Below, piece after piece: positions 1 through 64,000 of a DNA stretch of 64,000 bases. The notes under the pieces were generated by a model that was not told the origin of the DNA, did no database searches, and was given only the letters and a program-made list of their open reading frames with translations. Source of the DNA: a bacterium (GTDB lineage: Bacteria > Electryoneota > JAOADG01); contig OY820579.1 in the NCBI GenBank assembly GCA_963681965.1, positions 992,001 through 1,056,000 of the forward strand, written 5' to 3'. The position numbers and the translations under genes were made by a program. Within the stretch, counting starts at the first letter, position 1. Every line of letters begins with the position of its first letter.

Positions 1-576
1 ATTTGCGCTTCGGCAATTGGTTTTTACGGCAATACTGGTGATTGTATCGTAACGGAATCAACGCCAGCCGGTACCGGATTTTTGGCAGATGTGTGTCAAG
101 CGTGGGAGAATGCTGCCGCTCGTGCCGCTTCGGTCGATACTCGGGTGGTTCACGCCCGTTTAGGAGTTGTGTTGTCGCCAGACGGCGGCGTCCTTCAGCG
201 AATGATTCCACTATTTAAATTCGGTATCGGTGGACAACTGGGGAACGGAAACCAATATCTGAGTTGGATTTCAATCGAAGATGTGGCTCGAACATTCGAG
301 CATTGTATTCGTCACGATAATTTATGCGGTGCCGTTAATTTTGTTTCTCCGGAACCGGTCACGAATCGCGATTTCACGCGAGCGCTGGCTGAATTCGTTC
401 GTCGACCGGCGCTGCTAACTGTCCCGGAATTTGCGCTAAAGCTGCTTATGGGTGAGATGGCTCAATCGCTGTTGCTTGATAGTTGTCGCGCGATACCGGA
501 AAAATTGCAGCAAACGGGATTTGAATTTCTGAATCCATCACTTAAATCGGTCTTGCACAGAATTAACCGTCACTAA
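1..576 (+). CDS. TIGR01777/SDR39U1 (YfcH) family NAD(P)-dependent epimerase, 5'-truncated by window edge
   Basis: Frame 1 is open from base 1 (ICASAIGFYG...GFLADVCQAWE). Family motifs RLGVVL, GGQLGNGNQYLSWISIEDV, GAVNFVSPEPVTNRDF and a DUF1731-type C-terminus. Confidence 0.92.
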   Translation: MCASAIGFYGNTGDCIVTESTPAGTGFLADVCQAWENAAARAASVDTRVVHARLGVVLSPDGGVLQRMIPLFKFGIGGQLGNGNQYLSWISIEDVARTFEHCIRHDNLCGAVNFVSPEPVTNRDFTRALAEFVRRPALLTVPEFALKLLMGEMAQSLLLDSCRAIPEKLQQTGFEFLNPSLKSVLHRINRH

Positions 577-692
577 TCGATGAAATACTTAGAAAACTGG
601 AATAAGAGAACAAAAAATCAGTACGACTTTACCAAAAGAAATAGTATATTGAATGCATCCGAACAAAGATTCTCTAAGAGCCAACTCGAACA

Positions 693-1979
693 ATGAATAC
701 AAAGAATTCCAATCGGCAAATCGTGGGTGAATGTGTGGTCTCATTGTTAAGAAAATATCGATATTTCGCCTTGACTACTCTGATCATATTGAGTAGTTCG
801 ATACTGCTATCCGGATGTATCCAAAAACGATTCACGATTGAAGGAAAGTTGCTCGCGCTAGGTTCGCAAAGCCCGTTGCGACAAGTAGCGCTACGCGTGG
901 TGAAACTGCAGGATGGCACATCGCAACTAGCTGGCACCGACGATGAAGGAGTTTACTCGATCGAACGACTTGTTCCGGGAAAATATCTGATTGCATCGGC
1001 TGATACTTCGAAATATCTGATCAGTCCCGACACGATTGTCGTCAACGAGAATGGCAATCGAACGCAAAAAGTAAAACCGCTTCGAGGATTAATTACCCCA
1101 CCGGCTCCCGGTGTATATGCTTGGGTTTCTACCGCTTGGCGGGAAATTTCCCCGTATCGCGGACCCGACGATGGTTTGTCGATTACGCGCGATGCGGCGA
1201 ATCGCTTGGTTACAATTCCGGAAAGCGCGTCGCTCATTGTCTGGGAACCCAATCACGAATGGCTAGGGGAATCGAATTCAGTCGATTGGTTGATGGCGAG
1301 CTTTGCGGATAGTTCCGCCCGATTTATCGATGCGGTATTGCACGAGCGAACGCCGAAGGGGGAACCGGTTCCGATGGATCCCAGCACCTTCACCGATTGG
1401 AAAATGCCCGGTGTGATGCCGTTGCGCGGACCCACCTTGCCGAATTTGTACGCAATTATCGTAACCACGACATTGGAAAATGGCAAACAAGATCGTGTCC
1501 TCTATCCATTTTGGATCCCGATCTCAGCCGGATCTCCACGACTATCCTCAGCGATTCAATCGGCACCGGTTGTAACGAATCCAGTCATTACCGGGTCGGT
1601 TTCGACGATGCTTCAGACGAATGTTAATCGCAACGATACTACTTCGCAGGCAACGCGCGATCTATTTCAACAGGCGTTGAATGCAGCACTGACAGCAGTC
1701 GGTTTGAAACCGCAATCGGGAGTTTCATTATCGACACCACCCAATTCCAGCGATTCGACTGCGACTTCGCAACCCACCGATACCCCTCAACGATCAGATA
1801 TTACTCAAGATCAGATCAATCGGTGGCGGGAAGAAATCCGGAAAGCACGCACCGATCCCGATACTTTTCGGCGTCGTCAGTTGTGGCGTGCGATTCGCGA
1901 TAGCGCCGAAGGGACGGAAGTAGGGTACGAAGCCGATCGATTGTTGATGCGCGATATAAATGGATTACCGTTGAAATGA
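693..1979 (+). CDS. Hypothetical lipoprotein with N-terminal carboxypeptidase-regulatory-like (prealbumin-like) domain
   Basis: Lipobox LLSGC, TDDEGVYSIERLVPGKY motif, Ser/Thr/Pro-rich linker and short helical C-terminus. True start may be downstream of 693. Confidence 0.6.
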   Translation: MNTKNSNRQIVGECVVSLLRKYRYFALTTLIILSSSILLSGCIQKRFTIEGKLLALGSQSPLRQVALRVVKLQDGTSQLAGTDDEGVYSIERLVPGKYLIASADTSKYLISPDTIVVNENGNRTQKVKPLRGLITPPAPGVYAWVSTAWREISPYRGPDDGLSITRDAANRLVTIPESASLIVWEPNHEWLGESNSVDWLMASFADSSARFIDAVLHERTPKGEPVPMDPSTFTDWKMPGVMPLRGPTLPNLYAIIVTTTLENGKQDRVLYPFWIPISAGSPRLSSAIQSAPVVTNPVITGSVSTMLQTNVNRNDTTSQATRDLFQQALNAALTAVGLKPQSGVSLSTPPNSSDSTATSQPTDTPQRSDITQDQINRWREEIRKARTDPDTFRRRQLWRAIRDSAEGTEVGYEADRLLMRDINGLPLK

Positions 1980-2004
1980 TTGATTGAGTTGCGGGATGAT
2001 TTAC

Positions 2005-2982
2005 TTACCACTGGTAAATGAGGTGGGTAGATCCTGCTTTGGGGAGTGGTTCAGCGTCGAATGTCATGCCCCAATCGCGGGCTAGCTGCTCGGATCGATG
2101 CAAGTAAATCACCGGAATACCGCGTTTCAAGTAATATCCCATCATACTGGCAGATTCACCATTCCGTAATTCAATTCCGTGGGGCAACAGCCCGGCACCA
2201 ACATCTTTCATCTCTTCCGAACCCAACGCCGCAATATTACCACCGATAAAAATAGTGGCTAGGATCGGTCCATCATCCTCTAAGAGACGAATTCGTGTCT
2301 CGATTTGTTCATGTAACGATTTGGTCACTAGCGGAGTTTTATCGTTTCGTCGCATGGCACGGTCGATTGCCTTTTTTCCGGCAGATTGCAGCGAATTTCC
2401 CCGGTCGCCTCCCGCACCGTAGGTTACGACATCGATTTCCGGCCAATCGGGGATTTTTTTGCGGATTTCACGATCAAGATCGAGTAAGGTAAAGTTGGGT
2501 TCCGTCATTCCCCATTCCGATGCGGCGATGGAAAATTGGATCACTGGTTTGGCTCCGATTGCGCGAACGGCACAAAGAGCGGCTATATTAAAGCCAGGGA
2601 AACTACCGGTAGCGACGATTGCCACTGGATCATCGGGTTGTACTCCGGCTTCATACAGCCAGCGCACGACCAAAGCGGCAAAGTCGGGTACACAAGCCGT
2701 CCGTTTGGCAGACAATTGTCCGAGAGTTGAGACGAGTGGACTGTCATCGGGACCGATAAGACCAGTTCGATTGGGATCGATGTCGGTATCGATCGGACCG
2801 ACCCAGCGAAGGTGTGCATCGCGCGAGATCTGTAAAACGCGATCCATCTCAGATGCAGCCGATCGCATTTTGCGCAGGAGAGCTTCCCGGGATAATAACT
2901 GTTTCGGCGGCTCGGCGCAGACGATCGCAACGCCGAAGAACAACATCAGTGCGAGGAGACCGTGAATTTTCCAACAGCGCAT
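2005..2982 (-). CDS. pgsW: Poly-gamma-glutamate system protein (PgsW, TIGR04332-like)
   Basis: Motifs DPNRTGLIG, STLGQLSAKRT, PDFAALVV, GSFPGFNIA, ASEWG, GGNIAALG, GIPVIYL; N-terminal signal peptide. Confidence 0.82.
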   Translation of the reverse strand: MRCWKIHGLLALMLFFGVAIVCAEPPKQLLSREALLRKMRSAASEMDRVLQISRDAHLRWVGPIDTDIDPNRTGLIGPDDSPLVSTLGQLSAKRTACVPDFAALVVRWLYEAGVQPDDPVAIVATGSFPGFNIAALCAVRAIGAKPVIQFSIAASEWGMTEPNFTLLDLDREIRKKIPDWPEIDVVTYGAGGDRGNSLQSAGKKAIDRAMRRNDKTPLVTKSLHEQIETRIRLLEDDGPILATIFIGGNIAALGSEEMKDVGAGLLPHGIELRNGESASMMGYYLKRGIPVIYLHRSEQLARDWGMTFDAEPLPKAGSTHLIYQW

Positions 2983-4686
2983 TATTCGCGCACCTTCACT
3001 TTCTTATTGATTGGGATATGCGTTTTGTTACTATCATGTGCACCTAAGAAAGTAACAGTGCCGCGCCCAGCATCCAAACAGCACTTTTCTCCATGTGTTC
3101 CGCTGACCGGAGCTAGCGGAATGGCAGTTACCGCTCACCCGATTGCATCAAAACTAGCAGCCAACGTTTTAACGTCGGGCGGTAATGCCGCGGCAGCGGG
3201 AATCACTGCGCTGAGTGCATTATCGGTGGTGGAACCACATGCCAGTGGAATGGGCGGTGGTGGCTATGCTCTCTATTACGACGCTAAAACCAAGCAAGTT
3301 AGTTTAATCGATTACCGCGAAACCGCTCCAGCGGGTGTCGTACCGGAAACATACTACCAACCAGCCGATACATACCGAATTAAATTACAGGGCGGTGGAA
3401 CGGCAATTCTAACACCGGGAGCGTGGCTCGGTTGGGAAACCTTGGCGAAAAATCACGCGAATCGTCAAATCTCCGAGTTGTTACCATCAGTTGCGGCATT
3501 AGCTGACAGTGGGTACGTACCTAGTGAAAAACAGAAAACGATGATTCTGGAGCACGTAGATGGATTGTCGCAGGATGATCGGTTTGCAAGCTATTTCTTC
3601 ACGCGCGATGAAGAGTTGAATCCGGTCGTGAACCGCCGAATTCGCTTCGAGGCACTCAGTAAAACCTACAGCAGTATTGCAAAGGCAAATTCGTTCACGA
3701 TCCTGCGAACGGAACCATACCGTGATCAGATTGTGACTGCCGTACGCAATGCCGGTGGTGCACTGGCAGCAACCGACCTCGAAAACTTTCGCGTGACCGA
3801 GCGGAAACCGGTGAAAATTACTTATCGCGGTTACGAGATCTATACCATCCCGATGCCATCGGCAGGTGGTACGTCGGTAGCGCTGGCGCTGAAAATGCTG
3901 GAAGGGGTGGATTTACGCGCAATGGGGTGGCAATCTGCCGACGCGATTCATTTGATTGCAGAAGCCATTCGCCAAGGGATGACCGATGGTTATGCTTGGG
4001 GCGGCGATCCGCAATTCGTCTCTTCTTATACCGATAGCATCTTGGGTCCGACATACGCTTCCAAAGCACTTCAAAAAATTCCGCGCGATAGCGTTCGCGA
4101 TCGGGCAACACCGTACGACACTACCACCGCACATGGCAACACAACGCACTTGGTGATTGCCGACCGCGACGGCGATCTCTTGTCGATTACTCAATCAATC
4201 AATTACTTCTTCGGTTCGAATGTGATCGACCACAATACCGGTATTCTGTTTAACAATCACGCTGCGGACTACGATTGGCGTCCCGGTCGCCGCAATTCGA
4301 TTGCTCCCGGTCGTCGACCGTCGAGTTGGATGTCGCCGGTGATCATTTTGAAGGATGGCAAACCTTGGTTAGTCGCTGGAACGCCTGGCGGTCCACGGAT
4401 TCCGGCAGTGATGGTGGAATTGCTCGTGGCATTGATCGACTTCGATAAACCGCTGAACGAGGCAATGGACGCGGCGAGATATTTCCCCAATGGTAAGTTT
4501 CTAGAGTTTGAACCCCGACTTCCCGATCCGACAGTGAAGGCACTTCAGAAGAAGGGCTGGAAAATGAAAGAGCGTGGTGTTGCCGATTCGTACTTTGGTG
4601 GCGCACAAGCGATTCAATTTTTACCGGATGGACGTAAAGTCGGCGTTGGCGATACTCGACGTGATGGCGCTCCTGCAGCAGAATAA
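2962..4686 (+). CDS. ggt: Gamma-glutamyltransferase (GGT/CapD-like Ntn hydrolase), lipoprotein
   Basis: GGNAAAA, EPHASGMGGG, IDYRETAP, autocleavage site HGN|TTH, RRPSSWMSP, GTPGG, DTRRDG; lipobox LLSC. Confidence 0.93.
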   Translation: MNFPTAHYSRTFTFLLIGICVLLLSCAPKKVTVPRPASKQHFSPCVPLTGASGMAVTAHPIASKLAANVLTSGGNAAAAGITALSALSVVEPHASGMGGGGYALYYDAKTKQVSLIDYRETAPAGVVPETYYQPADTYRIKLQGGGTAILTPGAWLGWETLAKNHANRQISELLPSVAALADSGYVPSEKQKTMILEHVDGLSQDDRFASYFFTRDEELNPVVNRRIRFEALSKTYSSIAKANSFTILRTEPYRDQIVTAVRNAGGALAATDLENFRVTERKPVKITYRGYEIYTIPMPSAGGTSVALALKMLEGVDLRAMGWQSADAIHLIAEAIRQGMTDGYAWGGDPQFVSSYTDSILGPTYASKALQKIPRDSVRDRATPYDTTTAHGNTTHLVIADRDGDLLSITQSINYFFGSNVIDHNTGILFNNHAADYDWRPGRRNSIAPGRRPSSWMSPVIILKDGKPWLVAGTPGGPRIPAVMVELLVALIDFDKPLNEAMDAARYFPNGKFLEFEPRLPDPTVKALQKKGWKMKERGVADSYFGGAQAIQFLPDGRKVGVGDTRRDGAPAAE

Positions 4687-4708
4687 ACTGAGTATTTTTT
4701 TGTTTATA

Positions 4709-4743
4709 ATAAAACAGGGCATCAAAATGATGCCCTGTTTTAT
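4709..4743. terminator. Bidirectional intrinsic terminator
   Basis: ATAAAACAGGGCATCA-AAA-TGATGCCCTGTTTTAT perfect inverted repeat between convergent genes. Confidence 0.85.
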
Positions 4744-4764
4744 ATAACGAAAAAGTATTATGAC

Positions 4765-5823
4765 TTACCGATTTCGAGCTAATCGAAAACCGTTATATCC
4801 TGGTTCATCCGCAGGCGTCCACGCGCGATTATAATTGATGTACACAGCAACTTGTTGATCGAAATTCCCGCCAGCAAACTGGCATCCGCCGCGCAACACC
4901 TTGTAAGATCCAGTTGCACTGCCTTTCGGATTTAGCTTCGAAGAAGAAGTATAGGCACTGTAAAAATCCCAAACCCATTCTCGCGCACCGCTATTCATAT
5001 CAAACAATTCGAATAGACCGATCCCAAGGTCGTAGCTAGCGATGTGATTGAGACCGAATTGTCCTATCGGACAATAATATAATGGATCTCTTAAACTAAG
5101 TGGTACATAAAAATTGTTACCTCGAGAGTTGAAACTACATCGAGGTCTGTGATTCGTTGTGTCGTAGAATGGAACATCACCCCAAGCGTAAATAGTCTGA
5201 TCTGAACCGTTGCTGGCAGCATATTCCCATTCAGCTTCAGTCGGTAATCGATAACCATTTTTCGTAGTATCCCAAAGGACTGTACGTGTTCCACCGATAG
5301 TGGTGTCTTTGTAAACGGAATCCAGTCCTTCGAGTTTACTCCGCCAGTTCGCATAGTGAATTGCACCATACCAGGTGATACCCATCGTTGCACAATTGTC
5401 TCTGGCTGGAGTAGTGGAGTACCAATAGATCAGATCGCCACTCGGCGGGATTAACGGATCGAGTGGAGTTAATTCTACGGGAAGATTGGGGTTAGCATTT
5501 ACATACGCCCGGAAAGCCGCATTTGTGACTTCGTATTTATCGAGAATGAAGCTATTGACCGTCACCTGAAAAGTTGGTCTGGCAACGCTTCCACAGTCCG
5601 GAGTCGGTGTGCCGGTTCGCCAGCCCATCGTAAAGGTACCACCGGGAATTACTTTTTGCTCGCCATATTGAAGCCCATCGCTACCGCGTGTTTCTGGCCA
5701 ACGCCATTCGCCGGGTTGTTTTTGGGTTTGCTGGTCGTCGGAACTGGAATTTTTTCCACAACCGATAAACAAGGGTATGATCAATAGGATACAAAAAAGA
5801 AATGCCCGGGTGTAGCGTTTCAT
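4765..5823 (-). CDS. FGE-sulfatase (SUMF1/EgtB/PvdO) domain lipoprotein
   Basis: IPGGTFTMG, DKYEVTNAAF, GYRLPTEAEWEYAA, REWVWD, VLRGG...GFRLAR; lipobox FIGC. Lacks the FGE catalytic CxxxxC motif. Confidence 0.85.
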   Translation of the reverse strand: MKRYTRAFLFCILLIIPLFIGCGKNSSSDDQQTQKQPGEWRWPETRGSDGLQYGEQKVIPGGTFTMGWRTGTPTPDCGSVARPTFQVTVNSFILDKYEVTNAAFRAYVNANPNLPVELTPLDPLIPPSGDLIYWYSTTPARDNCATMGITWYGAIHYANWRSKLEGLDSVYKDTTIGGTRTVLWDTTKNGYRLPTEAEWEYAASNGSDQTIYAWGDVPFYDTTNHRPRCSFNSRGNNFYVPLSLRDPLYYCPIGQFGLNHIASYDLGIGLFELFDMNSGAREWVWDFYSAYTSSSKLNPKGSATGSYKVLRGGCQFAGGNFDQQVAVYINYNRAWTPADEPGYNGFRLARNR

Positions 5824-6036
5824 ATATTCTCCAGACGATTCAAATTAGAATTGCTCAATCCATACGTATTATGTTTACCAATCGGCAAGGAAACCTTGAT
5901 GTATTCGACAATATAAAACAACTAAACGCCAAAAGCGCAATCGAAAACAAATTGATTGGTTGAAAAGTGTTGTGGTCTGTCACAAAAAGTGATTGAAAAC
6001 GTTTTCTATCGTGCACAGCGAAATTGAAAGGTAGTT

Positions 6037-6882
6037 ATGAAGATCGGAAGTTACGCGGTTAGCGCGTTGGAAACCGGGATTTATGCTCTGGATGGTGGTG
6101 CGATGTTTGGGGTCGTTCCGAAATTGATGTGGCAGGAAAAGACCACATCCGACGACCGAAATCGAATTCCGCTTGCGCTGCGGACGATGTTGATCCAAGG
6201 GGAAGGTCGGAATATTTTGGTCGATGCCGGTATTGGTGCAAAATGGTCGCGGAAAATGCTCGATCTATACGGAATTGAGCAACCTGTGCAACCGCTTGAA
6301 GACGCTTTGGCTGCGTGTAATCTTACCCCGGCAGATATCACCGATTTAATCGTTACGCATTTGCATTTCGATCATGCCGGTGGGGCGACAAAATACGATT
6401 TAGACAGGAATGTTGTTCCAACCTTGCCCAATGCGCGAGTACATATTCAAAAATCGAATTGGGATCACGCACAACATCCGAATGAAAAGGATCGTGCCAG
6501 TTACCTTCCCGACAACTTCATACCCTTGATGGAAGCCGGACTTGTTGAGATGTGGGAGGGTGAATGCGAGATTTTACCGGGTGTTACCGTAATTCCCTCG
6601 AATGGTCACACAATTGGACAACAATTGGTTTTGGTCGGTCGGGGTTATGATGCGGTCTTGTACTGCGGAGATTTAATTCCAACACGGGCTCACTTGCCGA
6701 TTCCCTGGGTAATGGGGTACGATCTGTATCCACTAACGACGATCGAAGAGAAAAAAACACTGTTAAGACGGGCTAGTGAAGAACAATGGACCCTCTTTTT
6801 CGAGCACGACCCGAAAATAACGTCTTGCAAGATTGACTGGACGGATACCGGTGCTCAAGTAACTGCAACTAATTTATTTTAA
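6037..6882 (+). CDS. MBL-fold metallo-hydrolase (YtnP/AiiA-like lactonase family)
   Basis: LDGGAMFGVVPK, THLHFDHAGG, GHTIGQQ, GDLIPT, WVMGYD, FFEHD. Confidence 0.9.
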   Translation: MKIGSYAVSALETGIYALDGGAMFGVVPKLMWQEKTTSDDRNRIPLALRTMLIQGEGRNILVDAGIGAKWSRKMLDLYGIEQPVQPLEDALAACNLTPADITDLIVTHLHFDHAGGATKYDLDRNVVPTLPNARVHIQKSNWDHAQHPNEKDRASYLPDNFIPLMEAGLVEMWEGECEILPGVTVIPSNGHTIGQQLVLVGRGYDAVLYCGDLIPTRAHLPIPWVMGYDLYPLTTIEEKKTLLRRASEEQWTLFFEHDPKITSCKIDWTDTGAQVTATNLF

Positions 6883-7083
6883 ACGACAAACAATATTTCT
6901 TGTATAAACAATAATATAGTAGATTCGAGGTAATGGTAATCGGAGGGGGATACGGCAGAATCCCTCGAAGAGATTGTATCGACAAGGGATGCAAATCGTC
7001 CAAAGGCTAAAGTTTTTGTTAAAGCGACTCGATAAAAGAGTTGGATTGATGCTTTAATGATTCTTCACAGAAGGAGTGCGATT

Positions 7084-7290
7084 ATGTCACGAATCTGCCG
7101 ACATCCAGTGACCCGCTTTTCTGCCCTAGAACCATCGGTGAAAGGTGCGGTAAAGCTTTGGCATCGTTGTGTATCCTGTGGCTTGCCTGTTCTCGTGAAG
7201 GTCTATTACGGTGGAGTTACTCCATCGAAATCGAATATCGTTCCACTTTCGATCACGTATCAGCCGACCGCGCCAAAGCAAGCAGCGTAA
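7084..7290 (+). CDS. Small hypothetical protein (68 aa), possible Zn-binding CxH...CxxC
   Basis: AAGGAG RBS at 7071-7076 before ATG 7084; hairpin follows at 7321-7342; motifs CRH and CVSC. Confidence 0.55.
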   Translation: MSRICRHPVTRFSALEPSVKGAVKLWHRCVSCGLPVLVKVYYGGVTPSKSNIVPLSITYQPTAPKQAA

Positions 7291-7320
7291 ATCCGCTCAA
7301 GCTAATCGGCTGTACGCGAA

Positions 7321-7350
7321 GAACCCCGCAATTGCGGGGTTCCTCTCTCT
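7321..7350 (+). terminator. Hairpin/terminator after small ORF
   Basis: GAACCCCGC-AATT-GCGGGGTTC followed by a pyrimidine run. Confidence 0.6.
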
Positions 7351-7754
7351 CGATGATTTTTAAGAAATTATTGTAAGAACAATCACTATTCAATCAAAAC
7401 AGTTGTTGTTGATCCCTACTGCGGTAAATGGTTCGCTCTCCAGCCCGTAGTGGGGATCGCACGTTTTATTGGCGATCGCAATATTCTTCCATCTGGAATG
7501 CAATCTTGATCGTCGCCCTTTGATACCTTGCCTGATTTTCTTCAACCATTTATCCTTGAACGGCAAATTTGTCATTTATATAAGTCGAGTCGATATTTTA
7601 TGTTGTAAATAGAATGATTCGGTGTTAATTTATTGAAGTTTTCCGAGTTGCAGTATAAGTTAATGAAGGTCTTTGATTTCAAAAGCATCGCAATCGGTTT
7701 GACCAGCCATTTATCGCGTATTATACTAAGTGATAATGCAATCTGGAGCCTCAT

Positions 7755-8309
7755 TTGGAGACGACCAACCGTACCCCTTTTCCACCGTTGTTAACTGCGG
7801 ACGAAATTCACTCTCGAGTCGTTGATTTAGCTCGAGAAATTTCTGAGCAATTCGGTCCGGGACCGATTACGATGCTTCCCTTGTTAAAGGGATCATTCAT
7901 CTTTACTGCCGATTTAGCCCGGTCGCTTTCGTGGTATGGACACGGTTTAAGAATCGAGTTTATTACAGCTTCGAGTTACGGCGTCGGTACTGAATCAAGT
8001 GGTTCGGTACGGCTCAATTGGCATGGCGAGCTCCCGACCGAGAATGATCGGGTTTTGATCATCGACGATATTCTCGACACGGGTCTGACAATTTCGCACG
8101 TTAAAGGGATTGTCTTAAACCAAAAGCCAAAAGCCTGTAAAGTCGCCGTATTACTGGACAAACCCTCACGCCGGAAAACTGCGGTGAGTGCCGATTTTGT
8201 CGGCTTCTCGATCGAGGATCATTTTGTCGTCGGTTATGGTTTAGATTTTGCCGAGCGTTATCGCGAATTACCCTATTTGGCTATTCTTCCACCCGAACAC
8301 CGGAGTTGA
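7755..8309 (+). CDS. hpt: Hypoxanthine phosphoribosyltransferase
   Basis: LLKGSFIFTADL, SSYG, PRPP motif VLIIDDILDTGLT, LLDKPSRR, FVVGYGLDFAERYRELPY. Confidence 0.95.
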   Translation: METTNRTPFPPLLTADEIHSRVVDLAREISEQFGPGPITMLPLLKGSFIFTADLARSLSWYGHGLRIEFITASSYGVGTESSGSVRLNWHGELPTENDRVLIIDDILDTGLTISHVKGIVLNQKPKACKVAVLLDKPSRRKTAVSADFVGFSIEDHFVVGYGLDFAERYRELPYLAILPPEHRS

Positions 8310-8313
8310 TTTC

Positions 8314-9330
8314 ATGGTTCCCGGAAGACTCCTCTTATTGGTTAGTGATCGTTCGTTACGCGTAGAAATCGAACGAGCGTTGTTGAATTGCGCCTCGATT
8401 GTAATGCCGAGTCATTCGCATTCGATCGAAGATTGTTTTCGCGACGGTAAATATTATGCCGTTGTGTTGACCTTTGAATTTGCGCTCAAGTACCAGTCCG
8501 AACTGCTTCACATGGCAGAGCGATCATCGGTACCGATCGAGCGAATTCTAATCTATCAGCAGAGCGAATGGGAAAGTCTGTCGCCACTGGTGGAACGCGG
8601 GATCGTAACCCGTTTGGTTCCTCACTTTTGGGACATTCAAACCATGGTCGATCTGTTACTGCGACTATGTGAACGGGAAGAGATCGAATTTTCGATGCAC
8701 CATCAGCAAGTGACCGGGAATCATAATGCTTCGGAGAGTGATTTAAAGAAGCGAATTCTCGAACTGGAGATGCAGAATCGAAGATTATCGGCGTTGGCTA
8801 CCACGGATGGTTTGACCGGATTGGCAAATCGACGCGAGCTGAACGATGTGCTCTCCAAAGAAATTTCGCGCGCTCGTCGGTTCAATCAACCGCTCTCGTT
8901 TGTAATGTGCGATGTCGATCATTTTAAAAATTACAACGACAATTTCGGTCATCCTGCCGGCGACGATGTGTTGCAAACGATTGCAGCGTTGATGCGTTCG
9001 CGTCTGCGTGCGAGCGATTTGGCAGCGCGATACGGTGGCGAAGAATTCGGTATGGTTCTCCCGATGACGACGAAAGAATCGGCGATTCGCGTTGCGGATT
9101 CGCTTCGTAAACGGATCGAAGAACACCGGTTTGCGCACCAGACCGAGCAACCAAACGGTAATTTGACCGTATCGATGGGTGTTGCTGCGATCGGCGAAGA
9201 TGGCGATACCGCTGCGGCGGTCATCGATGCCGCCGATAAAGCATTATATCTGGCAAAGCAAACTGGTCGCAATAAAGTTCTTGGCTATCACGCTCCGGAA
9301 AAGCCGTCCGAAGACACGCCGGCTAAGTAA
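8314..9330 (+). CDS. Diguanylate cyclase (degenerate receiver-like N-terminus, coiled coil, GGDEF)
   Basis: TDGLTGLANRR, DVDHFKNYND, I-site RASD, active site YGGEEF. ATG 8314 preferred (GGAG upstream, just after the hpt stop). Confidence 0.92.
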   Translation: MVPGRLLLLVSDRSLRVEIERALLNCASIVMPSHSHSIEDCFRDGKYYAVVLTFEFALKYQSELLHMAERSSVPIERILIYQQSEWESLSPLVERGIVTRLVPHFWDIQTMVDLLLRLCEREEIEFSMHHQQVTGNHNASESDLKKRILELEMQNRRLSALATTDGLTGLANRRELNDVLSKEISRARRFNQPLSFVMCDVDHFKNYNDNFGHPAGDDVLQTIAALMRSRLRASDLAARYGGEEFGMVLPMTTKESAIRVADSLRKRIEEHRFAHQTEQPNGNLTVSMGVAAIGEDGDTAAAVIDAADKALYLAKQTGRNKVLGYHAPEKPSEDTPAK

Positions 9331-9348
9331 CAAATTCTTTTACGATAC

Positions 9349-9384
9349 AGCCGGCGGGTGAGTTAACCCGCCGGTTCCCATTTC
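9349..9384 (+). terminator. Probable intrinsic terminator
   Basis: AGCCGGCGGGT-GAGTTA-ACCCGCCGGTT hairpin after the GGDEF gene. Confidence 0.6.
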
Positions 9385-9440
9385 TGGATGAAGATTAATG
9401 CAATAACGATTGTTTAATTTCGTTATTGGGAGGAATACCA

Positions 9441-10922
9441 TTGAAACGAATAACGGTTTTCGGATTATTTATTCTCGCGTTGGTCACCGCTGCGATTGCA
9501 CAAACTACGGATTATACCAGTGAATCGTTGAAAGACCGTCTTAAGTCCGCCGAGACCAAAGAAGCCCGGGTTGAGATCTTTCAAGATTTTCTCAAGAATG
9601 CGAAAGATTTGGATATCTTGCGAAGTGTGCAAGATGAATGGCGTCGCGACGATTCCGCAAGCTGCGTCGAGCAATTCGATAAACTGCTCAAGCGCAATCC
9701 GAAATCGGCAAAGTATACTTATCTTCGCGGTAGGTTAGCCAGCGATGATTTGGAAAAAATAAAGTATGGTCACGAAGCCTTGAATCTCGATCCCAAATTC
9801 GGTTACGGATACCGGTTAGTACTCACCACTTTTTTTCCGATTATTCGCGACAATAAACCAATCGATGCCACAAATCCATTAGGACAAGCGTATCTAGCCG
9901 ATACCGCATTGTTCGCAAAATGGGCAGCGACTGAGCCGCGAAGCGATATGGCACAGATGACCTATTATCAGTATTTGATTCACGAAAAGCGATACGACGA
10001 AGCAGAAAAAATTCTCGATCGCAGCAAAGCGCTCAACTTCTCGTGGACGAGTGAAACGGAGTATGCCAAACTGTACGCGCTGCAGGGCAGATACGAGAAT
10101 GCACTGCTGACTCTTTCCGAGATGTTGAAGAACAATCCTAAGACCGCAAAACTAAGCGATGCGGAAAAAGCAAAAGAGCTTGATGGCTATTACCTCAGTA
10201 TTCTCGCGTCAGCGAACGCTAACGAACGGATTGTCAAATACATTTCCGATAAATCGGGATTTGAAAAAGATCTCGATTACCTGCAACAGCTAATCACTGC
10301 GAACATTCGAATGAACAAATTGGATAAAGCGTTCGAATCATTTGAATATGTTGTTCAACTTGGTGGTGCTCAACTCGAAGAGTGGGATCTTCCCGAGATC
10401 GCTGTCATACAAAAAGATACTCGCTGGCCGGCAATGGCGAAAAAGCTCACTGATGCTTGGAAGAACGGTGCCGATAAGCGACGTGAAAAAGTGATTGCCG
10501 AAAAGATTAACGTTCCAGCTCCCGACTGGGACCTAAAAACGCCGGATGGAAAATTGGTGAAGCTGTCATCGTTAAAAGGGTCGGTCGTGGTTCTTGATTT
10601 CTGGGCGACTTGGTGCGGTCCGTGCCGGATGGCGATGCCGGTCATTTCCGAATACACCGGCAAGAAACCGCAAGGTGTACGGGTTTTCTCGATTCAAGTT
10701 TGGGAACCCGATCATCAGAAAGCGGTCGATTTTATGAAAACTCAGGGATTCAAGATGGAACTGTTGTTTGGAACCGAGGAACTCCCAAAACAATATGAAG
10801 TTTCAGGAATTCCAACACTGTTTATCATTGACAAAAACGGTAATATTCGCTATAAGGAAATCGGATATAGTCCCTTGCTGGCAGAAAAACTGCCGTGGTG
10901 GGTCGACGATTTATTGAAATAA
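9441..10922 (+). CDS. Exported TPR-repeat protein with C-terminal TlpA/redoxin domain
   Basis: Signal peptide, TPR-like helices, VVLDFWATWCGPC, GIPTLFIIDKNG. TTG 9441 follows a GGAGGA RBS. Confidence 0.88.
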   Translation: MKRITVFGLFILALVTAAIAQTTDYTSESLKDRLKSAETKEARVEIFQDFLKNAKDLDILRSVQDEWRRDDSASCVEQFDKLLKRNPKSAKYTYLRGRLASDDLEKIKYGHEALNLDPKFGYGYRLVLTTFFPIIRDNKPIDATNPLGQAYLADTALFAKWAATEPRSDMAQMTYYQYLIHEKRYDEAEKILDRSKALNFSWTSETEYAKLYALQGRYENALLTLSEMLKNNPKTAKLSDAEKAKELDGYYLSILASANANERIVKYISDKSGFEKDLDYLQQLITANIRMNKLDKAFESFEYVVQLGGAQLEEWDLPEIAVIQKDTRWPAMAKKLTDAWKNGADKRREKVIAEKINVPAPDWDLKTPDGKLVKLSSLKGSVVVLDFWATWCGPCRMAMPVISEYTGKKPQGVRVFSIQVWEPDHQKAVDFMKTQGFKMELLFGTEELPKQYEVSGIPTLFIIDKNGNIRYKEIGYSPLLAEKLPWWVDDLLK

Positions 10923-10942
10923 TTACACGTATCACTGAATGT

Positions 10943-10983
10943 ATCGATGGGGCATTGCGATAGTGCCCCATTCGATTTTTTTT
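10943..10983 (+). terminator. Intrinsic terminator
   Basis: ATGGGGCATT-GCGAT-AGTGCCCCAT hairpin followed by a T-run. Confidence 0.8.
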
Positions 10984-11113
10984 GCGTGAACAAGCAGCAA
11001 GACTGATTTTTCGGAAGATGTAATTGATTCCCGGTAAAAATACGGGAATTTGCGTATGTCAGGTTTCCTCGCTACTTTCAAAAGTTTATTGCAGCTAGAA
11101 TCTTCGGAGAACC

Positions 11114-12874
11114 ATGGATCGAAATACTTGGATTGCGTTAGCACTAATCGGACTTGTCATTATCATGACGCCGTATTGGGAGGGTTGGTTCAATCCAAAA
11201 CCAGCACCCGAGCCGGTAACACAGCAGACTCGCACCGATACTGTTGTGGTGAAGAAGGACTCTACTATCGGCAAAATAGGTGCCGTAACGCGCACCGATT
11301 CAATTGCCACGGCAAAACCGCTGTCGGAAGCGATTGCTTGGCAGTCTCGAAAATCCGATGAATCAAAAGGGGTAACCCGGATCGAAACCCCGCTCTACAG
11401 TGCTGTGTTGGCATGGGATGGCGCGCGATTCGTCAGTTGGAAATTGAAACCGAACGGTAAATACATCAAAGAACCGACGGAATTGGCACGGAACCAAGGC
11501 TTTGCGATTATTCCCGGGGCTTTTTTCCGGGATGGCGGCATTCGAACTGTCGATCACTTGGTATTCTCCTCCTCCGACACTGTAATTAATATCGGACCCG
11601 GTGAAACCAAGCCAGTCGTATTGAAAGCACAATTCGATCAAATCGGACCTGTCGAGGTTATCTACCAATTCAAGGGTAACGATTTCACCTTTGATATTAC
11701 TGCGCGCTTTGTCTCCTCAAATCCCGCGTGGCAGGGCGAAACCGGTGTCTGGACAATGTCGCCAGGTTTGAATCCTACCGAAGATCTTCGCGTTAGTTCT
11801 ACCGGAAAATTCATCAATGTCGGCGAAGACTACTATATTGGCAGCCATACTTGGCTCGGTGAGGTGTCCAAAGGGATGCACGAAGAATTCTCACCGAAAG
11901 CGGATAAAATCGACAAATTTGAAGCGACCGGAACAACTCAATGGGTCGCTCAACGCAGCAAATACTTTGTTGCCGCACTACAACCGCTGAAGCCTGCGAA
12001 TTCCGTGATAATGCAATCGGACATCGGTCCGGAAAAGACTTGGAAAACCCAACGGATTCAACTTCAGGTGTCGCCGACCGGTGGTAACGGCGTTTTTGCT
12101 GCTCGTGTTTATCTAGGACCGCTCAAAGACGATATGGTTACCGCGTTTGCGCCCGATCTCAGTAGTATTATGAACTGGGGTTGGATTATCATCAAGCCGT
12201 TTTCGATTGCAACACTCTGGTTGCTGGCGTTCTTATACAAGATTGTTCCGAATTACGGATTAGTGATTTTAATTTTCACGATCATCATCAAGCTGGTGTT
12301 GTGGCCATTGACAGTGAAGCAATTTCGCAGCATGAAAGAGATGCAGATTGTACAACCACTGCTGGCTGAAATGCGGGAGAAATATAAGGACAACCCGAAG
12401 AAGCAGCAGGAAGAGATGTTCCGCATATATGGCGAGTACAGAATCAATCCTGCCGCAGGTTGCTTGCCGATGGTTCTCCAGATGCCGGTTCTCTATTCTT
12501 TATTCATCGTGTTCCGCTCGACGATCGAACTACGCGATGCACCCTTCCTGTTCTGGATTAAAGATTTGTCGCAACCGGAAGCATTGATGTATCTCCCGTT
12601 CAATATTCCACTTTACGGACAGAATGTGGCACTATTACCGATTTTAATGGGTGTCACGCAGTTCTTTATGAGTAAACAGACGGCAACCAACGATCCCAAT
12701 CAAAAAATCATGTTATACATGATGCCGGTTATGATGAGCGTATTCTTCAATTCGCTACCTGCCGGATTGGTGTTGTACTATACTTTCTATAATCTGACGA
12801 CGATCATTCAGCAGCACTATATCAAGGGTACTACCGACAAAAAAGTACCGGAAGTTGCGGTAATTAAATCCTGA
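11114..12874 (+). CDS. yidC: Membrane protein insertase YidC
   Basis: N-terminal TM, large periplasmic domain, YLGP, NYGLVILIFTIIIKLVLWPL, NPAAGCLPMVLQMP, PFLFWIKDLS, PAGLVLYY. Confidence 0.96.
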   Translation: MDRNTWIALALIGLVIIMTPYWEGWFNPKPAPEPVTQQTRTDTVVVKKDSTIGKIGAVTRTDSIATAKPLSEAIAWQSRKSDESKGVTRIETPLYSAVLAWDGARFVSWKLKPNGKYIKEPTELARNQGFAIIPGAFFRDGGIRTVDHLVFSSSDTVINIGPGETKPVVLKAQFDQIGPVEVIYQFKGNDFTFDITARFVSSNPAWQGETGVWTMSPGLNPTEDLRVSSTGKFINVGEDYYIGSHTWLGEVSKGMHEEFSPKADKIDKFEATGTTQWVAQRSKYFVAALQPLKPANSVIMQSDIGPEKTWKTQRIQLQVSPTGGNGVFAARVYLGPLKDDMVTAFAPDLSSIMNWGWIIIKPFSIATLWLLAFLYKIVPNYGLVILIFTIIIKLVLWPLTVKQFRSMKEMQIVQPLLAEMREKYKDNPKKQQEEMFRIYGEYRINPAAGCLPMVLQMPVLYSLFIVFRSTIELRDAPFLFWIKDLSQPEALMYLPFNIPLYGQNVALLPILMGVTQFFMSKQTATNDPNQKIMLYMMPVMMSVFFNSLPAGLVLYYTFYNLTTIIQQHYIKGTTDKKVPEVAVIKS

Positions 12875-12890
12875 TAATCCATTAGAATTG

Positions 12891-12921
12891 AAAACACCCG
12901 GTAATTTTACCGGGTGTTTTT
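12891..12921. terminator. Bidirectional intrinsic terminator
   Basis: AAAACACCCGGTAA-TT-TTACCGGGTGTTTT between convergent genes. Confidence 0.85.
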
Positions 12922-12944
12922 GTATATTGCCAAATTTTCTTCGA

Positions 12945-13316
12945 CTAGTCGTCGGTAACGGCGGTTCGAGTCGGCGGTTTGTCGGCGGATACGATGATTC
13001 GCTGGCGGCGTCGCTGGCGATCGTATTCGTCGTTCATCTCGTTGATCATGAACTCTTTTCCTTCCGACGATCCGAGGCGGATAACCATAATCACGCGACC
13101 CTTGTATTGGCGGATATCGCGACCATCCTTGATTAAGCCTTCGATACCCTGCGTTGTAATAATCCGCATCTTACCAATCACATTGATAATCTTCCCGGTC
13201 ATATCGACTTCGATCAGGAATGGATACCCTTTGTAGCGACGAACATTCCGGGCACGGATCCACGGGATGCGAGCGAATAGTGATTGGTTATTACCGGTCA
13301 TTGCAGTGATTGCCAT
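12945..13316 (-). CDS. Hypothetical basic protein (123 aa)
   Basis: GGAGG RBS 4 nt upstream of the ATG; ends at a terminator; no family recognised. Confidence 0.6.
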   Translation of the reverse strand: MAITAMTGNNQSLFARIPWIRARNVRRYKGYPFLIEVDMTGKIINVIGKMRIITTQGIEGLIKDGRDIRQYKGRVIMVIRLGSSEGKEFMINEMNDEYDRQRRRQRIIVSADKPPTRTAVTDD

Positions 13317-13460
13317 AGCGCCTCCATATCGAGCACTAGAAAGATACCATGTTCCAAGGCTAGGATCAACTCAAATTACTACTTTGAAAAGATAAATAAT
13401 CTAACCCTACCCCAAATTGGGTTTGCGGGATTGACCGCAGATTTAAGTAATCGTTTTAAG

Positions 13461-13492
13461 AAAAATCGGGATACGAATGGGTCGTATCCCGA
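13461..13492 (-). terminator. Intrinsic terminator for 13520-14746
   Basis: TCGGGATACGA-N5-TCGTATCCCGA, with a T-run on the minus strand. Confidence 0.75.
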
Positions 13493-13519
13493 GATAACAC
13501 AAGATAAATTTTTAATAAA

Positions 13520-14746
13520 TTACTTCAGTAGCAACATGGATTTCGCGGTTGACCCCGAGTTCGTTTTAATCTGGAAAATGTATTCGCCCGAGGTCAGCTT
13601 CGAACCGTCGAATATCAATCGTTGCTCCCCTTGTTGTTGAATTCCGGTGAAAAGCGTCGCTACCGATCGACCGGAAGCATCGAACACGTTTACTGACACT
13701 TCACTTCGCTTGGGCAGCGAGTATTGGATCGTAGTCGTTGGATTAAACGGATTGGGGTAATTTTTGGCAATCACGATTGAAACGGGAAGCATGTGATGCA
13801 TTCCCTCATCGACCCCTAGTGAGATTCTTGTTCGATAAATACCATCGCCGAAAGTTGAAGCATAGAGATAACCACTCGTTGATTGATAAGCGATACTTCG
13901 GATTTGCTGCCCACCTAAACCAGTCGCATAGGGTGTCCAAGTGGTGCCTGCGTCGGTCGATCGAATGATCGTCGTATCAAATCCGGCATACAAAACGTAA
14001 TTGGTGGTTCCGATCGATGAGGAGGAAATCGCCTCGATACTCTGACGTGGTCCGACGGCTTGCCATGAGGTAAGGTTATTTGATCGGTAAATTCCACTGT
14101 CGGTAGCCGCGTAAACAAAAGCAGATGCGTATGCAAACGAATAAATCATTCGCCCTGTCAAACCACACGGGGTTAAAGTATTGGTGGTGTGAACATAGCG
14201 AAATACACCGCCGCTATCGGTTCCGATCATAGCGAATCCGCTGATCTGAAACACTGTCGTTATTCTGCGACCGGGAACAGTTTGAGCAACGGGAAGAGCA
14301 GATCCGTTTGCCAATCCTTTGTAAAGTGCCCGTTCGGAACTAACCATCAGCGTCGGGGGTGTCGTAACCCAATCGGCTGATATGGATGTGATCATACCTG
14401 GAGTCATTTGCATTGACGTCCAGCTTTGTCCACCATTGGTAGAGCGCCGTAGATAGAAATTGGTGTAATCGTAGAATCCGGAATAAAATTCAGTCGAACT
14501 GGTATTGTAGAATCCATTGATTTCACCCTGATCGACAGAATCGATGGTTGTCCAAGAGGCTCCAAGATTGGTACTATGCCAGATACCATTGAAACCGCTC
14601 GGGTAAATATCGTCGTTACTGTAAAAGCGAATTTCGTTGACGAATTTACCCTCTAGTCCGTTCTGTTGCCAATACGGCTGGGCTGTGGAAAGAGAAGCGA
14701 AAATGAGCAGTGCGATGAGACAAGAAAACGGTAGAATTTTATTCAT
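13520..14746 (-). CDS. Secreted BNR/Asp-box beta-propeller protein with C-terminal T9SS type-A/FlgD-like domain
   Basis: Signal peptide; repeats STNLGASW, STNGGQSW, STDAGTTW; C-terminal NYPNPFNPTTTIQY...SGEY...KSMLLLK. Confidence 0.85.
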   Translation of the reverse strand: MNKILPFSCLIALLIFASLSTAQPYWQQNGLEGKFVNEIRFYSNDDIYPSGFNGIWHSTNLGASWTTIDSVDQGEINGFYNTSSTEFYSGFYDYTNFYLRRSTNGGQSWTSMQMTPGMITSISADWVTTPPTLMVSSERALYKGLANGSALPVAQTVPGRRITTVFQISGFAMIGTDSGGVFRYVHTTNTLTPCGLTGRMIYSFAYASAFVYAATDSGIYRSNNLTSWQAVGPRQSIEAISSSSIGTTNYVLYAGFDTTIIRSTDAGTTWTPYATGLGGQQIRSIAYQSTSGYLYASTFGDGIYRTRISLGVDEGMHHMLPVSIVIAKNYPNPFNPTTTIQYSLPKRSEVSVNVFDASGRSVATLFTGIQQQGEQRLIFDGSKLTSGEYIFQIKTNSGSTAKSMLLLK

Positions 14747-14936
14747 TTTTCTTCCTCGGTAAGATGTTGGTGAGACAAAATTTGTATCGATTTAACAAAA
14801 TAAATATAAACTCACATCTTTCATAGGTATTTTTCAGAAATAGTGCAAAATTCCGTGATAATCATTAAATCACACCCATGTTTCATAAATAAACACTTAG
14901 CTTGCGATACCGTTGAAGATAGATTTGCCGACTGGC

Positions 14937-14966
14937 TGTAACTTTTTCAAATCTCATTGCGTCTAA
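14937..14966 (+). promoter_or_regulatory. ECF-type promoter (probable autoregulation)
   Basis: TGTAAC-N17-CGTCTAA, ending ~25 bp upstream of the ECF sigma start; matches the generic AAC...CGT ECF consensus. Confidence 0.65.
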
Positions 14967-14990
14967 ACGTATAGAACATCGAGGACAAAA

Positions 14991-15536
14991 TTGGTCGCAA
15001 CCGCTTCAGCCGATTCATTATTCTGGAAAAGTGCTTACGAAGAGCACGGACGAGCGTTGCTATCGTTTCTCCAGCGTCGAACTCGATGTTTGGAGGACGC
15101 CGAGGATTTGTTGCAAGAGACTTTTGTTCAAGCGATGCGATCGACCGAAGTGCTGCGTGACCGAAGTAAAGTAAAATCGTATTTGTTCACAATTGCCAAT
15201 AATCTGATGCTGAATAAAATGCGACGTTCGCACAAAGAGATCAGATTGTTTGAGAATGAGGACGGTACGAATCCTTTAGAACAATTTGCCGATAGCAGTT
15301 CGGATACAGAAACCATATTGGCGCAGTCGGAATTGGAAGGTCAAATCTCGCGCATTTTGTCCGACATGCCGGCGGCACACCGAACCGCATTCGAATTGGG
15401 CATCATTCAGCGTCTTTCCTACGACGAGATAGTAAAAGCAACTGGATGGACGCTTGCGCAAGTGAAAATCAATGTGTTTCGCGCACGAAAAAAGGCAATA
15501 TCCAGTTTACGCGATGACTTTGTCGTGATGATGTAG
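14991..15536 (+). CDS. ECF RNA polymerase sigma-70 factor
   Basis: Region 2 DAEDLLQETF, KSYLFTIANN; region 4 LSYDEI...VKINVFRARKK. Confidence 0.93.
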   Translation: MVATASADSLFWKSAYEEHGRALLSFLQRRTRCLEDAEDLLQETFVQAMRSTEVLRDRSKVKSYLFTIANNLMLNKMRRSHKEIRLFENEDGTNPLEQFADSSSDTETILAQSELEGQISRILSDMPAAHRTAFELGIIQRLSYDEIVKATGWTLAQVKINVFRARKKAISSLRDDFVVMM

Positions 15537-15546
15537 AGGTAAATCC

Positions 15547-16200
15547 ATGTTTCAGGAACCAGTAGCCAAGAATAATCTCGATGAATGGGAACTAAATCTT
15601 TCCGCACTAATCGACGGTGAATTAGAATCGGATGCAATCCTCCCGACGATCGATCGATTATTGGAACACGGTGAATTGCGGGAATTCTATATCGGTTCGC
15701 GAAAGTTCCAACAACGTCTCGCACGACAAAAAATTGCGAAACCAGTGAAAACGGCACTTCCAGACGGATTGTGGGAAAAGATCGAACGGAATAGTCGTCC
15801 CAATCGAACCCGAATAATTCAACTCTTTCCAAAAAATCTGAGGGTCTTGGCGGCTGCTGCAATATTGATTATTGCCGGTGTGTTTGCTGGACGGTATAGC
15901 ATACAACCATTCCGATTACCGTTCCAATCGAATGATCCGATCGTGGTTCAGGTTGGTGAAGACAAAGGTCGGATGAACGATCAGCGCTTCCTTGCGCTAA
16001 CGGTCGAAGTGCTGCGGTCGGACAATCGGTATCAACGAAAGATGATGGAAGTATTAGAAGCGATCAATCCGGTTAATCCGACGTTAGGTGAAAAGAATTA
16101 CACGACAATTGGTTCACGACGCATCAATTCAACGGAAAAGAAATCCGACTCGGAAGCGGAGAAACTGTTTGAAGTTTCGGCGCGTGGTCAAAACCATTAG
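15547..16200 (+). CDS. Putative membrane anti-sigma factor
   Basis: N-terminal LSALIDGEL (RseA-like), single TM LAAAAILIIAGVFAG; directly follows the ECF sigma gene. Confidence 0.8.
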   Translation: MFQEPVAKNNLDEWELNLSALIDGELESDAILPTIDRLLEHGELREFYIGSRKFQQRLARQKIAKPVKTALPDGLWEKIERNSRPNRTRIIQLFPKNLRVLAAAAILIIAGVFAGRYSIQPFRLPFQSNDPIVVQVGEDKGRMNDQRFLALTVEVLRSDNRYQRKMMEVLEAINPVNPTLGEKNYTTIGSRRINSTEKKSDSEAEKLFEVSARGQNH

Positions 16201-16246
16201 TTAACAATTGTAACAACCGAGTATTGTTACGAGAAGGGGAATTGCG

Positions 16247-17662
16247 ATGAACAGGCAGCTATCGAAATCGATGTTCGGATTGCTACTAATTGCGATACTA
16301 GTTGTATCGTCGCCGATTAGTACGTTTGCTCGAGGCGAAAAAGACGGGTATATCTACGGCAAAATCGAAACCAAATCGGGAAATAGCTATGTCGGAAACA
16401 TCCGGTGGGGTACCGAAGAGGCGTTTTGGGACGATTTTTTCAATTCCACCAAATCCGATAATCCGAACCGGAAATTTCTCGATCGATATTCCAAAAAAGA
16501 TGCCGAAGAAAAATTGTTGAAACCATTGATCCAAAAAGAAAAAGAAGCATTGCGACTGGAACAGGAAGCATACAAGAAGAACGACAAGACACTGATCGAT
16601 GCTGCCGAAAAGTACCGGAAGGAAGTCGAACGACAGCGAATCCACGCCGAACGCATCCAAACCATTTCCAAGCGATCGAAGAACATCAGTATTTTCGGTG
16701 GATCGATTCAAGTCAACTTCGATGGGTTTGCTTCGAATCACATATTCGAAGTTCGATTTGGCGATATCAAGAAAATCAAAGTCGAAGGCAGCGAGGAAGC
16801 CGAAGTGACGATCAAGAACGATCAAGTGTTCGAAGTCTCCGGAGGCTCCAACGATGTCGAAGGTGAAGTAACAATTCAGGATGCTACAATCGGTGAAGTA
16901 AAGGTTCCTTGGAAAAAAATTGAAACAGTCGAATTTATGGCAACCCCTGCGACTATTTCACCGGTAGGTACTCGCTTATACGGGACAGTAGAATCGGAAG
17001 CCGGATCCTTTCAAGGCTTCATTCAGTGGGATGAAGAAGAGTGCTTGACGACCGACAAGTTAGATGGCGATTCCGATGACGGTCGAATGTCGATTGCGAT
17101 GGGATCGATTAGATCAATTTCGCGAAAAAGTAGTTCGAGTTCCCGGGTCGAACTCAAAGATAATCGACAATTGGTATTGGAAGGTACAAACGATGTCGAC
17201 GAATCCAACCGAGGAATAATGGTGGAAGATCCGCGTTTCGGACGGGTCATTGTACCGTGGGATGTTTTCGAAAAAGTCACCTTTACCGATATTGGTAACA
17301 GTGGAACCGGTTATCACGAATTTCCCATTCCCAAGGCACTGACAGGTGTCGTTACCGATGAAGATGGAAAGACTTACACGGGTCGCATTGTGTACGATCT
17401 GGACGAAGCCTACACCTGTGAAATCTTGAGCGGACAGAGCTTTGACGTCGACTACCACATTCCGTTCTCGAAAATTGCTTCGATCTCGCCTAAAACAAGC
17501 CATTCATCGCGAATCGAACTAGTCACCGGTGAAAAAATCACACTGGAAGGATCAGGGGATGTCGACAGCAGTAACAACGGTATCCTCATTTACAAGGATG
17601 GTAACAGTGAACCGGAGTATTTGTATTGGGAAGAAATCGCATCGATCAAATTCGATAAATAG
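16247..17662 (+). CDS. Exported hypothetical protein with three ~115-aa internal repeats
   Basis: Signal peptide; three copies of (Y/T)G.(I/V)...G.I.(W/Y)...E ... (S/T)(N/G)DV ... W....(I/V).F. Confidence 0.8.
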   Translation: MNRQLSKSMFGLLLIAILVVSSPISTFARGEKDGYIYGKIETKSGNSYVGNIRWGTEEAFWDDFFNSTKSDNPNRKFLDRYSKKDAEEKLLKPLIQKEKEALRLEQEAYKKNDKTLIDAAEKYRKEVERQRIHAERIQTISKRSKNISIFGGSIQVNFDGFASNHIFEVRFGDIKKIKVEGSEEAEVTIKNDQVFEVSGGSNDVEGEVTIQDATIGEVKVPWKKIETVEFMATPATISPVGTRLYGTVESEAGSFQGFIQWDEEECLTTDKLDGDSDDGRMSIAMGSIRSISRKSSSSSRVELKDNRQLVLEGTNDVDESNRGIMVEDPRFGRVIVPWDVFEKVTFTDIGNSGTGYHEFPIPKALTGVVTDEDGKTYTGRIVYDLDEAYTCEILSGQSFDVDYHIPFSKIASISPKTSHSSRIELVTGEKITLEGSGDVDSSNNGILIYKDGNSEPEYLYWEEIASIKFDK

Positions 17663-17671
17663 TAGTCTTTA

Positions 17672-17781
17672 GTATCTCTGGAAAATAAGTTGTTATCGGT
17701 AGTAGGGGCGGACCCCCGCGTCCGCCCGCAGGTTAGGCGAAGCCTGACACCGAATCATGATTACTTATTTTCAAGAACTAC
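17672..17781. repeat. GTAG-type REP hairpin inside an imperfect inverted-repeat element (REPIN/MITE-like)
   Basis: GTAGGGGCGGACCCCCGCGTCCGCCC (17702-17727) and second hairpin GTTAGGC-GAA-GCCTGAC, flanked by TCTGGAAAATAAGT...ACTTATTTTCAAGA. Confidence 0.6.
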
Positions 17782-17798
17782 AATCGAGCAAATACACC

Positions 17799-17830
17799 AA
17801 AATGCCGGAGTGATCCGGCAATTTGCGTTT
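17799..17830 (+). terminator. Probable intrinsic terminator
   Basis: TGCCGGA-GTGA-TCCGGCA with A-rich and T-rich flanks. Confidence 0.6.
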
Positions 17831-18283
17831 GTACTCACTGCCTTTTAGACATCGTAATGTTTCCTCAGGGAGCTGATTTAAGTTATAGTAAAACTAAATT
17901 CTTTCTATTATTCAGTAAAACATCAAGGAATATCAGATTATAGAACCGAGCTGATTGACGTAAGGTTCTTTAAAATACGTAATATTAGGTGGATCGACTT
18001 TGTGACAATTCTGCAGAGGGGATGCAAGCAGTATTTCTTTTAGAATCCCGTAAAAATCTTCAGATCTGAAATAAATTCGATTATTTTAAATGAAATGTGG
18101 TTTCCGACAATAAGTCACTCATTTCACTAGGGTTTGTGACACATTTCCTAAAAATATTCTAAACCCAACCGGTGGATAGTTTGTCGAACTCATACCGGAA
18201 AGAGCATCGTGCTTTTTCCAGACTCGTATATTGCCAGATCTTGCCCAAGTTCAATTTCGAAGTATTGCTGAAGGAGAGTACTC

Positions 18284-21200
18284 ATGAATTTGCTCCAGTG
18301 GAAAGCTAACGCTACTCATAATTTCTTTCGCATCCCCATAATATTACTGCTAATCGCACTCTCGACTGTTTCATTTGCGCAAACGCGCTTAGTCAATGGA
18401 ACGCCCGTTTCGGCTTCGGACACCTTACACCGATATTATTTCAACTCGACCACTGTACCCACTGTCTGGTCTGTTGTTGGTGTTCGACCACCGAGCACAG
18501 TCGATTACGATTTACGGTTATATCAGGATGCCGCGGGAACCAACCAATTGGCAGCGTCGACCCAGACGGGTAGTGCCGTTGATTTTGTGGTTGCCGATTT
18601 TCATTACTCTCCCACCAATACCTATTACCCGACTGTTCGCAGTCGTGGCGGTTCCGGTACCTATTGGACAGAATGGCGGGCATCAGCCGATACAATTCCG
18701 ACTGGCGGCATTTCCAATACGATTACATGGAATGCAAATGAAGTCGTGCGCGTTTTCGAACTGCGTATTTACGATCTGCAAACGCAACCGTTGACATTGG
18801 TGAAGACGAGTGGTTCCGCCGATTTCGGATTCGCAGTCTACTCGTCGAATAATACCAGCTACTTTGCCGGTCGCGACGACGCACTTGCCACAACTACGAC
18901 TTCCGGTGCAATTCAGACATTGAATTTCGAAGCGGGTAACGTGTCATGGTATGCCGTTGTGGTCTGGAATAACAACAACCTTCCGGGAACTTTTACGATT
19001 GCCAATCAGCTACCACCGACGATCGCATTGACATCGCCGAACGGCGGCGAAAGTTGGGCTGCGGGTAATAGTTATCCGATTACATGGACTTCGACGGGAT
19101 TGAGTGCAACTGAAAATGTCAAAGTTGAGATCAATCGGAATTATCCACTCGGCACTTGGGATTCGATCACTACCGTACCGAACTCGGGTACTTACTCATG
19201 GTTAGCTTCCGGTCCGGCGACAGCATTGAATCGCATTCGCGTGAGTCATGCAACAACGTCATCCTTGACCGATATGAGTAACAATAATTTTACAATTACC
19301 ATACCGCCTCGGATCACAGTCACCGCACCGAATGGCGGCGAAGTCTGGCAGCTCAATACGACTCAAAATATCACTTGGACATCGAGTGACCTTGCCGGCA
19401 ATGTTAGTATCGAAGTGAACCGCGGTTATCCAACAGGCACTTGGTCGACGATAGTGGCGAGTACGGCGAATACCGGAACGTATGCTTGGACAGTCGCAAG
19501 CCCGGCATCGACAACTTCACGAATTCGCGTTCGATCGGTGACGACAACAACCGTGGGCGATACCAGTAATACCGATTTTACGATCATGGGTCCGCCATCA
19601 ATCACAGTTGCGACACCGAATGGCGGCGAGACTTGGCAAACCGGTACTTCGCAAAATATCACTTGGACTTCATTTAATATCACCGGTGCCGTTCGAATTC
19701 AATTGAATCGCACCTATCCCGCAGGTACTTGGGAAACAGTTACCGATAGTACCGACAATACCGGAACCTATAGTTGGGCCGTTTCCGGAGCCGCTGCGAC
19801 AGCCGCAAGAATTCGCATTTTGTCGCGACAAAATACGTCCTATGGCGACACGAGTAATGCGAACTTCACGATAACGACGGTAACTGGTATCACCGTATCG
19901 TCTCCAGCAGGTGGAGAAACTTGGAATATTGGTTCGGTGCATCCACTTACTTGGACATACTCCGGTGTAACTGGACGAGTTCAGATTCAAATCAATCGAA
20001 CCTATCCGAACGGAACTTGGACAACGCTGTACAATAGCGTGGCGATCGATACCACAATCAACTGGACGGTAACCGGTGCAGCCTCGACGACGGCGCGAAT
20101 TCGCGTGCGTACTACCGCGGTTCCACAGGTAACTGGAACCAGTGCGGCGAATTTTACGATTGCCGATGTTCCGCAAATTACGGTTACCGCACCGAATGGT
20201 GGAGAATCCGTTCAAATCGGCAATATCAGCAATATTACTTGGACGTCAACCGCAATCACCGGAAATGTCAATGTCCAATTAAATCGTACATATCCGACCG
20301 GCACGTGGGAATCGCTTGCTGCGAATATTCCCAACACCAATACATATGCGTGGACAGTAACTGCACCCGCAACAACGACTGCACGGGTTCGCGTTCTTTC
20401 AGTCGACAACACTACTGTTGGCGATACTAGCAATGCGAACTTCACAGTAGCAGTAACAGTCCCCAGCAGCATCACGGTGACTTCGCCGAATGGCGGTGAA
20501 AGTTGGCAATCAGGTACCGCACACGCGATCACTTGGTCTTCCTATCAGATTACCGGACGAATTGCCATCGAATTGAATCGTACATATCCCACCGGCACGT
20601 GGGAAACTGTTGTTGCCGGCACAGCAAATACCGGAACCTATAACTGGACGATTGCCGGCGCAGCCTCGTCATCAGCACGTGTCCGAATTACATCAGTAAC
20701 TACCCCGACCATTGGCGATACCAGCAATGCCGAATTTGCGATTACTGCGGCAACTGGTATTGTCGTTGATGAACCCGTGGGTGGCGAAGATTGGCGAATC
20801 GGTTCGACTCAACCAATCAGTTGGACAGCTACCGGTGTTACTGGAAACGTACAGGTTCAAATCAATCGTACTTATCCGAATGGAACGTGGACAACGCTAT
20901 ATAATAATATTCCGTATGACACTACTGTTGAATGGACTGTTACCGGTGCTGCGACCACAACTGCGCGAATTCGGGTACGTACGGTCACTGTTCCACAAGT
21001 GACTGGAATGAGCGCTGCAAACTTTACAATTTCCGAAGCACCGGTAATTACCGTGACAGCACCAAATGGCGGTGAAGCGGTTCAAATTGGCAGTACTTCG
21101 AATATTACCTGGACTTCTACGGCGATCACTGGCAATGTCTTGTTGTCACTGAATCGAACGTATCCCACGGGTACATGGGAACAGATTGCGACCGATGTGC

Positions 21201-24200
21201 CGAATACGAACAGCTACACTTGGACGGTCACCGGACCGGCTTCGACGTCAGCATGTGTTCGCATTACTTCGATCAGTAATCCCACTGTGGGCGATACCAG
21301 CAATGCGAACTTTACTATTGCCACGTACGTTCCACCAACCATTACGATTACCTCTCCAGTGGGTGGTGAAAATTGGCAGACTGGTTCGGCGCATGCGATC
21401 ACGTGGACGTCGAATCAGATCACTGGTCAGGTGGCAATTCAACTGAATCGCACCTATCCAACCGGTACTTGGGAATCGCTAACTGCGGGAACCAACAACA
21501 CTGGAACCTATAATTGGACAATTACCGGTGCCGCTTCGACGACAGCACGAGTGCGAATCACTTCGGTTGCGGCTCCTACGGTAGGCGATACTAGCAGTGC
21601 TAGTTTTACGATTACTGTAGCAAACGGAATCGTGATTGATTCGCCGGTGGGCGGTGAAAACTGGGGTATCGGTACAGTTCATCCGATCCTTTGGACTGCG
21701 ACTGGAGTGACTGGAAACGTTCAGGTTCAAATCAATCGCACTTATCCGACCGGAACTTGGACGACACTGTACAACAACGTTCCCTACGACACGGTAATTA
21801 ATTGGACAGTTACTGGTGCTGCCACGACAACTGCACGTATCCGCGTCAGAACGACTACTCCCCCGCAAGTTACCGGAACAAGTGCCGCAGATTTCGCAAT
21901 TTCGGTAGTACCGACTCTGGCATTAACCGCACCCGATGGCGGTGAAAGCTGGCAGATTGGAAGTTCCTACGGCATTACTTGGACGTCGCAGAATTTGACG
22001 GGTAACGTCGCATTGGATTTAAATCGGAATTACCCATCCGGAACGTGGGAAACACTCTTTGCCGATATCGCCAATAGCGGATCGCAGTCTTGGACGGTTT
22101 CCGGTGCTGCAACGACGAATGCACGAATTCGAATTCGCTCGACAACCGTTACGACTCTTGCCGATACATCCAATGCAAATTTCAGTTTGGTGACTGTCGC
22201 GCCGCCCAGTATTGTCATCACGTCGCCGAACGGCGGTGAAAACTGGCAGACCGGTAGCGCTCACAATATCACATGGAATGTTACCAATGTCCCCGGTAAT
22301 GTGACTGTTCAATTGAATCGGGCATTTCCAACGGGAACGTGGGAAACACTTTTTGCCGATGTCGCCAATAGCGGATCGCAGTCTTGGACGGTAAGTGGAA
22401 CAGGATCAACAGCTTCGCGAATTCGAATCTATTCGACGACGAATCCGAACTACGCCGACACTAGCAATGCTAACTTTACGATCTCGGTTCCAACCGGAAT
22501 CGTCCTCTCTTCCCCGGTGGGTGGCGAGAATTGGGTGGTCGGTACTTCACATACAATTACTTGGACGACGAATGGTGTCACCATTCCGGGCGTATCGATT
22601 GCCGTGAATCGGGATTGGCCGACTGGAACCTGGACAACACTAACTGCTGGTGTCGTGAACAATGGAACGTATACCTGGACAGTCACCGGACCGGGATCGA
22701 CCACTGCGCGAATTCGCGTAACAAGTCTGGGATCGACTCAGACCTACTCGGATTCCAGTCATGCTAATTTCACGATCTTCCAACCGTCGGGATTGACCGT
22801 CAGTGCACCGAACGGTGGCGAAAACTGGCAAGTCGGTTCGGTACACAATATTACTTGGGCACGAACCAATGCCCCGGGTGCCGTCGCGATTCAGTTGATG
22901 CGAAATTATCCCACCGGTACGTGGGAAAGCATTATCGACAGTTGTGCGAATGACACCTCCTATGCTTGGACCGTTACCGCTCCCGGCTCTACTACCGCAC
23001 GAGTTCGCGTTTACCCATTAACAACTCCGGCGTATGCCGACACCAGCAATGCCAACTTTACTATCACGGTGCCGCAATCGATTACAGTTGTTGCTCCGAA
23101 TGGCGGTGAAAACTGGGTAATCGGTACACAGCACTACGTCACGTGGAGCTGGACCGGAACCATTAATACTGTGGCAATTGAAGCCAAATTGAATTATCCG
23201 AACGGGAATTGGCAGCAAGTAGCGAACAACATCAACAATACCGGTTCTTATTTGTGGACAGTTGCCGGAACCGCTAGCAATGCCGTTCGGTTGCGAGTTC
23301 GTACCCCTGGTGGTGGCGCCGTTGGTGATACTTGCGATGCGAACTTCTCATTGATTCAACCGATCATTCGTGTTACTGCTCCGAATGGTGGGGAAACCTT
23401 TGCAGTCGATTCCGTTCGCGAGATTAGTTGGATTTCGGCAGGTGTCACTGGAAACGTATCGATTGAGCTGAATCGAGCCTACCCGACCGGTACTTGGGAA
23501 TCGATTGCCGCCGATGTCACGAACAATGGTTCCTATATGTGGACTGTCGCAGGTACCACCTCGACAACCGCCCGAGTGCGCGTACGTTCGGTAACCAATA
23601 CTACCATTGGCGATAGCAGCGATACCGATTTCAGTATTTCGGTAACAATTCCACCGAGTATTACTGTAACCAATCCCAACGGTGGCGAACTGTGGGCAAT
23701 TGGATCGCAGCAACCGATCGAATGGCAAGCTGCAGGATTTACCGGTGCGGTTCGGATTCAGGTCAATCGTACCTATCCGACTGGTACTTGGGAAGTGATT
23801 TCCGATAGTGCAACAAACAGTGGAACCTTCACGTGGACGGTAGCCGGAGCAGCTAGTACGACATCGCGAATTCGTGTGCTTTCGCGAAACAATACCGCAA
23901 TCGGCGATACGAGTAATTTCAACTTTACGATCATGGTTCCGATGTCGATGACTGTGACTGCTCCGAATGGTGGGGAACGCTGGTACTTGAATTCGGCGCA
24001 AGTGATCACCTGGAATTCAACCGGTCTAACTGGAAACGTTGCAGTCGACATCAATCGCAATTATCCCACTGGTAACTGGACAGCCTTGGCTGGAAACATT
24101 GCCAATACCGGCACATATAACTGGACCGTGGCAGGAGCGACCACGACGAATGCACGCATTCGAGTACGGTCGTTGAGTTATCCCGCGGTTGTCGATATTT

Positions 24201-27100
24201 CTGATACGAACTTTACCGTTGCAACTCCTCCGGGTATTGTGATGCGTTCCCCGGTTGGCGGCGAGAATTGGTTGGTCGGCGAAACCCATAACATCACTTG
24301 GACGCCTACTGCAATCACCGGCATGGTCGCGATCGAAATCAACCGAACGTATTCAACTGGTGTTTGGGAAGCGATTGGTGAAGCCGCTGGTACCGATACT
24401 ACATACAGTTGGACGGTCAATGGTCCGGCAACAACGACTGCGCGTATTCGCGTACGATCGGAAACCGAACCGCAATATTTCGGAACCAGTACGGCGAACT
24501 TCACCGTATCAGTTCCACCGTCGATCACTGTTACTGCTCCGAATGGTGGCGAAAGCTGGGTTGCTGGAACACAACACAATATCACTTGGACCTCAACCGG
24601 ATCGATTACAAATGTTCAGATCGATGTCAACACCAATTATCCGACGGGTAATTGGACGCGATTATCGAATGGTGCAACTAATAACGGTTCATTCGCTTGG
24701 ACGGTTACCAATACGTTAACTGCGAATGCCCGTGTCCGTATTCGCAATGCAATGGCTACCACGGTTGGCGACACTTCGAATGCCGACTTTGCAATCATTG
24801 CACCGACACTAACTCTGACGGCACCGAATGGTGGCGAAACCTATCAGATTGGATCGACTCAAACAATCACTTGGTCGTCGGTCGGTCTCACCAATAAAGT
24901 TGCTATTTATTTGAATCGTAGTTATCCGGGAACGACTTGGGAAACGGTTACCGATAGTACTGTGAATACCGGAAGCTTCAGTTGGACGGTATCCGGTACA
25001 ACATCGACGACGGCGCGAATTCGAATTCAGGCAGTAGGTAATGCGACCATCGCCGATACGAGCGATGCGAATTTCTCGATCCAACTAATCCAACCACCGA
25101 CAATCACGGTTACCTTGCCGAATGGCGGCGATTCGTGGCAAATCGGTGATTTACGTACGATCCAATGGACTTCGGTGAATATTACCGGTACGGTTCGTAT
25201 TCAATTGAATCGCAATTATCCATCAGGTACTTGGGAAATGCTTGCCGATACCACGACGAATGACGGATCGTTCGCATGGATTGTCGCAGGAACCGCTTCA
25301 AGTGCTGCGAGAATGCGTGTTCTCTCGGTATTGACTCCGACTGTTGGCGATACTTCCAATGCCAACTTCAGCATCGTTGCACCGCCGAGTTTAACGGTTA
25401 CATCACCCAACGGCGGGGAATCGTATACTGTTGGATCGTCGCATGCGATTACCTGGGTCAATAACAATGTCAATGGCAATATCCGGATCGAGTTAAATCG
25501 CGAGTATCCGTCTGGAACGTGGGAAACGATTGTTGCGAGTACTTCCAATTCCGGAACCTACGATTGGTTAGTAGCTGGTACTGCAACATCGCAAGCGCGT
25601 ATCAGAGTCACATCATTGTTGAATAATTCGATTACCGATGTAAGTGACAATATTTTCACGATTGTTGCTCCGATTATCTGGATTCACCATCCGACTGGTG
25701 AAGCGCTAATTATCGGTACATCTGATTCGATTGCGTGGTCATCGCAATACGTTACCGGCAACGTTCGAATTCAAGTGAATCTTAATTACCCTGTTGGAAC
25801 TTGGGATTCGATTGCGACGGTACCGTACAACTCTTCACCTTATCTCTGGGCGGTGAACTACGCTCCATCAGCTCACGTTCGAATTCGAATAGTATCGGTC
25901 GTGACACCTTCGATTATCGGTTTGAGTGCCACCGATTTCAGCATTATCACGCCACCGATTACGCTGTTGCGTCCGAATGGCGGCGAAACGTTCTATATCG
26001 GTAACGTGGATACAGTGCGATTCAGTGCACCTTATATGCCCAATGGTGTCGATATCGAATTGAGTCGGGACTATCCGGTTGATCCATTCCAATCGATCGC
26101 CACACAAGTTCCAGGCTACTACTGGATTTGGAATCCGGTTTCGGGTGCCGCGTCAACGAATGCACGAATTCGCGTGCGAATTCACGGCACCAATGGTGTA
26201 ACAACCAGTGCCGCCAGCTTCACGATTGCCACACCGCAAATCACGTTGCAGCGCCCCAATGGCGGTGAAATTATTGTCAACGGTACTTCTGACACCATTC
26301 GCTGGAATTCACAGCTAACGAGTGGCAACTTGGCGGTGCTCATTAACGACAACTATCCGTCCGGTAACTGGGATACGATTCGTGTGGTTCCGGCTTCGAC
26401 GAATAGCATTCTATGGAATGTTGCTCGAACCGCAACGACAACCGCTCGTGTTAAGGTTCAATCACTAAGTTATCCGTCAATCAGCGCTATCAGTGCTGCG
26501 AACTTTACAATCGTCAATCCGCAAGCATCACTTTTTATCTTACATCCGAATGGTGGCGAAGTATTAGGTGGTGTTATGACGGACACTATTCGTTGGCAGC
26601 GCGTGAATGCCGCTGGAAACGTGTTGGTTGAGTTGAACCGCACCTATCCTTCCGGTGAGTGGGAAATTCTCGGTACTACCGCCGACAGTTATTTATTGTG
26701 GGCAATCACCGGTCCCAACACCAACAGTGCTCGTGTTCGCACGACTTTGATCAGTAATCCTTCTGTTCAGGATGTTAGTGACGGTAACTTTACGATCAAT
26801 ATTACCTCGATCAACGAACGGACAATTTCGGTGCCACACAGCTATGCGCTGGAATCGATTTATCCGAATCCGTTCAATGCTTCGGCTCAGATTGTCGTCG
26901 GTATTCCGCGGGAAGGTCGGGTAACGATCCGGGTATTCGATGTATTGGGTAAGGAAGTAAGCGTGTTGTACAACGGTAACGCTACTCCGGGTGAAATGAT
27001 CGTGCATTGGAATGCAGGAACACTGGCAAGTGGTACTTACATCGTTTCGGTGGAAGCACCGGGCTTTGCACAACGCCGAATGATCCAGTATCTCCGATAG
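18284..27100 (+). CDS. Giant secreted surface protein/adhesin: PPC-like N-terminal domains, 27 tandem ~96-aa Ig-like repeats, T9SS type-A-like C-terminal domain
   Basis: Signal peptide; repeat ITVTxPNGGExWxxGxxxxITW...LNRTYPxGTWE...WTVxG..STxARIRV...GDTSNANF counted 27 times; C-terminal IYPNPFN...LASGTY. Confidence 0.9.
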   Translation: MNLLQWKANATHNFFRIPIILLLIALSTVSFAQTRLVNGTPVSASDTLHRYYFNSTTVPTVWSVVGVRPPSTVDYDLRLYQDAAGTNQLAASTQTGSAVDFVVADFHYSPTNTYYPTVRSRGGSGTYWTEWRASADTIPTGGISNTITWNANEVVRVFELRIYDLQTQPLTLVKTSGSADFGFAVYSSNNTSYFAGRDDALATTTTSGAIQTLNFEAGNVSWYAVVVWNNNNLPGTFTIANQLPPTIALTSPNGGESWAAGNSYPITWTSTGLSATENVKVEINRNYPLGTWDSITTVPNSGTYSWLASGPATALNRIRVSHATTSSLTDMSNNNFTITIPPRITVTAPNGGEVWQLNTTQNITWTSSDLAGNVSIEVNRGYPTGTWSTIVASTANTGTYAWTVASPASTTSRIRVRSVTTTTVGDTSNTDFTIMGPPSITVATPNGGETWQTGTSQNITWTSFNITGAVRIQLNRTYPAGTWETVTDSTDNTGTYSWAVSGAAATAARIRILSRQNTSYGDTSNANFTITTVTGITVSSPAGGETWNIGSVHPLTWTYSGVTGRVQIQINRTYPNGTWTTLYNSVAIDTTINWTVTGAASTTARIRVRTTAVPQVTGTSAANFTIADVPQITVTAPNGGESVQIGNISNITWTSTAITGNVNVQLNRTYPTGTWESLAANIPNTNTYAWTVTAPATTTARVRVLSVDNTTVGDTSNANFTVAVTVPSSITVTSPNGGESWQSGTAHAITWSSYQITGRIAIELNRTYPTGTWETVVAGTANTGTYNWTIAGAASSSARVRITSVTTPTIGDTSNAEFAITAATGIVVDEPVGGEDWRIGSTQPISWTATGVTGNVQVQINRTYPNGTWTTLYNNIPYDTTVEWTVTGAATTTARIRVRTVTVPQVTGMSAANFTISEAPVITVTAPNGGEAVQIGSTSNITWTSTAITGNVLLSLNRTYPTGTWEQIATDVPNTNSYTWTVTGPASTSACVRITSISNPTVGDTSNANFTIATYVPPTITITSPVGGENWQTGSAHAITWTSNQITGQVAIQLNRTYPTGTWESLTAGTNNTGTYNWTITGAASTTARVRITSVAAPTVGDTSSASFTITVANGIVIDSPVGGENWGIGTVHPILWTATGVTGNVQVQINRTYPTGTWTTLYNNVPYDTVINWTVTGAATTTARIRVRTTTPPQVTGTSAADFAISVVPTLALTAPDGGESWQIGSSYGITWTSQNLTGNVALDLNRNYPSGTWETLFADIANSGSQSWTVSGAATTNARIRIRSTTVTTLADTSNANFSLVTVAPPSIVITSPNGGENWQTGSAHNITWNVTNVPGNVTVQLNRAFPTGTWETLFADVANSGSQSWTVSGTGSTASRIRIYSTTNPNYADTSNANFTISVPTGIVLSSPVGGENWVVGTSHTITWTTNGVTIPGVSIAVNRDWPTGTWTTLTAGVVNNGTYTWTVTGPGSTTARIRVTSLGSTQTYSDSSHANFTIFQPSGLTVSAPNGGENWQVGSVHNITWARTNAPGAVAIQLMRNYPTGTWESIIDSCANDTSYAWTVTAPGSTTARVRVYPLTTPAYADTSNANFTITVPQSITVVAPNGGENWVIGTQHYVTWSWTGTINTVAIEAKLNYPNGNWQQVANNINNTGSYLWTVAGTASNAVRLRVRTPGGGAVGDTCDANFSLIQPIIRVTAPNGGETFAVDSVREISWISAGVTGNVSIELNRAYPTGTWESIAADVTNNGSYMWTVAGTTSTTARVRVRSVTNTTIGDSSDTDFSISVTIPPSITVTNPNGGELWAIGSQQPIEWQAAGFTGAVRIQVNRTYPTGTWEVISDSATNSGTFTWTVAGAASTTSRIRVLSRNNTAIGDTSNFNFTIMVPMSMTVTAPNGGERWYLNSAQVITWNSTGLTGNVAVDINRNYPTGNWTALAGNIANTGTYNWTVAGATTTNARIRVRSLSYPAVVDISDTNFTVATPPGIVMRSPVGGENWLVGETHNITWTPTAITGMVAIEINRTYSTGVWEAIGEAAGTDTTYSWTVNGPATTTARIRVRSETEPQYFGTSTANFTVSVPPSITVTAPNGGESWVAGTQHNITWTSTGSITNVQIDVNTNYPTGNWTRLSNGATNNGSFAWTVTNTLTANARVRIRNAMATTVGDTSNADFAIIAPTLTLTAPNGGETYQIGSTQTITWSSVGLTNKVAIYLNRSYPGTTWETVTDSTVNTGSFSWTVSGTTSTTARIRIQAVGNATIADTSDANFSIQLIQPPTITVTLPNGGDSWQIGDLRTIQWTSVNITGTVRIQLNRNYPSGTWEMLADTTTNDGSFAWIVAGTASSAARMRVLSVLTPTVGDTSNANFSIVAPPSLTVTSPNGGESYTVGSSHAITWVNNNVNGNIRIELNREYPSGTWETIVASTSNSGTYDWLVAGTATSQARIRVTSLLNNSITDVSDNIFTIVAPIIWIHHPTGEALIIGTSDSIAWSSQYVTGNVRIQVNLNYPVGTWDSIATVPYNSSPYLWAVNYAPSAHVRIRIVSVVTPSIIGLSATDFSIITPPITLLRPNGGETFYIGNVDTVRFSAPYMPNGVDIELSRDYPVDPFQSIATQVPGYYWIWNPVSGAASTNARIRVRIHGTNGVTTSAASFTIATPQITLQRPNGGEIIVNGTSDTIRWNSQLTSGNLAVLINDNYPSGNWDTIRVVPASTNSILWNVARTATTTARVKVQSLSYPSISAISAANFTIVNPQASLFILHPNGGEVLGGVMTDTIRWQRVNAAGNVLVELNRTYPSGEWEILGTTADSYLLWAITGPNTNSARVRTTLISNPSVQDVSDGNFTINITSINERTISVPHSYALESIYPNPFNASAQIVVGIPREGRVTIRVFDVLGKEVSVLYNGNATPGEMIVHWNAGTLASGTYIVSVEAPGFAQRRMIQYLR

Positions 27101-27125
27101 CAGTAGAAATAATATTGTATCATTC

Positions 27126-27154
27126 AAAAAGCCCCCGAGCGATCGGGGGCTTTT
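27126..27154. terminator. Bidirectional intrinsic terminator
   Basis: AAAAAGCCCCCGA-GCGA-TCGGGGGCTTTT between convergent genes. Confidence 0.88.
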
Positions 27155-27155
27155 G

Positions 27156-30100
27156 TTATTTCATTTCGGCATGAAGCGGAGATTTTGAGTAGTAACTCTC
27201 ACCGTTGGTATTTCCGTCAAAATGAAACAGCGCTCGAGTGTGAGTATCGACCTTTAACCGTTGATCGTGCTTTAACGGTTGGAAGTCGACAGTATATCGC
27301 TGTGTATCAGAAATCCGTAATTCGTCGATGCTGGCTTCGAGTTTCGGCAAATCAAATTGAGTCGGTATATCAATCAACCGGTTTTTCAACCAAGTGTAAC
27401 TGGATGTTTGACCCAATTTACCGTTGATGTACAATTCCATTACCATCACACTGTCGGCTGGAACGCGATTGTATCCGGGTGTTCGAGGAATTATTCCGTT
27501 CCGGTATCCCCACACCCATGCAATATGTGTCCATTCATTCGGTTGCAACAGTACCCGTCGCCATGCTCGCAACGGCTTCTTTCCGGACAATCCATCGGTG
27601 TCGAATGATCCTTCCAGTGTGTGCGATGCTGTTTGATCGGCTTGAGAATTGGTGCTGTTTGGAGCATTCTGATATCGGAGATATCCAATTTGTTTTCCAT
27701 TCGCCGCTCTGATCGAGCAGATCGTAAGCGCATTTGCTTTTTCGGAACTGGTCGATTGATTTGGGCGATACCAGAATTCGATCGTCCCGGTACTGCCGGG
27801 TAAATACATCGAACCATCGTTCGAAGGAGACTTTTCGTTGGAAATAAAATGAAATGTCCGGTTATCGATCGAGAATCCCGTGCGCGATTGAGTATCCAGT
27901 AAGTGATTCGATTGACCCGCAATGGATGGCTCAAAATAATTTTCCGGTGATTCGGCAGCGAAAAAGGGTGGAATATTCTTAACACGTATCAATTGGTTGT
28001 TGACAGGACAGAAGCTCCAGAGACCGGAAACGCCAGCCGATAATTCGATTTCGCCGTGAAGAACTTCGCCATTTCGGTAAAGCGTGCCGGAGGGTGTAAT
28101 TAACTGCGCCGAACCTTCAAATACGATCGTCGGTTTGATTGCGGCAACAGGAACTTTGAAATAGTAACGTACCGAAGGTGTTTGCGACGGATACGGTCGC
28201 CAATAACCGGGTGCATAGACAACCATCGGGATCGCTGCATCGGCAATTGCGAGATGTTGACCATACCATTTACTGCCGATCAGATAGTCACCCGTTGCGG
28301 CACTTTTCGGGAGCGCGATACTGCTGTGTTGATACCCGTCGCTTGCAATCCATTTGGATAAATGAACGGTCGGATTCTGAGCTGACGATAACCATAGATC
28401 TTTACATTGCCAGACGTCGATATTGATGGGGTTGTTGCCAGTCTTTCGGATGACAATCGCGGTTGAATCACCCATATCGTCGAAGCCGATCCATGACGCA
28501 TGGTGTTTGGTATCGCTGGCGTTTTCTAGAGCATTTTTTTCAGCGAGTGGAACACCCTCAAAGAGAAAAGTCGTTTTTTCAACGCTGGAAATTCCTTCGA
28601 TTGTCTGTTTTACATTATCGTAGGTGGAAGCAAGATATCGAAGTTGAATCGTCAAACCTTGCCGATATCGAAGATCGTGTGTTTCGTTGTAGAGAAAATC
28701 GCCGGCGACACCAGTTGGATTGCAATAGAACAGTGGAAACGCTCCGAAAAAGTTCGTCCAATCGTAGCGAGCGACTCGCTTGGCGGCTTCGAGGTACCGT
28801 TGATCGCCGAGAATTTGATAAGAATCGATTAAAGCACGAACATCGGCATCCAATTTATAGGTTGTATTCTCAAGTTCAGTTTGAAACATCTTTCTCGGTT
28901 GAATGATTCCGAGTTGGCTGTCCGGTCGAGATAGAATATCCATCGTAGCATTCGCCATTCGGCGAAATTCCTGATTGCCGGTAAATCCGTAGAGCTGCGA
29001 TAACATTCGCAACAACATCAACGGTCGCTCGTCGGTGTGCACCTGATTAAGATTCCACTTTTGCAAAACAGCACTGGCATATTCTTGCATTACCTCTTTG
29101 GTTCTTCGGCTTCCCGTCAAGTAATAATCGAGAAAATACGCATCAAGATTCGATGAACTGGCGTTGTGAATGGCTTTTGCAGTTTCCCAATAGAATGGGA
29201 GCATTCCGGGATTTGCATTACCTGCCGGGAGATCGGTTCCAGTTGCTTGAAGAAATAATCCCTTCGGTTTTCCGGGCACCTCCCAATGCGACATACAAGC
29301 ATCGAGCAGGCTTCGGTTGGTCGTTTGCGCAAATTCTCGAATTTTGCGTTCACCCGATCGCGCATAGAGTTTCCATAGGTCGGAACGAAGTGTATAGGTT
29401 GAATTGTTATAGCGGATCTGGTTCGGATATTTTCCCGAATACTCCAAATGGGGACCCATTCCATAATCGACAAAACCGTAGTCGCCCCAATTGGTCACAT
29501 TCGTTTGCCATTTGCTAATACCAGCCTCGATCGCTTTTTCCGGGATTGAAAATTTGTTTGCATCGCGTGGATGATAGGAACCAATTGCTTCGGTTTGTGC
29601 AATCCAATTTGGATCGGGCATTGCATACACAGGATTGGAACGTTTGTAGGCTAACTGACTCATTTCAGCCGTAGTCGCGTTGGGGGGTAGCGGTACAACC
29701 AGTAATTCGTGCGTTTTCGACCATCCGGCGGCATTGAAATCGTAGTTCGATACGCGTTTTAAAATCAATTCGATATCTTGTTGACTCGACTTCGGAACCG
29801 ATGCAGTATACCATTGACGCAAATCCCATTTCTTCACCAGAGCGGGTGCTCGAAAATCGAGCAAGTCGCCATTCCGATTGCTAAACAGATGTAGGGTTAC
29901 GCGATTACGTTCGAGGTAAAATTCTTTCGGATGTTGAAGAGCGGCATCGGTACAGGAAACAAGCATTCCGCCTTTACTACCCGATAGTGCTGACCAGTCG
30001 CCGCACTCCGATCCTTCAATAGCGATTCTTGGTTTGTGATTTTGTACTGTCGAAATAGCGAAATGATTGCGATTATGAGCAAAGAAATAATGGTCGTCTT

Positions 30101-31007
30101 GAATCATGAAAGCGGCATCAGTGGATTGAGTCAGTAAATACTTTTGTGATTGCCGCCAATCGTTTCGATCGGATCCGAAATTTGCGGTAGGATTTGAACC
30201 GGGAGTGACCGATAGCTCCCAACCAATATCGGAAAACTGAATCTCGTTGCTGTTTCGTGTTAAAATTAATGTATGAGTGATATTGGCGGTCGATTGTCCG
30301 GCGAAGAATTCTAATCGAGTAATGTGACGTGCAAGAATCTCGCCTGAAGCTGTCGCATAATTCCCTTCAAATCGAATCGTTGCTGCAATCGATCCATTCG
30401 ATTCGATCGTCATGGTTTCATCGGTAGTCGATGCCGAAGCGACGCGACCATTTTGATCGGTTACGTAGAGCCCTTTTCCCGGTTTACCGGCAGCGACACA
30501 ATTGGGCCCGATCCAGATCTCGTCGATTGGGGAGATCCCTCGGGTGAGAATATATCGAGCGGATCCCGTTTCAACGCTTATTTTGCCATTAACTTGCTTA
30601 ACAGTGAGTTTCGGAGCAGCTTCGGATTGGTCACTAGTCGTTTCATCTGTTAGAAACAGGGAGTGATTAGGATTTACAAGTGCGTCGAAGCGAACCCATT
30701 TAATCGAAGCGTCAGGATACCAATATCCGGTGATTTCAGACTGAAATGGAATGGAATGATTGAAGCCATCGACCAGCCGAAGGTGGTTTACGTCGCGCAA
30801 TCTTCCTTTGGGAAAGGGTACCCCGAATGTGACAGGTGTGGAATTTAGCGATGAGAGTCCACTTGGTAAATTAATCTGAATTGGGATATGTATCGGTATC
30901 GAAGAGGCACCAAGTGAACTGTAATTGTAATTCGATTCCCACCGACATACTGTCGTCAGAAGAATTAATACCGCAATAAATCGTAAATATAAATGTTTCT
31001 GCACCAT
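27156..31007 (-). CDS. Secreted exo-rhamnogalacturonan lyase-like (PL26/PcRGLX/YetA-like) protein with C-terminal LamG-like domain
   Basis: N-terminal PVTFGVPFPKG..IPFQ...WYPDASIKW; central YGFVDYG and YARSG; C-terminal GTIEFWYRP, EWTHIAWVW, IDELRISD..RY, TRALFHFDG. Confidence 0.7.
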   Translation of the reverse strand: MVQKHLYLRFIAVLILLTTVCRWESNYNYSSLGASSIPIHIPIQINLPSGLSSLNSTPVTFGVPFPKGRLRDVNHLRLVDGFNHSIPFQSEITGYWYPDASIKWVRFDALVNPNHSLFLTDETTSDQSEAAPKLTVKQVNGKISVETGSARYILTRGISPIDEIWIGPNCVAAGKPGKGLYVTDQNGRVASASTTDETMTIESNGSIAATIRFEGNYATASGEILARHITRLEFFAGQSTANITHTLILTRNSNEIQFSDIGWELSVTPGSNPTANFGSDRNDWRQSQKYLLTQSTDAAFMIQDDHYFFAHNRNHFAISTVQNHKPRIAIEGSECGDWSALSGSKGGMLVSCTDAALQHPKEFYLERNRVTLHLFSNRNGDLLDFRAPALVKKWDLRQWYTASVPKSSQQDIELILKRVSNYDFNAAGWSKTHELLVVPLPPNATTAEMSQLAYKRSNPVYAMPDPNWIAQTEAIGSYHPRDANKFSIPEKAIEAGISKWQTNVTNWGDYGFVDYGMGPHLEYSGKYPNQIRYNNSTYTLRSDLWKLYARSGERKIREFAQTTNRSLLDACMSHWEVPGKPKGLFLQATGTDLPAGNANPGMLPFYWETAKAIHNASSSNLDAYFLDYYLTGSRRTKEVMQEYASAVLQKWNLNQVHTDERPLMLLRMLSQLYGFTGNQEFRRMANATMDILSRPDSQLGIIQPRKMFQTELENTTYKLDADVRALIDSYQILGDQRYLEAAKRVARYDWTNFFGAFPLFYCNPTGVAGDFLYNETHDLRYRQGLTIQLRYLASTYDNVKQTIEGISSVEKTTFLFEGVPLAEKNALENASDTKHHASWIGFDDMGDSTAIVIRKTGNNPINIDVWQCKDLWLSSAQNPTVHLSKWIASDGYQHSSIALPKSAATGDYLIGSKWYGQHLAIADAAIPMVVYAPGYWRPYPSQTPSVRYYFKVPVAAIKPTIVFEGSAQLITPSGTLYRNGEVLHGEIELSAGVSGLWSFCPVNNQLIRVKNIPPFFAAESPENYFEPSIAGQSNHLLDTQSRTGFSIDNRTFHFISNEKSPSNDGSMYLPGSTGTIEFWYRPNQSTSSEKANALTICSIRAANGKQIGYLRYQNAPNSTNSQADQTASHTLEGSFDTDGLSGKKPLRAWRRVLLQPNEWTHIAWVWGYRNGIIPRTPGYNRVPADSVMVMELYINGKLGQTSSYTWLKNRLIDIPTQFDLPKLEASIDELRISDTQRYTVDFQPLKHDQRLKVDTHTRALFHFDGNTNGESYYSKSPLHAEMK

Positions 31008-31072
31008 TTTTCTGTTTCCAACGAAGACATGCGTTCTTGGTCGATCTTGAAATAGTGCTTACATCGAAGTCG

Positions 31073-31807
31073 TCACTTGATTAGAAGTTTATAGGATGCG
31101 AACACCAACACTAAACTTAACAGCGTTTTGAGAATCCGATTTGATATTTTTGTCGCGCCAAAAAAAGATCCGGTGATGCCACCCAACAACGCAGCCACAA
31201 AAAACGGAGCCAGCGAGACAAATTCCAGTTGCGAGTTAATCCATCTACCGGCAAGACCGGCAAGTGAATTAAAAAAGATAAATGTTGCAGCGGTAGCAGC
31301 TGCGCGTTTCACTGTTGCCCATCTAGCCAGGACGAGAATTGGACTCAGAAATATACCACCGCCAATCCCAATCATTCCGGATACTAGACCAACCACCAGA
31401 CCGATGGGCGATGTGATAAATTTCGATGGTACCCGGTCAGTAGGAATCTCTTCCGATGGTTTTCGGTATAAAATCATGATTGCGGCTACAACTAATAATG
31501 TGATGCCTAGAATGATTTCATAAGTGTGATCGGTCAATTTTAAATAGCCGCCGATAAATGCTGCCGGTACCGATGTGATAAGGATGGGTAGGATCAGACG
31601 TCGGTCGAAATGACCTGCGCGGGAAAAATTATAAAATGCAATCGATGAAACAACAATGTTCAACACCAATGCAGTCGAAGCCATCGCTTTCGGAGCAAAT
31701 GAAAAAATTGCCATCACTGCCAGATAACCCGATGCACCACCGTGCCCGACCGAAGAATAGAGTGCAGCGACTAGGAAAATAAGTAATGAAATCGAGACGA
31801 TTTCCAC
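31073..31807 (-). CDS. TSUP family (TauE/SafE) sulfur-compound transporter
   Basis: AALYSSVGHGGASGY, GLVSGMIGIGGGIFLSP; highly hydrophobic. Confidence 0.92.
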   Translation of the reverse strand: MEIVSISLLIFLVAALYSSVGHGGASGYLAVMAIFSFAPKAMASTALVLNIVVSSIAFYNFSRAGHFDRRLILPILITSVPAAFIGGYLKLTDHTYEIILGITLLVVAAIMILYRKPSEEIPTDRVPSKFITSPIGLVVGLVSGMIGIGGGIFLSPILVLARWATVKRAAATAATFIFFNSLAGLAGRWINSQLEFVSLAPFFVAALLGGITGSFFGATKISNRILKTLLSLVLVFASYKLLIK

Positions 31808-31809
31808 GA

Positions 31810-32271
31810 TTAATCCTCACTATTCGCTTGGATTGTAATCGTATCGCCAACCTTGATCGATCCACCGGTTAGCACTTTGGTAAATATTCCTTCGCGTGGC
31901 ATCACACAATCGCCAGCGATTTCGAATATCGCGCATCGCGAATGACACTCTTTCCCGATTTGTGTGACTTGCAATAGACATTTACCAATTTGAATCAGGT
32001 CGCCAATAGCAAGATTGATTAAAGAAATACCCTCAGTGGTGATGTTTTCGGCAAAATTGCCGGGTTCGACCTGCGCTCCCTTTGCCTGCATCGATCGGAT
32101 ACTCTCAATTGCAAGTAAACTAATTTGACGATGTCCCGAGCCGGCATGCGCATCTCCGATAATTCCAAAGTCGGATATCAATTCAGCTTGAGCGACATTC
32201 GATTTCGGAATGCCTTTTACTTGGCTTATCGAGATTGCAACCACTGTACCGGATTGTCGTGTCATGGTCAA
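31810..32271 (-). CDS. MOSC domain protein
   Basis: GIIGDAHAG..RQISLL, PGNFAENITT, VTQIGKECH..C, CVMPREGIF. Confidence 0.93.
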   Translation of the reverse strand: MTMTRQSGTVVAISISQVKGIPKSNVAQAELISDFGIIGDAHAGSGHRQISLLAIESIRSMQAKGAQVEPGNFAENITTEGISLINLAIGDLIQIGKCLLQVTQIGKECHSRCAIFEIAGDCVMPREGIFTKVLTGGSIKVGDTITIQANSED

Positions 32272-33482
32272 ACTCTCAAAGGAATCGTCTTGACGACTGT
32301 TCCTTCCGATATGACAGTCACATCGGAAGGAATTCTCAATAGCGCATTTGCTTTCGATAACGTTGATATCATGTGCGATTCTTGTCCATCCAACGTACGA
32401 GCGATAACACCGGTTTCGGTAAATTCAAGTAGACCGCGGACAAACTCTTCGCGACCGGCTTTTTTTGAGTAACTATTGGCAATTCGTGCGGGTATCAAGG
32501 AGTGTTCGGGATCAACTTCGCCGAGTAGTTTCCGGAGGGCGATACTAATGAATAGTTGTGCCGAAACCAGCGCTGAAACCGGGTTTCCGGGTAATCCAAA
32601 AACAAGACAACGGGATTCGTTCGATCGAGAAAAAGTACCGAAGTAATTAGGCTTGCCCGGTTTCATTGCAACTTTCCAGTAATGCTCACGGATTCCATTT
32701 TGTGTGAAAGCGCGTCTCATAAAATCCAAATCGCCGACTGAAATACCACCGACTGTGATCAAAATATCGGATTGAATAAGTGCGTCAGAAATTGTTTGGG
32801 ATATTAAGGCAAGATCGTCGGGAACATGTTGTACGATGATATCCTCACAAGGAAACTGTTGCAGCCAAGTGGTTAGTCCGGTTTGATTCGAATCGTAAAT
32901 TTTTCCGTCTTGTAGTTCTTGACCGGGAGAAAGCAATTCATAACCGCTAATTAGAATCGATATTCTAGGTTTCCGGTAAATCGGCACTTGATCGTAACCG
33001 AAAGCGGCAATCATCGCGGCAACAGATGGCGTGATCGTAGTTCCGGTAATGAATATTTCGGTTCCAGTTGTTACTTCTTCACCGCGATATCGAATATTCT
33101 CACCCTGAGAAATGGGTTGCGAAAATGTGACCGAAGCGATCTCTTCCTGCACATATTCTCTCATCACAACGGCATCGGCGCCTGCTGGTATTACCGCGCC
33201 TGTGAAGATCTTGCGACAGGTTCCGGGTAAGAGCGGCGTACTTGGTCGATCTCCAGCTGCAATCGTATCAGCGAGTGGAAATTGGATCGGTAGATTTTTC
33301 AGATCATCGCAGCAAACACAGAATCCATCTACCGCTGAGTTGTCGAAGCGGGGTAAATCGAATCGTGCAGTCACCGGTTTCGCGAGGTGACAACCGATAC
33401 TTTCTTGCAGTTTCAGAGTAACAACTGGAAGTGAGTTGGATTCCGATTTGATGATCTGAATCGCTTCGTCGAAAGTAATCAT
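32268..33482 (-). CDS. moeA: Molybdopterin molybdenumtransferase MoeA
   Basis: PRFDNSAVDGF, IFTGAVIPAGADAVVMRE, IYDSN, GGISVGDLD, MKPGKP, GLPGNPVS. Confidence 0.96.
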   Translation of the reverse strand: MITFDEAIQIIKSESNSLPVVTLKLQESIGCHLAKPVTARFDLPRFDNSAVDGFCVCCDDLKNLPIQFPLADTIAAGDRPSTPLLPGTCRKIFTGAVIPAGADAVVMREYVQEEIASVTFSQPISQGENIRYRGEEVTTGTEIFITGTTITPSVAAMIAAFGYDQVPIYRKPRISILISGYELLSPGQELQDGKIYDSNQTGLTTWLQQFPCEDIIVQHVPDDLALISQTISDALIQSDILITVGGISVGDLDFMRRAFTQNGIREHYWKVAMKPGKPNYFGTFSRSNESRCLVFGLPGNPVSALVSAQLFISIALRKLLGEVDPEHSLIPARIANSYSKKAGREEFVRGLLEFTETGVIARTLDGQESHMISTLSKANALLRIPSDVTVISEGTVVKTIPLRV

Positions 33483-34408
33483 TTCGCCGTCTCGGTATTG
33501 TCGTGACGTCCGCCTTCGAGCATCGCAAAACTGTGATGAAGACCGGGAAAAAGCGCATCCAGCGATTCCGCAACACCCCGTTTCGAACCGGGCAGATTAA
33601 TGATGATCGTATTTCCGCGGATTCCTGCTTTGCCGCGCGACAGCATCGCATACGGCGTACGATCCTGACCATATTGCCGAAGAATCTCCGGAATACCTGG
33701 TATCTCGCGTTCAATCACTTTTTCAGTGGCTTCGGGGGTATTGTCGCGGAAACTAAAACCGGTTCCACCTGTTGAGACGACAAGATCCAAATGATTGTTG
33801 TCGGCATATTGCGATAGCAATGCTACAATTGTCTCAGGATCGTCGGGAATAATCTTGTATTCGAAGATCTCGAATGCTTCGGCTTCCAGTCGGTCGACGA
33901 TCATTTTACCGGATTGATCGTCTTTCTTCCCAGAGGCAATAGAATCGGACATAACAACCACAGCAGCCCGCAATTTTCGTGGATGTTTCGTTCGGTAGTC
34001 CGATTTTCCACCACGCTTCTCGACCAGTCGAATGGCTTCGATTTCCATCGCTTCATCGATCATTTTAAGCATGTCGTAAATTGTCAGTGCCGCGACAGAC
34101 GCACCAGTCAGCGCATCCATCTCGACACCGGTATGATAAACCGATTTCACGAAGACCGTGATCGTAATCCGATCGGTACCTATTTCAAATGATACATTGA
34201 TATGATCGATCGGTACCGAATGACAGTAGGGAATAAGCGTACTGGTGTGTTTAACGCCTAGCGTTGCGGCTACTTTGGCTACCGCCAGTGGATCGCCTTT
34301 GGGAATATCGCCAGCTTGAACTCGTTTGATCGTATCCGGTTTCATCCGAACGATTGCTTGTGCGGTTGCGCTGCGGAGCGAATTCCATTTTTTCGAGACA
34401 TCGATCAT
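33479..34408 (-). CDS. moaCB: Bifunctional MoaC + MoaB/MogA fusion
   Basis: MIDVSKK, KGDPL, LIPYCH, TGVEMDALT, YDMLK, KRGGKS, followed by TGGTG..RDNTPE, AMLSRG, NLPGS. Confidence 0.93.
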   Translation of the reverse strand: MIDVSKKWNSLRSATAQAIVRMKPDTIKRVQAGDIPKGDPLAVAKVAATLGVKHTSTLIPYCHSVPIDHINVSFEIGTDRITITVFVKSVYHTGVEMDALTGASVAALTIYDMLKMIDEAMEIEAIRLVEKRGGKSDYRTKHPRKLRAAVVVMSDSIASGKKDDQSGKMIVDRLEAEAFEIFEYKIIPDDPETIVALLSQYADNNHLDLVVSTGGTGFSFRDNTPEATEKVIEREIPGIPEILRQYGQDRTPYAMLSRGKAGIRGNTIIINLPGSKRGVAESLDALFPGLHHSFAMLEGGRHDNTETAK

Positions 34409-34429
34409 AACATATCCTGTTTGCGGTTG

Positions 34430-35413
34430 TTAGCCACCGATTGCGGTCATACAATGCGGAATATCGCCGGTAACGATCATTCCAAGCTCCGACGACTCCG
34501 GTTTTGATTGTAAAGATTCCGAGATTGCTTCGATAATTTGTCGATCATTACGACCATTGCGCAATAGTGACCGTAAATCGAGACTTGGAGAACGAAATAG
34601 ACAAGTTTTCAAATGCCCGTCGGCGGTGATTCGCAGTCGATTGCAAAACCGGCAGAATGAGTGCGAAACCGGAGCGATGAAATGAATTGAACCGGCGTAT
34701 CCTGAAATCGTGTAATCAGCTCCCGTTGTTGTTTGTGACGGATTGGTGGGTAGTGGTAATAGGGTATACTGACGTGCAATTCGCGAAATCATTTCGTCGG
34801 CAGTAACGACATTTTCTTGCTGCCAACGGTTTCCAGTAAACGGCATAAACTCGATAAATCGCAGTGCGATCGGTCGATTTTTTATCAATTCGACAAAAGC
34901 GTTTAATTCATCGTCGTTGAAACCACGAATGACAACAACATTCAATTTGACCGCTTGGAATCCGGTTGCGATACTCTCATCGATCGCGGCGAGAACCGTA
35001 TGCAAATCGTCGCTACCAGTTAGCGCAAGGAAACGCTCTCGTTGAAGCGAATCTAGACTGATATTCAGGTGAGTGATACCTGCCGAATGTAGGATTGCGA
35101 CTTGATTGCGCAGTAACACCCCATTCGTGGTAAGTGCCAATGCTTTCAGGGTTGTGTTGTTGGCAAGACGTTCGATCAACCAAATCAGGTTTTTGCGGAC
35201 AAGTGGTTCGCCACCGGTTAGCCGGATTTTATCAATTCCATTTGCAATCAAGATCGTCGCGATCCGGTCAATTTCTTCCAAGGTCAGAATATTTTCACGC
35301 GGCATTAAATCCCGACCGGATGCAGGCATACAATAAGTGCATCGCAAATTGCAGCGATCCGTCACGGAGATGCGCAAATAGTTGTGAGTTCGGTGGAAAT
35401 TGTCGATTAACAT
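34430..35413 (-). CDS. moaA: GTP 3',8-cyclase MoaA (radical SAM)
   Basis: YLRISVTDRCNLRCTYCMP, LTGGEP, FCRFCNRLR...CL, C-terminal IGG. Confidence 0.97.
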   Translation of the reverse strand: MLIDNFHRTHNYLRISVTDRCNLRCTYCMPASGRDLMPRENILTLEEIDRIATILIANGIDKIRLTGGEPLVRKNLIWLIERLANNTTLKALALTTNGVLLRNQVAILHSAGITHLNISLDSLQRERFLALTGSDDLHTVLAAIDESIATGFQAVKLNVVVIRGFNDDELNAFVELIKNRPIALRFIEFMPFTGNRWQQENVVTADEMISRIARQYTLLPLPTNPSQTTTGADYTISGYAGSIHFIAPVSHSFCRFCNRLRITADGHLKTCLFRSPSLDLRSLLRNGRNDRQIIEAISESLQSKPESSELGMIVTGDIPHCMTAIGG

Positions 35414-35585
35414 TCGATTACTTTCGATCGGTCAAAATCGTTGCCTTTATTGATAATACGAAGAAATTTTCGGATATAGAATTCGATTCCTGTTGAAATC
35501 GCCATTGAATTTGTCAAATCTCAGCGGAATTAAGCTGATTGCCGTGATTTTTCATATTATATTCGGATGAATCGGTTCGATAACA

Positions 35586-36647
35586 GTGAAAGAAATCGCT
35601 AGAGGTGAGAGTTTGTTCGATAAAGTAAGAGACGCATTGCAGACTGGAAAAGTGGTTCGATTTGCCACGATTGTCGCGACTTCAGGATCAACTCCGGCGC
35701 CACAACAATCGCGGATGGCAATCATCTTCGACGATGGATTGAAAGTGTACGGTACCGTCGGTGGTGGTTGCCTCGATGGTGGTATTCTCGGAAGTCTCGG
35801 TGCAGAATCAGATCATCCGCAAGTGACGATTGCGACCTATTATCTAAATGACGATGAAGGTGAATCCGGATTGATGTGCGGCGGTTCGGTCCTAGTGATG
35901 CAAGAGACACCGGTGTCCGGTATGCTGCCATTGTACGAGCAGATCTGCGAAGCGCTTCTTAGTAATACTCCCACACTCCTTTTGACGTACTGGAATCAAC
36001 ACGACCAATACCGTAAAACTCTTCTGGAATTGGATGGATCGATCCGGGGTGGAGATCCAATTGTTAACGAGCTTCAATCGGAATTAACGAAAGCACGTGA
36101 AAGTTGTATCGCCTCCCGTAAAACGATCGTTCAGGAAAGTAGTGAGTGGAAACTTGTATTGGAATTTCTTGATCCCCAACCGAGATTAATTGTTTTCGGT
36201 GGAGGGCATGTCGGAAAAGTCACGACGCAATGCGCGGCATTGGCTGGATTTCGGGTGACAATCGCTGACGATCGGATCTCATTTGCGAATCGCGATCGAT
36301 TTCCCGAAGCCGAAGAAGTCGTCTGTGACGATTTCAGTACGATCGTCGATCGAATGCGCATCGATCAGCACAGCTATATCGTGATCGTTACACGTGGACA
36401 CCGCCACGATGAATTGATACTGGAACAGGTAATAACGCGATCGCCACGATACATTGGAATGATTGGAAGTAAACGGAAGATCTTACTTACTTATGAACAT
36501 CTGAAAGCACGTGGAATTTCCGAATCAGATCTTCAAAAAGTGCACGCACCGATCGGAATGAAAATCAACGCACAATCGCCAGGCGAGATCGGTGTCGCAA
36601 TTGTTGCCGAATTGATTGCTGTTTGGCGCGGTGCATTAGATCATTGA
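35586..36647 (+). CDS. xdhC: XdhC/CoxI family Moco-binding maturation factor
   Basis: GSTP, GTVGGGC, GLMCGG, IVFGGGHV, IVTRGHRHD, YIGMIGSKRK, APIG..I.A.SPGEI. Confidence 0.93.
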   Translation: MKEIARGESLFDKVRDALQTGKVVRFATIVATSGSTPAPQQSRMAIIFDDGLKVYGTVGGGCLDGGILGSLGAESDHPQVTIATYYLNDDEGESGLMCGGSVLVMQETPVSGMLPLYEQICEALLSNTPTLLLTYWNQHDQYRKTLLELDGSIRGGDPIVNELQSELTKARESCIASRKTIVQESSEWKLVLEFLDPQPRLIVFGGGHVGKVTTQCAALAGFRVTIADDRISFANRDRFPEAEEVVCDDFSTIVDRMRIDQHSYIVIVTRGHRHDELILEQVITRSPRYIGMIGSKRKILLTYEHLKARGISESDLQKVHAPIGMKINAQSPGEIGVAIVAELIAVWRGALDH

Positions 36648-37226
36648 AGAAGTTAATCGGTCGAGAGTATCGCGATCGTTAATATTTAAAAGGATCCCCG
36701 GATCGTTCACTTCTATCGGTAAAGTATCGACTCTCGAATTCCGCAATGCAAGATCCAATCTTCCCGCATCCAGCAAGAGTGTTTGAAAGATCGGTGTGGG
36801 GATGATGATCGGGTGACCGGATCGACCTTGATAGACCGGTTTGATCATTTGCTTCGGATTTGATCGTGCAAGTTCGATCAACTTACTGTAAGTCGTTTCT
36901 TGGATGGCAGGATAATCGACCGGGTTGATCAACACACCGCTACAGTCGCTGAATGAATTGCGACCGAGCAATACCGATGAATACATTCCGCGTTCGGGAT
37001 GGGTATTCACGATAATTGTATCCTCAAGGCACCGGTCTTGTGCCCACTGAAAATACTCCTCGGAAACAATAACGCTCATCCGATCGATCCCCGCAGCGCG
37101 AAGTTTCGATCGAATGAGCGTTAAGAAATCAATACCGTTGATCGTCAATGCCAGTTTCGGTGTACCGATTCGTGTTCCGCTTCCGGCGGCTAGAATCAGC
37201 GCTCCGATGCTGGATCGACCACTCAC
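36636..37226 (-). CDS. mocA: Molybdenum cofactor cytidylyltransferase-like (MocA/YgfJ)
   Basis: ILAAGSGTRIG.PK, GMYSS, PVDYP, GRSGHPII, NIND; XDH-family gene context. Confidence 0.8.
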   Translation of the reverse strand: MSGRSSIGALILAAGSGTRIGTPKLALTINGIDFLTLIRSKLRAAGIDRMSVIVSEEYFQWAQDRCLEDTIIVNTHPERGMYSSVLLGRNSFSDCSGVLINPVDYPAIQETTYSKLIELARSNPKQMIKPVYQGRSGHPIIIPTPIFQTLLLDAGRLDLALRNSRVDTLPIEVNDPGILLNINDRDTLDRLTSSMI

Positions 37227-38680
37227 GATAAATTTACTTCGGCGTTGAATGCTGCGATATCGGCATCAACAGCCGTTACCGCATTGACGATACGTTCACG
37301 CCAATACTCCTGATGCCACTGCTCGTTCAATTCTTCAGACGTCTTACCCTGCTGTTCGATCCAAGTGTAATACTTCAAATTGTGAATAGCTTTTCGGTCG
37401 TAGTAAGATAGCTCTTTGAAGAAATCGATCCGCTGATGCAATAATGATGCGGCATGATCCTGTGCTGCCGCGACGGGTGTATAGCTTCCGAGTTCGGTTG
37501 TCAGTTCCGGCAGGCGCGAGCGATACATATCGGCAGAATCGGTAAAAACCGTGAAGATGAAATCGTTTTCATCCATTTCGTAATAGCGTGCCGTCTTGAT
37601 TGCTGCAAGCAGATTGCAGATACTGGAAATTCCCAGCAACGACAAGCGATCCAACGAAGAATCGTCAATTCCAAGTTTTGTCAGATAGGGTTTCGCAACA
37701 GGTTCGTTGAAGAGGCGCAGAATTCGCATGCAATCTTCATCGTCGATGGCAGCGATACCGTCGGTATTTCTGACATTGTGAACCCACGGAATATGCTTGT
37801 CGCCGATTCCTTCGATCCGATGACCACCAAAGCCGTTCATCAATAACGTTGGACATTGCAAAGCTTCGGTCGCGATAATTTTGACATCGCCGAATTGATG
37901 TTTCAGATAGTCGCCGGCAGCGATCGTCCCTGCAGAACCCGTTGCCGAGATGTATGCCGCCAGTCGCGAACGATCCGCACTCAGGGTTCGGTACACTTCG
38001 TCGATTGCCGGACCTGTGACGTTATAATGAAACATCGGATTGCCGAATTCGGCAAATTGATTGAAGATCACGTATTGCGGATCGTCTTTCAATTCGTTGC
38101 ACTTGTCGTAAATCTCTTTCACATTCGATTCACAACCGGGCGTAGCGATGACTTCGGCACCGATTTCGTGCAGCCACTCGAACCGTTCGCGTGACATTTC
38201 CTGCGGAAGAATCGCAATCGGTTGACAACCAAGAAGCGCACAATCGAATGCGCCGCCGCGACAGTAATTACCAGTCGATGGCCAAACGGCTTTCTGATGT
38301 TCCGGATCGAATTCACCGGATACTAACCGTGGCACTAGACAGCCAAATGCCGCACCGACCTTATGTGCGCCGGTTGGAAAATACTTTCCGACGATCCCGA
38401 CAATGCGAGCACGAACGCCGGAGATCGATGACGGAATTTCGACGTAATTGACTTTTCCGAATCGACCGGTCGACAAATCGTTTTTCCAACTGATCCGAAA
38501 TAAATTTAAGGGATTGATATCCCACAAACCCAAACCGGGCAGCTTCGATTGAATCGATTCCGGAATTGTTTCCGGGTGTCGCATCTGATTGAATGTCGGG
38601 ATGACGATTTTACGCTCACGGCACCGTTTAATTGTGCGCTGCCGGACTTCTTGACGATTTTTTTCTGATTGATTTGACAT
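37223..38680 (-). CDS. PLP-dependent fold-type II enzyme, cysteine-synthase-like
   Basis: PTGAHKVGA (PLP Lys), WPSTGNYCRGG, TGSAGT, HRIEGIG. ATG 38680 preferred over 38737, which overlaps ygeW. Confidence 0.88.
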   Translation of the reverse strand: MSNQSEKNRQEVRQRTIKRCRERKIVIPTFNQMRHPETIPESIQSKLPGLGLWDINPLNLFRISWKNDLSTGRFGKVNYVEIPSSISGVRARIVGIVGKYFPTGAHKVGAAFGCLVPRLVSGEFDPEHQKAVWPSTGNYCRGGAFDCALLGCQPIAILPQEMSRERFEWLHEIGAEVIATPGCESNVKEIYDKCNELKDDPQYVIFNQFAEFGNPMFHYNVTGPAIDEVYRTLSADRSRLAAYISATGSAGTIAAGDYLKHQFGDVKIIATEALQCPTLLMNGFGGHRIEGIGDKHIPWVHNVRNTDGIAAIDDEDCMRILRLFNEPVAKPYLTKLGIDDSSLDRLSLLGISSICNLLAAIKTARYYEMDENDFIFTVFTDSADMYRSRLPELTTELGSYTPVAAAQDHAASLLHQRIDFFKELSYYDRKAIHNLKYYTWIEQQGKTSEELNEQWHQEYWRERIVNAVTAVDADIAAFNAEVNLS

Positions 38681-38693
38681 TTTTTTATCTCGA

Positions 38694-39878
38694 TCAACGT
38701 TGATGGTTGCGTTGGATGATCTGGTCGATCGCTGCAACCGGATTGGCTTTACGGGTCAGGAAAATCATGGCGGCAATTACGAACGGTTTGAATCCAGCTT
38801 CGCGATAGGTATCGAACTTGTAGCGATCAAACACCGTTTGCGCAACTTCGCCATGTTCGCAACTGACTCCGGAAATGTCCGCGGGGAGGCAATGCATATA
38901 CAACGCTTTCCTATTTTTCGTGGCAGCCATTTTCGATTCGTCGCATTCCCACGACTGGTATTTGGCATTGTTCGCGAGACACTCTTTTTCCAATTCTTTC
39001 AATCCCTGTTGGTCGCGATTCTTCAATAATTCGGTGCGACGAACCATCACTTGGAACGGTGCCCACGATTTTGGATAGACAACATCGGCACCTTCGAAAG
39101 CCGCTTCCATCCGATCAGCGACGGTGAACGATCCACCGGATGTGGTGGCATTCTTTTTAGCGATGTCGACAATTTCCGGCAACAGATCGTAACCGGTGGG
39201 ATAAGCCAGTGTCACATCGGCACCATAGCGCGATAGCAGTGAAATGATTCCTTGGGGAACCGACAACGGTTTTCCGTAGCTGGGCGAGTAAGCCCAAGTC
39301 ATGGCGATTTTCTTGCCCCGAAGCGCTTCCAGCGATCCGAAATATGATTTCAGGTGCAGTAAATCGGCAAGCGATTGTGTTGGGTGATCGTAATCGCATT
39401 GCAGATTTACAATGCTTGGTCGTTGCGGTAATACGCCGTTTTCGAACCCTTCCTGAACTGCGGCGCTCACTTCGCGCATGTAACGATTTCCCTCGCCAAG
39501 GTACATATCGTCGCGGATACCGATCGTTTCCGTCAGAAATGAAATCATATTGGCGGTTTCGCGAACCGTCTCGCCATGGGCGATTTGCGATTTGACTTCG
39601 TCTAAATCGGAGAGTCCCAATCCCAGTAAATTTACCGCAGATGCAAAACTGAAACGGGTGCGCGTCGAATTGTCGCGGAAAATTGAGATCCCGAGTCCAG
39701 TATCGAATACTCGCGCCGATACACCGGTTCGATGCAGTTCTTTCAAGATTTCCGCACACAACATGACTGCTTCGAGTTCCTGATCGGTTTGTTCCCATGT
39801 CAATAGGAAATCGCGATTGTAAAACGACTGTTTCAATTCCCGTAAGCGATTTACTTTAGTTTCAAGATTAGTGGTCAT
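38694..39878 (-). CDS. ygeW: Knotted carbamoyltransferase YgeW
   Basis: FRDNSTRTRFS, HGETVRETANMISF, QCDYDHPTQ, WAYSPSYGKPLSVPQG, YPKSWAP, MHCLPAD. Confidence 0.96.
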   Translation of the reverse strand: MTTNLETKVNRLRELKQSFYNRDFLLTWEQTDQELEAVMLCAEILKELHRTGVSARVFDTGLGISIFRDNSTRTRFSFASAVNLLGLGLSDLDEVKSQIAHGETVRETANMISFLTETIGIRDDMYLGEGNRYMREVSAAVQEGFENGVLPQRPSIVNLQCDYDHPTQSLADLLHLKSYFGSLEALRGKKIAMTWAYSPSYGKPLSVPQGIISLLSRYGADVTLAYPTGYDLLPEIVDIAKKNATTSGGSFTVADRMEAAFEGADVVYPKSWAPFQVMVRRTELLKNRDQQGLKELEKECLANNAKYQSWECDESKMAATKNRKALYMHCLPADISGVSCEHGEVAQTVFDRYKFDTYREAGFKPFVIAAMIFLTRKANPVAAIDQIIQRNHQR

Positions 39879-39896
39879 ACACTATTCTCCATTAGG

Positions 39897-40376
39897 TTAT
39901 TTAATTAGATCGTTTGTTTGATAAAATGGTGATGCCGCTTCGATTGCATCGACAATCTGTTGATAGCCGGTACAACGGCAGAGATTTGCCGAAATGGCTT
40001 TCCGGATTTCCGGTCGCGTCGGTTGCGGGTGCTCGGACAAAAATGCGTGGGCAGTCAGCACCATTCCGGGGATGCAGTATCCGCATTGGATCGCTCCCGC
40101 TTGGATAAATGCTGTCTGCAGGGGATGGAGAGCACCATCTTCACGAGTCATTCCTTCGATAGTGAGCACCGATTTGTCAACGATGTCGCGAACTTTGAGG
40201 ATACATGCCTTCTTCGGTTTACCGTCGATCAAGATGGTGCAGGTACCGCAGAACCCTTCGCCGCATCCGTTTTTCGTGCCAGTTAATCTGAGTTCTTCGC
40301 GAAGAAATTCGAGCAGTGACTGGTCTAGTTGCGCTTCATTTAACAAGATCGACTGGCGATTAATCTGCGTGAACAT
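39897..40376 (-). CDS. 2x[2Fe-2S] subunit of molybdenum hydroxylase (CoxS-type)
   Basis: GTKNGCGEGFCGTC...AC; QCGYCIPG...NLCRCTGY. Confidence 0.93.
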   Translation of the reverse strand: MFTQINRQSILLNEAQLDQSLLEFLREELRLTGTKNGCGEGFCGTCTILIDGKPKKACILKVRDIVDKSVLTIEGMTREDGALHPLQTAFIQAGAIQCGYCIPGMVLTAHAFLSEHPQPTRPEIRKAISANLCRCTGYQQIVDAIEAASPFYQTNDLIK

Positions 40377-42657
40377 GCGACACCTCCTCTTTCAGAATGG
40401 GTTGCGCTTGTTCGATCGTAATCGGCGATGAAAAATATCGTTTTCCTGTGGCGTGATAAATCGCATTGGCAATCGCTGGAGCCATCAGTTCATTTGCCGG
40501 TTCGCCAATTCCTTTTGCGCCCGAAGGCGAGAGGGGATCGTTATTTTCAATCACAATTGCCGTTATCTCGGGAACATCGGTAGCACGTGGAATGCGATAT
40601 GTATTATAATTCAACGTCGAAATTTTGCCATCCTTCATCTTCACCTGTTCGTGCAAACCGTAGCCGATACCCATCGCGACACCGCCATAGAATTGCCCCA
40701 AAAGAGAATCGGGTTTGATCGCGCGACCGATATCGTGTGCCGCAACGGCATTGAGCAGTTTCACTTTTCCAGTGCGACGGTTTACTGTTAATTCGACTGC
40801 CTGACAGCCGTAGACCCAAGTGAAGTAAGCGTTGCCCTGTCCGTTCTCCTCATTCCAACTGACGCGAGGCGCTTTGAACACACCCATGGCAAAGGGAAAT
40901 TCCTGTGCCTTTTGCATCGCAGAAATTGCGTTTTCAAATGATATCGATTCGTGCGACGTTGCGGAAATCAGTTGACCATTTTCGAAACGAATTGAGTCGG
41001 GGGTGCAATTCAGTTGCGTTGCAACGACGGTAGCGATTTTCTGTTTCAATTCGCGAGCGGCGTTTACGATCGCTCCGCCACCCATCAGCGTACCGCGCGA
41101 TGCTACGGTTGTTCCGCTGTCGGGAATGGTGGATGTGTTCGGACGGCGATAGCGAATCCGGTCGAGCGAGATCCCTAATTCAGTCGCAAGCAAAGTAACA
41201 AACACCGATTCGGCACCTTGACCATTTTCGTGAATACCGACTTCGAGAACGACCGAGCCGTCGAATTGTACATTGATGATCGCCGCACAGAAGTCAGTGC
41301 CTTCGGCGCCAAGACTCATTCCCCGATAACTCATCGCGAGTCCGATGCCATACAATTCGTCGGATTCTGATTCACCTAATGAGCATCGTTTGATTTTATT
41401 GTCGTAGTCGGATTGCTTTATAACCGCATCAAGCGCTTGTTCCAAGCTGACCGTGTGGGCATCGAGTTTCTGTCCGGTGACGGTTACGCTGTTTTGACGA
41501 ACCATGTTCAAACGGCGGAATTCGATTGGGTCGATATTGAGTTTCTCGGCGGCAATTTCAACCAATTGTTCGATCGCAAAGTTAATTTGCGGCGAGCCGA
41601 AACCGCGCATCGCCCCGGTAAAGACATTATTGGTATATACCCCGTACGTATCGCAGTGGACATGCTCCACCTCATACGGTCCGCAACACTGAACGGTAGA
41701 GCGCCACGTGACCCACGGTGTTACCGAACAATATGCGCCGCCATCGGCAACAATCCGGCATTGCACCGCTTTGATCTTTCCCGCTTCTGACAATCCCATT
41801 TTGTAGTGAATACGATAGGGGTGTCGTTTATAGCTTTCGCGGATCGACCAATCGCGGGCATAGGTCATTTTCACCGGCTTACCGCAAAGCTTTGCTGCTA
41901 ATGCCGCACGGGCGCAGACCACTGCAGCAGTATCGTCTTTACCACCGAAGCCGCCACCCATCACTGTTCCAATTACTTCGACATCGGCTAATTGGACGCC
42001 TAATGTCGACGCGACAAAACGGCGGGTACTGAACGGATGCTGCATACTGCCATAGACTTCAATCACACCATCTGTGCGCGGAACGCAAACAGCTGATTCC
42101 GGTTCAAGATAGGCATGTTCGATCGTTTGAGTCTGGAAATCGCGCTCGATGATCAAGTCGGATTCGGAAAATCCCTCCGCAATATCGCCACGTCGAACAC
42201 GATGTTCGTTAATAATATTCGAGCAGGATTCTTCATGGACGAGTGGAGCGCCGGGAAGAAGCGCTTCTTCCGGATCGAATACTGCCGGGATATCTTCCGC
42301 TTCGATAGTAACTAATTTTGCCGCATCGATCGCTTGTTGCCGTGTGTTTGCAATAACAATCGCAATGACATCGCCGTGATACCGGATTTTCGTATCGGCA
42401 AGTATCCGGAGATCTTTGCGGATTTGCCCGAAATTGACACTGCCGGGGATGTCGGAAGCGGTCAAGACTTTAACCACTCCCGGTGCTTGTCGAGCAGTAC
42501 CGGTTTCGATGTGATGGATAATTGCATGCACGTGATCCGAGTAAACCGGCACGGCATGGAGCATTTCCGGAAACTTCAGATCGTCGGCATACTGCGCGCT
42601 TCCAGTCACTTTCGCGACGGCATCGTTGCGCCAACCGGGAGCGTTTAAATGTTGCAT
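40360..42657 (-). CDS. Xanthine dehydrogenase-family molybdopterin-binding subunit (second, CoxL/XdhD-type)
   Basis: KVTG..YADD, HAYLEPE, SMQHP, GGGFGGKDD, GAMRGFG, VASRGT, GAKGIGEP. Confidence 0.92.
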   Translation of the reverse strand: MQHLNAPGWRNDAVAKVTGSAQYADDLKFPEMLHAVPVYSDHVHAIIHHIETGTARQAPGVVKVLTASDIPGSVNFGQIRKDLRILADTKIRYHGDVIAIVIANTRQQAIDAAKLVTIEAEDIPAVFDPEEALLPGAPLVHEESCSNIINEHRVRRGDIAEGFSESDLIIERDFQTQTIEHAYLEPESAVCVPRTDGVIEVYGSMQHPFSTRRFVASTLGVQLADVEVIGTVMGGGFGGKDDTAAVVCARAALAAKLCGKPVKMTYARDWSIRESYKRHPYRIHYKMGLSEAGKIKAVQCRIVADGGAYCSVTPWVTWRSTVQCCGPYEVEHVHCDTYGVYTNNVFTGAMRGFGSPQINFAIEQLVEIAAEKLNIDPIEFRRLNMVRQNSVTVTGQKLDAHTVSLEQALDAVIKQSDYDNKIKRCSLGESESDELYGIGLAMSYRGMSLGAEGTDFCAAIINVQFDGSVVLEVGIHENGQGAESVFVTLLATELGISLDRIRYRRPNTSTIPDSGTTVASRGTLMGGGAIVNAARELKQKIATVVATQLNCTPDSIRFENGQLISATSHESISFENAISAMQKAQEFPFAMGVFKAPRVSWNEENGQGNAYFTWVYGCQAVELTVNRRTGKVKLLNAVAAHDIGRAIKPDSLLGQFYGGVAMGIGYGLHEQVKMKDGKISTLNYNTYRIPRATDVPEITAIVIENNDPLSPSGAKGIGEPANELMAPAIANAIYHATGKRYFSSPITIEQAQPILKEEVSHVHAD

Positions 42658-43994
42658 AAAATTGCCCCTTCCGGTTCATTTTTTGTGAACTGAAAATTCT
42701 CAATAACCGGTGTTCCCTGAACAAATACATAGGGAAAATTGAGTGTTGACATGAATCCGGGATAAGTTTCATACACACTCATCAGCGACGAAACGACTTG
42801 TTTCCGTTCTCCGTGCAGATCGATCACTGTCAAATCGGCATCGCTTCCGATTGCGATTGTCCCTTTTTGCGGGTACAATTGCAGCACTCGCGCTGGATTC
42901 TCGGACAAATGTCGCGCCATTTTCGGTAGCGACGATTCTTCGGCACCGAATAGTACGTACGCCAAATGCGGAAGCGCTCCGATCCCGGCAATTCCCTTCG
43001 GAGTTTTTCGTACATCATCGGGAAAAGCGCTTTTTCCGACTTTCGAAAATGCGCAATGATCGGTGGCAAATAAATCGATCTGCCCCATGCCCGCGCGAGC
43101 AGCCATGTTACTTACGTTCCGTTTGGGTCGCAGTGGCGGCGAGCAGAGCCAGCGATACCCTTGATCGGAATCTTGCAACATCCGGTCATCGAGAAACAAA
43201 TAATGCGGTGCAGTCTCGCAAGTGATCCGGCAGGTTTCTTTCGCAGTCAATATCCGATCAACTGTACGAGCACAAGAGACGTGGACGATATGAACTGTAG
43301 CGTCATACTTCTCCGCCAATTCAATAATCGCTTCGACTGCGGCTAGCTCGACTACTTCCGGTCGTGTGTAAGCATGGGTAATTGGCTTCGACCAGTCCCA
43401 TTCTTGTAATGTCGAAATTGTCTGTAAAGAGGCTTCGTCTTCGCAATGAAACAGAAATGTGATCGGTTGGTTACGAAATCGTTCCATGATATTACCGATC
43501 GTTTCGTAATCGATATACAGTCCGGCTTCGCGATAGGTGGTATAAAATTTGAAGCTGCGAAATCCGGAATCGATCAGATGCTCACAGACGCTCATCGTCT
43601 CTTCGTCGAACCGTGTCGGTGTAAGATGCCAACCGATTGAGCAGTAGGAATGACGAACCGCTTTATCGATGGCAGATTGAATCGCAGAACTAATCGGCTG
43701 TTCGGGAGATTGAGTAATGAAACTCCAGAGTGTGGTAATACCGTTGCGGACGGCAACTTCCGATCCCGAAGCGTAACTATCGGCAAGTGGAATACCGCCA
43801 ATTACATCGTCAAGATGAACGTGAAGATCGATCATTCCGGGGAGAATATATTTACCGGTCAGATCGATTATCGGATCGGTGGTATCTATCGGCGTGGTTT
43901 CGATTGCTGCGATTTTTCCATCGGCGATAAGCAGATCCGATTGAATCAATCCAGAAGCGGTAACCAACGTTCCATTTTGCAACCACCGTTTCAT
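42645..43994 (-). CDS. hydA: Dihydropyrimidinase/hydantoinase (HydA/HyuA-like)
   Basis: LPGMIDLHVH, SFKFY, FHCE, HIVHVS, ETAPHYL, CSPPLR, ATDHC, GSDADL. Confidence 0.85.
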   Translation of the reverse strand: MKRWLQNGTLVTASGLIQSDLLIADGKIAAIETTPIDTTDPIIDLTGKYILPGMIDLHVHLDDVIGGIPLADSYASGSEVAVRNGITTLWSFITQSPEQPISSAIQSAIDKAVRHSYCSIGWHLTPTRFDEETMSVCEHLIDSGFRSFKFYTTYREAGLYIDYETIGNIMERFRNQPITFLFHCEDEASLQTISTLQEWDWSKPITHAYTRPEVVELAAVEAIIELAEKYDATVHIVHVSCARTVDRILTAKETCRITCETAPHYLFLDDRMLQDSDQGYRWLCSPPLRPKRNVSNMAARAGMGQIDLFATDHCAFSKVGKSAFPDDVRKTPKGIAGIGALPHLAYVLFGAEESSLPKMARHLSENPARVLQLYPQKGTIAIGSDADLTVIDLHGERKQVVSSLMSVYETYPGFMSTLNFPYVFVQGTPVIENFQFTKNEPEGAILCNI

Positions 43995-45229
43995 GATCGT
44001 TCCAATCCCAATTTCTTCGCGACTTCGGAAAGTGAATCGGATGTCGGTTCAATCGGATCCGGCAACATTATCGATCGTTCGGCGGCTGGTATGTCTTTCA
44101 GACCATGTCCGGTTACAAGCAAGACAATTCGCTCGTGTCGATCAAGTAATTGTTGTTCACGACAGCGGTGTAATCCCGCTAAGCTGGCTGCTGCAGCCGG
44201 TTCGGCGAATATTCCTGAAGCACCGGCAAGCTGGTATTGCGCTGCCAGAATTTCTTGATCCGATACGATCACCGAGGATCCTTTCGATTCTTCGATCGCA
44301 CGTTTTGCTAGATGAGCATTGCTGGGAATCGAAACCGAAATCGAATCGGCAACGGTAGCAGGATGCGAAGCATCGGTATATTTCCCGGTCGAGAAATAAT
44401 GATGGATCGCATTGGATGATTCCGCCTGTACACAAATCAAGCGCGGTAGTTGATCCGAAAATCCTGCCGCTTTCCAGTCGCGAAATGCTTTATGCACACC
44501 AGCTAGAATCACACCATCACCGACCGGAATCAGAATTGCATCGGGAACAGATCCGCCTTGTTGCAAGATTTCGCAGCCGACAGTTTTCTTTCCTTCAATC
44601 GTCAATGGGTGATAGGCGGTATTTCGATTGATCCCGGGATATCGTTGGGTCCATTCCAGTGAGAGGCGGAAGGCATCGTCGTAAGTTCCCTTAACCCGAA
44701 CAACTTGAGCACCGCAGATCAACATCTGTACCAATTTCGCTTTGGGTGCATTTTCGGGTACGAAAATCAACGCTTGTTTTCCGGCAGCCGCGCAAACGGC
44801 TGCAAGCGCACTGGCGGCATTCCCGGTGGATGCAGTTACCACCGTCGATTCCTGTAAGCGGTTCGCTTCGGCGACTACCAGATAGGAAGCACGATCCTTC
44901 AGCGATCCACTGGGATTTTGTCCGTCGTTTTTGATCCAGAGTTGATCGAATCCCGTCACCTTGCATAATCTGGGTGATCGAAAGAATGGCGTATGTCCCA
45001 CCGGATAACTGGGCAAATATTCCGATTCGATTGGTAGCCATTGTTGCCAGTCCCGGCTGTGGGGATCGACTCGCCGGCGAAGTGCTTCCGGATCGAATTC
45101 TACTTCCAATACGCCACGAAGTGGAATTCCCGGGCGATAATTCTCTTCGCAATCGGGGCATAAATACCGTACTTCATCGCGCTTGAATTCGCGACCGCAT
45201 TCGGAACACTTGTAGTGAAATGGTATCAT
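43991..45229 (-). CDS. Threonine-synthase-like PLP enzyme with N-terminal Zn ribbon
   Basis: CSEC...CPDC, NPSGSLKDR (PLP Lys), ASTGNA, EGKKT, PVGDG, TGHGLKD. Confidence 0.88.
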   Translation of the reverse strand: MIPFHYKCSECGREFKRDEVRYLCPDCEENYRPGIPLRGVLEVEFDPEALRRRVDPHSRDWQQWLPIESEYLPSYPVGHTPFFRSPRLCKVTGFDQLWIKNDGQNPSGSLKDRASYLVVAEANRLQESTVVTASTGNAASALAAVCAAAGKQALIFVPENAPKAKLVQMLICGAQVVRVKGTYDDAFRLSLEWTQRYPGINRNTAYHPLTIEGKKTVGCEILQQGGSVPDAILIPVGDGVILAGVHKAFRDWKAAGFSDQLPRLICVQAESSNAIHHYFSTGKYTDASHPATVADSISVSIPSNAHLAKRAIEESKGSSVIVSDQEILAAQYQLAGASGIFAEPAAAASLAGLHRCREQQLLDRHERIVLLVTGHGLKDIPAAERSIMLPDPIEPTSDSLSEVAKKLGLERS

Positions 45230-45235
45230 TTCGTT

Positions 45236-46453
45236 TTATCCGATGCCATTCAATCGTGCAACCAATGCCGCATAAAAAGCGGAACAAGCGCTCAGGTGAT
45301 CGACCGGACACGCTTCGTTGGGTGCATGGGCGAATACTTCGTTGCCTGGACCCATTCCGAGACAGGGAATTCCGTGCATACCGGCGATGGCGACACCATT
45401 AGTTGAAAATGTCCATTTATCGACTTTCGGTGGTTTCGATAAGGTTTGCTCATAAGCAAAAATGGCATCTTTCAAGTATGACGATGTTTCAGGCATTACC
45501 CACGTTGGATAATATTTTTCGGTAGGATAAATCTTACCGGTATAAGCCGGCTCTTCATACGTCAATACTTCGACTTCCGCATCGGGATAACCAGCTCGGG
45601 CTGCGGCATCTTTCACTTCAGCAACGGCGATATCTTTGGTCTCGCCGTAAGTGAGTCGTCGATCAAGCTGGATGCTCGCGGCATCGGGAACGGCACATTG
45701 CGATGGGGATGAAAAGAATACTTGCGTTACGGTTACCGAGCCTTTACCGAGGAATGGATCGTCGGCAAGACGTTGATGCAATTTCTCGATTTCGAGAGCG
45801 ATCTTGGAAATTTTGTAGATCGCGTTGTCGCCGCGTTCCGGTGCAGAACCGTGCGCGGAAAGACCTTTCACCTTAATCATAATCTCCATCCGACCGCGAT
45901 GACCGCGATAGAGATTAAGATTCGTCGGTTCCGTGATCACGACCAATTCCGGTCGGACGTTGTCTTCCTTGATCAGGTGTTGCCAGCAGAGACCGTCGCA
46001 ATCTTCTTCCATTACCGTGCCGGTGAACAGCAGCGTGAATTCACGATTCAAGCCGAGTTCGCGAATGATCTTCGCAGCATACACCATGCTTGCCATACCA
46101 CCTTTTTGATCGACGGTACCCCGACCCCATATCTGTCCATCTTCGATTTTCGGTTGAAAGGGATCGAAATTCCAGAGCGACATATCGCCGGGGTAAACCG
46201 TATCGATATGTGCATCGAATGCGATTATGCGTTTTCCATTACCAACGCGACCGATGATCGAGCCAAGGGCGTCGACGCGGACTTCATCGAATCCGACGGC
46301 GGTCATTTTCTTTGCAATGACATCGATCACCGCTTTTTCCTTACCCGAAAACGAAGGGGTACGGATCAAATCCATTAGAAATTCTGCTGTTTCCAGTTCG
46401 TATTGTTTTGCCAATTGATGAATTTTCTGATACACAGTGATTTTCCTTTCCAA
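45236..46453 (-). CDS. ygeY: YgeY family M20 hydrolase
   Basis: FDAHIDTV, GRGTVDQKGG, MEEDCDGLCW, TEPT, RGHRGR, HGSAPERG, WTFSTNGV, AHAPNE. GTG 46435 is an alternative start. Confidence 0.94.
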   Translation of the reverse strand: MERKITVYQKIHQLAKQYELETAEFLMDLIRTPSFSGKEKAVIDVIAKKMTAVGFDEVRVDALGSIIGRVGNGKRIIAFDAHIDTVYPGDMSLWNFDPFQPKIEDGQIWGRGTVDQKGGMASMVYAAKIIRELGLNREFTLLFTGTVMEEDCDGLCWQHLIKEDNVRPELVVITEPTNLNLYRGHRGRMEIMIKVKGLSAHGSAPERGDNAIYKISKIALEIEKLHQRLADDPFLGKGSVTVTQVFFSSPSQCAVPDAASIQLDRRLTYGETKDIAVAEVKDAAARAGYPDAEVEVLTYEEPAYTGKIYPTEKYYPTWVMPETSSYLKDAIFAYEQTLSKPPKVDKWTFSTNGVAIAGMHGIPCLGMGPGNEVFAHAPNEACPVDHLSACSAFYAALVARLNGIG

Positions 46454-46459
46454 TTTCGC

Positions 46460-47806
46460 TTAAAAGCGTTCCCACAATCGACTTGCCGCTTCACTCGATT
46501 TCGCCGCGACCTCCACTTCGTCGATGGGGATAGTAATACGTTTGTCGTCCATCAGGATGCGACCATTGACAATCGTCGTATTCACTGGAGCATTTGCGAT
46601 GCCGAACACGAGATGCCCCATCAGTGTCTCATTTGTCAAAGGTGTCGGAGTACAATAGTCGACCAAAATGATGTCGGCAGGTGCTCCTTCGTGGATTGTA
46701 CCGATCGGCAGATCCCACAGTCGGGATGCGATTTTACGATTATTTTCGAACAGTGTTTTTACGACTTCGACAAATCCTACCGAGGGGTTGCGATGCGAAA
46801 GATGCTGCAACCACAATGCCGTTCGCAGCTCTTCCGGCATTCGCACGGTCATGGCGTCGCTTCCCAGCCCGACGATGATTCCGGCTTGAGATAAAGCGAT
46901 GATGTCGGCAGCGCCTACGGCATTGTTCATATTCGATTGCGGATTGTGAACAACGATCGTGTTGGTTTCCGCGAGCAATTCGCGTTCGCGATCATCGATG
47001 TGAACGCAGTGGGCGGCAATAGAATTGCTACCAAGAATACCGGCATGATACAAGCGTTCGATTACGCGTTGTTTGTTCGCCTGAAGCGATTGTTCCTGAT
47101 CGGCAAGGTCTTCGGCGACGTGTATATGAAAACCAGTGGCAAGCGAGTTACCGATGGCAGACGCTTCCGCCAGCGTTTCGTCACCGATCGTGAAAGATGC
47201 ATGAAGACCGAACAATCCCCGTAGATAAGGATTATTGGATTTCTGACAAGCAGCGATGAATTCGGCATTTTCAGAAAGTCCTTCGCGAGCGATCGTTTCA
47301 CCGTCGCGATCGGATACTTCGTAACAGAGACATCCGCGAATACCGAATTCTGTCAGTGCTTGCGCGATTTTATTCAGTGAGCCGGTTATGGCATGTGGAC
47401 TGGCATGATGATCGATAAATGTCGTGGTTCCGCTTCGAATCGCATCGAACAGAATCGCTGCGGTAGAATAGTACACGTCGTCGAGTGTGAGTGCCTTATC
47501 GAGTCGCCACCACAAATTATTTAATACTTCGAGAAAGTTCTTCGACGGGTTGGCTTTTCCAAAACCGCGCGCAAAGGTGCTATAAAAATGCATGTGTGCA
47601 TTGATGTAGCCTGGCATTACTAATTTATGTTTGGCATCGATAGTCCGATCGTATGTGCCGGTAAAACTTGCATCCGGTCCGATTCGACTCACGACACCGT
47701 TTTCGATCAGAAGCGAATGTCCTTCCAGTACCGACCAGTCGCCGCCAAGCGGTAGGATTGTTCCATTTCGAATTAATATCGATTGATTAAGATCATGTGA
47801 AGACAT
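46460..47806 (-). CDS. ssnA: Putative aminohydrolase SsnA
   Basis: MPGYINAHMHFYS..ARG, LWWRLD, IDHHASP, CYEVSDRDG, GLHASFT, HIHVAE, HNPQSNMNNAVG. Confidence 0.93.
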   Translation of the reverse strand: MSSHDLNQSILIRNGTILPLGGDWSVLEGHSLLIENGVVSRIGPDASFTGTYDRTIDAKHKLVMPGYINAHMHFYSTFARGFGKANPSKNFLEVLNNLWWRLDKALTLDDVYYSTAAILFDAIRSGTTTFIDHHASPHAITGSLNKIAQALTEFGIRGCLCYEVSDRDGETIAREGLSENAEFIAACQKSNNPYLRGLFGLHASFTIGDETLAEASAIGNSLATGFHIHVAEDLADQEQSLQANKQRVIERLYHAGILGSNSIAAHCVHIDDRERELLAETNTIVVHNPQSNMNNAVGAADIIALSQAGIIVGLGSDAMTVRMPEELRTALWLQHLSHRNPSVGFVEVVKTLFENNRKIASRLWDLPIGTIHEGAPADIILVDYCTPTPLTNETLMGHLVFGIANAPVNTTIVNGRILMDDKRITIPIDEVEVAAKSSEAASRLWERF

Positions 47807-50302
47807 TTAATTTTCCGATAACATTTCGTGTTCCTCAGGCGAACGATTGCGCATCGACAACGCACCGGAGAAACATTTTTGAACACAGAATGAGCAACCG
47901 ACACACCGGGATGGATCGGTAACCGGCGTTAATTTATCTGAAAGCATGATTGCCAGATAGGGACACCGAACGCAATTTCCACAGTGTTGACATAAATTCT
48001 CGTCGACGCTGGAAATTTTCTTTTGTGCCGGTATTTTCTCAAAGGATAAAATTGGATCGGGTAACGCCGAACCGATATACTCCGCCACCGATTTATAACC
48101 ATTTTCTTGAAGTAGATAGCTAAATCCGGAGTTCAACTCGTCGATAATTTCCACTCCGTACTTCATCGCTACCGAGCAGAATTGAACCGTCTTTGCACCC
48201 AATGCCAGAAAATGCGAAGCTGCCAAATAATCCATTGGACCGCCATTTCCCGAAATGGTCAATCCAATGTTCGATGCTTTTGCCAGTGTCAGGAAACTGA
48301 TTGGTGCAACACCGGCACCGGACATGCCGACGATATACCCAACGAATCCACCATTTTCCGAAGGTCGGAACGACAGCGCGGGAAAACTGTTCGCGAGCGT
48401 GACACCGGCTTTCTTGTGAGGATACTTAGCCAGCACTTCGCGGATCGCAATCAAGATCGGTTGGATCGCGGTTACTGCACCAGTCAGTTTAAATAATTTT
48501 GGTACTTCCGGATCGGAGATCGACATTACCCAATCGATAATTGTCGCAGTCAATTCCGCATCCTGCGAAACAATATCTCCCTTCGTACCGTCGCCACCTT
48601 GCGGACAAGAAAGCGAATATTCCACTGCCATCGCTCCGGCTGCTTCCAATTTGCGAGTATTGGATTGCCAGACTTTTTTATCGGACTCGTCATTGCCGGT
48701 AACGGGACCGCCAGTTGAACCGATCGTCAAGCGGTCGGGGAACAACTTAACCAGTTGTTCGATTTCCCGGCAGACCCGGTCGAGAGCATGTCCGGAAACA
48801 TTATCGCAATTTGCAAAGGTTTGCTTATCGAGCACGAACATATACTCACTGGGAATATGGATCGGTAAATTGTCGAATGCCGTTTTCATCACACCGCCAG
48901 CCCAACCGGCGCGATAGGCACGGATCATCTGATCCAATCCATCGGTCGGCGGTGCGGCTGAAAGCAGGAATGGCGAATTTATTTTCCGTCCGAAGAAATC
49001 AGTTTCCAGATTAACTGGAATTAGATTTTTGCCGAGAAGCTTCACGGTGCTCTTGATGTTTTTCTCGAGCTGAGGTTCCGGTAACGATTGGCAGAAAGCA
49101 TCGACGGCGATCGCAATATTTTTTCCGGAAGCCACTGCTTCAACTACAGTCGTCGGACCGTTGATTAAATCACCGGCATAATAGATTCCGGGATGTCCTT
49201 TCCGCTCGATCGCCGATTTAGCACCAATAGCGATAATGATTAGATCGGTTGTCAACGTTTGTTGAATGGCATTTTCCAGTGGCACGATTTTCCGAGGGTG
49301 AAATTTCTCCCCTTCCGGTAGATCGACGGGTTGAAGCATCACAGTTCGTCGATTGCCTGCTTCCCTTACTTCGGTAATTCGTGACCGACCGATAATTTCG
49401 ATTCCAGCTTCGTGAATCCACTTCCATTCGACATCAGTTAACGGCATTTCCGATAATTTTTCCAATGCGATCATTGTGACTTTGGTAGCACCGTTCCGGC
49501 TGGCAGTCACGGCGCAATCGGTAGCAATTGCACCACCACCGATCACAATCACATTTTTGTAACGAGTGGAATAGAATTCCGGATTTTCGAGGTATTGTTT
49601 CCAATCTGTCGTTAGATTTTCGCCCGGAATACCGAGTGTAAAGGGCACATTCAAACCGGTTGCGACGATTACCGCTTGGTAGCCCTGATCAAGAACTTCA
49701 ACAGGATCAGTAATCAACGAGTGGTACTTAATCTCGATATTGCCAAGTTCTGTAACAAGTTCGATATCGTCTTGGAGTACGAAATGATTCAATCGGAATT
49801 CCGGAATCAAGTTGCACATGCCGCCGGCTTTCGGTGCTTGCTCGAAAATGGTAATGGCATAGCCCAACTGCGCCAATACCGATGCAGCACCCAGACCAGC
49901 GGGACCGGCGCCGACAATCGCGATCCGCCGATTATTCGGAGTCGGTGTTGTAAATACCGGTGCGTGTTCCGATTCACGTGCCCGAGCAATAATTGCCGAT
50001 TGAATTGAGGGAATCTCAATTGGGCGATCGAAAATTCGTAATGCGCACGCTTTCATACAGTGATAATCGGGACAAACCGAACCGCAAATGCCACCAAGGG
50101 GATTACTGCCCAGAATGATCGACGATGCGCGCTGAAAGTCGGTATCTGCGCCAAGTTTTGCTGCCATGATAAAATCGGCAGGTGAACAATCCGCTGGACA
50201 GGCGGTTTTGCATGGTTTCTCTAAACAGAATTCGCACTTGGCGATCTCGCGTTTAAGTTGAGCATCAGTCAGAAATAACGGATATCTTTTCATACATTCC
50301 AC
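47807..50302 (-). CDS. Single-chain dihydropyrimidine-dehydrogenase-like flavo-Fe-S oxidoreductase (PreT-PreA fusion)
   Basis: N-terminal CEFC..PC..ACP / CGSVCP..HC..AC, GAGPAG, IGGGAIA; FMN barrel LSAAPPT, KT, SLSCPQG, NGG; C-terminal CQHCGNCVRCP and CVGCSFCVQKC. ATG 50293 is a possible start. Confidence 0.88.
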   Translation of the reverse strand: MECMKRYPLFLTDAQLKREIAKCEFCLEKPCKTACPADCSPADFIMAAKLGADTDFQRASSIILGSNPLGGICGSVCPDYHCMKACALRIFDRPIEIPSIQSAIIARARESEHAPVFTTPTPNNRRIAIVGAGPAGLGAASVLAQLGYAITIFEQAPKAGGMCNLIPEFRLNHFVLQDDIELVTELGNIEIKYHSLITDPVEVLDQGYQAVIVATGLNVPFTLGIPGENLTTDWKQYLENPEFYSTRYKNVIVIGGGAIATDCAVTASRNGATKVTMIALEKLSEMPLTDVEWKWIHEAGIEIIGRSRITEVREAGNRRTVMLQPVDLPEGEKFHPRKIVPLENAIQQTLTTDLIIIAIGAKSAIERKGHPGIYYAGDLINGPTTVVEAVASGKNIAIAVDAFCQSLPEPQLEKNIKSTVKLLGKNLIPVNLETDFFGRKINSPFLLSAAPPTDGLDQMIRAYRAGWAGGVMKTAFDNLPIHIPSEYMFVLDKQTFANCDNVSGHALDRVCREIEQLVKLFPDRLTIGSTGGPVTGNDESDKKVWQSNTRKLEAAGAMAVEYSLSCPQGGDGTKGDIVSQDAELTATIIDWVMSISDPEVPKLFKLTGAVTAIQPILIAIREVLAKYPHKKAGVTLANSFPALSFRPSENGGFVGYIVGMSGAGVAPISFLTLAKASNIGLTISGNGGPMDYLAASHFLALGAKTVQFCSVAMKYGVEIIDELNSGFSYLLQENGYKSVAEYIGSALPDPILSFEKIPAQKKISSVDENLCQHCGNCVRCPYLAIMLSDKLTPVTDPSRCVGCSFCVQKCFSGALSMRNRSPEEHEMLSEN

Positions 50303-50308
50303 AAAATT

Positions 50309-52645
50309 CTACTTACGATTAATCGACTTTTTGGCATGTTCATGAGCCAATAAGACGGCATTAGGCGTTGCTGGCAATGATAACTGAATCGGAACACTGT
50401 GATTGACCGCTGCCGATAGCGCATCTTTAATTGCAAAGAAAACGGCTTCGCCGTAAATCAATGGTGGTTCACCGATAGCTTTGCTTTGGTAGACACTGGC
50501 ATGCTCGCGATCGCAATCTACCATATCCACTATAAACGTTTCCGGTAGATCTTTGATCGTGGGGATTTTATAGGTAGACGGCGATACCGCTAGATATTCA
50601 CCGGAGACCGGATGAAAAGCGAGTTCTTCGAACGTACACCAACCCATGCCTTGAATGAACGCGCCTTCAATTTGACCGCGATCAATTTCCGGATTAAGCG
50701 ATCGTCCGGTTTCGTGAACGATGTGTGTTGATACGATGCGGAAGGTTCCATCCATCAATTTGAGTTCAACCACTGCTAATGCACAACCGAATACAAAATA
50801 AGCGAACGGCGAGCCATGGAATGCGACTCGATCGAATACTAGGTTCGGGGTTCGATAATAACCGTGTGCACCCAACGCAATTCGATTCATGTAGGCATAG
50901 TGAACGACTTCCGGAAAAGTTAAGATGTGCTCGGGAGCAGTTCGGGAGTAAATCGTATCGGCTTCGAAAACGATTTCATCCGGTGAAACTTCAACATCCC
51001 ATTTCTCACGATAGAGCAAAATCGCTTGATCAGTCAGTCGGTCTCGGAGAATCTTCGCGGCGATTCGTGCCGCGTTCCCATTGATATCCGACCCGGAAGA
51101 GGCTGCCGTTGGCGATGCATTGCCTACGCGTTTCGTATTGGCAGTTTCAACGCGAATTCGCGAAAGCGAAACACCTAATTCGCGTGCAACCACTTGCGCC
51201 ACCTTCGTATTGAGTTCTTGACCCATTTCAATACCGCCGTGGCTCAAGGAAATCGAACCATCGGTATAGATCCAAACCAGTGCCGAACCCTGATTCAAAA
51301 ACGTCGCAGTAAATGAGATCCCAAATTTGGTTGGCATTACGCCAATACCGCGCTTAACGTCATGGTGCAATAGGTTGAAGTGATTTACTTCGGTTGTCAC
51401 TCGATCGTATTCGGCATCAGTACGCAATCGCTCCAATAATTCGACGGTTGCCGCCTCGTGAACTTGCTGACCGAAGGGAGTAGTCTGACCTTCCGAGTAA
51501 GAATTCATAATCCGGATCGTGAATGGATCAATCTTCAGCATTTCTGCAATGCGAGTAATTGCGCTCTCAATCGCAAAAATGCCTTGAGGTGCGCCAAAGC
51601 CACGCATCGCTGTATTGGGTGGAAGATTGGTGCGGCAAGCCCGACCGGTGATTTTTACGTTTGGGATGAAATAGCAGTTGTCGGCGTGGAGAACAGCACG
51701 ATCGAGAATTGCCAGCGATAAATCACAGTAGGCACCACCATTCGCATTCAATTCGACTTCGTACGCTGTGATCTTGCCACTCTTGGTAAAACCGATGCGG
51801 TAGCGGATATCGAAGGGGTGTCGTTTCCCGGTCCAGCGCATATCTTCGTGCCGGGTCAATATGAGTTCGGTCGGTTTTCCGGTCACTGCCGCTGCCAGAG
51901 CTGTCAAACACGACCAAAGCACCGGAGTGCGTTCTTTACCGCCAAACCCTCCACCAAGACGCGGTACTTCGATTGTGATATCCTTGCTATGTTTACCTAA
52001 GACCTTCGCACAAATCTCCTGTACTTCCGAAGTACTTTGTGTCGCCGATTGTAAAACGATCTCGCCGTTTTCACCCGGGATCGCAATACAGCGTTGCGTT
52101 TCTAGATAGAAATGTTCCTGTCCGGCAAGATGCAATTCGTCTTCCAGAATATGATCCGCTGCAGCAAATCCTTCTTCGATATTGCCGCGAAGAACATGGC
52201 GTGCGGGAACATACAATAAGTCCCGTTCGATTGCTTCGGCAGTGGTCAGAACCGGATGTAAGTTTTCATACTCGACGTTAACCTTACTTGCCGCGAGTTC
52301 GGCGATGCGAGCGGTCTCTGCCACAACCAGTGCGATCGGTTGTCCGATATATTGAACTTCATCGACTGGAAAAAGCGGTTCATCGAGTAGTACATGCCCG
52401 ATCATATTTTCGCCGGGAATGTCGCGGTGCGTGAGTATTGCAATCACACCCGGAATTGATTGGGCTGCGGATGCATCGATCGAGCGGATTTTCGCATGAG
52501 CATACTGACTTGGAACTGGTTTGAGAGCCAAGCATTGTGGAGATGGTAACATCTCACCGATGAAGCGCGACTGTCCGGTAACGTGAAGATTTCCACTCAA
52601 GTGCAGCGGTGTATTCGATTGCTTGGACGTCGGAGGCGTTCTCAT
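50309..52645 (-). CDS. xdhB: Xanthine dehydrogenase molybdopterin subunit (Rhodobacter/Pseudomonas/eukaryote-like)
   Basis: GQEHFYLETQ, RLGGGFGGKE, NTAMRGFGAPQG, KFGISFT, GIEMGQ, SPTAASSGSD, YKIP, SKAIGEPP. Confidence 0.93.
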   Translation of the reverse strand: MRTPPTSKQSNTPLHLSGNLHVTGQSRFIGEMLPSPQCLALKPVPSQYAHAKIRSIDASAAQSIPGVIAILTHRDIPGENMIGHVLLDEPLFPVDEVQYIGQPIALVVAETARIAELAASKVNVEYENLHPVLTTAEAIERDLLYVPARHVLRGNIEEGFAAADHILEDELHLAGQEHFYLETQRCIAIPGENGEIVLQSATQSTSEVQEICAKVLGKHSKDITIEVPRLGGGFGGKERTPVLWSCLTALAAAVTGKPTELILTRHEDMRWTGKRHPFDIRYRIGFTKSGKITAYEVELNANGGAYCDLSLAILDRAVLHADNCYFIPNVKITGRACRTNLPPNTAMRGFGAPQGIFAIESAITRIAEMLKIDPFTIRIMNSYSEGQTTPFGQQVHEAATVELLERLRTDAEYDRVTTEVNHFNLLHHDVKRGIGVMPTKFGISFTATFLNQGSALVWIYTDGSISLSHGGIEMGQELNTKVAQVVARELGVSLSRIRVETANTKRVGNASPTAASSGSDINGNAARIAAKILRDRLTDQAILLYREKWDVEVSPDEIVFEADTIYSRTAPEHILTFPEVVHYAYMNRIALGAHGYYRTPNLVFDRVAFHGSPFAYFVFGCALAVVELKLMDGTFRIVSTHIVHETGRSLNPEIDRGQIEGAFIQGMGWCTFEELAFHPVSGEYLAVSPSTYKIPTIKDLPETFIVDMVDCDREHASVYQSKAIGEPPLIYGEAVFFAIKDALSAAVNHSVPIQLSLPATPNAVLLAHEHAKKSINRK

Positions 52646-54138
52646 TTCGACTCCTTCCCGGAAAGAACCGCTTCCTGAAGTTTAGTAAGGTGTTGTACTA
52701 CGTGATTGCGGATCAATATTGAGCGGTACTCGGCACTCCCGCGGATGTCGGTCATTGGCGTGAAGTCATCGATGGCAAGTTGAGCGCATTGATCGATTAC
52801 CTCGGTTGTCAAATTTTTACCTACCAGAAATTCCGAACTCGGGAGCGACAAGCGGGGAATTTTATCTACGCCTCCAAATGCGAATCGACTGGATATAATC
52901 GACGATCCTTCGATTTGAATGGAACAGGCAGAATTTACCGAAGAGATATCGACTGCGATACGCTTGCTTGATTTAATGAAATTCGAAAATCCGGTTTTGA
53001 TCGGAAGAATGATCGCGGAAATAATCTCCAGTAATTGCAGCGCAGTTTTGCGATAATCGAGGAAGAATTGATCGATCTTCACGATCCGAATCCCGTTCGA
53101 AGAACGTAGCTCCAATTTTGCATCGAGCGCCAGTAGCGCTACCGTTCCATCGGCGATGGGTGAAGCGTGAGCGACATTTCCTGCCAGCGTCGCCACATTT
53201 CGGATTTGTGAAGAACCAACCCACGTCGCGGCTGTGACCAGCATCGGGAAATGTGTTTGCACGAATGTGTTATCGATAATTTCCCGATAGGTTGATGTGG
53301 CACCAATCCGAATCTCGGTTCCGTTTCCGGTGATCCTTTTTAATTCCGGGATTTTGTCGATATCGATAAAACATGCGGGAAATCGTCGTTGAACATTCCG
53401 TTCGACGTAGATATCAGTTCCACCGGCGATGAGCCGGAATTCATCCGGTTTCGAAAATGTATCGAGTAGTTTAAATAAATCATTAATTGTTTCTGGAGTA
53501 TGGTAATCGGTCGTCGAACGCTGTTCGTGATTAGAGGTAGGTTTTGAACCGATATCAATATGATTATCCAATAGAAAAGATTTTGCCGCATCACACGATC
53601 TCGGATAGAGATTTTCTTTTCCATCGAAAGTGGAAAATGTTTCAGCTAATATCTCGGCAGCTGCGAGAATCGACCGATAACCGGTACAGCGACACAAATT
53701 GCCTTCCAGTGCAGTCTTCAGTTCCTCAACTGTCGATGTCTCGTGGGTCGTGAAATGGCAAAACAACGTCATAATAATACCGGGAGTACAGTATCCGCAT
53801 TGAGTTCCATGTTGTTCGAGTAGAATCTGCTGTATTGGATGGAGTTGAGTTCCGGCAGCGAGTCCTTCGACGGTTAGGATATGCTTTTGATGCATCCTTG
53901 CTGTGGGAAATAGGCACGAATTAATCGCGCGATAGCGAAGTACTCCAGTCGAATCAATTTCGCCTACTGCTATTGCACATGCGCCACAATCGCCTTCCGA
54001 ACAAACTTCTTTTGTTCCAGTTAAACGCAATTTGTCCCGGAGTAATTCCAACGACGTTTCATCGGGATTCACATCGCAACTGACCACTCGGTCGTTGAGC
54101 ATGAAAGTGATTGTCTGTTGAGTAATTGAATCGTTCAT
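52642..54138 (-). CDS. xdhA: Xanthine dehydrogenase small subunit (2x[2Fe-2S] + FAD)
   Basis: GTKEVCSEGDCGAC, QCGYCTPG, GNLCRCTGY, IAGGTD, QIRNVATLAGN..ASPIAD, DIRGSAEYR; ATG 54138 with AGGA upstream. Confidence 0.93.
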   Translation of the reverse strand: MNDSITQQTITFMLNDRVVSCDVNPDETSLELLRDKLRLTGTKEVCSEGDCGACAIAVGEIDSTGVLRYRAINSCLFPTARMHQKHILTVEGLAAGTQLHPIQQILLEQHGTQCGYCTPGIIMTLFCHFTTHETSTVEELKTALEGNLCRCTGYRSILAAAEILAETFSTFDGKENLYPRSCDAAKSFLLDNHIDIGSKPTSNHEQRSTTDYHTPETINDLFKLLDTFSKPDEFRLIAGGTDIYVERNVQRRFPACFIDIDKIPELKRITGNGTEIRIGATSTYREIIDNTFVQTHFPMLVTAATWVGSSQIRNVATLAGNVAHASPIADGTVALLALDAKLELRSSNGIRIVKIDQFFLDYRKTALQLLEIISAIILPIKTGFSNFIKSSKRIAVDISSVNSACSIQIEGSSIISSRFAFGGVDKIPRLSLPSSEFLVGKNLTTEVIDQCAQLAIDDFTPMTDIRGSAEYRSILIRNHVVQHLTKLQEAVLSGKESK

Positions 54139-54202
54139 TGCTATTGTCCGATTCCTGAAAAAAGTAAATAAATAGAAAGAATTCAATTCGAATAGGTATC
54201 AC

Positions 54203-54305
54203 AATTACACTCCGAGGAATCAATCTCGAAGTCGGATGGATCGCGGCTCATCGATGTCCATGATTAGGGTAACGCGGTAAGTTCCGTTGAGAGGCATCCG
54301 TAATT
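54203..54305 (-). ncRNA. Candidate structured 5' leader (possible riboswitch) of the purine-catabolism operon
   Basis: Minus-strand nested stems AAUUAC/GUAAUU, GGAUG/CAUCC and ACUUCGAG/CUCGGAGU form a three-way junction. No known family recognised. Confidence 0.4.
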
Positions 54306-54312
54306 AAATCAC

Positions 54313-54341
54313 AAAATAGTTGAATATTCTTGTAAATACAA
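54313..54341 (-). promoter_or_regulatory. Putative sigma70 promoter for the xdhA operon
   Basis: Minus strand TTGTAT-N17-TATTTT, placing +1 near 54305. Confidence 0.4.
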
Positions 54342-54585
54342 GGTTTTTTGGTGAGTAATACGGTTTTTATACCGCTTCATTTGGGTCATTTTCAAATCTT
54401 TGATCGAGTGTTCCACGTCACAAATTTAAATAGAAGCGGGTTTGTAATTTGCTAATATTCAATTAGATAATATTTAACTAAGAAATTATCGACACGAGTG
54501 CGGAATTTCTTTGGTAGCATTTTGCGATAAAGTATTTTACAGTAGAAAGTATTTGCACTGAATTCGGCTATATTAACTGGATAAA

Positions 54586-56790
54586 ATGAAAATTCCATTC
54601 GCACTCATATCATTTCTAATATTGCTAAGCGTAGGATTATCCGGATGTCAGAAAGCATCGGTCGATCCAGTCGCATATCCGATTCAGTTTAAGCAGATTC
54701 GTACCTTTTCGTCGGATGTAACTGATCTACAACTGATTGATTGGAATCATACCGGAAAACGACAAATCCTAATAGGCTATTTTGGAGTGAATGAAGAGGC
54801 GCCTCGCTTCCGGGTCGAGAATTGGAATGGTCGATTGTTCGATGGTCGCTTATCGCGTAAAGTGTTTCAAGTTCGAAATCAACGTCAGAATCCAACCGAC
54901 ACGATTCGGTATCAATGGATTGAAACCGAACTCGACAGCGACAACGATGGTCGGTTTGAGTGCTTTCTACAGGAATCGACGCCTTCTGCGGTTTCATTAA
55001 TCGAGTTCGATCCCGATCGAAAGAATTCCTCTTCTTTTCGCGAAACCGATTCGTCCAAATTGCTGCAATTATCGCGTCCGGAATCGTTACCGGCAGAATT
55101 GCCATGGATTGTCACGATCCACGGACCTTACCCCTTGAAAAAACGACCGAATGAACCGATTGCCTGGATCTCCATCGATTATGGTATTACCAATCAACCT
55201 GGAATGTTGATTTTGTTGGATAGTATTCACCCTTGGAAAGAACGATTTCGGTATACTGCTCATTCCGTTCCTCAATTGGTTACTTGCTTTGACCTCAATC
55301 GGGATGGCGTAAGCGAGTACATTGTTGCGATCAATCCCAGCGATCAACCGGTATCGGATGATGATTCAGTAAACAATGTTGCCAGTGTTATCGCTTTGAA
55401 TACAACCGGAAAGAGACTTTGGCAAACGGTTGTAAGTAGACATTCCCATAAAATATCGACACAATTCATAAATGGATCCGTTCCGAGAGTTGCGGCAATC
55501 GAAATAGTCAGCGATTCTTCCGGAGCCACACAATCGCATCTCGTTGAAATGCAGCTCGGAACCGGAAAAATTGTCGTCGATACGGTTCTATCCGGGCACA
55601 TTATGATCCCCGATCCTGCTTCCAAAATAGCACGTAATTGGGCATTGCTAGTGAATGAAACCGCGAACTCGATTCAGTGGTTGGATCGTAACTATAAACC
55701 CTCCGGAAAGATTCAATATTTCAGTGGTATTACGCGTGTCATCGGCAAAATTGACAATTCCGATCCCGAGATTCCATCGTTATACGAAGTCGTCACAAAT
55801 GACGGGGACAATTCTGTTTACTTAAATCGCGATTTAGAATTGATGGCAATCGCTCCGTTTTCCATCTTTCCCGATGAATATTCATATTTGAACTGTATTC
55901 CTAATGAAAAACGATTCGTCACCGAGGGGGTGATCGATGGATCGAGACGGCAGATTTTAAAAGGAATTTCCGGCGACGAATTTACGTTTGTGTATGCCTC
56001 GAAGAATCATTTTTGGCTGATCTGGCGTTACCGTTGGTTGATGACGATCGGTGGTGGTTTAATCGTAGGCTATTTTGGATTATTCTATTCACTGAAGTTT
56101 TACCGGAAACGTCGGGAACACCGAATTGCCGAGTTGGAAATACGTGAATTGTCACGGGAGTTAACCGGTGCCGAAGAGCGCGAACGACAGCGTATCGGTC
56201 GGGATTTGCACGATGGAGTCGCACAAGAATTACTGGCGATCAAACTCAATCTGGAATCGCTTCGCGATGCGAAATCGTCGGATTGCTCTGCCGATTCAAC
56301 GATCCAAAAGACCGTCGATCAATTGCATCACACCATCCAAGAAGTTCGAAGTATCAGCCATCGGTTACTCCCTGCCGGATTGGATACCTTTGGTCTATTG
56401 ATCAGTATTCGCTCTTTGATCGACGATTTTCGACAGGAGACGCATCTTACTGTAGACTTTGAATCGATTGCATGCGAGGATTTAGAACCACACGGTGATT
56501 TGGCAATATTGATTTATCGCCTAGTACAAGAAGCTCTAAACAATATTCAGCGGCACGCTGAAGCGACCAAAGTCCGAGTTAGAATGGAACGCAATTTTCG
56601 ATCGGTTTGTATCGTCATCGAAGACGATGGAAAAGGCTTTGAAGTGGTACAACGCAGGATCGCCGCGGTCGCCGATAAACGTCTAGGACTTTACGGTATG
56701 ACTGTGCGAGTGCGACAACTGAATGGTACAATTCAAATCGATTCGCAACCGAATCTTGGAACCCGAATCACAGTTACAATTCCAGTGTGA
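54586..56790 (+). CDS. Sensor histidine kinase (HisKA_3/NarX-type) with large extracytoplasmic FG-GAP-like propeller domain
   Basis: EERERQRIGRDLHDGVAQ, YRLVQEALNNIQRHA, EDDGKGF, GLYGM; one TM; DxD/NxDG loops; lipobox LSGC. Confidence 0.92.
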   Translation: MKIPFALISFLILLSVGLSGCQKASVDPVAYPIQFKQIRTFSSDVTDLQLIDWNHTGKRQILIGYFGVNEEAPRFRVENWNGRLFDGRLSRKVFQVRNQRQNPTDTIRYQWIETELDSDNDGRFECFLQESTPSAVSLIEFDPDRKNSSSFRETDSSKLLQLSRPESLPAELPWIVTIHGPYPLKKRPNEPIAWISIDYGITNQPGMLILLDSIHPWKERFRYTAHSVPQLVTCFDLNRDGVSEYIVAINPSDQPVSDDDSVNNVASVIALNTTGKRLWQTVVSRHSHKISTQFINGSVPRVAAIEIVSDSSGATQSHLVEMQLGTGKIVVDTVLSGHIMIPDPASKIARNWALLVNETANSIQWLDRNYKPSGKIQYFSGITRVIGKIDNSDPEIPSLYEVVTNDGDNSVYLNRDLELMAIAPFSIFPDEYSYLNCIPNEKRFVTEGVIDGSRRQILKGISGDEFTFVYASKNHFWLIWRYRWLMTIGGGLIVGYFGLFYSLKFYRKRREHRIAELEIRELSRELTGAEERERQRIGRDLHDGVAQELLAIKLNLESLRDAKSSDCSADSTIQKTVDQLHHTIQEVRSISHRLLPAGLDTFGLLISIRSLIDDFRQETHLTVDFESIACEDLEPHGDLAILIYRLVQEALNNIQRHAEATKVRVRMERNFRSVCIVIEDDGKGFEVVQRRIAAVADKRLGLYGMTVRVRQLNGTIQIDSQPNLGTRITVTIPV

Positions 56791-56797
56791 GTGAGTT

Positions 56798-57463
56798 ATG
56801 ACGGTAAAAAAACGAATTATTGTTGTCGACGATCATCCGATGTTTCGCGATGGTGTCAAAGCGCGACTTAGGTTGGATGACCGGTTTGAAATTGTTGCCG
56901 AGGCGGGAACGGTTCAAGAAGCTTTACGGATCATACGCGCAAAGAATCCCGATGTCGTATTGTTAGATATCTCGCTTCCCGATGGAAATGGCATCGAATT
57001 GGCGAAAGAAATCAAATTTCTGCAACCGGACGTGAAAATCCTTTTTTTGAGTTTTCTGATTAAACGAGAATTCATTGCATCGGCGATTAGTGCCGGAGCA
57101 AATGGATATATCGGGAAAGACGCCGTAGGCGAAAACTTGATCGCCGCGTTGGATGCAATTCTACGAGGATCGTTGTATATCGATAGTTCCATCCCTTTTC
57201 AAGTTGTTAAAAGCTTAACCGACGACAAGCAGAAAATTGAAAAAGGCGATTCGGTAGCTTTGTCTGCGCGCGAACAGGAGATTCTCAAGTACGTTGCCGA
57301 AGGAAAATCGTCGAAGGAAATTGCCGACGCTCTAACAATCTCGGTAAAAACCGTCGAGAATCACCGAACAACCATCATGACCAAGCTGAAGTTGAATAAT
57401 GTTGTCGAGATGGTCTGGTATGCAATAAAAATTGGATTAATCGATCCCGAATCGAAGCGTTAA
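56798..57463 (+). CDS. NarL/LuxR family response regulator
   Basis: VDDHP, LLDISLP, GYIGK, LSAREQEIL..VAEGKSSKEIA, TVENHR. Confidence 0.95.
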   Translation: MTVKKRIIVVDDHPMFRDGVKARLRLDDRFEIVAEAGTVQEALRIIRAKNPDVVLLDISLPDGNGIELAKEIKFLQPDVKILFLSFLIKREFIASAISAGANGYIGKDAVGENLIAALDAILRGSLYIDSSIPFQVVKSLTDDKQKIEKGDSVALSAREQEILKYVAEGKSSKEIADALTISVKTVENHRTTIMTKLKLNNVVEMVWYAIKIGLIDPESKR

Positions 57464-57503
57464 CTTCACAAATTCCAGCAAAAAACCTCCAATTGTGTTA
57501 TCG

Positions 57504-57583
57504 TCGGGATTTATTCCCGCCGACTAGGTAGAAATCCCTATAGATCCGTGTTTTTAAAAAGGTTACCCTATAACTAGGGTGAC
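57504..57583 (+). promoter_or_regulatory. Clustered palindromic operator-like sites
   Basis: TCGGGATTTATTCCCG (57504), TAGGTAGAAATCCCTA (57525, 21 bp later), GTTACCCTA-TAAC-TAGGGTGAC (57562-57583). Confidence 0.45.
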
Positions 57584-57675
57584 TGAAGAACGTTAGTTTG
57601 TCGGGAATCGATACCGATATCCGGAACAAATAGCAGAAGTTCTTCCGACACCATGATCGAATCTGGGAGGTTCAA

Positions 57676-58716
57676 ATGAATACTGCAGTACAAACTTTTC
57701 CGAAAGAATTCGAAGTTCATTTCTTTCGTGATGTCGACAAAGAGTTGCTACTCATCGTTGTCGTATGCTATACCATAACACTGCTGGCTTGTTCAGTAAT
57801 GATGAATATTCGGTTGCCGGGAATTACCGTAGAAGATGCAAACAAGTGGCTGAACTCGATTGCGCCGGTGCGAGTCGATATCAGTCAAATTGAAACGGTG
57901 AAGCCGAATAAAATTATTTCAGTGCAATCCCCAACGGAACCATCGGGCAATGGAAACAATCTTATTTCGGGAATCAGCACCGAGGCACAACAACAACAAT
58001 CGATCGATGCGATGACGGCAGTTCAGTCGGTGGGAATCTTCTCGCAGGCTGGAGGTCGAACCGATAGTCGAAAGGGAAATGGTCAATATGGTGGCGGTGC
58101 GATGGAGGGTGGTGGAAGTCCAACTGGTACTGGTCTTGGATCGGGATATCGAACTGGCTTGAAGTCGATACAATCGGGAAGCGATCTCGGAAATCTGTCG
58201 CACATTGTAATGGATCCAAAAAAATCGGAAGCAATTGCACAACTGAAAGCCGGTGGAAAAATGCTTTCGGGATCTCCAACTCAACAGGGAAAACGCCTCA
58301 CACTCTCGCAATTGCGCGAACTCCCGCTGGAAAAACTAATCGAACGTGCAACAGTTCACACCAGCAGCGCTTTTCAAATGGCGAGTCCCGGTCAAGCGAT
58401 TTCTGCAAAGGGTAGAAGTAAAGCAGATGTATATATGATTGTCTCGAGCAATGTCAACCAGATTCGTTCTTGCTTTCAATCCATGCTGCGTCGCGATCCC
58501 GGTTTGGAAGGAAGCGTGACACTTTCATTTACAATCCAACCAAATGGAAAAACGAAAAACGTTAGGATACTGGAACGAACTTGGACCGATACTGCGCTAG
58601 GAAAACTAGTCGAAGCGGCAATATGCGAGCGGATCGGAATGTGGCAGTTCGGAGCAATCGATCCTACTGCCGGTGACTTAACTGTCTCTTCGATGAGTTA
58701 TGTCTTTACTCGCTAA
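57676..58716 (+). CDS. Membrane-anchored protein with AgmX/PglI (TonB-C-like) C-terminal domain
   Basis: Single TM, Gly-rich linker, C-terminal QIRSCFQSMLRRDPGLEGSVTLSFTIQPNG...W.F...YVF; GGAGG RBS. Confidence 0.78.
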   Translation: MNTAVQTFPKEFEVHFFRDVDKELLLIVVVCYTITLLACSVMMNIRLPGITVEDANKWLNSIAPVRVDISQIETVKPNKIISVQSPTEPSGNGNNLISGISTEAQQQQSIDAMTAVQSVGIFSQAGGRTDSRKGNGQYGGGAMEGGGSPTGTGLGSGYRTGLKSIQSGSDLGNLSHIVMDPKKSEAIAQLKAGGKMLSGSPTQQGKRLTLSQLRELPLEKLIERATVHTSSAFQMASPGQAISAKGRSKADVYMIVSSNVNQIRSCFQSMLRRDPGLEGSVTLSFTIQPNGKTKNVRILERTWTDTALGKLVEAAICERIGMWQFGAIDPTAGDLTVSSMSYVFTR

Positions 58717-58767
58717 TAAAGCTGTGTAAATCGAATTTATCACAAAATCTCAAGGAACGAGGTTATC

Positions 58768-60612
58768 ATGAAAACGATATATAAATACTCTATAGCTGTG
58801 CTGATCTTGGTTGTGAGCTTTCAACTGTTTGTTGCGTGCGGCAAAAAACAACCTAAACCAGTACAGGATCAATCGGTTTCGCAGAATTCCAATCAACCCA
58901 ATCCGACTCCGCAAAAAATCGAATCGAAACCTCAAGTTCATGTCGGTGACGTATCCGATCATGCGGGTGGAGTTGGTGGTTCGGGAAAACTGGCATTAAA
59001 CGATATGAATAGCGTTCAAGCCGAGCAGTTGTTGAGTTCGGCGCCGATGAGTAAAAAGTCGGTCGGTGTATTCGCATCCGGCGGGTTGGGTGGATATAGT
59101 GGCAACGTCAATCAAGGCGGTGCCGGTTTGGCGTGTCGGATTGCACCAAATTTTTGTCCACCCACTCAGGGACATTTCAATCGGGAAGAGTATACACATA
59201 TCAGCGAAGCCGATTTTCTTCGGGTGAAAGATAATCCACTATCGACTTTCTCGATCGATGTCGATGCGGCATCGTACAGTAATGTGCGCCGATTTTTGAG
59301 AAGTGGTCAGCTTCCACCGAAAGATGCCGTTCGAATTGAGGAACTGGTCAATTATTTCCCCTACCACTATCCCGAACCGGATGGCGACCACCCGTGTTCG
59401 ATCACCACGAATTTGGCAGAATGCCCGTGGAAATCCGATCATCTTTTATTGCATATCGGCATTAAAGCTAGATCGATTTGTGTGGAAGAAGCGCCGGCAA
59501 ATAATCTAGTATTTCTTCTTGATGTATCAGGCTCGATGGCAGATTACAACAAGCTTCCGTTGGTCAAACGCGCCTTCCAATTGTTAGTGGAAGAATTACG
59601 ACCGATCGATCGAATCGCGATTGTAACGTATGCGGGAAACAGCCGATTGGCATTACCATCAACTTGCGGATCGAACAAACGACATATACTTCAAGCGATC
59701 AATGAACTGGAAGCGGGTGGTTGCACTGCAGGTGCATCTGGCATCCAGTTAGCGTATCGGATTGCACGCGAAAATTATCGATCAAATGGCAATAACCGAG
59801 TGATTCTTGCAACCGATGGTGATTTCAATGTCGGTGTGTCGAGTTCTAGTGATTTAGTGCGAATGATTGAGGAAAAGCGAAAATCCGGCATATTCCTGAC
59901 CGTTCTTGGCTTTGGCGAAGGGAATCTGCAAGATGGTAAAATGGAGCAACTCGCCGATAAGGGAAATGGACAATACCACTATATCGATAATATCCTAGAA
60001 GCCAGAAAGGTATTTGTCAACGAGTTAGGTGGAACGCTCTCGACAGTGGCGAAGGATGTGAAGATCCAGGTGGAATTCAATCCGAGTCGGGTGCAGGCAT
60101 ATCGCCTCGTCGGATACGAAAACCGGGCATTGCGAAACGAAGAATTCAATGACGATAAAAAAGATGCCGGCGATATGGGTGCAGGACATACTGTCACTGC
60201 ATTGTACGAGCTAATACCAACCGGAGTAAAAACGAATTTTCCGTCGATCGATCCGTTGCGTTACCAATCCAAACAAGAAACTCGAGAGGATGAATTCAAT
60301 GGTGAGTGGTCGTTGGTCAAGCTCCGTTACAAAGAACCCAAAGGGAATGAAAGTCGATTGATTACCCAACCGGTCACCGGAATTCCATATTCGATCAATC
60401 GAGTGCGGGAAGATACCCGATTTGCAGCATCGGTTGCCGCTTTCGGGATGCTCCTCCGGTCGTCTAATCACAAAGGGCATGCATCGTTTCCAATGGTGCT
60501 AGAGTTGGCGCGAAGCTCCTTTGGAGACGATCCTGAAGGGTATCGACATGAGTTTATTCGACTTGCCGAAACTGCTGAATCATTAATGAAATGCGTTCCT
60601 GAAAGCGACTAG
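58768..60612 (+). CDS. YfbK-like von Willebrand factor A lipoprotein
   Basis: Lipobox VAC; PLSTFSIDVDAASYSNVRR, MIDAS DVSGSM, ILATDGDFNVG, AKDVKIQVEFNP, GYENR, DAGDMGAGH. Confidence 0.93.
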   Translation: MKTIYKYSIAVLILVVSFQLFVACGKKQPKPVQDQSVSQNSNQPNPTPQKIESKPQVHVGDVSDHAGGVGGSGKLALNDMNSVQAEQLLSSAPMSKKSVGVFASGGLGGYSGNVNQGGAGLACRIAPNFCPPTQGHFNREEYTHISEADFLRVKDNPLSTFSIDVDAASYSNVRRFLRSGQLPPKDAVRIEELVNYFPYHYPEPDGDHPCSITTNLAECPWKSDHLLLHIGIKARSICVEEAPANNLVFLLDVSGSMADYNKLPLVKRAFQLLVEELRPIDRIAIVTYAGNSRLALPSTCGSNKRHILQAINELEAGGCTAGASGIQLAYRIARENYRSNGNNRVILATDGDFNVGVSSSSDLVRMIEEKRKSGIFLTVLGFGEGNLQDGKMEQLADKGNGQYHYIDNILEARKVFVNELGGTLSTVAKDVKIQVEFNPSRVQAYRLVGYENRALRNEEFNDDKKDAGDMGAGHTVTALYELIPTGVKTNFPSIDPLRYQSKQETREDEFNGEWSLVKLRYKEPKGNESRLITQPVTGIPYSINRVREDTRFAASVAAFGMLLRSSNHKGHASFPMVLELARSSFGDDPEGYRHEFIRLAETAESLMKCVPESD

Positions 60613-60641
60613 TCATCTGATTTTTTTAATAATCATTTCAC

Positions 60642-60682
60642 CCCACTCGATAAGTACTGTGATTTACAGATGTTCGAGTGGG
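60642..60682 (+). terminator. Hairpin after vWA gene
   Basis: CCCACTCGA...TCGAGTGGG inverted repeat; weak T-tail. Confidence 0.4.
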
Positions 60683-60930
60683 ATGTACTGCGTCATAGAA
60701 AGATAAAATGCGATTTTTGTGAATCGGTGATAAAAATCACATATAAATACCGAAAAACTATGGCGATTATTATGGAATTCGAGTATTTTATAGTAATTAG
60801 CTTTCTAACCTGACTCTTTGCCTGCTACGCCTCGATTACCGGTTTGTCATTTTGCTTGAATTTCCCACCCACTCTGTTGATTCGCCAAGATGGCAACTTT
60901 CAGAGTGGATTCCATTGAACGGAGACGACC

Positions 60931-63900
60931 ATGAGCAGCTCTCCTTATTATCGATTTTGTTTGATTGCACTGTGGATGTTATGCGCGGCAATCAATGCTT
61001 TTGCTGTCCCACTGACCGGTTCGTATTCGATTGGGGCTCTTGCATCCGATTACCCCTCATTTTCCGCAGCGGTGAGTGCGTTATCCACTTCAGGTGTTGG
61101 TACCGGTGGTGTCGTCTTTTCAGTACGAACCGGAATCTACCGTGAGCATGTGACTATTCCACCGATACCGAATGCGTCACAAATGAATCAAATCGTCTTT
61201 CAAAAAGAACTAGGTCCGGTAGAGATCCGCTATACTGGGACTTCGGGTACAAGTGATGCCGTTGTGACACTGATGGGGAGCGATTGGATAACCTTCGACG
61301 GAATCGATGTTCGCGATGGCGGTGACAATAGTCTCAACTATACCGAATTCGGCTATTACCTTCAAGGGGCATCGGCGACCGACGGTGTTTCGCACAATCG
61401 CATTCAGAACTGCAGTATTATTCTGAATCGAGTCAATTCCTACTCACGCGGTATCTACTCTGAGCACACCGTGAGTCCTTCTTCGCCGGAAGGGGGTAAT
61501 AGTTACAATGCAGTTCTTAATATCGTTATTTCAAATGCATTCTATGGGATCTATCTGAAAGGATCGAACACCAATTACGATATCGGTAATGAAATCGGTA
61601 GCAGTATTGCCGGTTTGACCAATACCAATCGGACATTTATCGGTTCGGGAGGAACCGATGATATTGGTGGATCGTCCGTTGTAGTGCAGGTGCCGGCAGG
61701 TGTCCAGTGTCAGTATCAAAGCGAACTCAATATCCACGATCTCGATATTGGCAATGTCACCTCAACCACCAATTTTGCCGCTGGAATTTCAATTCAGAAT
61801 GCTTCGGGAAATGTGACGATATCCGGAAACCGGATCTTCAATATCCGGCATAATTCAACGACCACCGCGAATTATGGTGCTTATGGTATCAATGTCAGCG
61901 CGAGTACACAAGCGACAACCAAGATATTTAACAACATCGTTGACAATTTAAATACCTCGCGAACGGTCGAGACAGCGAGTGTCTTGCTGCAGGGAATCTC
62001 TGTCAATACCGGTACGGTATATCTGGATAACAATACGATTTACCTATCACCACTCACAATCGGAGCGAGTAACTGTTGTTTGATGCTGCAGGGCGGCAAT
62101 CTGGCGATTCGGAACAATATCCTCTTTAACGGAACGCTTCCTCAGACGACAGCCAAACATTATGCGATACTGTACAATGCCGGTACACTTGCACCATCGA
62201 GCAATAACCTATTTTCTTGCACACTCAATGGAAATGGTTTTGTCGGTCGATCGAGTAATGTTGATCGAATGTATCTAATGGATTGGTCGAATGCGACCGG
62301 TCAAGATCTGAATTCATCGTTTGCCAATCCGCAATTTATCAACCCATCGACAAACGATTTTCATATTCAGGCAACAACCTCATCGAATGCGATGTTCCGG
62401 GCAGTACCAGTGCCGTGGGTTGGTCAAGACATCGATGCCGAAGCGCGAAATCTGAACACTCCCGCAATCGGCGCCGATGAACCGTTGGCACTTCAATTAA
62501 TCCGTCCGAATGGATTGGAAGTATTTACGATTGGAAATCCTGATTCGATCCAATTTAAGATGTCGGGTCAAACCCCAGTACGGATTGAATTAAATCGCAA
62601 CTATCCATCGTCGACTTGGGAGATTCTCACTGCCGGTGTTCCCAATAACTCGATGCAATGGATTTGGAGTAGTGTATATGGTCCATCCACCAATTTGGCG
62701 AGAGTCAGAGTAGTATCGTTATCGAATCCCGCAGTTGGCGATACTTGCGATAACAATTTTTCGATTATTGGAACCGCACGATTGCAACTATCTCGACCGA
62801 ATGGCAACGAAGTTTTTGTCATAGGACAATCCGATACGACCCGGTGGATCGCAGAGTATGTCTCAGGATTGGTCAGAATTGAATTGAATCGAAATTATCC
62901 GAACGATGTCTGGGAAATACTCGACTCGAATACCGAGTTGACCCAACAATTTTGGGTTTGGAACCCGGTCGGTGGTATGCCATCATCGACTGCTAGAATT
63001 CGATTAACGGCAATTCAGAATTCAACCATCAGTGCGATTTCTGAAAATGATTTTACGCTCATGCCGCCAATGCTCCAGCTTTTTCAACCGAATGGCGGTG
63101 AATATTTACCGATCGGTCAGCAGTGGACGATCGGCTGGATGTCGAATCTTCCCGGATTCTATCGATTGCAATTAAACCGCAATTTTCCCGCAGGCACATG
63201 GGAAATCATTCAAGATAATCTTCAGAATGTCGGATCTACTGTTTGGAATGTCTCGGGAGCTGCAACTACTAACGCGCGATTTAGATTACTATCGATAACT
63301 TATCCAGCGCTCGGTGATACTTCCGACGGTGACTTCTCAATCGTTCAACCTTATATCTCGATCCTCTCTCCGATCGGTGGCGAAATACTTCCGATCAATC
63401 AAATTGCAACGATTAATTGGGCGGGACGCTATTTTTCCGGTAACGTTCACATCTTACTGAATCGCACTTATCCACTGAATAACTGGGATACCCTGTTCGC
63501 GAATATTCCCAATAACGGGTCAATTGATTGGGTCGTATCCGGACCGTCATCAGTTCTCGGTAGGATAAAAATATTATCGGTGGATAACCCATCCATCAAT
63601 GCCACGAACGGCAATAATTTTACAATTCTGTCAACATCGTTGAATGTAACCCCCAATTCCATTGATTTTGGTAATCAAGCGGTGAAGACAATCGATTCGA
63701 GCTTGATTGCAATCTATCAACCGAATGGATTGGGATTCAGTTATCACTCGATTTCCGGTGGAAATTCCGGCTCATTTTCATCGCGAATTGTCAATCGGGA
63801 TACTATGATTCTTGGTTCCGATTCACTGCAAATTTGGGTTCGCTTCAAACCGGATACTGTTCTTACTTATCAAGATACTGTTCGGATCGAATGCAATGCA

Positions 63901-64000
63901 CCTTATGGATCAATAGCGATTCCTATTTCAGGAAATGGTATCGGGTACTATCTGACAGTTTACCCCGATATTGCTCAGTTTCCGGGGTACACCGCCCCCG
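60931..64000 (+). CDS. Large secreted protein, 3'-truncated: right-handed beta-helix, choice-of-anchor Q-like motif, four Ig-like repeats, ASH/choice-of-anchor D-like domain
   Basis: Absent from the ORF track because there is no stop before the window end. GGAG RBS, ATG 60931, MSSSPYYRFCLIALWMLCAAINAFA signal; NPQF...DFHI...DID..R...PAIGADE; repeats PNG.E...ELNRNYP..TWE; VTPNSIDFG. Confidence 0.85.
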   Translation, partial: MSSSPYYRFCLIALWMLCAAINAFAVPLTGSYSIGALASDYPSFSAAVSALSTSGVGTGGVVFSVRTGIYREHVTIPPIPNASQMNQIVFQKELGPVEIRYTGTSGTSDAVVTLMGSDWITFDGIDVRDGGDNSLNYTEFGYYLQGASATDGVSHNRIQNCSIILNRVNSYSRGIYSEHTVSPSSPEGGNSYNAVLNIVISNAFYGIYLKGSNTNYDIGNEIGSSIAGLTNTNRTFIGSGGTDDIGGSSVVVQVPAGVQCQYQSELNIHDLDIGNVTSTTNFAAGISIQNASGNVTISGNRIFNIRHNSTTTANYGAYGINVSASTQATTKIFNNIVDNLNTSRTVETASVLLQGISVNTGTVYLDNNTIYLSPLTIGASNCCLMLQGGNLAIRNNILFNGTLPQTTAKHYAILYNAGTLAPSSNNLFSCTLNGNGFVGRSSNVDRMYLMDWSNATGQDLNSSFANPQFINPSTNDFHIQATTSSNAMFRAVPVPWVGQDIDAEARNLNTPAIGADEPLALQLIRPNGLEVFTIGNPDSIQFKMSGQTPVRIELNRNYPSSTWEILTAGVPNNSMQWIWSSVYGPSTNLARVRVVSLSNPAVGDTCDNNFSIIGTARLQLSRPNGNEVFVIGQSDTTRWIAEYVSGLVRIELNRNYPNDVWEILDSNTELTQQFWVWNPVGGMPSSTARIRLTAIQNSTISAISENDFTLMPPMLQLFQPNGGEYLPIGQQWTIGWMSNLPGFYRLQLNRNFPAGTWEIIQDNLQNVGSTVWNVSGAATTNARFRLLSITYPALGDTSDGDFSIVQPYISILSPIGGEILPINQIATINWAGRYFSGNVHILLNRTYPLNNWDTLFANIPNNGSIDWVVSGPSSVLGRIKILSVDNPSINATNGNNFTILSTSLNVTPNSIDFGNQAVKTIDSSLIAIYQPNGLGFSYHSISGGNSGSFSSRIVNRDTMILGSDSLQIWVRFKPDTVLTYQDTVRIECNAPYGSIAIPISGNGIGYYLTVYPDIAQFPGYTAP

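Follow-up and report, generated by a model that had tools for sequence, protein, structure and literature searches.

A candidate selenium-independent version of the reductive purine and urate catabolic pathway encoded by an environmental bacterial operon

The locus considered here raises the question of whether an operon that encodes the hydrolytic enzymes of reductive purine catabolism, without the YgfK reductase and the DpaL (YgeX) lyase of Escherichia coli, could still specify such a pathway and, if so, which of its genes supply the two steps. The operon lies in a window of 64,000 nucleotides, the whole stretch of DNA that was analyzed, from a closed genome of 4.24 Mb (one contig, 99.9% complete). 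We scored its proteins against Pfam and NCBIfam profiles with curated cut-offs and surveyed 80 related loci, 35 of which have full flanks, those 35 having been chosen through the ThrC-like gene discussed below; gene content, family membership, genome-wide absences, and co-occurrence patterns were thus observed directly. The relatives are environmental MAGs, which supports the proposal of a preliminary description that this is a distinct version of the pathway in a non-gut lineage. We give a probability of roughly 60% to the operon encoding an environmental form of reductive purine/urate catabolism (through 2,8-dioxopurine, or “yanthine”) that does without selenium.

The hydrolytic core and the molybdenum enzymes

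In the ORF listing of the window, twelve consecutive, tightly packed ORFs occupy the minus strand from 36636 to 54186, with neighbors overlapping by up to 17 nt or lying up to 18 nt apart. The twelve contiguous minus-strand genes of the preliminary description are hence confirmed, but the operon end that it placed at 54305 falls about 120 nt upstream of the longest xdhA-like ORF. Curated family cut-offs are passed by SsnA, the predicted pyrimidine-ring-opening amidohydrolase (46460..47806, minus strand; NF005540, 529 bits against a cut-off of 444; TIGR03314, 505 against 455.5), by YgeY, an M20 enzyme predicted to hydrolyze ureido groups (45236..46453, minus strand; NF009555, 548 against 321), and by the knotted carbamoyltransferase YgeW (38694..39878, minus strand; NF005538, 660 against 453), in keeping with the earlier view that the hydrolytic core is intact. 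The profile scores of YgeY range from 536 to 548 bits and those of YgeW from 627 to 660 bits, all over cut-off, and identities to the E. coli enzymes are 33% (SsnA), 53% (YgeY), and 61% (YgeW). YgeW is predicted to catalyze the phosphorolysis of a ureido group, giving carbamoyl phosphate. The D-hydantoinase/dihydropyrimidinase-like amidohydrolase (42645..43994, minus strand; TIGR02033, 273 bits against a cut-off of 393) is only 27% identical to E. coli HyuA and may be its analog; its gene is directly downstream of the ThrC-like gene in 50 of the 80 loci and is missing from 15 of the 35 with full flanks.

Canonical ygfK or dpaL genes elsewhere in the genome, which the preliminary description had named as evidence against its reading, were not found by a profile search of the closed sequence. 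No protein exceeds the YgfK cut-off of TIGR03315, the best score (274 bits) belonging to a GltD-like gene elsewhere, and the sole genome-wide match to the DpaL profile TIGR01747 (24 bits, below cut-off) falls on the ThrC-like gene itself; none of five other carrier genomes has a DpaL over cut-off either. The genome likewise has no match to TIGR03309 (YqeB) or TIGR03172 (YqeC), which mark the selenium-dependent Mo hydroxylase trait, and none to the E. coli NCS2 permeases XanQ and UacT, with no purine/urate permease found. Among the genes first reported as absent from the window, then, ygfK, dpaL, yqeB, and yqeC are absent genome-wide, but a carbamate kinase (NF009007, 308 bits against a cut-off of 266) and a selD with an in-frame TGA are present far outside the window. 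Because the core enzymes score over their cut-offs and YgfK, DpaL, YqeB, and YqeC are missing from the whole genome, we consider the operon a variant reductive urate/purine cluster.

Two molybdenum enzymes are encoded in the operon. An XdhA-like FeS/FAD small subunit (52642..54186, minus strand; two 2Fe-2S centers plus FAD; Fer2, Fer2_2, FAD_binding_5, and CO_deh_flav_C domains; TIGR02963, 412 bits against a cut-off of 467) is paired with an XdhB-like molybdopterin subunit (50309..52645, minus strand; TIGR02965, 818 against 849.5), whose GGGFGGKE and GEPP motifs we take to be the XOR-type Glu positions. We infer that this pair is a genuine xanthine/hypoxanthine dehydrogenase that supplies the pathway with urate, and we regard it as accessory because a close xdhB partner occurs in only 10 of the 80 loci. 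The second enzyme comprises a 765-aa Mo subunit (40360..42657, minus strand) and a 2Fe-2S subunit (39897..40376, minus strand), both identified with Pfam/NCBIfam, with no FAD subunit beside the latter in the operon. Close homologs of its Mo subunit (at least 55% identity) are found in 35 of the 80 loci and a Mo subunit of any kind in 54, and from this conservation our guess is that it might be a urate reductase/2,8-dioxopurine dehydrogenase analogous to XdhD. The last gene of the operon, for a MocA-like molybdenum cofactor cytidylyltransferase (36636..37226, minus strand; NTP_transf_3 domain; TIGR03310, 88 bits against a cut-off of 186), is convergent, with a 12-nt overlap, with a plus-strand gene for an XdhC-family maturation factor (35586..36647; XdhC_C and XdhC_CoxI domains; NF045664, 281 against 350). 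Beyond it lie the molybdenum cofactor genes moaA, a moaC/moaB fusion, and moeA and a gene for a MOSC-domain protein (31810..35413, minus strand). Divergent from the operon, a HisKA_3 sensor kinase and a NarL-type response regulator (54586..57463, plus strand) are candidate regulators; the 500-aa N-terminal region of the kinase has no Pfam match, and the two are poorly kept among relatives, the kinase being matched in none of the 80 loci and the response regulator in one.

Two PLP enzymes, one alternating with DpaL

The ThrC-like enzyme (43991..45229, minus strand) shares with solved threonine synthases (2d1f, 2zsj, 1uim, 6cgq) the fold-type II PLP fold, the PLP lysine motif, the STGN loop, and the C-terminal TGxGLKD motif, and at 188 bits it exceeds the curated threonine-synthase cut-off of TIGR00260 (167). 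It differs from them in its N-terminal Cys4 ribbon, in its purine-catabolic operon context, and in Asp238 and Thr210. All 79 family members compared have these two residues, in place of the Asn and Arg, respectively, of three solved threonine synthases. The replaced Arg/Asn pair is presumably the substrate phosphate site of threonine synthase, a role for which a literature search gave no confirmation. The enzyme would thus be a descendant of threonine synthase in which a phosphate site has been turned into an Asp/Thr site. It is the only TIGR00260 match in the host genome, as is its counterpart in four of the five other carriers. The host genome has no PF00742 match indicative of a homoserine dehydrogenase (all 14 of 14 controls have one) and no match to E. 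coli ThrC, and ThrB as a query gives only a weak match of 44 bits.

The distribution of this gene points to the lyase step. Of the 21 genomes in the window's phylum whose SsnA-like match scores 267 bits or more, 20 have the gene, the sole exception being only 56% complete. A second phylum has it in 13 of 15 SsnA genomes, with the Asp signature in all 13, and the two that lack it (G141 and G168) are exactly the two with a DpaL over cut-off; this complementarity involves two possibly related genomes, together with canonical E. coli-type clusters. Mixed cases also occur: one genome (G180) has an Asp-signature ThrC-like gene and a partial DpaL next to SsnA, two carriers (G044 and G045) have DpaL-like genes that score below cut-off and lie on other contigs, and one locus (L065) has both kinds together. 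The ThrC-like gene is directly downstream of ygeY in 45 of the 80 loci. We consider it likely that the ThrC-like enzyme is a diaminopropionate ammonia-lyase replacing DpaL/YgeX.

The second PLP enzyme is a long CysK-like protein of 485 aa (37223..38680, minus strand, the longest ORF reaching 38737), which scores 109 bits against TIGR01139, far below the CysK cut-off of 351. Its core has the cysteine-synthase/beta-cyanoalanine-synthase fold in a predicted model (pLDDT 84), with target-normalized TM scores of 0.72 to 0.82 and 21 to 28% identity to solved structures in Foldseek, and it shares the core fold, PLP lysine, STGN loop, and HxIxGIG motif with CysK, the CBS core, and beta-cyanoalanine synthase. 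Unlike that family, it has conserved helical N- and C-terminal extensions, an invariant Asp-Lys-His where CysK has Ala-Gly-Phe, and no CysE partner in the genome (cysE is not evident, the best match being 43 bits), which also lacks any further CysK/CysM-type gene. In two relatives scanned against NCBIfam, the corresponding position is taken by a near-canonical CysK, and a third gives only a 31% tblastn match there. Of the 21 ThrC-like carriers in the window's phylum, 14 have the CysK-like gene, as do all 15 SsnA genomes of the second phylum, DpaL carriers included. Having been found with either lyase, it was rejected as a DpaL replacement. Accordingly, the earlier proposal that different enzymes occupy the PLP step stands for the ThrC-like enzyme, which alternates with DpaL, but not for the CysK-like one, which co-occurs with both lyases and is not equivalent. 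Its most likely role, judging from family and context, is that of an extra pathway component performing a beta-replacement or beta-elimination on a beta-substituted alanine such as albizziin or diaminopropionate.

One could alternatively suppose that the two PLP enzymes jointly replace DpaL as an obligatory two-step unit, possibly with the CysK-like enzyme acting as a racemase or in beta-replacement ahead of a ThrC-like lyase, or with the two forming a hetero-complex. Both genes occur together in most loci (the CysK-like gene in 31 of the 35 full-flank loci, themselves chosen through ThrC-like), and a CysK-type gene adjoins the ThrC-like one even in distant relatives. The stereochemistry of the pathway, with its R/D intermediates, is also treated as an open question in the accessible part of one published account (PMC12990295). 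Against this, G141 and G168 keep the CysK-like gene with DpaL and without ThrC-like, so its role appears to be independent of the latter, and, in the accessible part of the E. coli study, only YgeY and YgeX are needed after albizziin in vitro (PMC12507026). We therefore regard an obligatory unit as unlikely.

Rather less probable still is a role for the CysK-like enzyme in cofactor maturation or sulfur supply, for instance by providing sulfide or persulfide for the sulfido ligand of selenium-independent Mo hydroxylases, or in salvaging cysteine or serine from the C3 skeleton. After its gene in the window come mocA, xdhC, and the moa/moe/MOSC genes; among 54 cases, it adjoins mocA in 10 and xdhC in 1; YqeB and YqeC, other CysK/CysM-type genes, and an evident cysE are all wanting; and some CysK relatives are H2S-producing enzymes, going by PDB entry titles. 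However, the commonest neighbors of the CysK-like gene in the 54 cases are ygeW, directly upstream in 44, and ssnA, downstream in 13, and fold-type II enzymes are not known to sulfurate the Mo cofactor.

The reductase step

Directly upstream of ssnA is the gene for an 831-aa DPD-like fusion of the PreT-PreA type (47807..50302, minus strand; Fer4_20 and Pyr_redox_2 domains), which joins a PreT-like FeS/FAD/NAD(P)H half to a PreA-like FMN barrel and two 4Fe-4S units. It has the PreT/PreA domain architecture but misses the PreA equivalog cut-off (NF006183, 179 bits against 335), and its barrel is so divergent that PF01180 scores only 20.1 bits, below the gathering cut-off of 27. An SLSCPQ loop is present and is presumably the site of the catalytic Cys. 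Among the 80 related loci, 29 have the fusion, 20 a full-length YgfK, and none both; for the 35 with full flanks the corresponding numbers are 19, 8, and 0, with neither in 8. We infer that the fusion is a 2,8-dioxopurine reductase standing in for YgfK. The preliminary description had asked whether YgfK and DpaL are jointly exclusive with the fusion and the PLP genes: this holds for YgfK and the fusion, but the PLP genes occur with either reductase, and the fusion adjoins a DpaL homolog in two genomes. The two swaps, of reductase and of lyase, are modules that do not depend on each other.

The fusion, the dihydropyrimidinase-like gene, and the M20 hydrolase could instead form a reductive pyrimidine (uracil/thymine) pathway beside the purine genes. 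The fusion has the domain architecture of dihydropyrimidine dehydrogenase, the best model for the hydantoinase is the dihydropyrimidinase/D-hydantoinase family, and M20 enzymes can be beta-ureidopropionases. Nevertheless, the M20 gene passes YgeY-specific cut-offs, whereas those for PreA and D-hydantoinase are missed; the fusion alternates with YgfK in otherwise identical clusters and immediately precedes ssnA; and the genome has no second 2,8-dioxopurine reductase, all of which makes such a pathway highly improbable. Hardly credible is the idea that the two PLP genes encode the housekeeping threonine and cysteine synthases, in the operon by chance, for although they are the only matches of their types in the genome and the ThrC-like protein exceeds the thrC cut-off, homoserine dehydrogenase and an evident cysE are lacking, the in-cluster position is kept across many phyla, conserved ThrC residues are replaced, and a verrucomicrobial carrier has two further thrC genes besides its cluster copy, one of them with the Arg/Asn signature.

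Proposed pathway and comparison with known systems

With substrates assigned to all operon enzymes by homology and gene context, we propose the following scheme. Hypoxanthine and xanthine would be oxidized to urate by XdhA/XdhB, and urate reduced to 2,8-dioxopurine by the second Mo enzyme, whereupon the DPD-like fusion, in place of YgfK, would reduce the uracil-like ring, probably with NAD(P)H. SsnA would then open the pyrimidine ring and the hydantoinase the hydantoin ring. YgeW would convert one ureido group to carbamoyl phosphate, from which the unlinked carbamate kinase could yield ATP, and YgeY would hydrolyze the other to give 2,3-diaminopropionate. Finally, the ThrC-like enzyme, replacing DpaL/YgeX, would release pyruvate and ammonia. 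Only tentatively do we suggest that a new lyase, for diaminopropionate or ureidoalanine, has emerged from the threonine-synthase lineage through exchange of the phosphate pocket for an Asp/Thr pocket and now terminates reductive urate breakdown in hundreds of environmental species, along with a CysK-like step outside the published pathway. If so, that step might remove urea from albizziin by beta-elimination or replacement, or might turn purine-derived diaminopropionate into cysteine, and these bacteria would have an undescribed branch of urate catabolism.

It was not until 2025 that the reductive urate pathway was worked out, and then only in gut bacteria. The present operon suggests a selenium-independent form that is spread through many environmental phyla and built from interchangeable modules, with YgfK or the DPD fusion as the reductase and DpaL or the ThrC-like enzyme as the terminal lyase. 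It yields two testable enzyme assignments and a highly conserved CysK-like enzyme whose step is missing from the published scheme; neither PLP gene was found in the accessible parts of the papers on the pathway. As the pathway enzyme is the sole threonine-synthase scorer in the host and in four of the five other carriers, automatic reconstructions would wrongly infer threonine synthesis from it, and the lyase swap would escape neighborhood surveys in which every PF00291 protein is taken for YgeX.

The E. coli cluster, as described in the accessible parts of two reports, has the order ygeW-ygeX-ygeY-hyuA-yqeA ... mocA-ygfK-ssnA-ygfM-xdhD (Li et al. 2025, PMC12507026; Liu et al. 2025, preprint, 10.1101/2025.04.24.650524). 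The operon has in common with it SsnA, YgeY, YgeW, a hydantoinase-like enzyme, a Mo hydroxylase, MocA, and an XdhC-type factor. The route from urate to diaminopropionate is probably the same. It differs in having the DPD fusion instead of YgfK and the ThrC-like enzyme instead of DpaL/YgeX, in lacking a YgfM FAD subunit beside the core Mo enzyme, in its unlinked carbamate kinase, and in the absence of YqeB, YqeC, and a urate permease; its additions are the long CysK-like enzyme and a second, XDH-type Mo enzyme. Clostridioides difficile offers a parallel at the reductase step, where, in the accessible text, the PydA homolog UacX replaces YgfK (PMC12507026). The reductase swap described here is a subtype of that published one, so the preliminary suggestion of an undescribed system does not extend to the replacement itself, and what is new is only the fused, NAD(P)H-type form with its divergent barrel. 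Both enzymes are of the dihydropyrimidine-dehydrogenase FMN/FeS type, but UacX, as portrayed there, has no FAD domain and is thought to use ferredoxin, whereas the barrel in the operon is fused to a PreT-like FAD/NAD(P)H half. On the same account, YgeX is retained in C. difficile and UacY takes the place of YgeW, which the operon still has.

Composition and setting of the operon

Twelve minus-strand ORFs follow one another at window positions 36636-54186, overlapping by up to 17 nt or separated by at most 18 nt, and this ORF listing, together with Pfam and NCBIfam profile searches evaluated against curated cut-offs, bears out the twelve-gene operon and the gene order claimed in the preliminary description. 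SsnA, YgeY, and YgeW each score above their curated cut-offs, as does the ThrC-like PLP enzyme (TIGR00260, 188 bits; cut-off, 167). The xdhA-like FeS/FAD subunit (TIGR02963, 412 bits; cut-off, 467), the xdhB-like Mo subunit (818 bits; cut-off, 849.5), and the D-hydantoinase-like amidohydrolase (273 bits; cut-off, 393) fall below theirs. The remaining genes code for an 831-aa PreT-PreA-type fusion, a second Mo subunit with its own 2Fe-2S subunit, a MocA-like protein, and a CysK-like PLP enzyme (485 aa in its database copy). The operon is followed by an XdhC-family factor on the opposite strand and then by moaA, moaC/B, moeA, and a MOSC protein. On its upstream side, a NarL-type regulator and a sensor kinase (54586-56100) are transcribed divergently; the N-terminal 500 residues of the kinase have no Pfam match. 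Rfam models at gathering thresholds match nothing in the window, and a riboswitch for purines or Moco is thus absent. Promoters were predicted about as often as expected by chance (23 found versus 27.5 expected), and so were terminators (22 versus 23.4). Elsewhere in the window are two adjacent genes: one (18284-27100) codes for a 2938-aa protein that has Kre9/KNH-like Ig domains and a sorting tail for type IX secretion, and the other (27156-31007) for a 1283-aa protein whose N-terminal domains are PcRGLX-like.

The window's own genome (G000) is closed, 4.24 Mb in size, and rated 99.9% complete. The absence of ygfK and dpaL noted for the window extends to this whole genome, in which profile searches found no canonical copy that would stand against a variant pathway: nothing scores above the YgfK cut-off, the top match (274 bits) being a GltD-like gene elsewhere, and the only gene to match DpaL, at 24 bits, is the ThrC-like one. 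Likewise, YqeB and YqeC have no match in the window or in the genome-wide profile search, and tblastn with E. coli XanQ and UacT detected no NCS2 permease in the genome, in line with the reported lack of purine permeases. Carbamate kinase and selD are indeed missing from the window, but both occur elsewhere in the genome. The former (NF009007, 308 bits; cut-off, 266) lies 2.2 Mb from the operon, and the latter (G000:C1:4177383-4178309) has one in-frame TGA and is a selenocysteine-type SelD. The organism uses selenium, though without the YqeB/YqeC markers of selenium-dependent Mo hydroxylases. The carbamate kinase, the only one in the genome (G000:C1:3260049-3263972), has no adjoining urate gene; it lies beside an IS1595-family transposase and a 444-aa protein that weakly matches CobW/P-loop.

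The two PLP enzymes

The possibility that the ThrC-like protein is a housekeeping threonine synthase was ruled out by the lack of any homoserine dehydrogenase (PF00742) match in G000, against its presence in 14 of 14 control genomes, and by searches with E. coli ThrA, ThrB, and ThrC, which matched nothing but part of an aspartokinase and, weakly, a GHMP kinase. It is the sole TIGR00260 match in G000, leaving no other threonine synthase there, and the sole one above the cut-off in four of five other carrier genomes; the fifth, which is verrucomicrobial, has two more. An alignment with three solved threonine synthases, which share the motifs NPxR(I/L)EGQKT and PVGNAGN, reveals that in the family Thr replaces the Arg of the first motif and Asp the leading Asn of the second. 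Both replacements, and four N-terminal cysteines besides, are invariant across all 79 sequences. We take the replaced Arg and Asn to be the residues that hold the substrate phosphate in threonine synthase. A sequence search of the PDB returned no functionally closer structure for either the ThrC-like or the CysK-like protein.

Among the 79 genomes of the window's phylum in the collection, an SsnA-like protein (at least 267 bits) is found in 21, of which 20 possess the ThrC-like gene, the exception being a 56% complete genome; a twenty-second genome combines it with a split SsnA. Four of the 79 have DpaL above the cut-off, and all four lack SsnA; two ThrC-like carriers have DpaL-like genes below the cut-off on other contigs. 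A sample of 101 genomes from a second phylum, to which a Holophaga MAG belongs, includes 15 with SsnA (E ≤1e-80). The ThrC-like gene is present in 13 of these 15, always with the Asp signature, and DpaL exceeds the cut-off only in the two that lack it. One genome of this phylum (G180) has both the ThrC-like gene and a partial DpaL adjoining SsnA. DpaL was above the cut-off in none of five further carrier genomes. We also searched, with all window proteins and E. coli pathway proteins, 80 related loci, the best 80 of 535 confirmed relatives fetched with the ThrC-like protein, many of which are short contigs; only one has a DpaL-like gene in its flanks, and the divergent sensor kinase is absent from all 80. 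Mainly because of this alternation of the ThrC-like gene with DpaL, which rests on few independent events, we infer that the ThrC-like enzyme probably takes the DpaL step. In one genome of the window's phylum (G057:C16:762791-776188), the cluster is decaying, with the CysK-like gene in two pieces with a TGA, SsnA split into two adjacent pieces, and the ThrC-like gene intact.

The preliminary description treated both PLP genes alike as alternatives to DpaL. The ThrC-like gene does alternate with DpaL, but the CysK-like gene is kept in genomes that have DpaL, being present in all 15 SsnA genomes of the second phylum, the two DpaL carriers included. In the window's phylum it is found in 14 of 21 ThrC-like carriers. 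Of the seven without it, three were inspected: two have, next to the ThrC-like gene, a near-canonical CysK that scores 320 to 338 bits against cut-offs of 344 to 351, and in the third the same slot gave only a 31% tblastn match. In 44 of 54 cases, ygeW is directly upstream of the CysK-like gene. Since it is retained with either lyase, the CysK-like enzyme is an extra, conserved pathway member, whose step lies outside the scheme in the available text of the published work, where YgeY and YgeX suffice in vitro after albizziin (Li et al., PMC12507026). In its structural model (pLDDT 84), additional conserved helices lie N- and C-terminal to a core of the cysteine-synthase/beta-cyanoalanine-synthase type, and in the ESM Atlas the protein falls only in generic "PLP-dependent enzyme" clusters. 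Our best guess is that it might act on albizziin or diaminopropionate by beta-replacement or elimination. Alternatively, it could have a maturation or sulfur role. G000 has no other CysK/CysM-type gene, none at all above the cut-off, and no evident cysE; with homoserine dehydrogenase also missing, the organism may require external threonine and cysteine or use other routes. A racemase-like role is also conceivable, given that the available text of the Percudani commentary describes the stereochemistry of the pathway as unsettled (PMC12990295).

Myxococcota loci that seemed to have the PLP pair alone were considered as an independent context and rejected, as they proved to be pieces of a cluster of this type next to a transposase. 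In Myxococcota MAGs (loci L041, L044, and L083), the N-terminal part of YgfK is encoded separately, as a protein of 674 aa with a 4Fe-4S region, next to the CysK-like gene, and an XdhC-like domain fused to a MobA-like transferase adjoins the ThrC-like gene, with an IS91-type transposase next in line in L041.

The reductase and the Mo hydroxylases

The PreT-PreA-type fusion, of the dihydropyrimidine dehydrogenase (DPD) kind, combines a PreT-like half (Fer4_20, Pyr_redox_2) with a PreA-like half (179 bits; cut-off, 335) bearing two 4Fe-4S motifs. In BLAST comparisons, E. coli YgfK aligns with it over the GltD-like part only, and residues 1-450 of YgfK contain no Pfam domain. The fusion is found in 29 of the 80 related loci and full-length YgfK in 20, with 31 having neither; they never occur together (0/80), as had been anticipated for this step. 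The same holds for the 35 loci with full flanks (19 with the fusion, 8 with YgfK, 8 with neither, and none with both). The two reductases thus behave as alternatives.

Of the 80 loci, 35 have a close homolog of the second Mo subunit and 54 a Mo subunit of any kind, against only 10 with a close xdhB. Based on this greater conservation, the second Mo enzyme, with its 2Fe-2S partner, would be the candidate urate/2,8-dioxopurine enzyme and XdhAB a probable feeder xanthine dehydrogenase. XdhB displays the motifs GGGFGGKE and GEPP, which we take to be the XOR-type Glu positions. As YqeB and YqeC are absent, both Mo enzymes are presumably of the sulfur type rather than the selenium type. A third Mo-hydroxylase locus with FAD-FeS-Mo order lies outside the window (G000:C1:4148853-4152555 and 4160423-4161631); it shows 32% identity to E. 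coli XdhA, and about 8 kb from it lies a further amidohydrolase of the SsnA-like type (120 bits).

Modularity and comparison with known systems

The proposal that the fusion, ThrC-like, and CysK-like genes as a set exclude the YgfK/DpaL pair does not hold; instead, the modules combine freely. Holophagaceae loci possess YgfK together with the ThrC-like and CysK-like genes, the fusion directly adjoins a DpaL homolog in two genomes of the second phylum (G141 and G180), and in the window it accompanies the ThrC-like gene. The reductase swap is, therefore, independent of the lyase swap. In G141, about 50 kb of contig C4 separates two sub-clusters of pathway genes (loci L106 and L107), one with SsnA, the CysK-like gene, and HyuA and the other with XdhAB, YgeY, YgeW, the fusion, and DpaL.

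The initial reading of a variant urate/purine operon thus largely stands, apart from the joint reductase/lyase exclusivity and the equal roles given to the two PLP enzymes; all substrate assignments are inferences. Among the literature matches listed, none reported a swap to threonine or cysteine synthase alongside ygeW, ssnA, and ygeY, and none was relevant to albizziin with cysteine synthase. The available text of Li et al. (PMC12507026) and Liu et al. (10.1101/2025.04.24.650524), supplements apart, contains neither "threonine" nor "cysteine synthase" and does not mention Ignavibacteria, Verrucomicrobia, or Acidobacteria; the supplements could list such PLP neighbors. As a variant of a known pathway, the operon is both genuine and widespread, and we did not find this variant in print in these sources. 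In the neighborhood survey of Li et al., as far as their available text goes, any PF00291 protein was scored as YgeX, and YgfK is described as replaced by an F420 enzyme in Chloroflexota and, in C. difficile, by UacX, a PydA homolog identified by PF01180 (PMC12507026). The window fusion differs from UacX in that its PF01180 match (20.1 bits) is below the cut-off of 27, and a survey based on that domain would therefore miss it.

Follow-up and report, generated by a model that had tools for sequence, protein, structure and literature searches.

The window, i.e., the analyzed stretch of 64,000 nucleotides, harbours an operon predicted to encode the reductive (2,8-dioxopurine) urate pathway, that is, the oxygen-free breakdown of uric acid. 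In this operon, two different fold-type II PLP enzymes, one related to threonine synthase (ThrC-like) and one representing a long form of cysteine synthase (CysK-like), stand where diaminopropionate ammonia-lyase (DpaL/YgeX) is expected. Very probably, the two serve this pathway exclusively and are inherited together, in a widespread variant which lacks YgeX/DpaL and relies on them for the terminal PLP chemistry. The substrate of the pair is most likely 2,3-diaminopropionate (DAP) or albizziin.

The published pathway, worked out only in 2025 with E. coli, C. sporogenes and C. difficile and now being engineered into uricolytic probiotics, comprises YgeW, YgeY and SsnA as well as YgfK, HyuA, XdhD and YgeX, and ends in pyruvate with YgeX alone as last enzyme. 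The two papers describing the pathway make no mention of a ThrC-like/CysK-like pair.

Operon structure

Both genes were found on the minus strand at the positions assigned by the preliminary description (Table 1), the ThrC-like gene between the genes for YgeY and the hydantoinase and the CysK-like gene after that for YgeW. They belong to a tightly packed operon, of which the products YgeW, YgeY and SsnA score above the NCBIfam cut-offs; the further members (YgfK-like reductase, hydantoinase and two molybdenum hydroxylases) score below the equivalog cut-offs. This is the same operon type as that containing YgeX/DpaL in E. coli and C. sporogenes.

Table 1 Features of the urate cluster (positions refer to the window)
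Feature	Position	Strand	Evidence
MocA-like molybdenum cofactor cytidylyltransferase	36636..37226	-	Start overlaps stop of CysK-like gene
Long-form CysK-like fold-type II PLP enzyme, 485 aa	37223..38680	-	Pfam PALP 62 bits only
YgeW, knotted carbamoyltransferase	38694..39878	-	NF005538 660 bits (cut-off 453); TIGR03316 627 bits (cut-off 500)
Second molybdenum hydroxylase, XdhD position	39897..42657	-	Mo subunit 40360-42657, 2Fe-2S subunit 39897-40376
Hydantoinase/dihydropyrimidinase-like amidohydrolase, HyuA position	42645..43994	-	TIGR02033 273 bits (cut-off 393)
ThrC-like fold-type II PLP enzyme, 412 aa	43991..45229	-	Pfam PALP 242.9 bits
YgeY, M20 hydrolase	45236..46453	-	NF009555 548 bits (cut-off 321)
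SsnA aminohydrolase	46460..47806	-	NF005540 529 bits (cut-off 444)
YgfK-position reductase, 831 aa	47807..50302	-	NF009410 225 bits
XdhB (Mo), xanthine-dehydrogenase type	50309..52645	-	TIGR02965 818 bits (cut-off 849.5)
XdhA (FAD/2Fe-2S), xanthine-dehydrogenase type	52642..54186	-	TIGR02963 412 bits (cut-off 467)

Translational coupling is evident for YgeY/ThrC-like/hydantoinase and for YgeW/CysK-like/MocA: the ATG of the ThrC-like gene follows the YgeY stop by 6 nt and its TGA overlaps the hydantoinase ATG (ATGA), and the CysK-like ATG lies 13 nt past the YgeW stop. The CysK-like open reading frame extends from a TTG (37223-38737), but the ATG at 38680 agrees with the N-termini of 19 homologues. 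The reductase in YgfK position joins a GltD-like N-terminal half to a PreA/dihydroorotate dehydrogenase-like C-terminal half (PreA model NF006183, 179 bits on residues 431-823) and attains only 159 bits with the YgfK model TIGR03315 (cut-off 835). From its XdhD position, the second molybdenum hydroxylase, which is kept within the cluster in 51/69 loci, is a candidate for the urate/2,8-dioxopurine enzyme. The cluster contains no carbamate kinase gene; one arcC-like gene is located elsewhere in the genome (C1:3261549-3262472; 346.7 bits, cut-off 358.25). A TauE-family gene is found about 5.4 kb downstream of the cluster.

Absence of DpaL/YgeX and of threonine and cysteine biosynthesis genes

The genome is complete (one contig, 4.24 Mb, 99.9 % completeness) and yields two matches to PF00291, both being the window genes. 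Since no fold-type II PLP enzyme besides the pair is encoded, it represents a particularly clean case. A search of the genome with the DpaL/YgeX model TIGR03528 (cut-off 532.25) gave a best score of 27.2 bits for the ThrC-like protein and no match for the CysK-like one, and the DpaL model NF006058 is not among the best 25 of 41 family matches for the ThrC-like protein. The pair thus occupies the place of a missing DpaL, as had been supposed. Although all three are fold-type II PLP enzymes, neither window protein is homologous to YgeX/DpaL at the family level (27 versus 532 bits), and the single DpaL enzyme contrasts with two enzymes here, from the ThrC-type and the CysK-type subfamilies.

The preliminary description had noted that partner genes of threonine or cysteine biosynthesis are lacking nearby. 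Indeed, none is present in the window, and genome-wide searches retrieved neither homoserine dehydrogenase (hom, PF00742; 0 matches, with positive controls in 14/14 genomes), homoserine kinase (thrB, TIGR00191; best 32 bits, cut-off 168) nor serine acetyltransferase (cysE, TIGR01172; best 44.5 bits, cut-off 210.65). Judged from its gene content, the organism appears to possess neither a threonine nor a cysteine synthesis pathway. A status as the only thrC and cysK of the genome had been named beforehand as one part of an argument against a catabolic role. They are indeed the only such genes, but this does not refute the idea, since the enzymes making the substrates (Hom, ThrB, CysE) are missing as well; for the same reason, the two are not regarded as housekeeping ThrC and CysK. 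The automated labels "threonine synthase" and "cysteine synthase" of the homologues are very probably wrong, as had been suspected. Urease is likewise absent from the genome.

The ThrC-like enzyme

The ThrC-like protein retains the PLP lysine (K111) and the STGN loop (S134-T135-G136-N137), as claimed before. Its best PDB matches are threonine synthases (2d1f, 2zsj, 1uim, 6cgq; 169-180 bits), with which it shares, besides lysine and loop, the C-terminal TGHGLKD motif; the lysine motif reads SLKDRAS versus SFKDRG in threonine synthase. The best NCBIfam match is a ThrC model of the PRK08197 type (NF006050, 241 bits, under the cut-off of 303). The protein has an N-terminal zinc ribbon (CxxC...CxxC) like that model, the family of which presumably carries one; Pfam at E up to 1 gave only weak zinc-ribbon hints for this N-terminus. 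With 187.8 bits, the protein still exceeds the cut-off of the thrC model TIGR00260 (167.1), which is a counterpoint to the functional assignment favoured below. The predicted structure is of only moderate quality (pLDDT 73.4).

In T. thermophilus ThrC (1uim), residues T88, N154, S155, R160 and N188 are taken here to be the ligands of the O-phosphohomoserine phosphate. In the alignment, T88 is replaced by A138, R160 by T210 and N188 by D238 of the ThrC-like protein, and N154 and S155 align with N203 and T204. Going by these residue roles, the phosphate-binding set of threonine synthase appears not to be retained. A138, N203, T204, T210 and D238 are invariant in 14/14 close homologues. Across 14 rows covering three architectures, the R160 position is never Arg and the N188 position always Asp (14/14); the T88 position is Ala in 13/14, with one locus (L131) of the two divergent architectures retaining Thr. 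Furthermore, phylogenetic analysis places 17 cluster-linked ThrC-like proteins apart from five canonical ThrC sequences (99/97 support), and, differing from threonine synthase, ThrC-like proteins occur in genomes without hom. Cysteate synthase, a ThrC descendant using a three-carbon substrate, provides a precedent for such a change of function.

The CysK-like enzyme

The best NCBIfam matches of the CysK-like protein remain far below the cut-offs (cysK TIGR01139, 109.2 bits versus 350.95; TIGR01136, 105.6 bits versus 344.15). A core resembling CysK/CBS is combined with helical extensions of about 100 aa (N-terminal) and 110 aa (C-terminal) and an insert of about 20 aa, which distinguish it from CysK. 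Foldseek with the structural model retrieved CysK as top matches, with TM-scores of 0.77-0.80 over the target but 0.51-0.52 over the query. Pfam at E up to 1 revealed no match on the extensions, and the ESM Atlas returned only unnamed "pyridoxal-phosphate dependent enzyme" clusters.

Shared with the CysK/CBS core are the PLP lysine, the Asn loop, the Gly-rich phosphate loop and the GISS serine. The PLP lysine, K107, aligns with the GSLKDR lysine of a near-canonical CysK, but the surrounding motif is PTGAHKVG versus GS(V/L)KDR in CysK. Lysine and STGN loop are thus kept in this protein too, and K107, S135-T136-G137-N138 and S245-T252 are invariant in 20/20 sequences. Homologues from other phyla share 69-74 % identity. 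A putative Fe-S or metal site formed by invariant cysteines was discarded, as just three of them are retained in the f4 variant.

DcsD, the O-ureido-L-serine synthase of D-cycloserine biosynthesis, belongs to the CysK family and handles a ureido-bearing beta-substituent. In chemical terms, it may serve as a precedent for activity of a CysK-type enzyme on albizziin (beta-ureidoalanine). However, DcsD is described as a biosynthetic, short-form enzyme from another gene context, whereas the CysK-like enzyme is a long form in a urate cluster.

Occurrence in other genomes

The pair is found precisely where DpaL is missing: scores above the DpaL cut-off were obtained in 0/6 genomes with the cluster and in 0/79 genomes of the phylum. 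In 10/79 phylum genomes, a gene resembling DpaL is present that scores 231-312 bits and thus stays below the cut-off. It is not part of the cluster, since 8/10 carriers lack the pair and the other two have it on another contig. Likewise, none of 98 loci contains a DpaL-type open reading frame, the best scores (≤45 bits) being those of the ThrC-like proteins themselves.

A search for separate housekeeping genes, suggested by the preliminary description, found none in the present genome, but did so in the five other cluster-bearing ones. Three of these possess hom, and all three also a canonical ThrC scoring 254-318 bits versus 178-197 bits for the ThrC-like protein; the two without hom have the ThrC-like gene alone and no second ThrC. 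A separate CysK-type gene is present in 5/5 (333-445 bits; four above the cut-off, the fifth with 333 bits), beside which the CysK-like gene scores about 105 bits.

For the study of synteny, 258 relatives provided 80 loci centred on the ThrC-like gene, and each gene was counted only where the flank was long enough. YgeY was found in 57/73, SsnA in 56/69, YgeW in 46/59 and the CysK-like gene in 45/59, the remaining 14/59 showing none at the threshold used. Of 12 regions centred on the CysK-like gene in the phylum of the window, 11 contain the ThrC-like gene, and the contig of the twelfth ends early. Among the 79 genomes of this phylum, 21 encode the ThrC-like and 14 the long CysK-like protein, which is replaced by a short CysK-type gene in the other seven. 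The phyla in which the pair recurs include Verrucomicrobiota, Ignavibacteriota/Bacteroidota, Acidobacteriota, KSB1, Myxococcota and Planctomycetota besides the window's own small phylum; with dozens of loci in other phyla, the arrangement is not due to chance.

Three to four genes separate the ThrC-like from the CysK-like gene in the main architecture, and the two lie side by side in the f4 and f5/f6 families as well as in the Myxococcota loci. A third, compact architecture again pairs the ThrC-like gene with a CysK-type gene, which adjoins YgeY rather than the carbamoyltransferase and encodes a near-canonical CysK (320 bits, cut-off 351). In loci L062, L067 and L077, YgeY and the ThrC-like gene are the only cluster genes within the fetched flanks; the neighbours in L062, L067 and a lone ThrC-like locus (L059) are unrelated or unknown genes. 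One Myxococcota locus (L061) combines the pair with an XdhC/MocA-type fusion and a 4Fe-4S protein, which gave no further hint at function. Ten distant full-length relatives (32-46 % identity) bear generic names only.

Consequences for annotation and pathway surveys

Metabolic reconstructions relying on the synthase labels would erroneously attribute the synthesis of threonine and cysteine to such organisms. A published neighbourhood analysis marked "YgeX" by PF00291, and surveys of this kind would be blind to the difference between DpaL and the pair. Going by the roughly 100 related loci, many environmental anaerobes would end the urate pathway differently, by two PLP enzymes. A published commentary lists the stereochemistry of the pathway and the order of ureido cleavage as open, to which the pair would offer a direct handle.

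Proposed functions and alternatives

From genomic context, the absent alternatives, the separate clade and the residue changes, the following substrates and reaction types are proposed. The ThrC-like enzyme would have descended from threonine synthase by rebuilding of the phosphate pocket (T88A, R160T and N188D) and would act as a beta-eliminating lyase converting the DAP released by YgeY to pyruvate and ammonia. The long CysK-like protein would be a second beta-eliminating or beta-replacing enzyme, its substrate being YgeW-made albizziin or the other DAP enantiomer. As possible divisions of the chemistry, the preliminary description had named elimination from D- versus L-DAP, elimination of urea from albizziin and salvage by beta-replacement. 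This complete assignment is considered moderately probable. On a more tentative note, the pair may comprise two new activities, a ThrC-derived DAP ammonia-lyase and a long CysK-type lyase, racemase or beta-replacement catalyst for albizziin or the opposite enantiomer. If so, these would provide the 2,8-dioxopurine pathway with a second ending, widespread in environmental bacteria, and characterizing them would settle the order in which the ureido groups are released as well as the stereoisomer passing through the pathway.

That two enzymes are present where E. coli uses one is a counterpoint to the proposed assignment. So are the 14/59 loci without a CysK-like gene at the threshold used, the three loci (L062, L067, L077) with YgeY and the ThrC-like gene as sole cluster genes within the fetched flanks, and the moderate quality of the ThrC-like structural model. 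DpaL acts on both D- and L-DAP according to published work. An obvious second base for D-substrates is evident in neither the ThrC-like nor the CysK-like enzyme, both carrying Thr at the position which we take to be Asp120 in DpaL and Ser84 in serine racemase; the DpaL mechanism uses two bases. Urea set free from albizziin by the CysK-like enzyme would be lost to an organism devoid of urease, which weighs mildly against urea release.

Ordinary threonine and cysteine synthases lying in a purine operon by accident are highly improbable. They would agree with the status as sole thrC-like and cysK-like genes, the TIGR00260 score and the names of homologues in public records; however, hom, thrB and cysE are lacking, the hom-bearing genomes carry another, better scoring ThrC, the five other genomes all have another CysK-type gene (333-445 bits), synteny with urate-pathway genes is kept across phyla, the phosphate-site residues of the ThrC-like protein are replaced, and the CysK-like protein attains 109 bits against a cut-off of 351. 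Scarcely more convincing is a pair functioning only as a complex, or with one member as non-catalytic regulatory partner in the manner of CysK binding CysE. The strict co-occurrence in three architectures and the direct adjacency in the f4, f5/f6 and Myxococcota loci would fit, but PLP lysine and cofactor loops are invariant in both proteins and three to four genes intervene in the main architecture; a complex prediction (score 0.00, mark 0.32) was counted neither way.

An exchange of roles, with the CysK-like protein as DAP ammonia-lyase and the ThrC-like one in an accessory step (racemization of DAP or albizziin, or albizziin elimination), appears unlikely, even though the CysK-like gene directly follows ygeW, i.e., takes the place of ygeX in the E. 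coli order, presumably ygeW-ygeX-ygeY-hyuA. Its very high conservation across phyla (69-74 % identity), the ready formation of aminoacrylate by CysK-fold enzymes and the ureido side chain of albizziin, about as long as that of O-phosphohomoserine, also speak for such an exchange. Against it stand the three loci (L062, L067, L077) with YgeY and the ThrC-like gene but no CysK-type gene found nearby, the wider occurrence of the ThrC-like gene in the phylum (21/79 genomes versus 14 with the long CysK-like gene and seven with the short CysK-type one), and the Asp at the N188 position, which fits a cationic leaving group. Rather unlikely, too, is an altered end product, with one enzyme using aminoacrylate formed from DAP or albizziin for beta-replacement, so that the C3 unit would be recovered in the form of cysteine or serine rather than released as pyruvate, and the other being a plain lyase. 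CysK-family enzymes are beta-replacement catalysts, the partner in the compact architecture is a near-canonical CysK (320 bits versus 351), and the present genome has no other CysK/CysE route to cysteine. Yet 5/5 other genomes possess a further CysK gene scoring above or close to the cut-off and would not need such a salvage, the cluster is devoid of sulfur-assimilation genes (the TauE-family gene lying downstream of it), and the published pathway ends in pyruvate.

Another counterpoint to the proposed assignment of DAP to the ThrC-like enzyme and of albizziin or the other enantiomer to the CysK-like one is that gene order does not equal reaction order: the compact architecture has its CysK-type gene beside that for YgeY.

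Operon organization

Between 54186 and 36636, the minus strand carries all long ORFs, which follow one another closely or overlap slightly, and reading with Pfam and NCBIfam yielded the gene order compiled below. The ATG of the ThrC-like gene lies 6 nt past the stop codon of ygeY, its own stop codon overlaps the start of the hydantoinase gene (ATGA), and the ATG of the CysK-like gene is located 13 nt past the ygeW stop. ORF map, family assignments and tight junctions agree with the coordinates and neighbours given for both PLP genes in the preliminary description. Downstream of the mocA-like gene follow genes for XdhC, MoaA, MoaC/Mog, MoeA, a MOSC protein and TauE.

Genes of the operon and further features (window positions unless contig C1 is stated; bit scores with curated cut-offs in brackets)
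Feature	Position	Strand	Score
XdhA-type FAD/2Fe-2S subunit	52642-54186	-	TIGR02963, 412 (467)
XdhB-type Mo subunit	50309-52645	-	TIGR02965, 818 (849.5)
831-aa reductase, GltD-like half + PreA-like half fused	47807-50302	-	NF009410, 225
SsnA	46460-47806	-	529 (444)
YgeY	45236-46453	-	548 (321)
ThrC-like protein, 412 aa	43991-45229	-	TIGR00260, 187.8 (167.1)
Hydantoinase-like amidohydrolase	42645-43994	-	TIGR02033, 273 (393)
Second Mo subunit	40360-42657	-	below equivalog cut-offs
2Fe-2S subunit	39897-40376	-	below equivalog cut-offs
YgeW	38694-39878	-	660 (453)
CysK-like protein, 485 aa	37223-38680	-	TIGR01139, 109 (351)
MocA-like protein	36636-37226	-	Pfam/NCBIfam reading, no key score
HisKA_3 histidine kinase (734 aa) and LuxR-type response regulator	54586-57463	+	
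1283-aa PcRGLX-like protein	27156-31007	-	
2938-aa protein, type-IX sorting domain	18284-27100	+	
408-aa protein, type-IX sorting domain	13520-14746	-	
Carbamate-kinase-like protein	C1:3261549-3262472		346.7 (358.25)

The reductase in the position of YgfK is a single polypeptide, the PreA/dihydroorotate-dehydrogenase-like half of which carries 4Fe-4S motifs; on the YgfK model it reaches only 159 bits (cut-off 835). A fused GltD-like and PreA-like layout is also that of mammalian dihydropyrimidine dehydrogenase. Two separate molybdenum hydroxylases are encoded in the same operon, one of the XdhAB type (50309-54186) and one formed by a Mo and a 2Fe-2S subunit (39897-42657) without an FAD subunit of its own, with the subunits of both scoring below the equivalog cut-offs. 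Since the second one is conserved alongside the PLP pair, it represents a candidate urate/2,8-dioxopurine enzyme.

The histidine kinase and response regulator genes are oriented divergently from the operon start, and their products are candidate regulators of the cluster. The PcRGLX-like gene abuts the Mo-cofactor genes; together with the C-terminal sorting domains for type-IX secretion in two further proteins, its product points to the Fibrobacterota-Chlorobiota-Bacteroidota group of phyla.

Relation to the reductive urate pathway

The operon belongs to the family of reductive urate pathway clusters. According to two 2025 studies, urate is initially reduced to 2,8-dioxopurine by XdhD/XdhAC, followed by further reduction by YgfK and ring opening to ureidomethyl-hydantoin by SsnA. 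HyuA then forms 2,3-diureidopropionate, from which YgeW releases one of the ureido groups in the form of carbamoyl phosphate, YgeY hydrolyses the remaining one, and YgeX (DpaL) finally converts 2,3-diaminopropionate (DAP) to pyruvate and ammonia. DAP builds up in ygeX mutants of E. coli or C. sporogenes. A commentary lists as open whether the intermediate is albizziin (beta-ureidoalanine) or 3-amino-2-ureidopropionate, and likewise the stereochemistry, for which an R (= D) configuration is proposed. In most gut clusters, carbamate kinase adjoins ygeW according to the published work.

The terms "threonine synthase" and "cysteine synthase" do not occur in the accessible text of either pathway paper, and in the neighbourhood analysis described there for one of them, "YgeX" was marked simply by PF00291 (PALP, fold-type II PLP enzymes). 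Such a marker would score the ThrC-like and CysK-like genes of the present cluster as YgeX. No description of the PLP pair in urate clusters was found in a search of the literature on anaerobic urate and DAP genes that covered main-text sections of the pathway papers.

Absence of DpaL and of other fold-type II PLP enzymes

The genome (single contig of 4,244,867 bases, 99.91 % complete) yielded at best 27 bits on the DpaL model TIGR03528 (cut-off 532). Whole-genome searches retrieved the ThrC-like gene as the only match to thrC (TIGR00260), the two PLP genes of the window as the only matches to cysK (TIGR01139; neither over the cut-off), and the same two as the only matches to PF00291 (10 candidates scored). 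Homoserine dehydrogenase (PF00742) had no match in the genome (control matched in 14 of 14 named genomes), and the best scores for thrB (judged by the TIGR00191 family) and cysE (TIGR01172) were 32 bits (cut-off 168) and 44.5 bits (cut-off 211), respectively. The PLP pair is not the housekeeping ThrC and CysK. The preliminary description had regarded it as adverse to its idea if these were the only thrC and cysK of the genome; this is literally the case, but has no force against the idea, because the organism cannot make O-phosphohomoserine (thrB judged by TIGR00191 only) or O-acetylserine. The window thereby adds a natural control, as the genome is complete, encodes no fold-type II PLP enzyme besides the pair and lacks the threonine and cysteine precursor pathways.

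With only two PF00291 genes, this complete 4.24-Mb genome encodes no TrpB, IlvA/TdcB, CysK/M or canonical ThrC, which, together with the lack of hom, thrB and cysE, implies several amino-acid auxotrophies despite a free-living genome size. Two further genomes of the phylum (G049, G022) likewise possess the pair as their only PALP genes.

Separate housekeeping genes were found among five further cluster genomes compared via loci L043, L045, L080, L014 and L008. Each of the three hom-bearing genomes encodes a separate ThrC (254-318 bits vs 178-197 bits for the ThrC-like gene), adjoining hom in one case, while the two genomes without hom possess the ThrC-like gene only. CysK exceeded the cut-off in four of the five and reached 333 bits in the fifth; the CysK-like gene is also present in each (about 105-109 bits; 89 bits in G005). 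DpaL over the cut-off was found in none of the five.

Conservation of the PLP pair

The closest relatives of the ThrC-like protein (63-66 % identity) are labelled "threonine synthase" (Verrucomicrobiota), and those of the CysK-like protein (69-74 %) "cysteine synthase" or "pyridoxal-phosphate dependent enzyme", e.g., in Ignavibacteria. A pattern scan with one genome per species yielded 299 stretches, 258 of which encode relatives, and 80 loci were kept, labelled Verrucomicrobiota, Ignavibacteriota, Bacteroidota, KSB1, Acidobacteriota, Planctomycetota, Myxococcota and others. The window proteins were scored against six-frame ORFs of these loci (thresholds 400 bits; 600 for reductase and Mo subunit; 250 for hydantoinase), and counts refer to loci with enough flank around the ThrC-like gene. 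On this basis, YgeY was found in 57 of 73 loci, SsnA in 56 and the second Mo subunit in 51 of 69, the reductase in 48 of 61, and YgeW (46), the CysK-like protein (45) and the hydantoinase (22) in the respective fractions of 59. Part of the misses are due to frameshift-split genes (e.g., L009, L010, L015), others are real differences. The PLP pair is co-inherited, and no DpaL-type ORF was detected in any of 98 loci, where the ThrC-like proteins themselves ranked highest on the model with no more than 45 bits. The observation in the preliminary description of two PLP genes where DpaL is expected is confirmed.

In many Verrucomicrobiota clusters the ThrC-like gene is directly followed by the Mo subunit, skipping the hydantoinase; clusters of this kind either have HyuA encoded elsewhere or employ a different ring opening.

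Among 79 species genomes of the window's own phylum, the long CysK-like gene is present in 14, the ThrC-like gene in 21 and a YgeW-like gene in 19, and DpaL over the cut-off in none. Regions around CysK-like matches were taken from 12 of the 13 other matching genomes (G077 was left out due to a match at the contig start); a ThrC-like gene is present in 11 of these, and the remaining region belongs to a contig of 8 kb that ends before such a gene would be reached. A second architecture (family f4, four regions) encodes, in this order, a Mo subunit, SsnA-like protein, YgeY, a distant carbamoyltransferase and the CysK-like and ThrC-like proteins, so that the latter two genes are adjacent. In the third, compact one (families f5/f6), the order is SsnA-like protein, ThrC-like protein, a short, near-canonical CysK-type protein (320 bits, cut-off 351), YgeY-like protein and an OTC/YgeW-like transferase; L128-L130 carry the full set, L131 and L133 only part of it. 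From the three architectures, the ThrC-like protein with a partner of the CysK superfamily therefore emerges as the constant element. Near the compact five-gene cluster (L128-L133, genomes G050-G056) no reductase or Mo enzyme is encoded, and in L128 ftsK and a PBP gene lie on one flank. The substrate of this cluster may not be urate.

Sequence features of the PLP enzymes

Almost the full length of the ThrC-like protein can be aligned with the solved threonine synthases 2d1f, 2zsj, 1uim and 6cgq (169-180 bits). With 1uim, K61 corresponds to K111, S84-T85-G86-N87-T88 to S134-T135-G136-N137-A138, N154 and S155 to N203 and T204, R160 to T210, and N188 to D238. Residues T88, N154, S155, R160 and N188 of Thermus thermophilus ThrC are presumably the ligands of the substrate phosphate; structural work by Omi and colleagues in 2003 and Murakawa and colleagues in 2011 reportedly assigned them. 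Replacement of Thr by Ala, Arg by Thr and Asn by Asp is found without exception in the close homologues (14 of 14). In an alignment of 14 cluster-linked rows from all three architectures, Arg is absent throughout at the R160 position, Asp occupies the N188 position in all, and Ala the T88 position in 13 (Thr in L131), whereas the canonical ThrC of a hom-bearing genome retains STGNT, NPARIEGQKT and VGNAGN. A branch with 99/97 support in a maximum-likelihood tree (unrooted, three rows with long branches) parts 17 cluster-linked proteins from 5 canonical hits. Remodelling of the pocket is clade-specific. A pocket devoid of the arginine and equipped with an aspartate would fit a cationic or neutral leaving group (beta-ammonium of DAP, ureido) better than phosphate. 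The predicted model of the protein is only moderate (pLDDT 73.4).

In the CysK-like protein, K107 aligns with the GSLKDR lysine of the short CysK-type proteins, and PLP lysine, STGN loop, Gly-rich loop and GISS serine are invariant in 20 of 20 sequences. The early reading that both proteins keep the PLP lysine and STGN loop is therefore accurate. The AlphaFold model (pLDDT 81.9, pTM 0.87) matches CysK and CBS cores with TM-scores of 0.77-0.80 over the target, and extensions of about 100 N-terminal and 110 C-terminal residues form helices without a match.

Possible functions of the PLP pair

Neither PLP enzyme is a member of the DpaL family; the ThrC-like protein departs from ThrC in defining features, the CysK-like protein from CysK in most of those considered. 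The closest known function is that of YgeX, and we infer that the pair performs the PLP-dependent end of the urate pathway. Preferably, the ThrC-like protein would serve as DAP ammonia-lyase acting after YgeY, their genes being adjacent in most loci and the sole cluster members detected nearby in three. The CysK-like protein may represent a second, beta-eliminating or beta-replacing enzyme for albizziin as product of YgeW or for the other enantiomer; its gene comes after ygeW in the main and f4 architectures and in the arrangement of Acidobacteria. Against a confident split stand the differing gene order of the compact form, the lack of an obvious second base for D-substrates in either protein, and the loss of any urea freed from albizziin, as urease is absent from the genome (best 20 bits). 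Also, the sole carbamate-kinase-like gene scores just below the cut-off and is located 2.2 Mb from the cluster. The interpretation in the preliminary description is partly supported: the general idea of a pair in the place of DpaL, with synthase labels that are very probably misleading, holds, and the divisions of chemistry it suggested are possible readings.

Relatives outside complete clusters

YgeY and the ThrC-like protein are the sole cluster members within the fetched flanks of L062, L067 and L077, and the ThrC-like gene stands alone in L059. In two Myxococcota MAGs (L061, L066) the two PLP genes lie back to back, with none of ygeW, ygeY and ssnA within 10 kb, and adjoin genes for a 466-aa XdhC-like/MobA-like NTP transferase fusion and a 674-aa 4Fe-4S protein. 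An exhaustive representative search retrieved relatives of the CysK-like protein in 330 clusters (E ≤1e-30), many of them fragments. The anaerobic protist Aduncisulcus paluster encodes proteins of 562-571 aa annotated as "cysteine synthase, putative" (P0246/P0393), which share 46 % identity with the long CysK-like protein.
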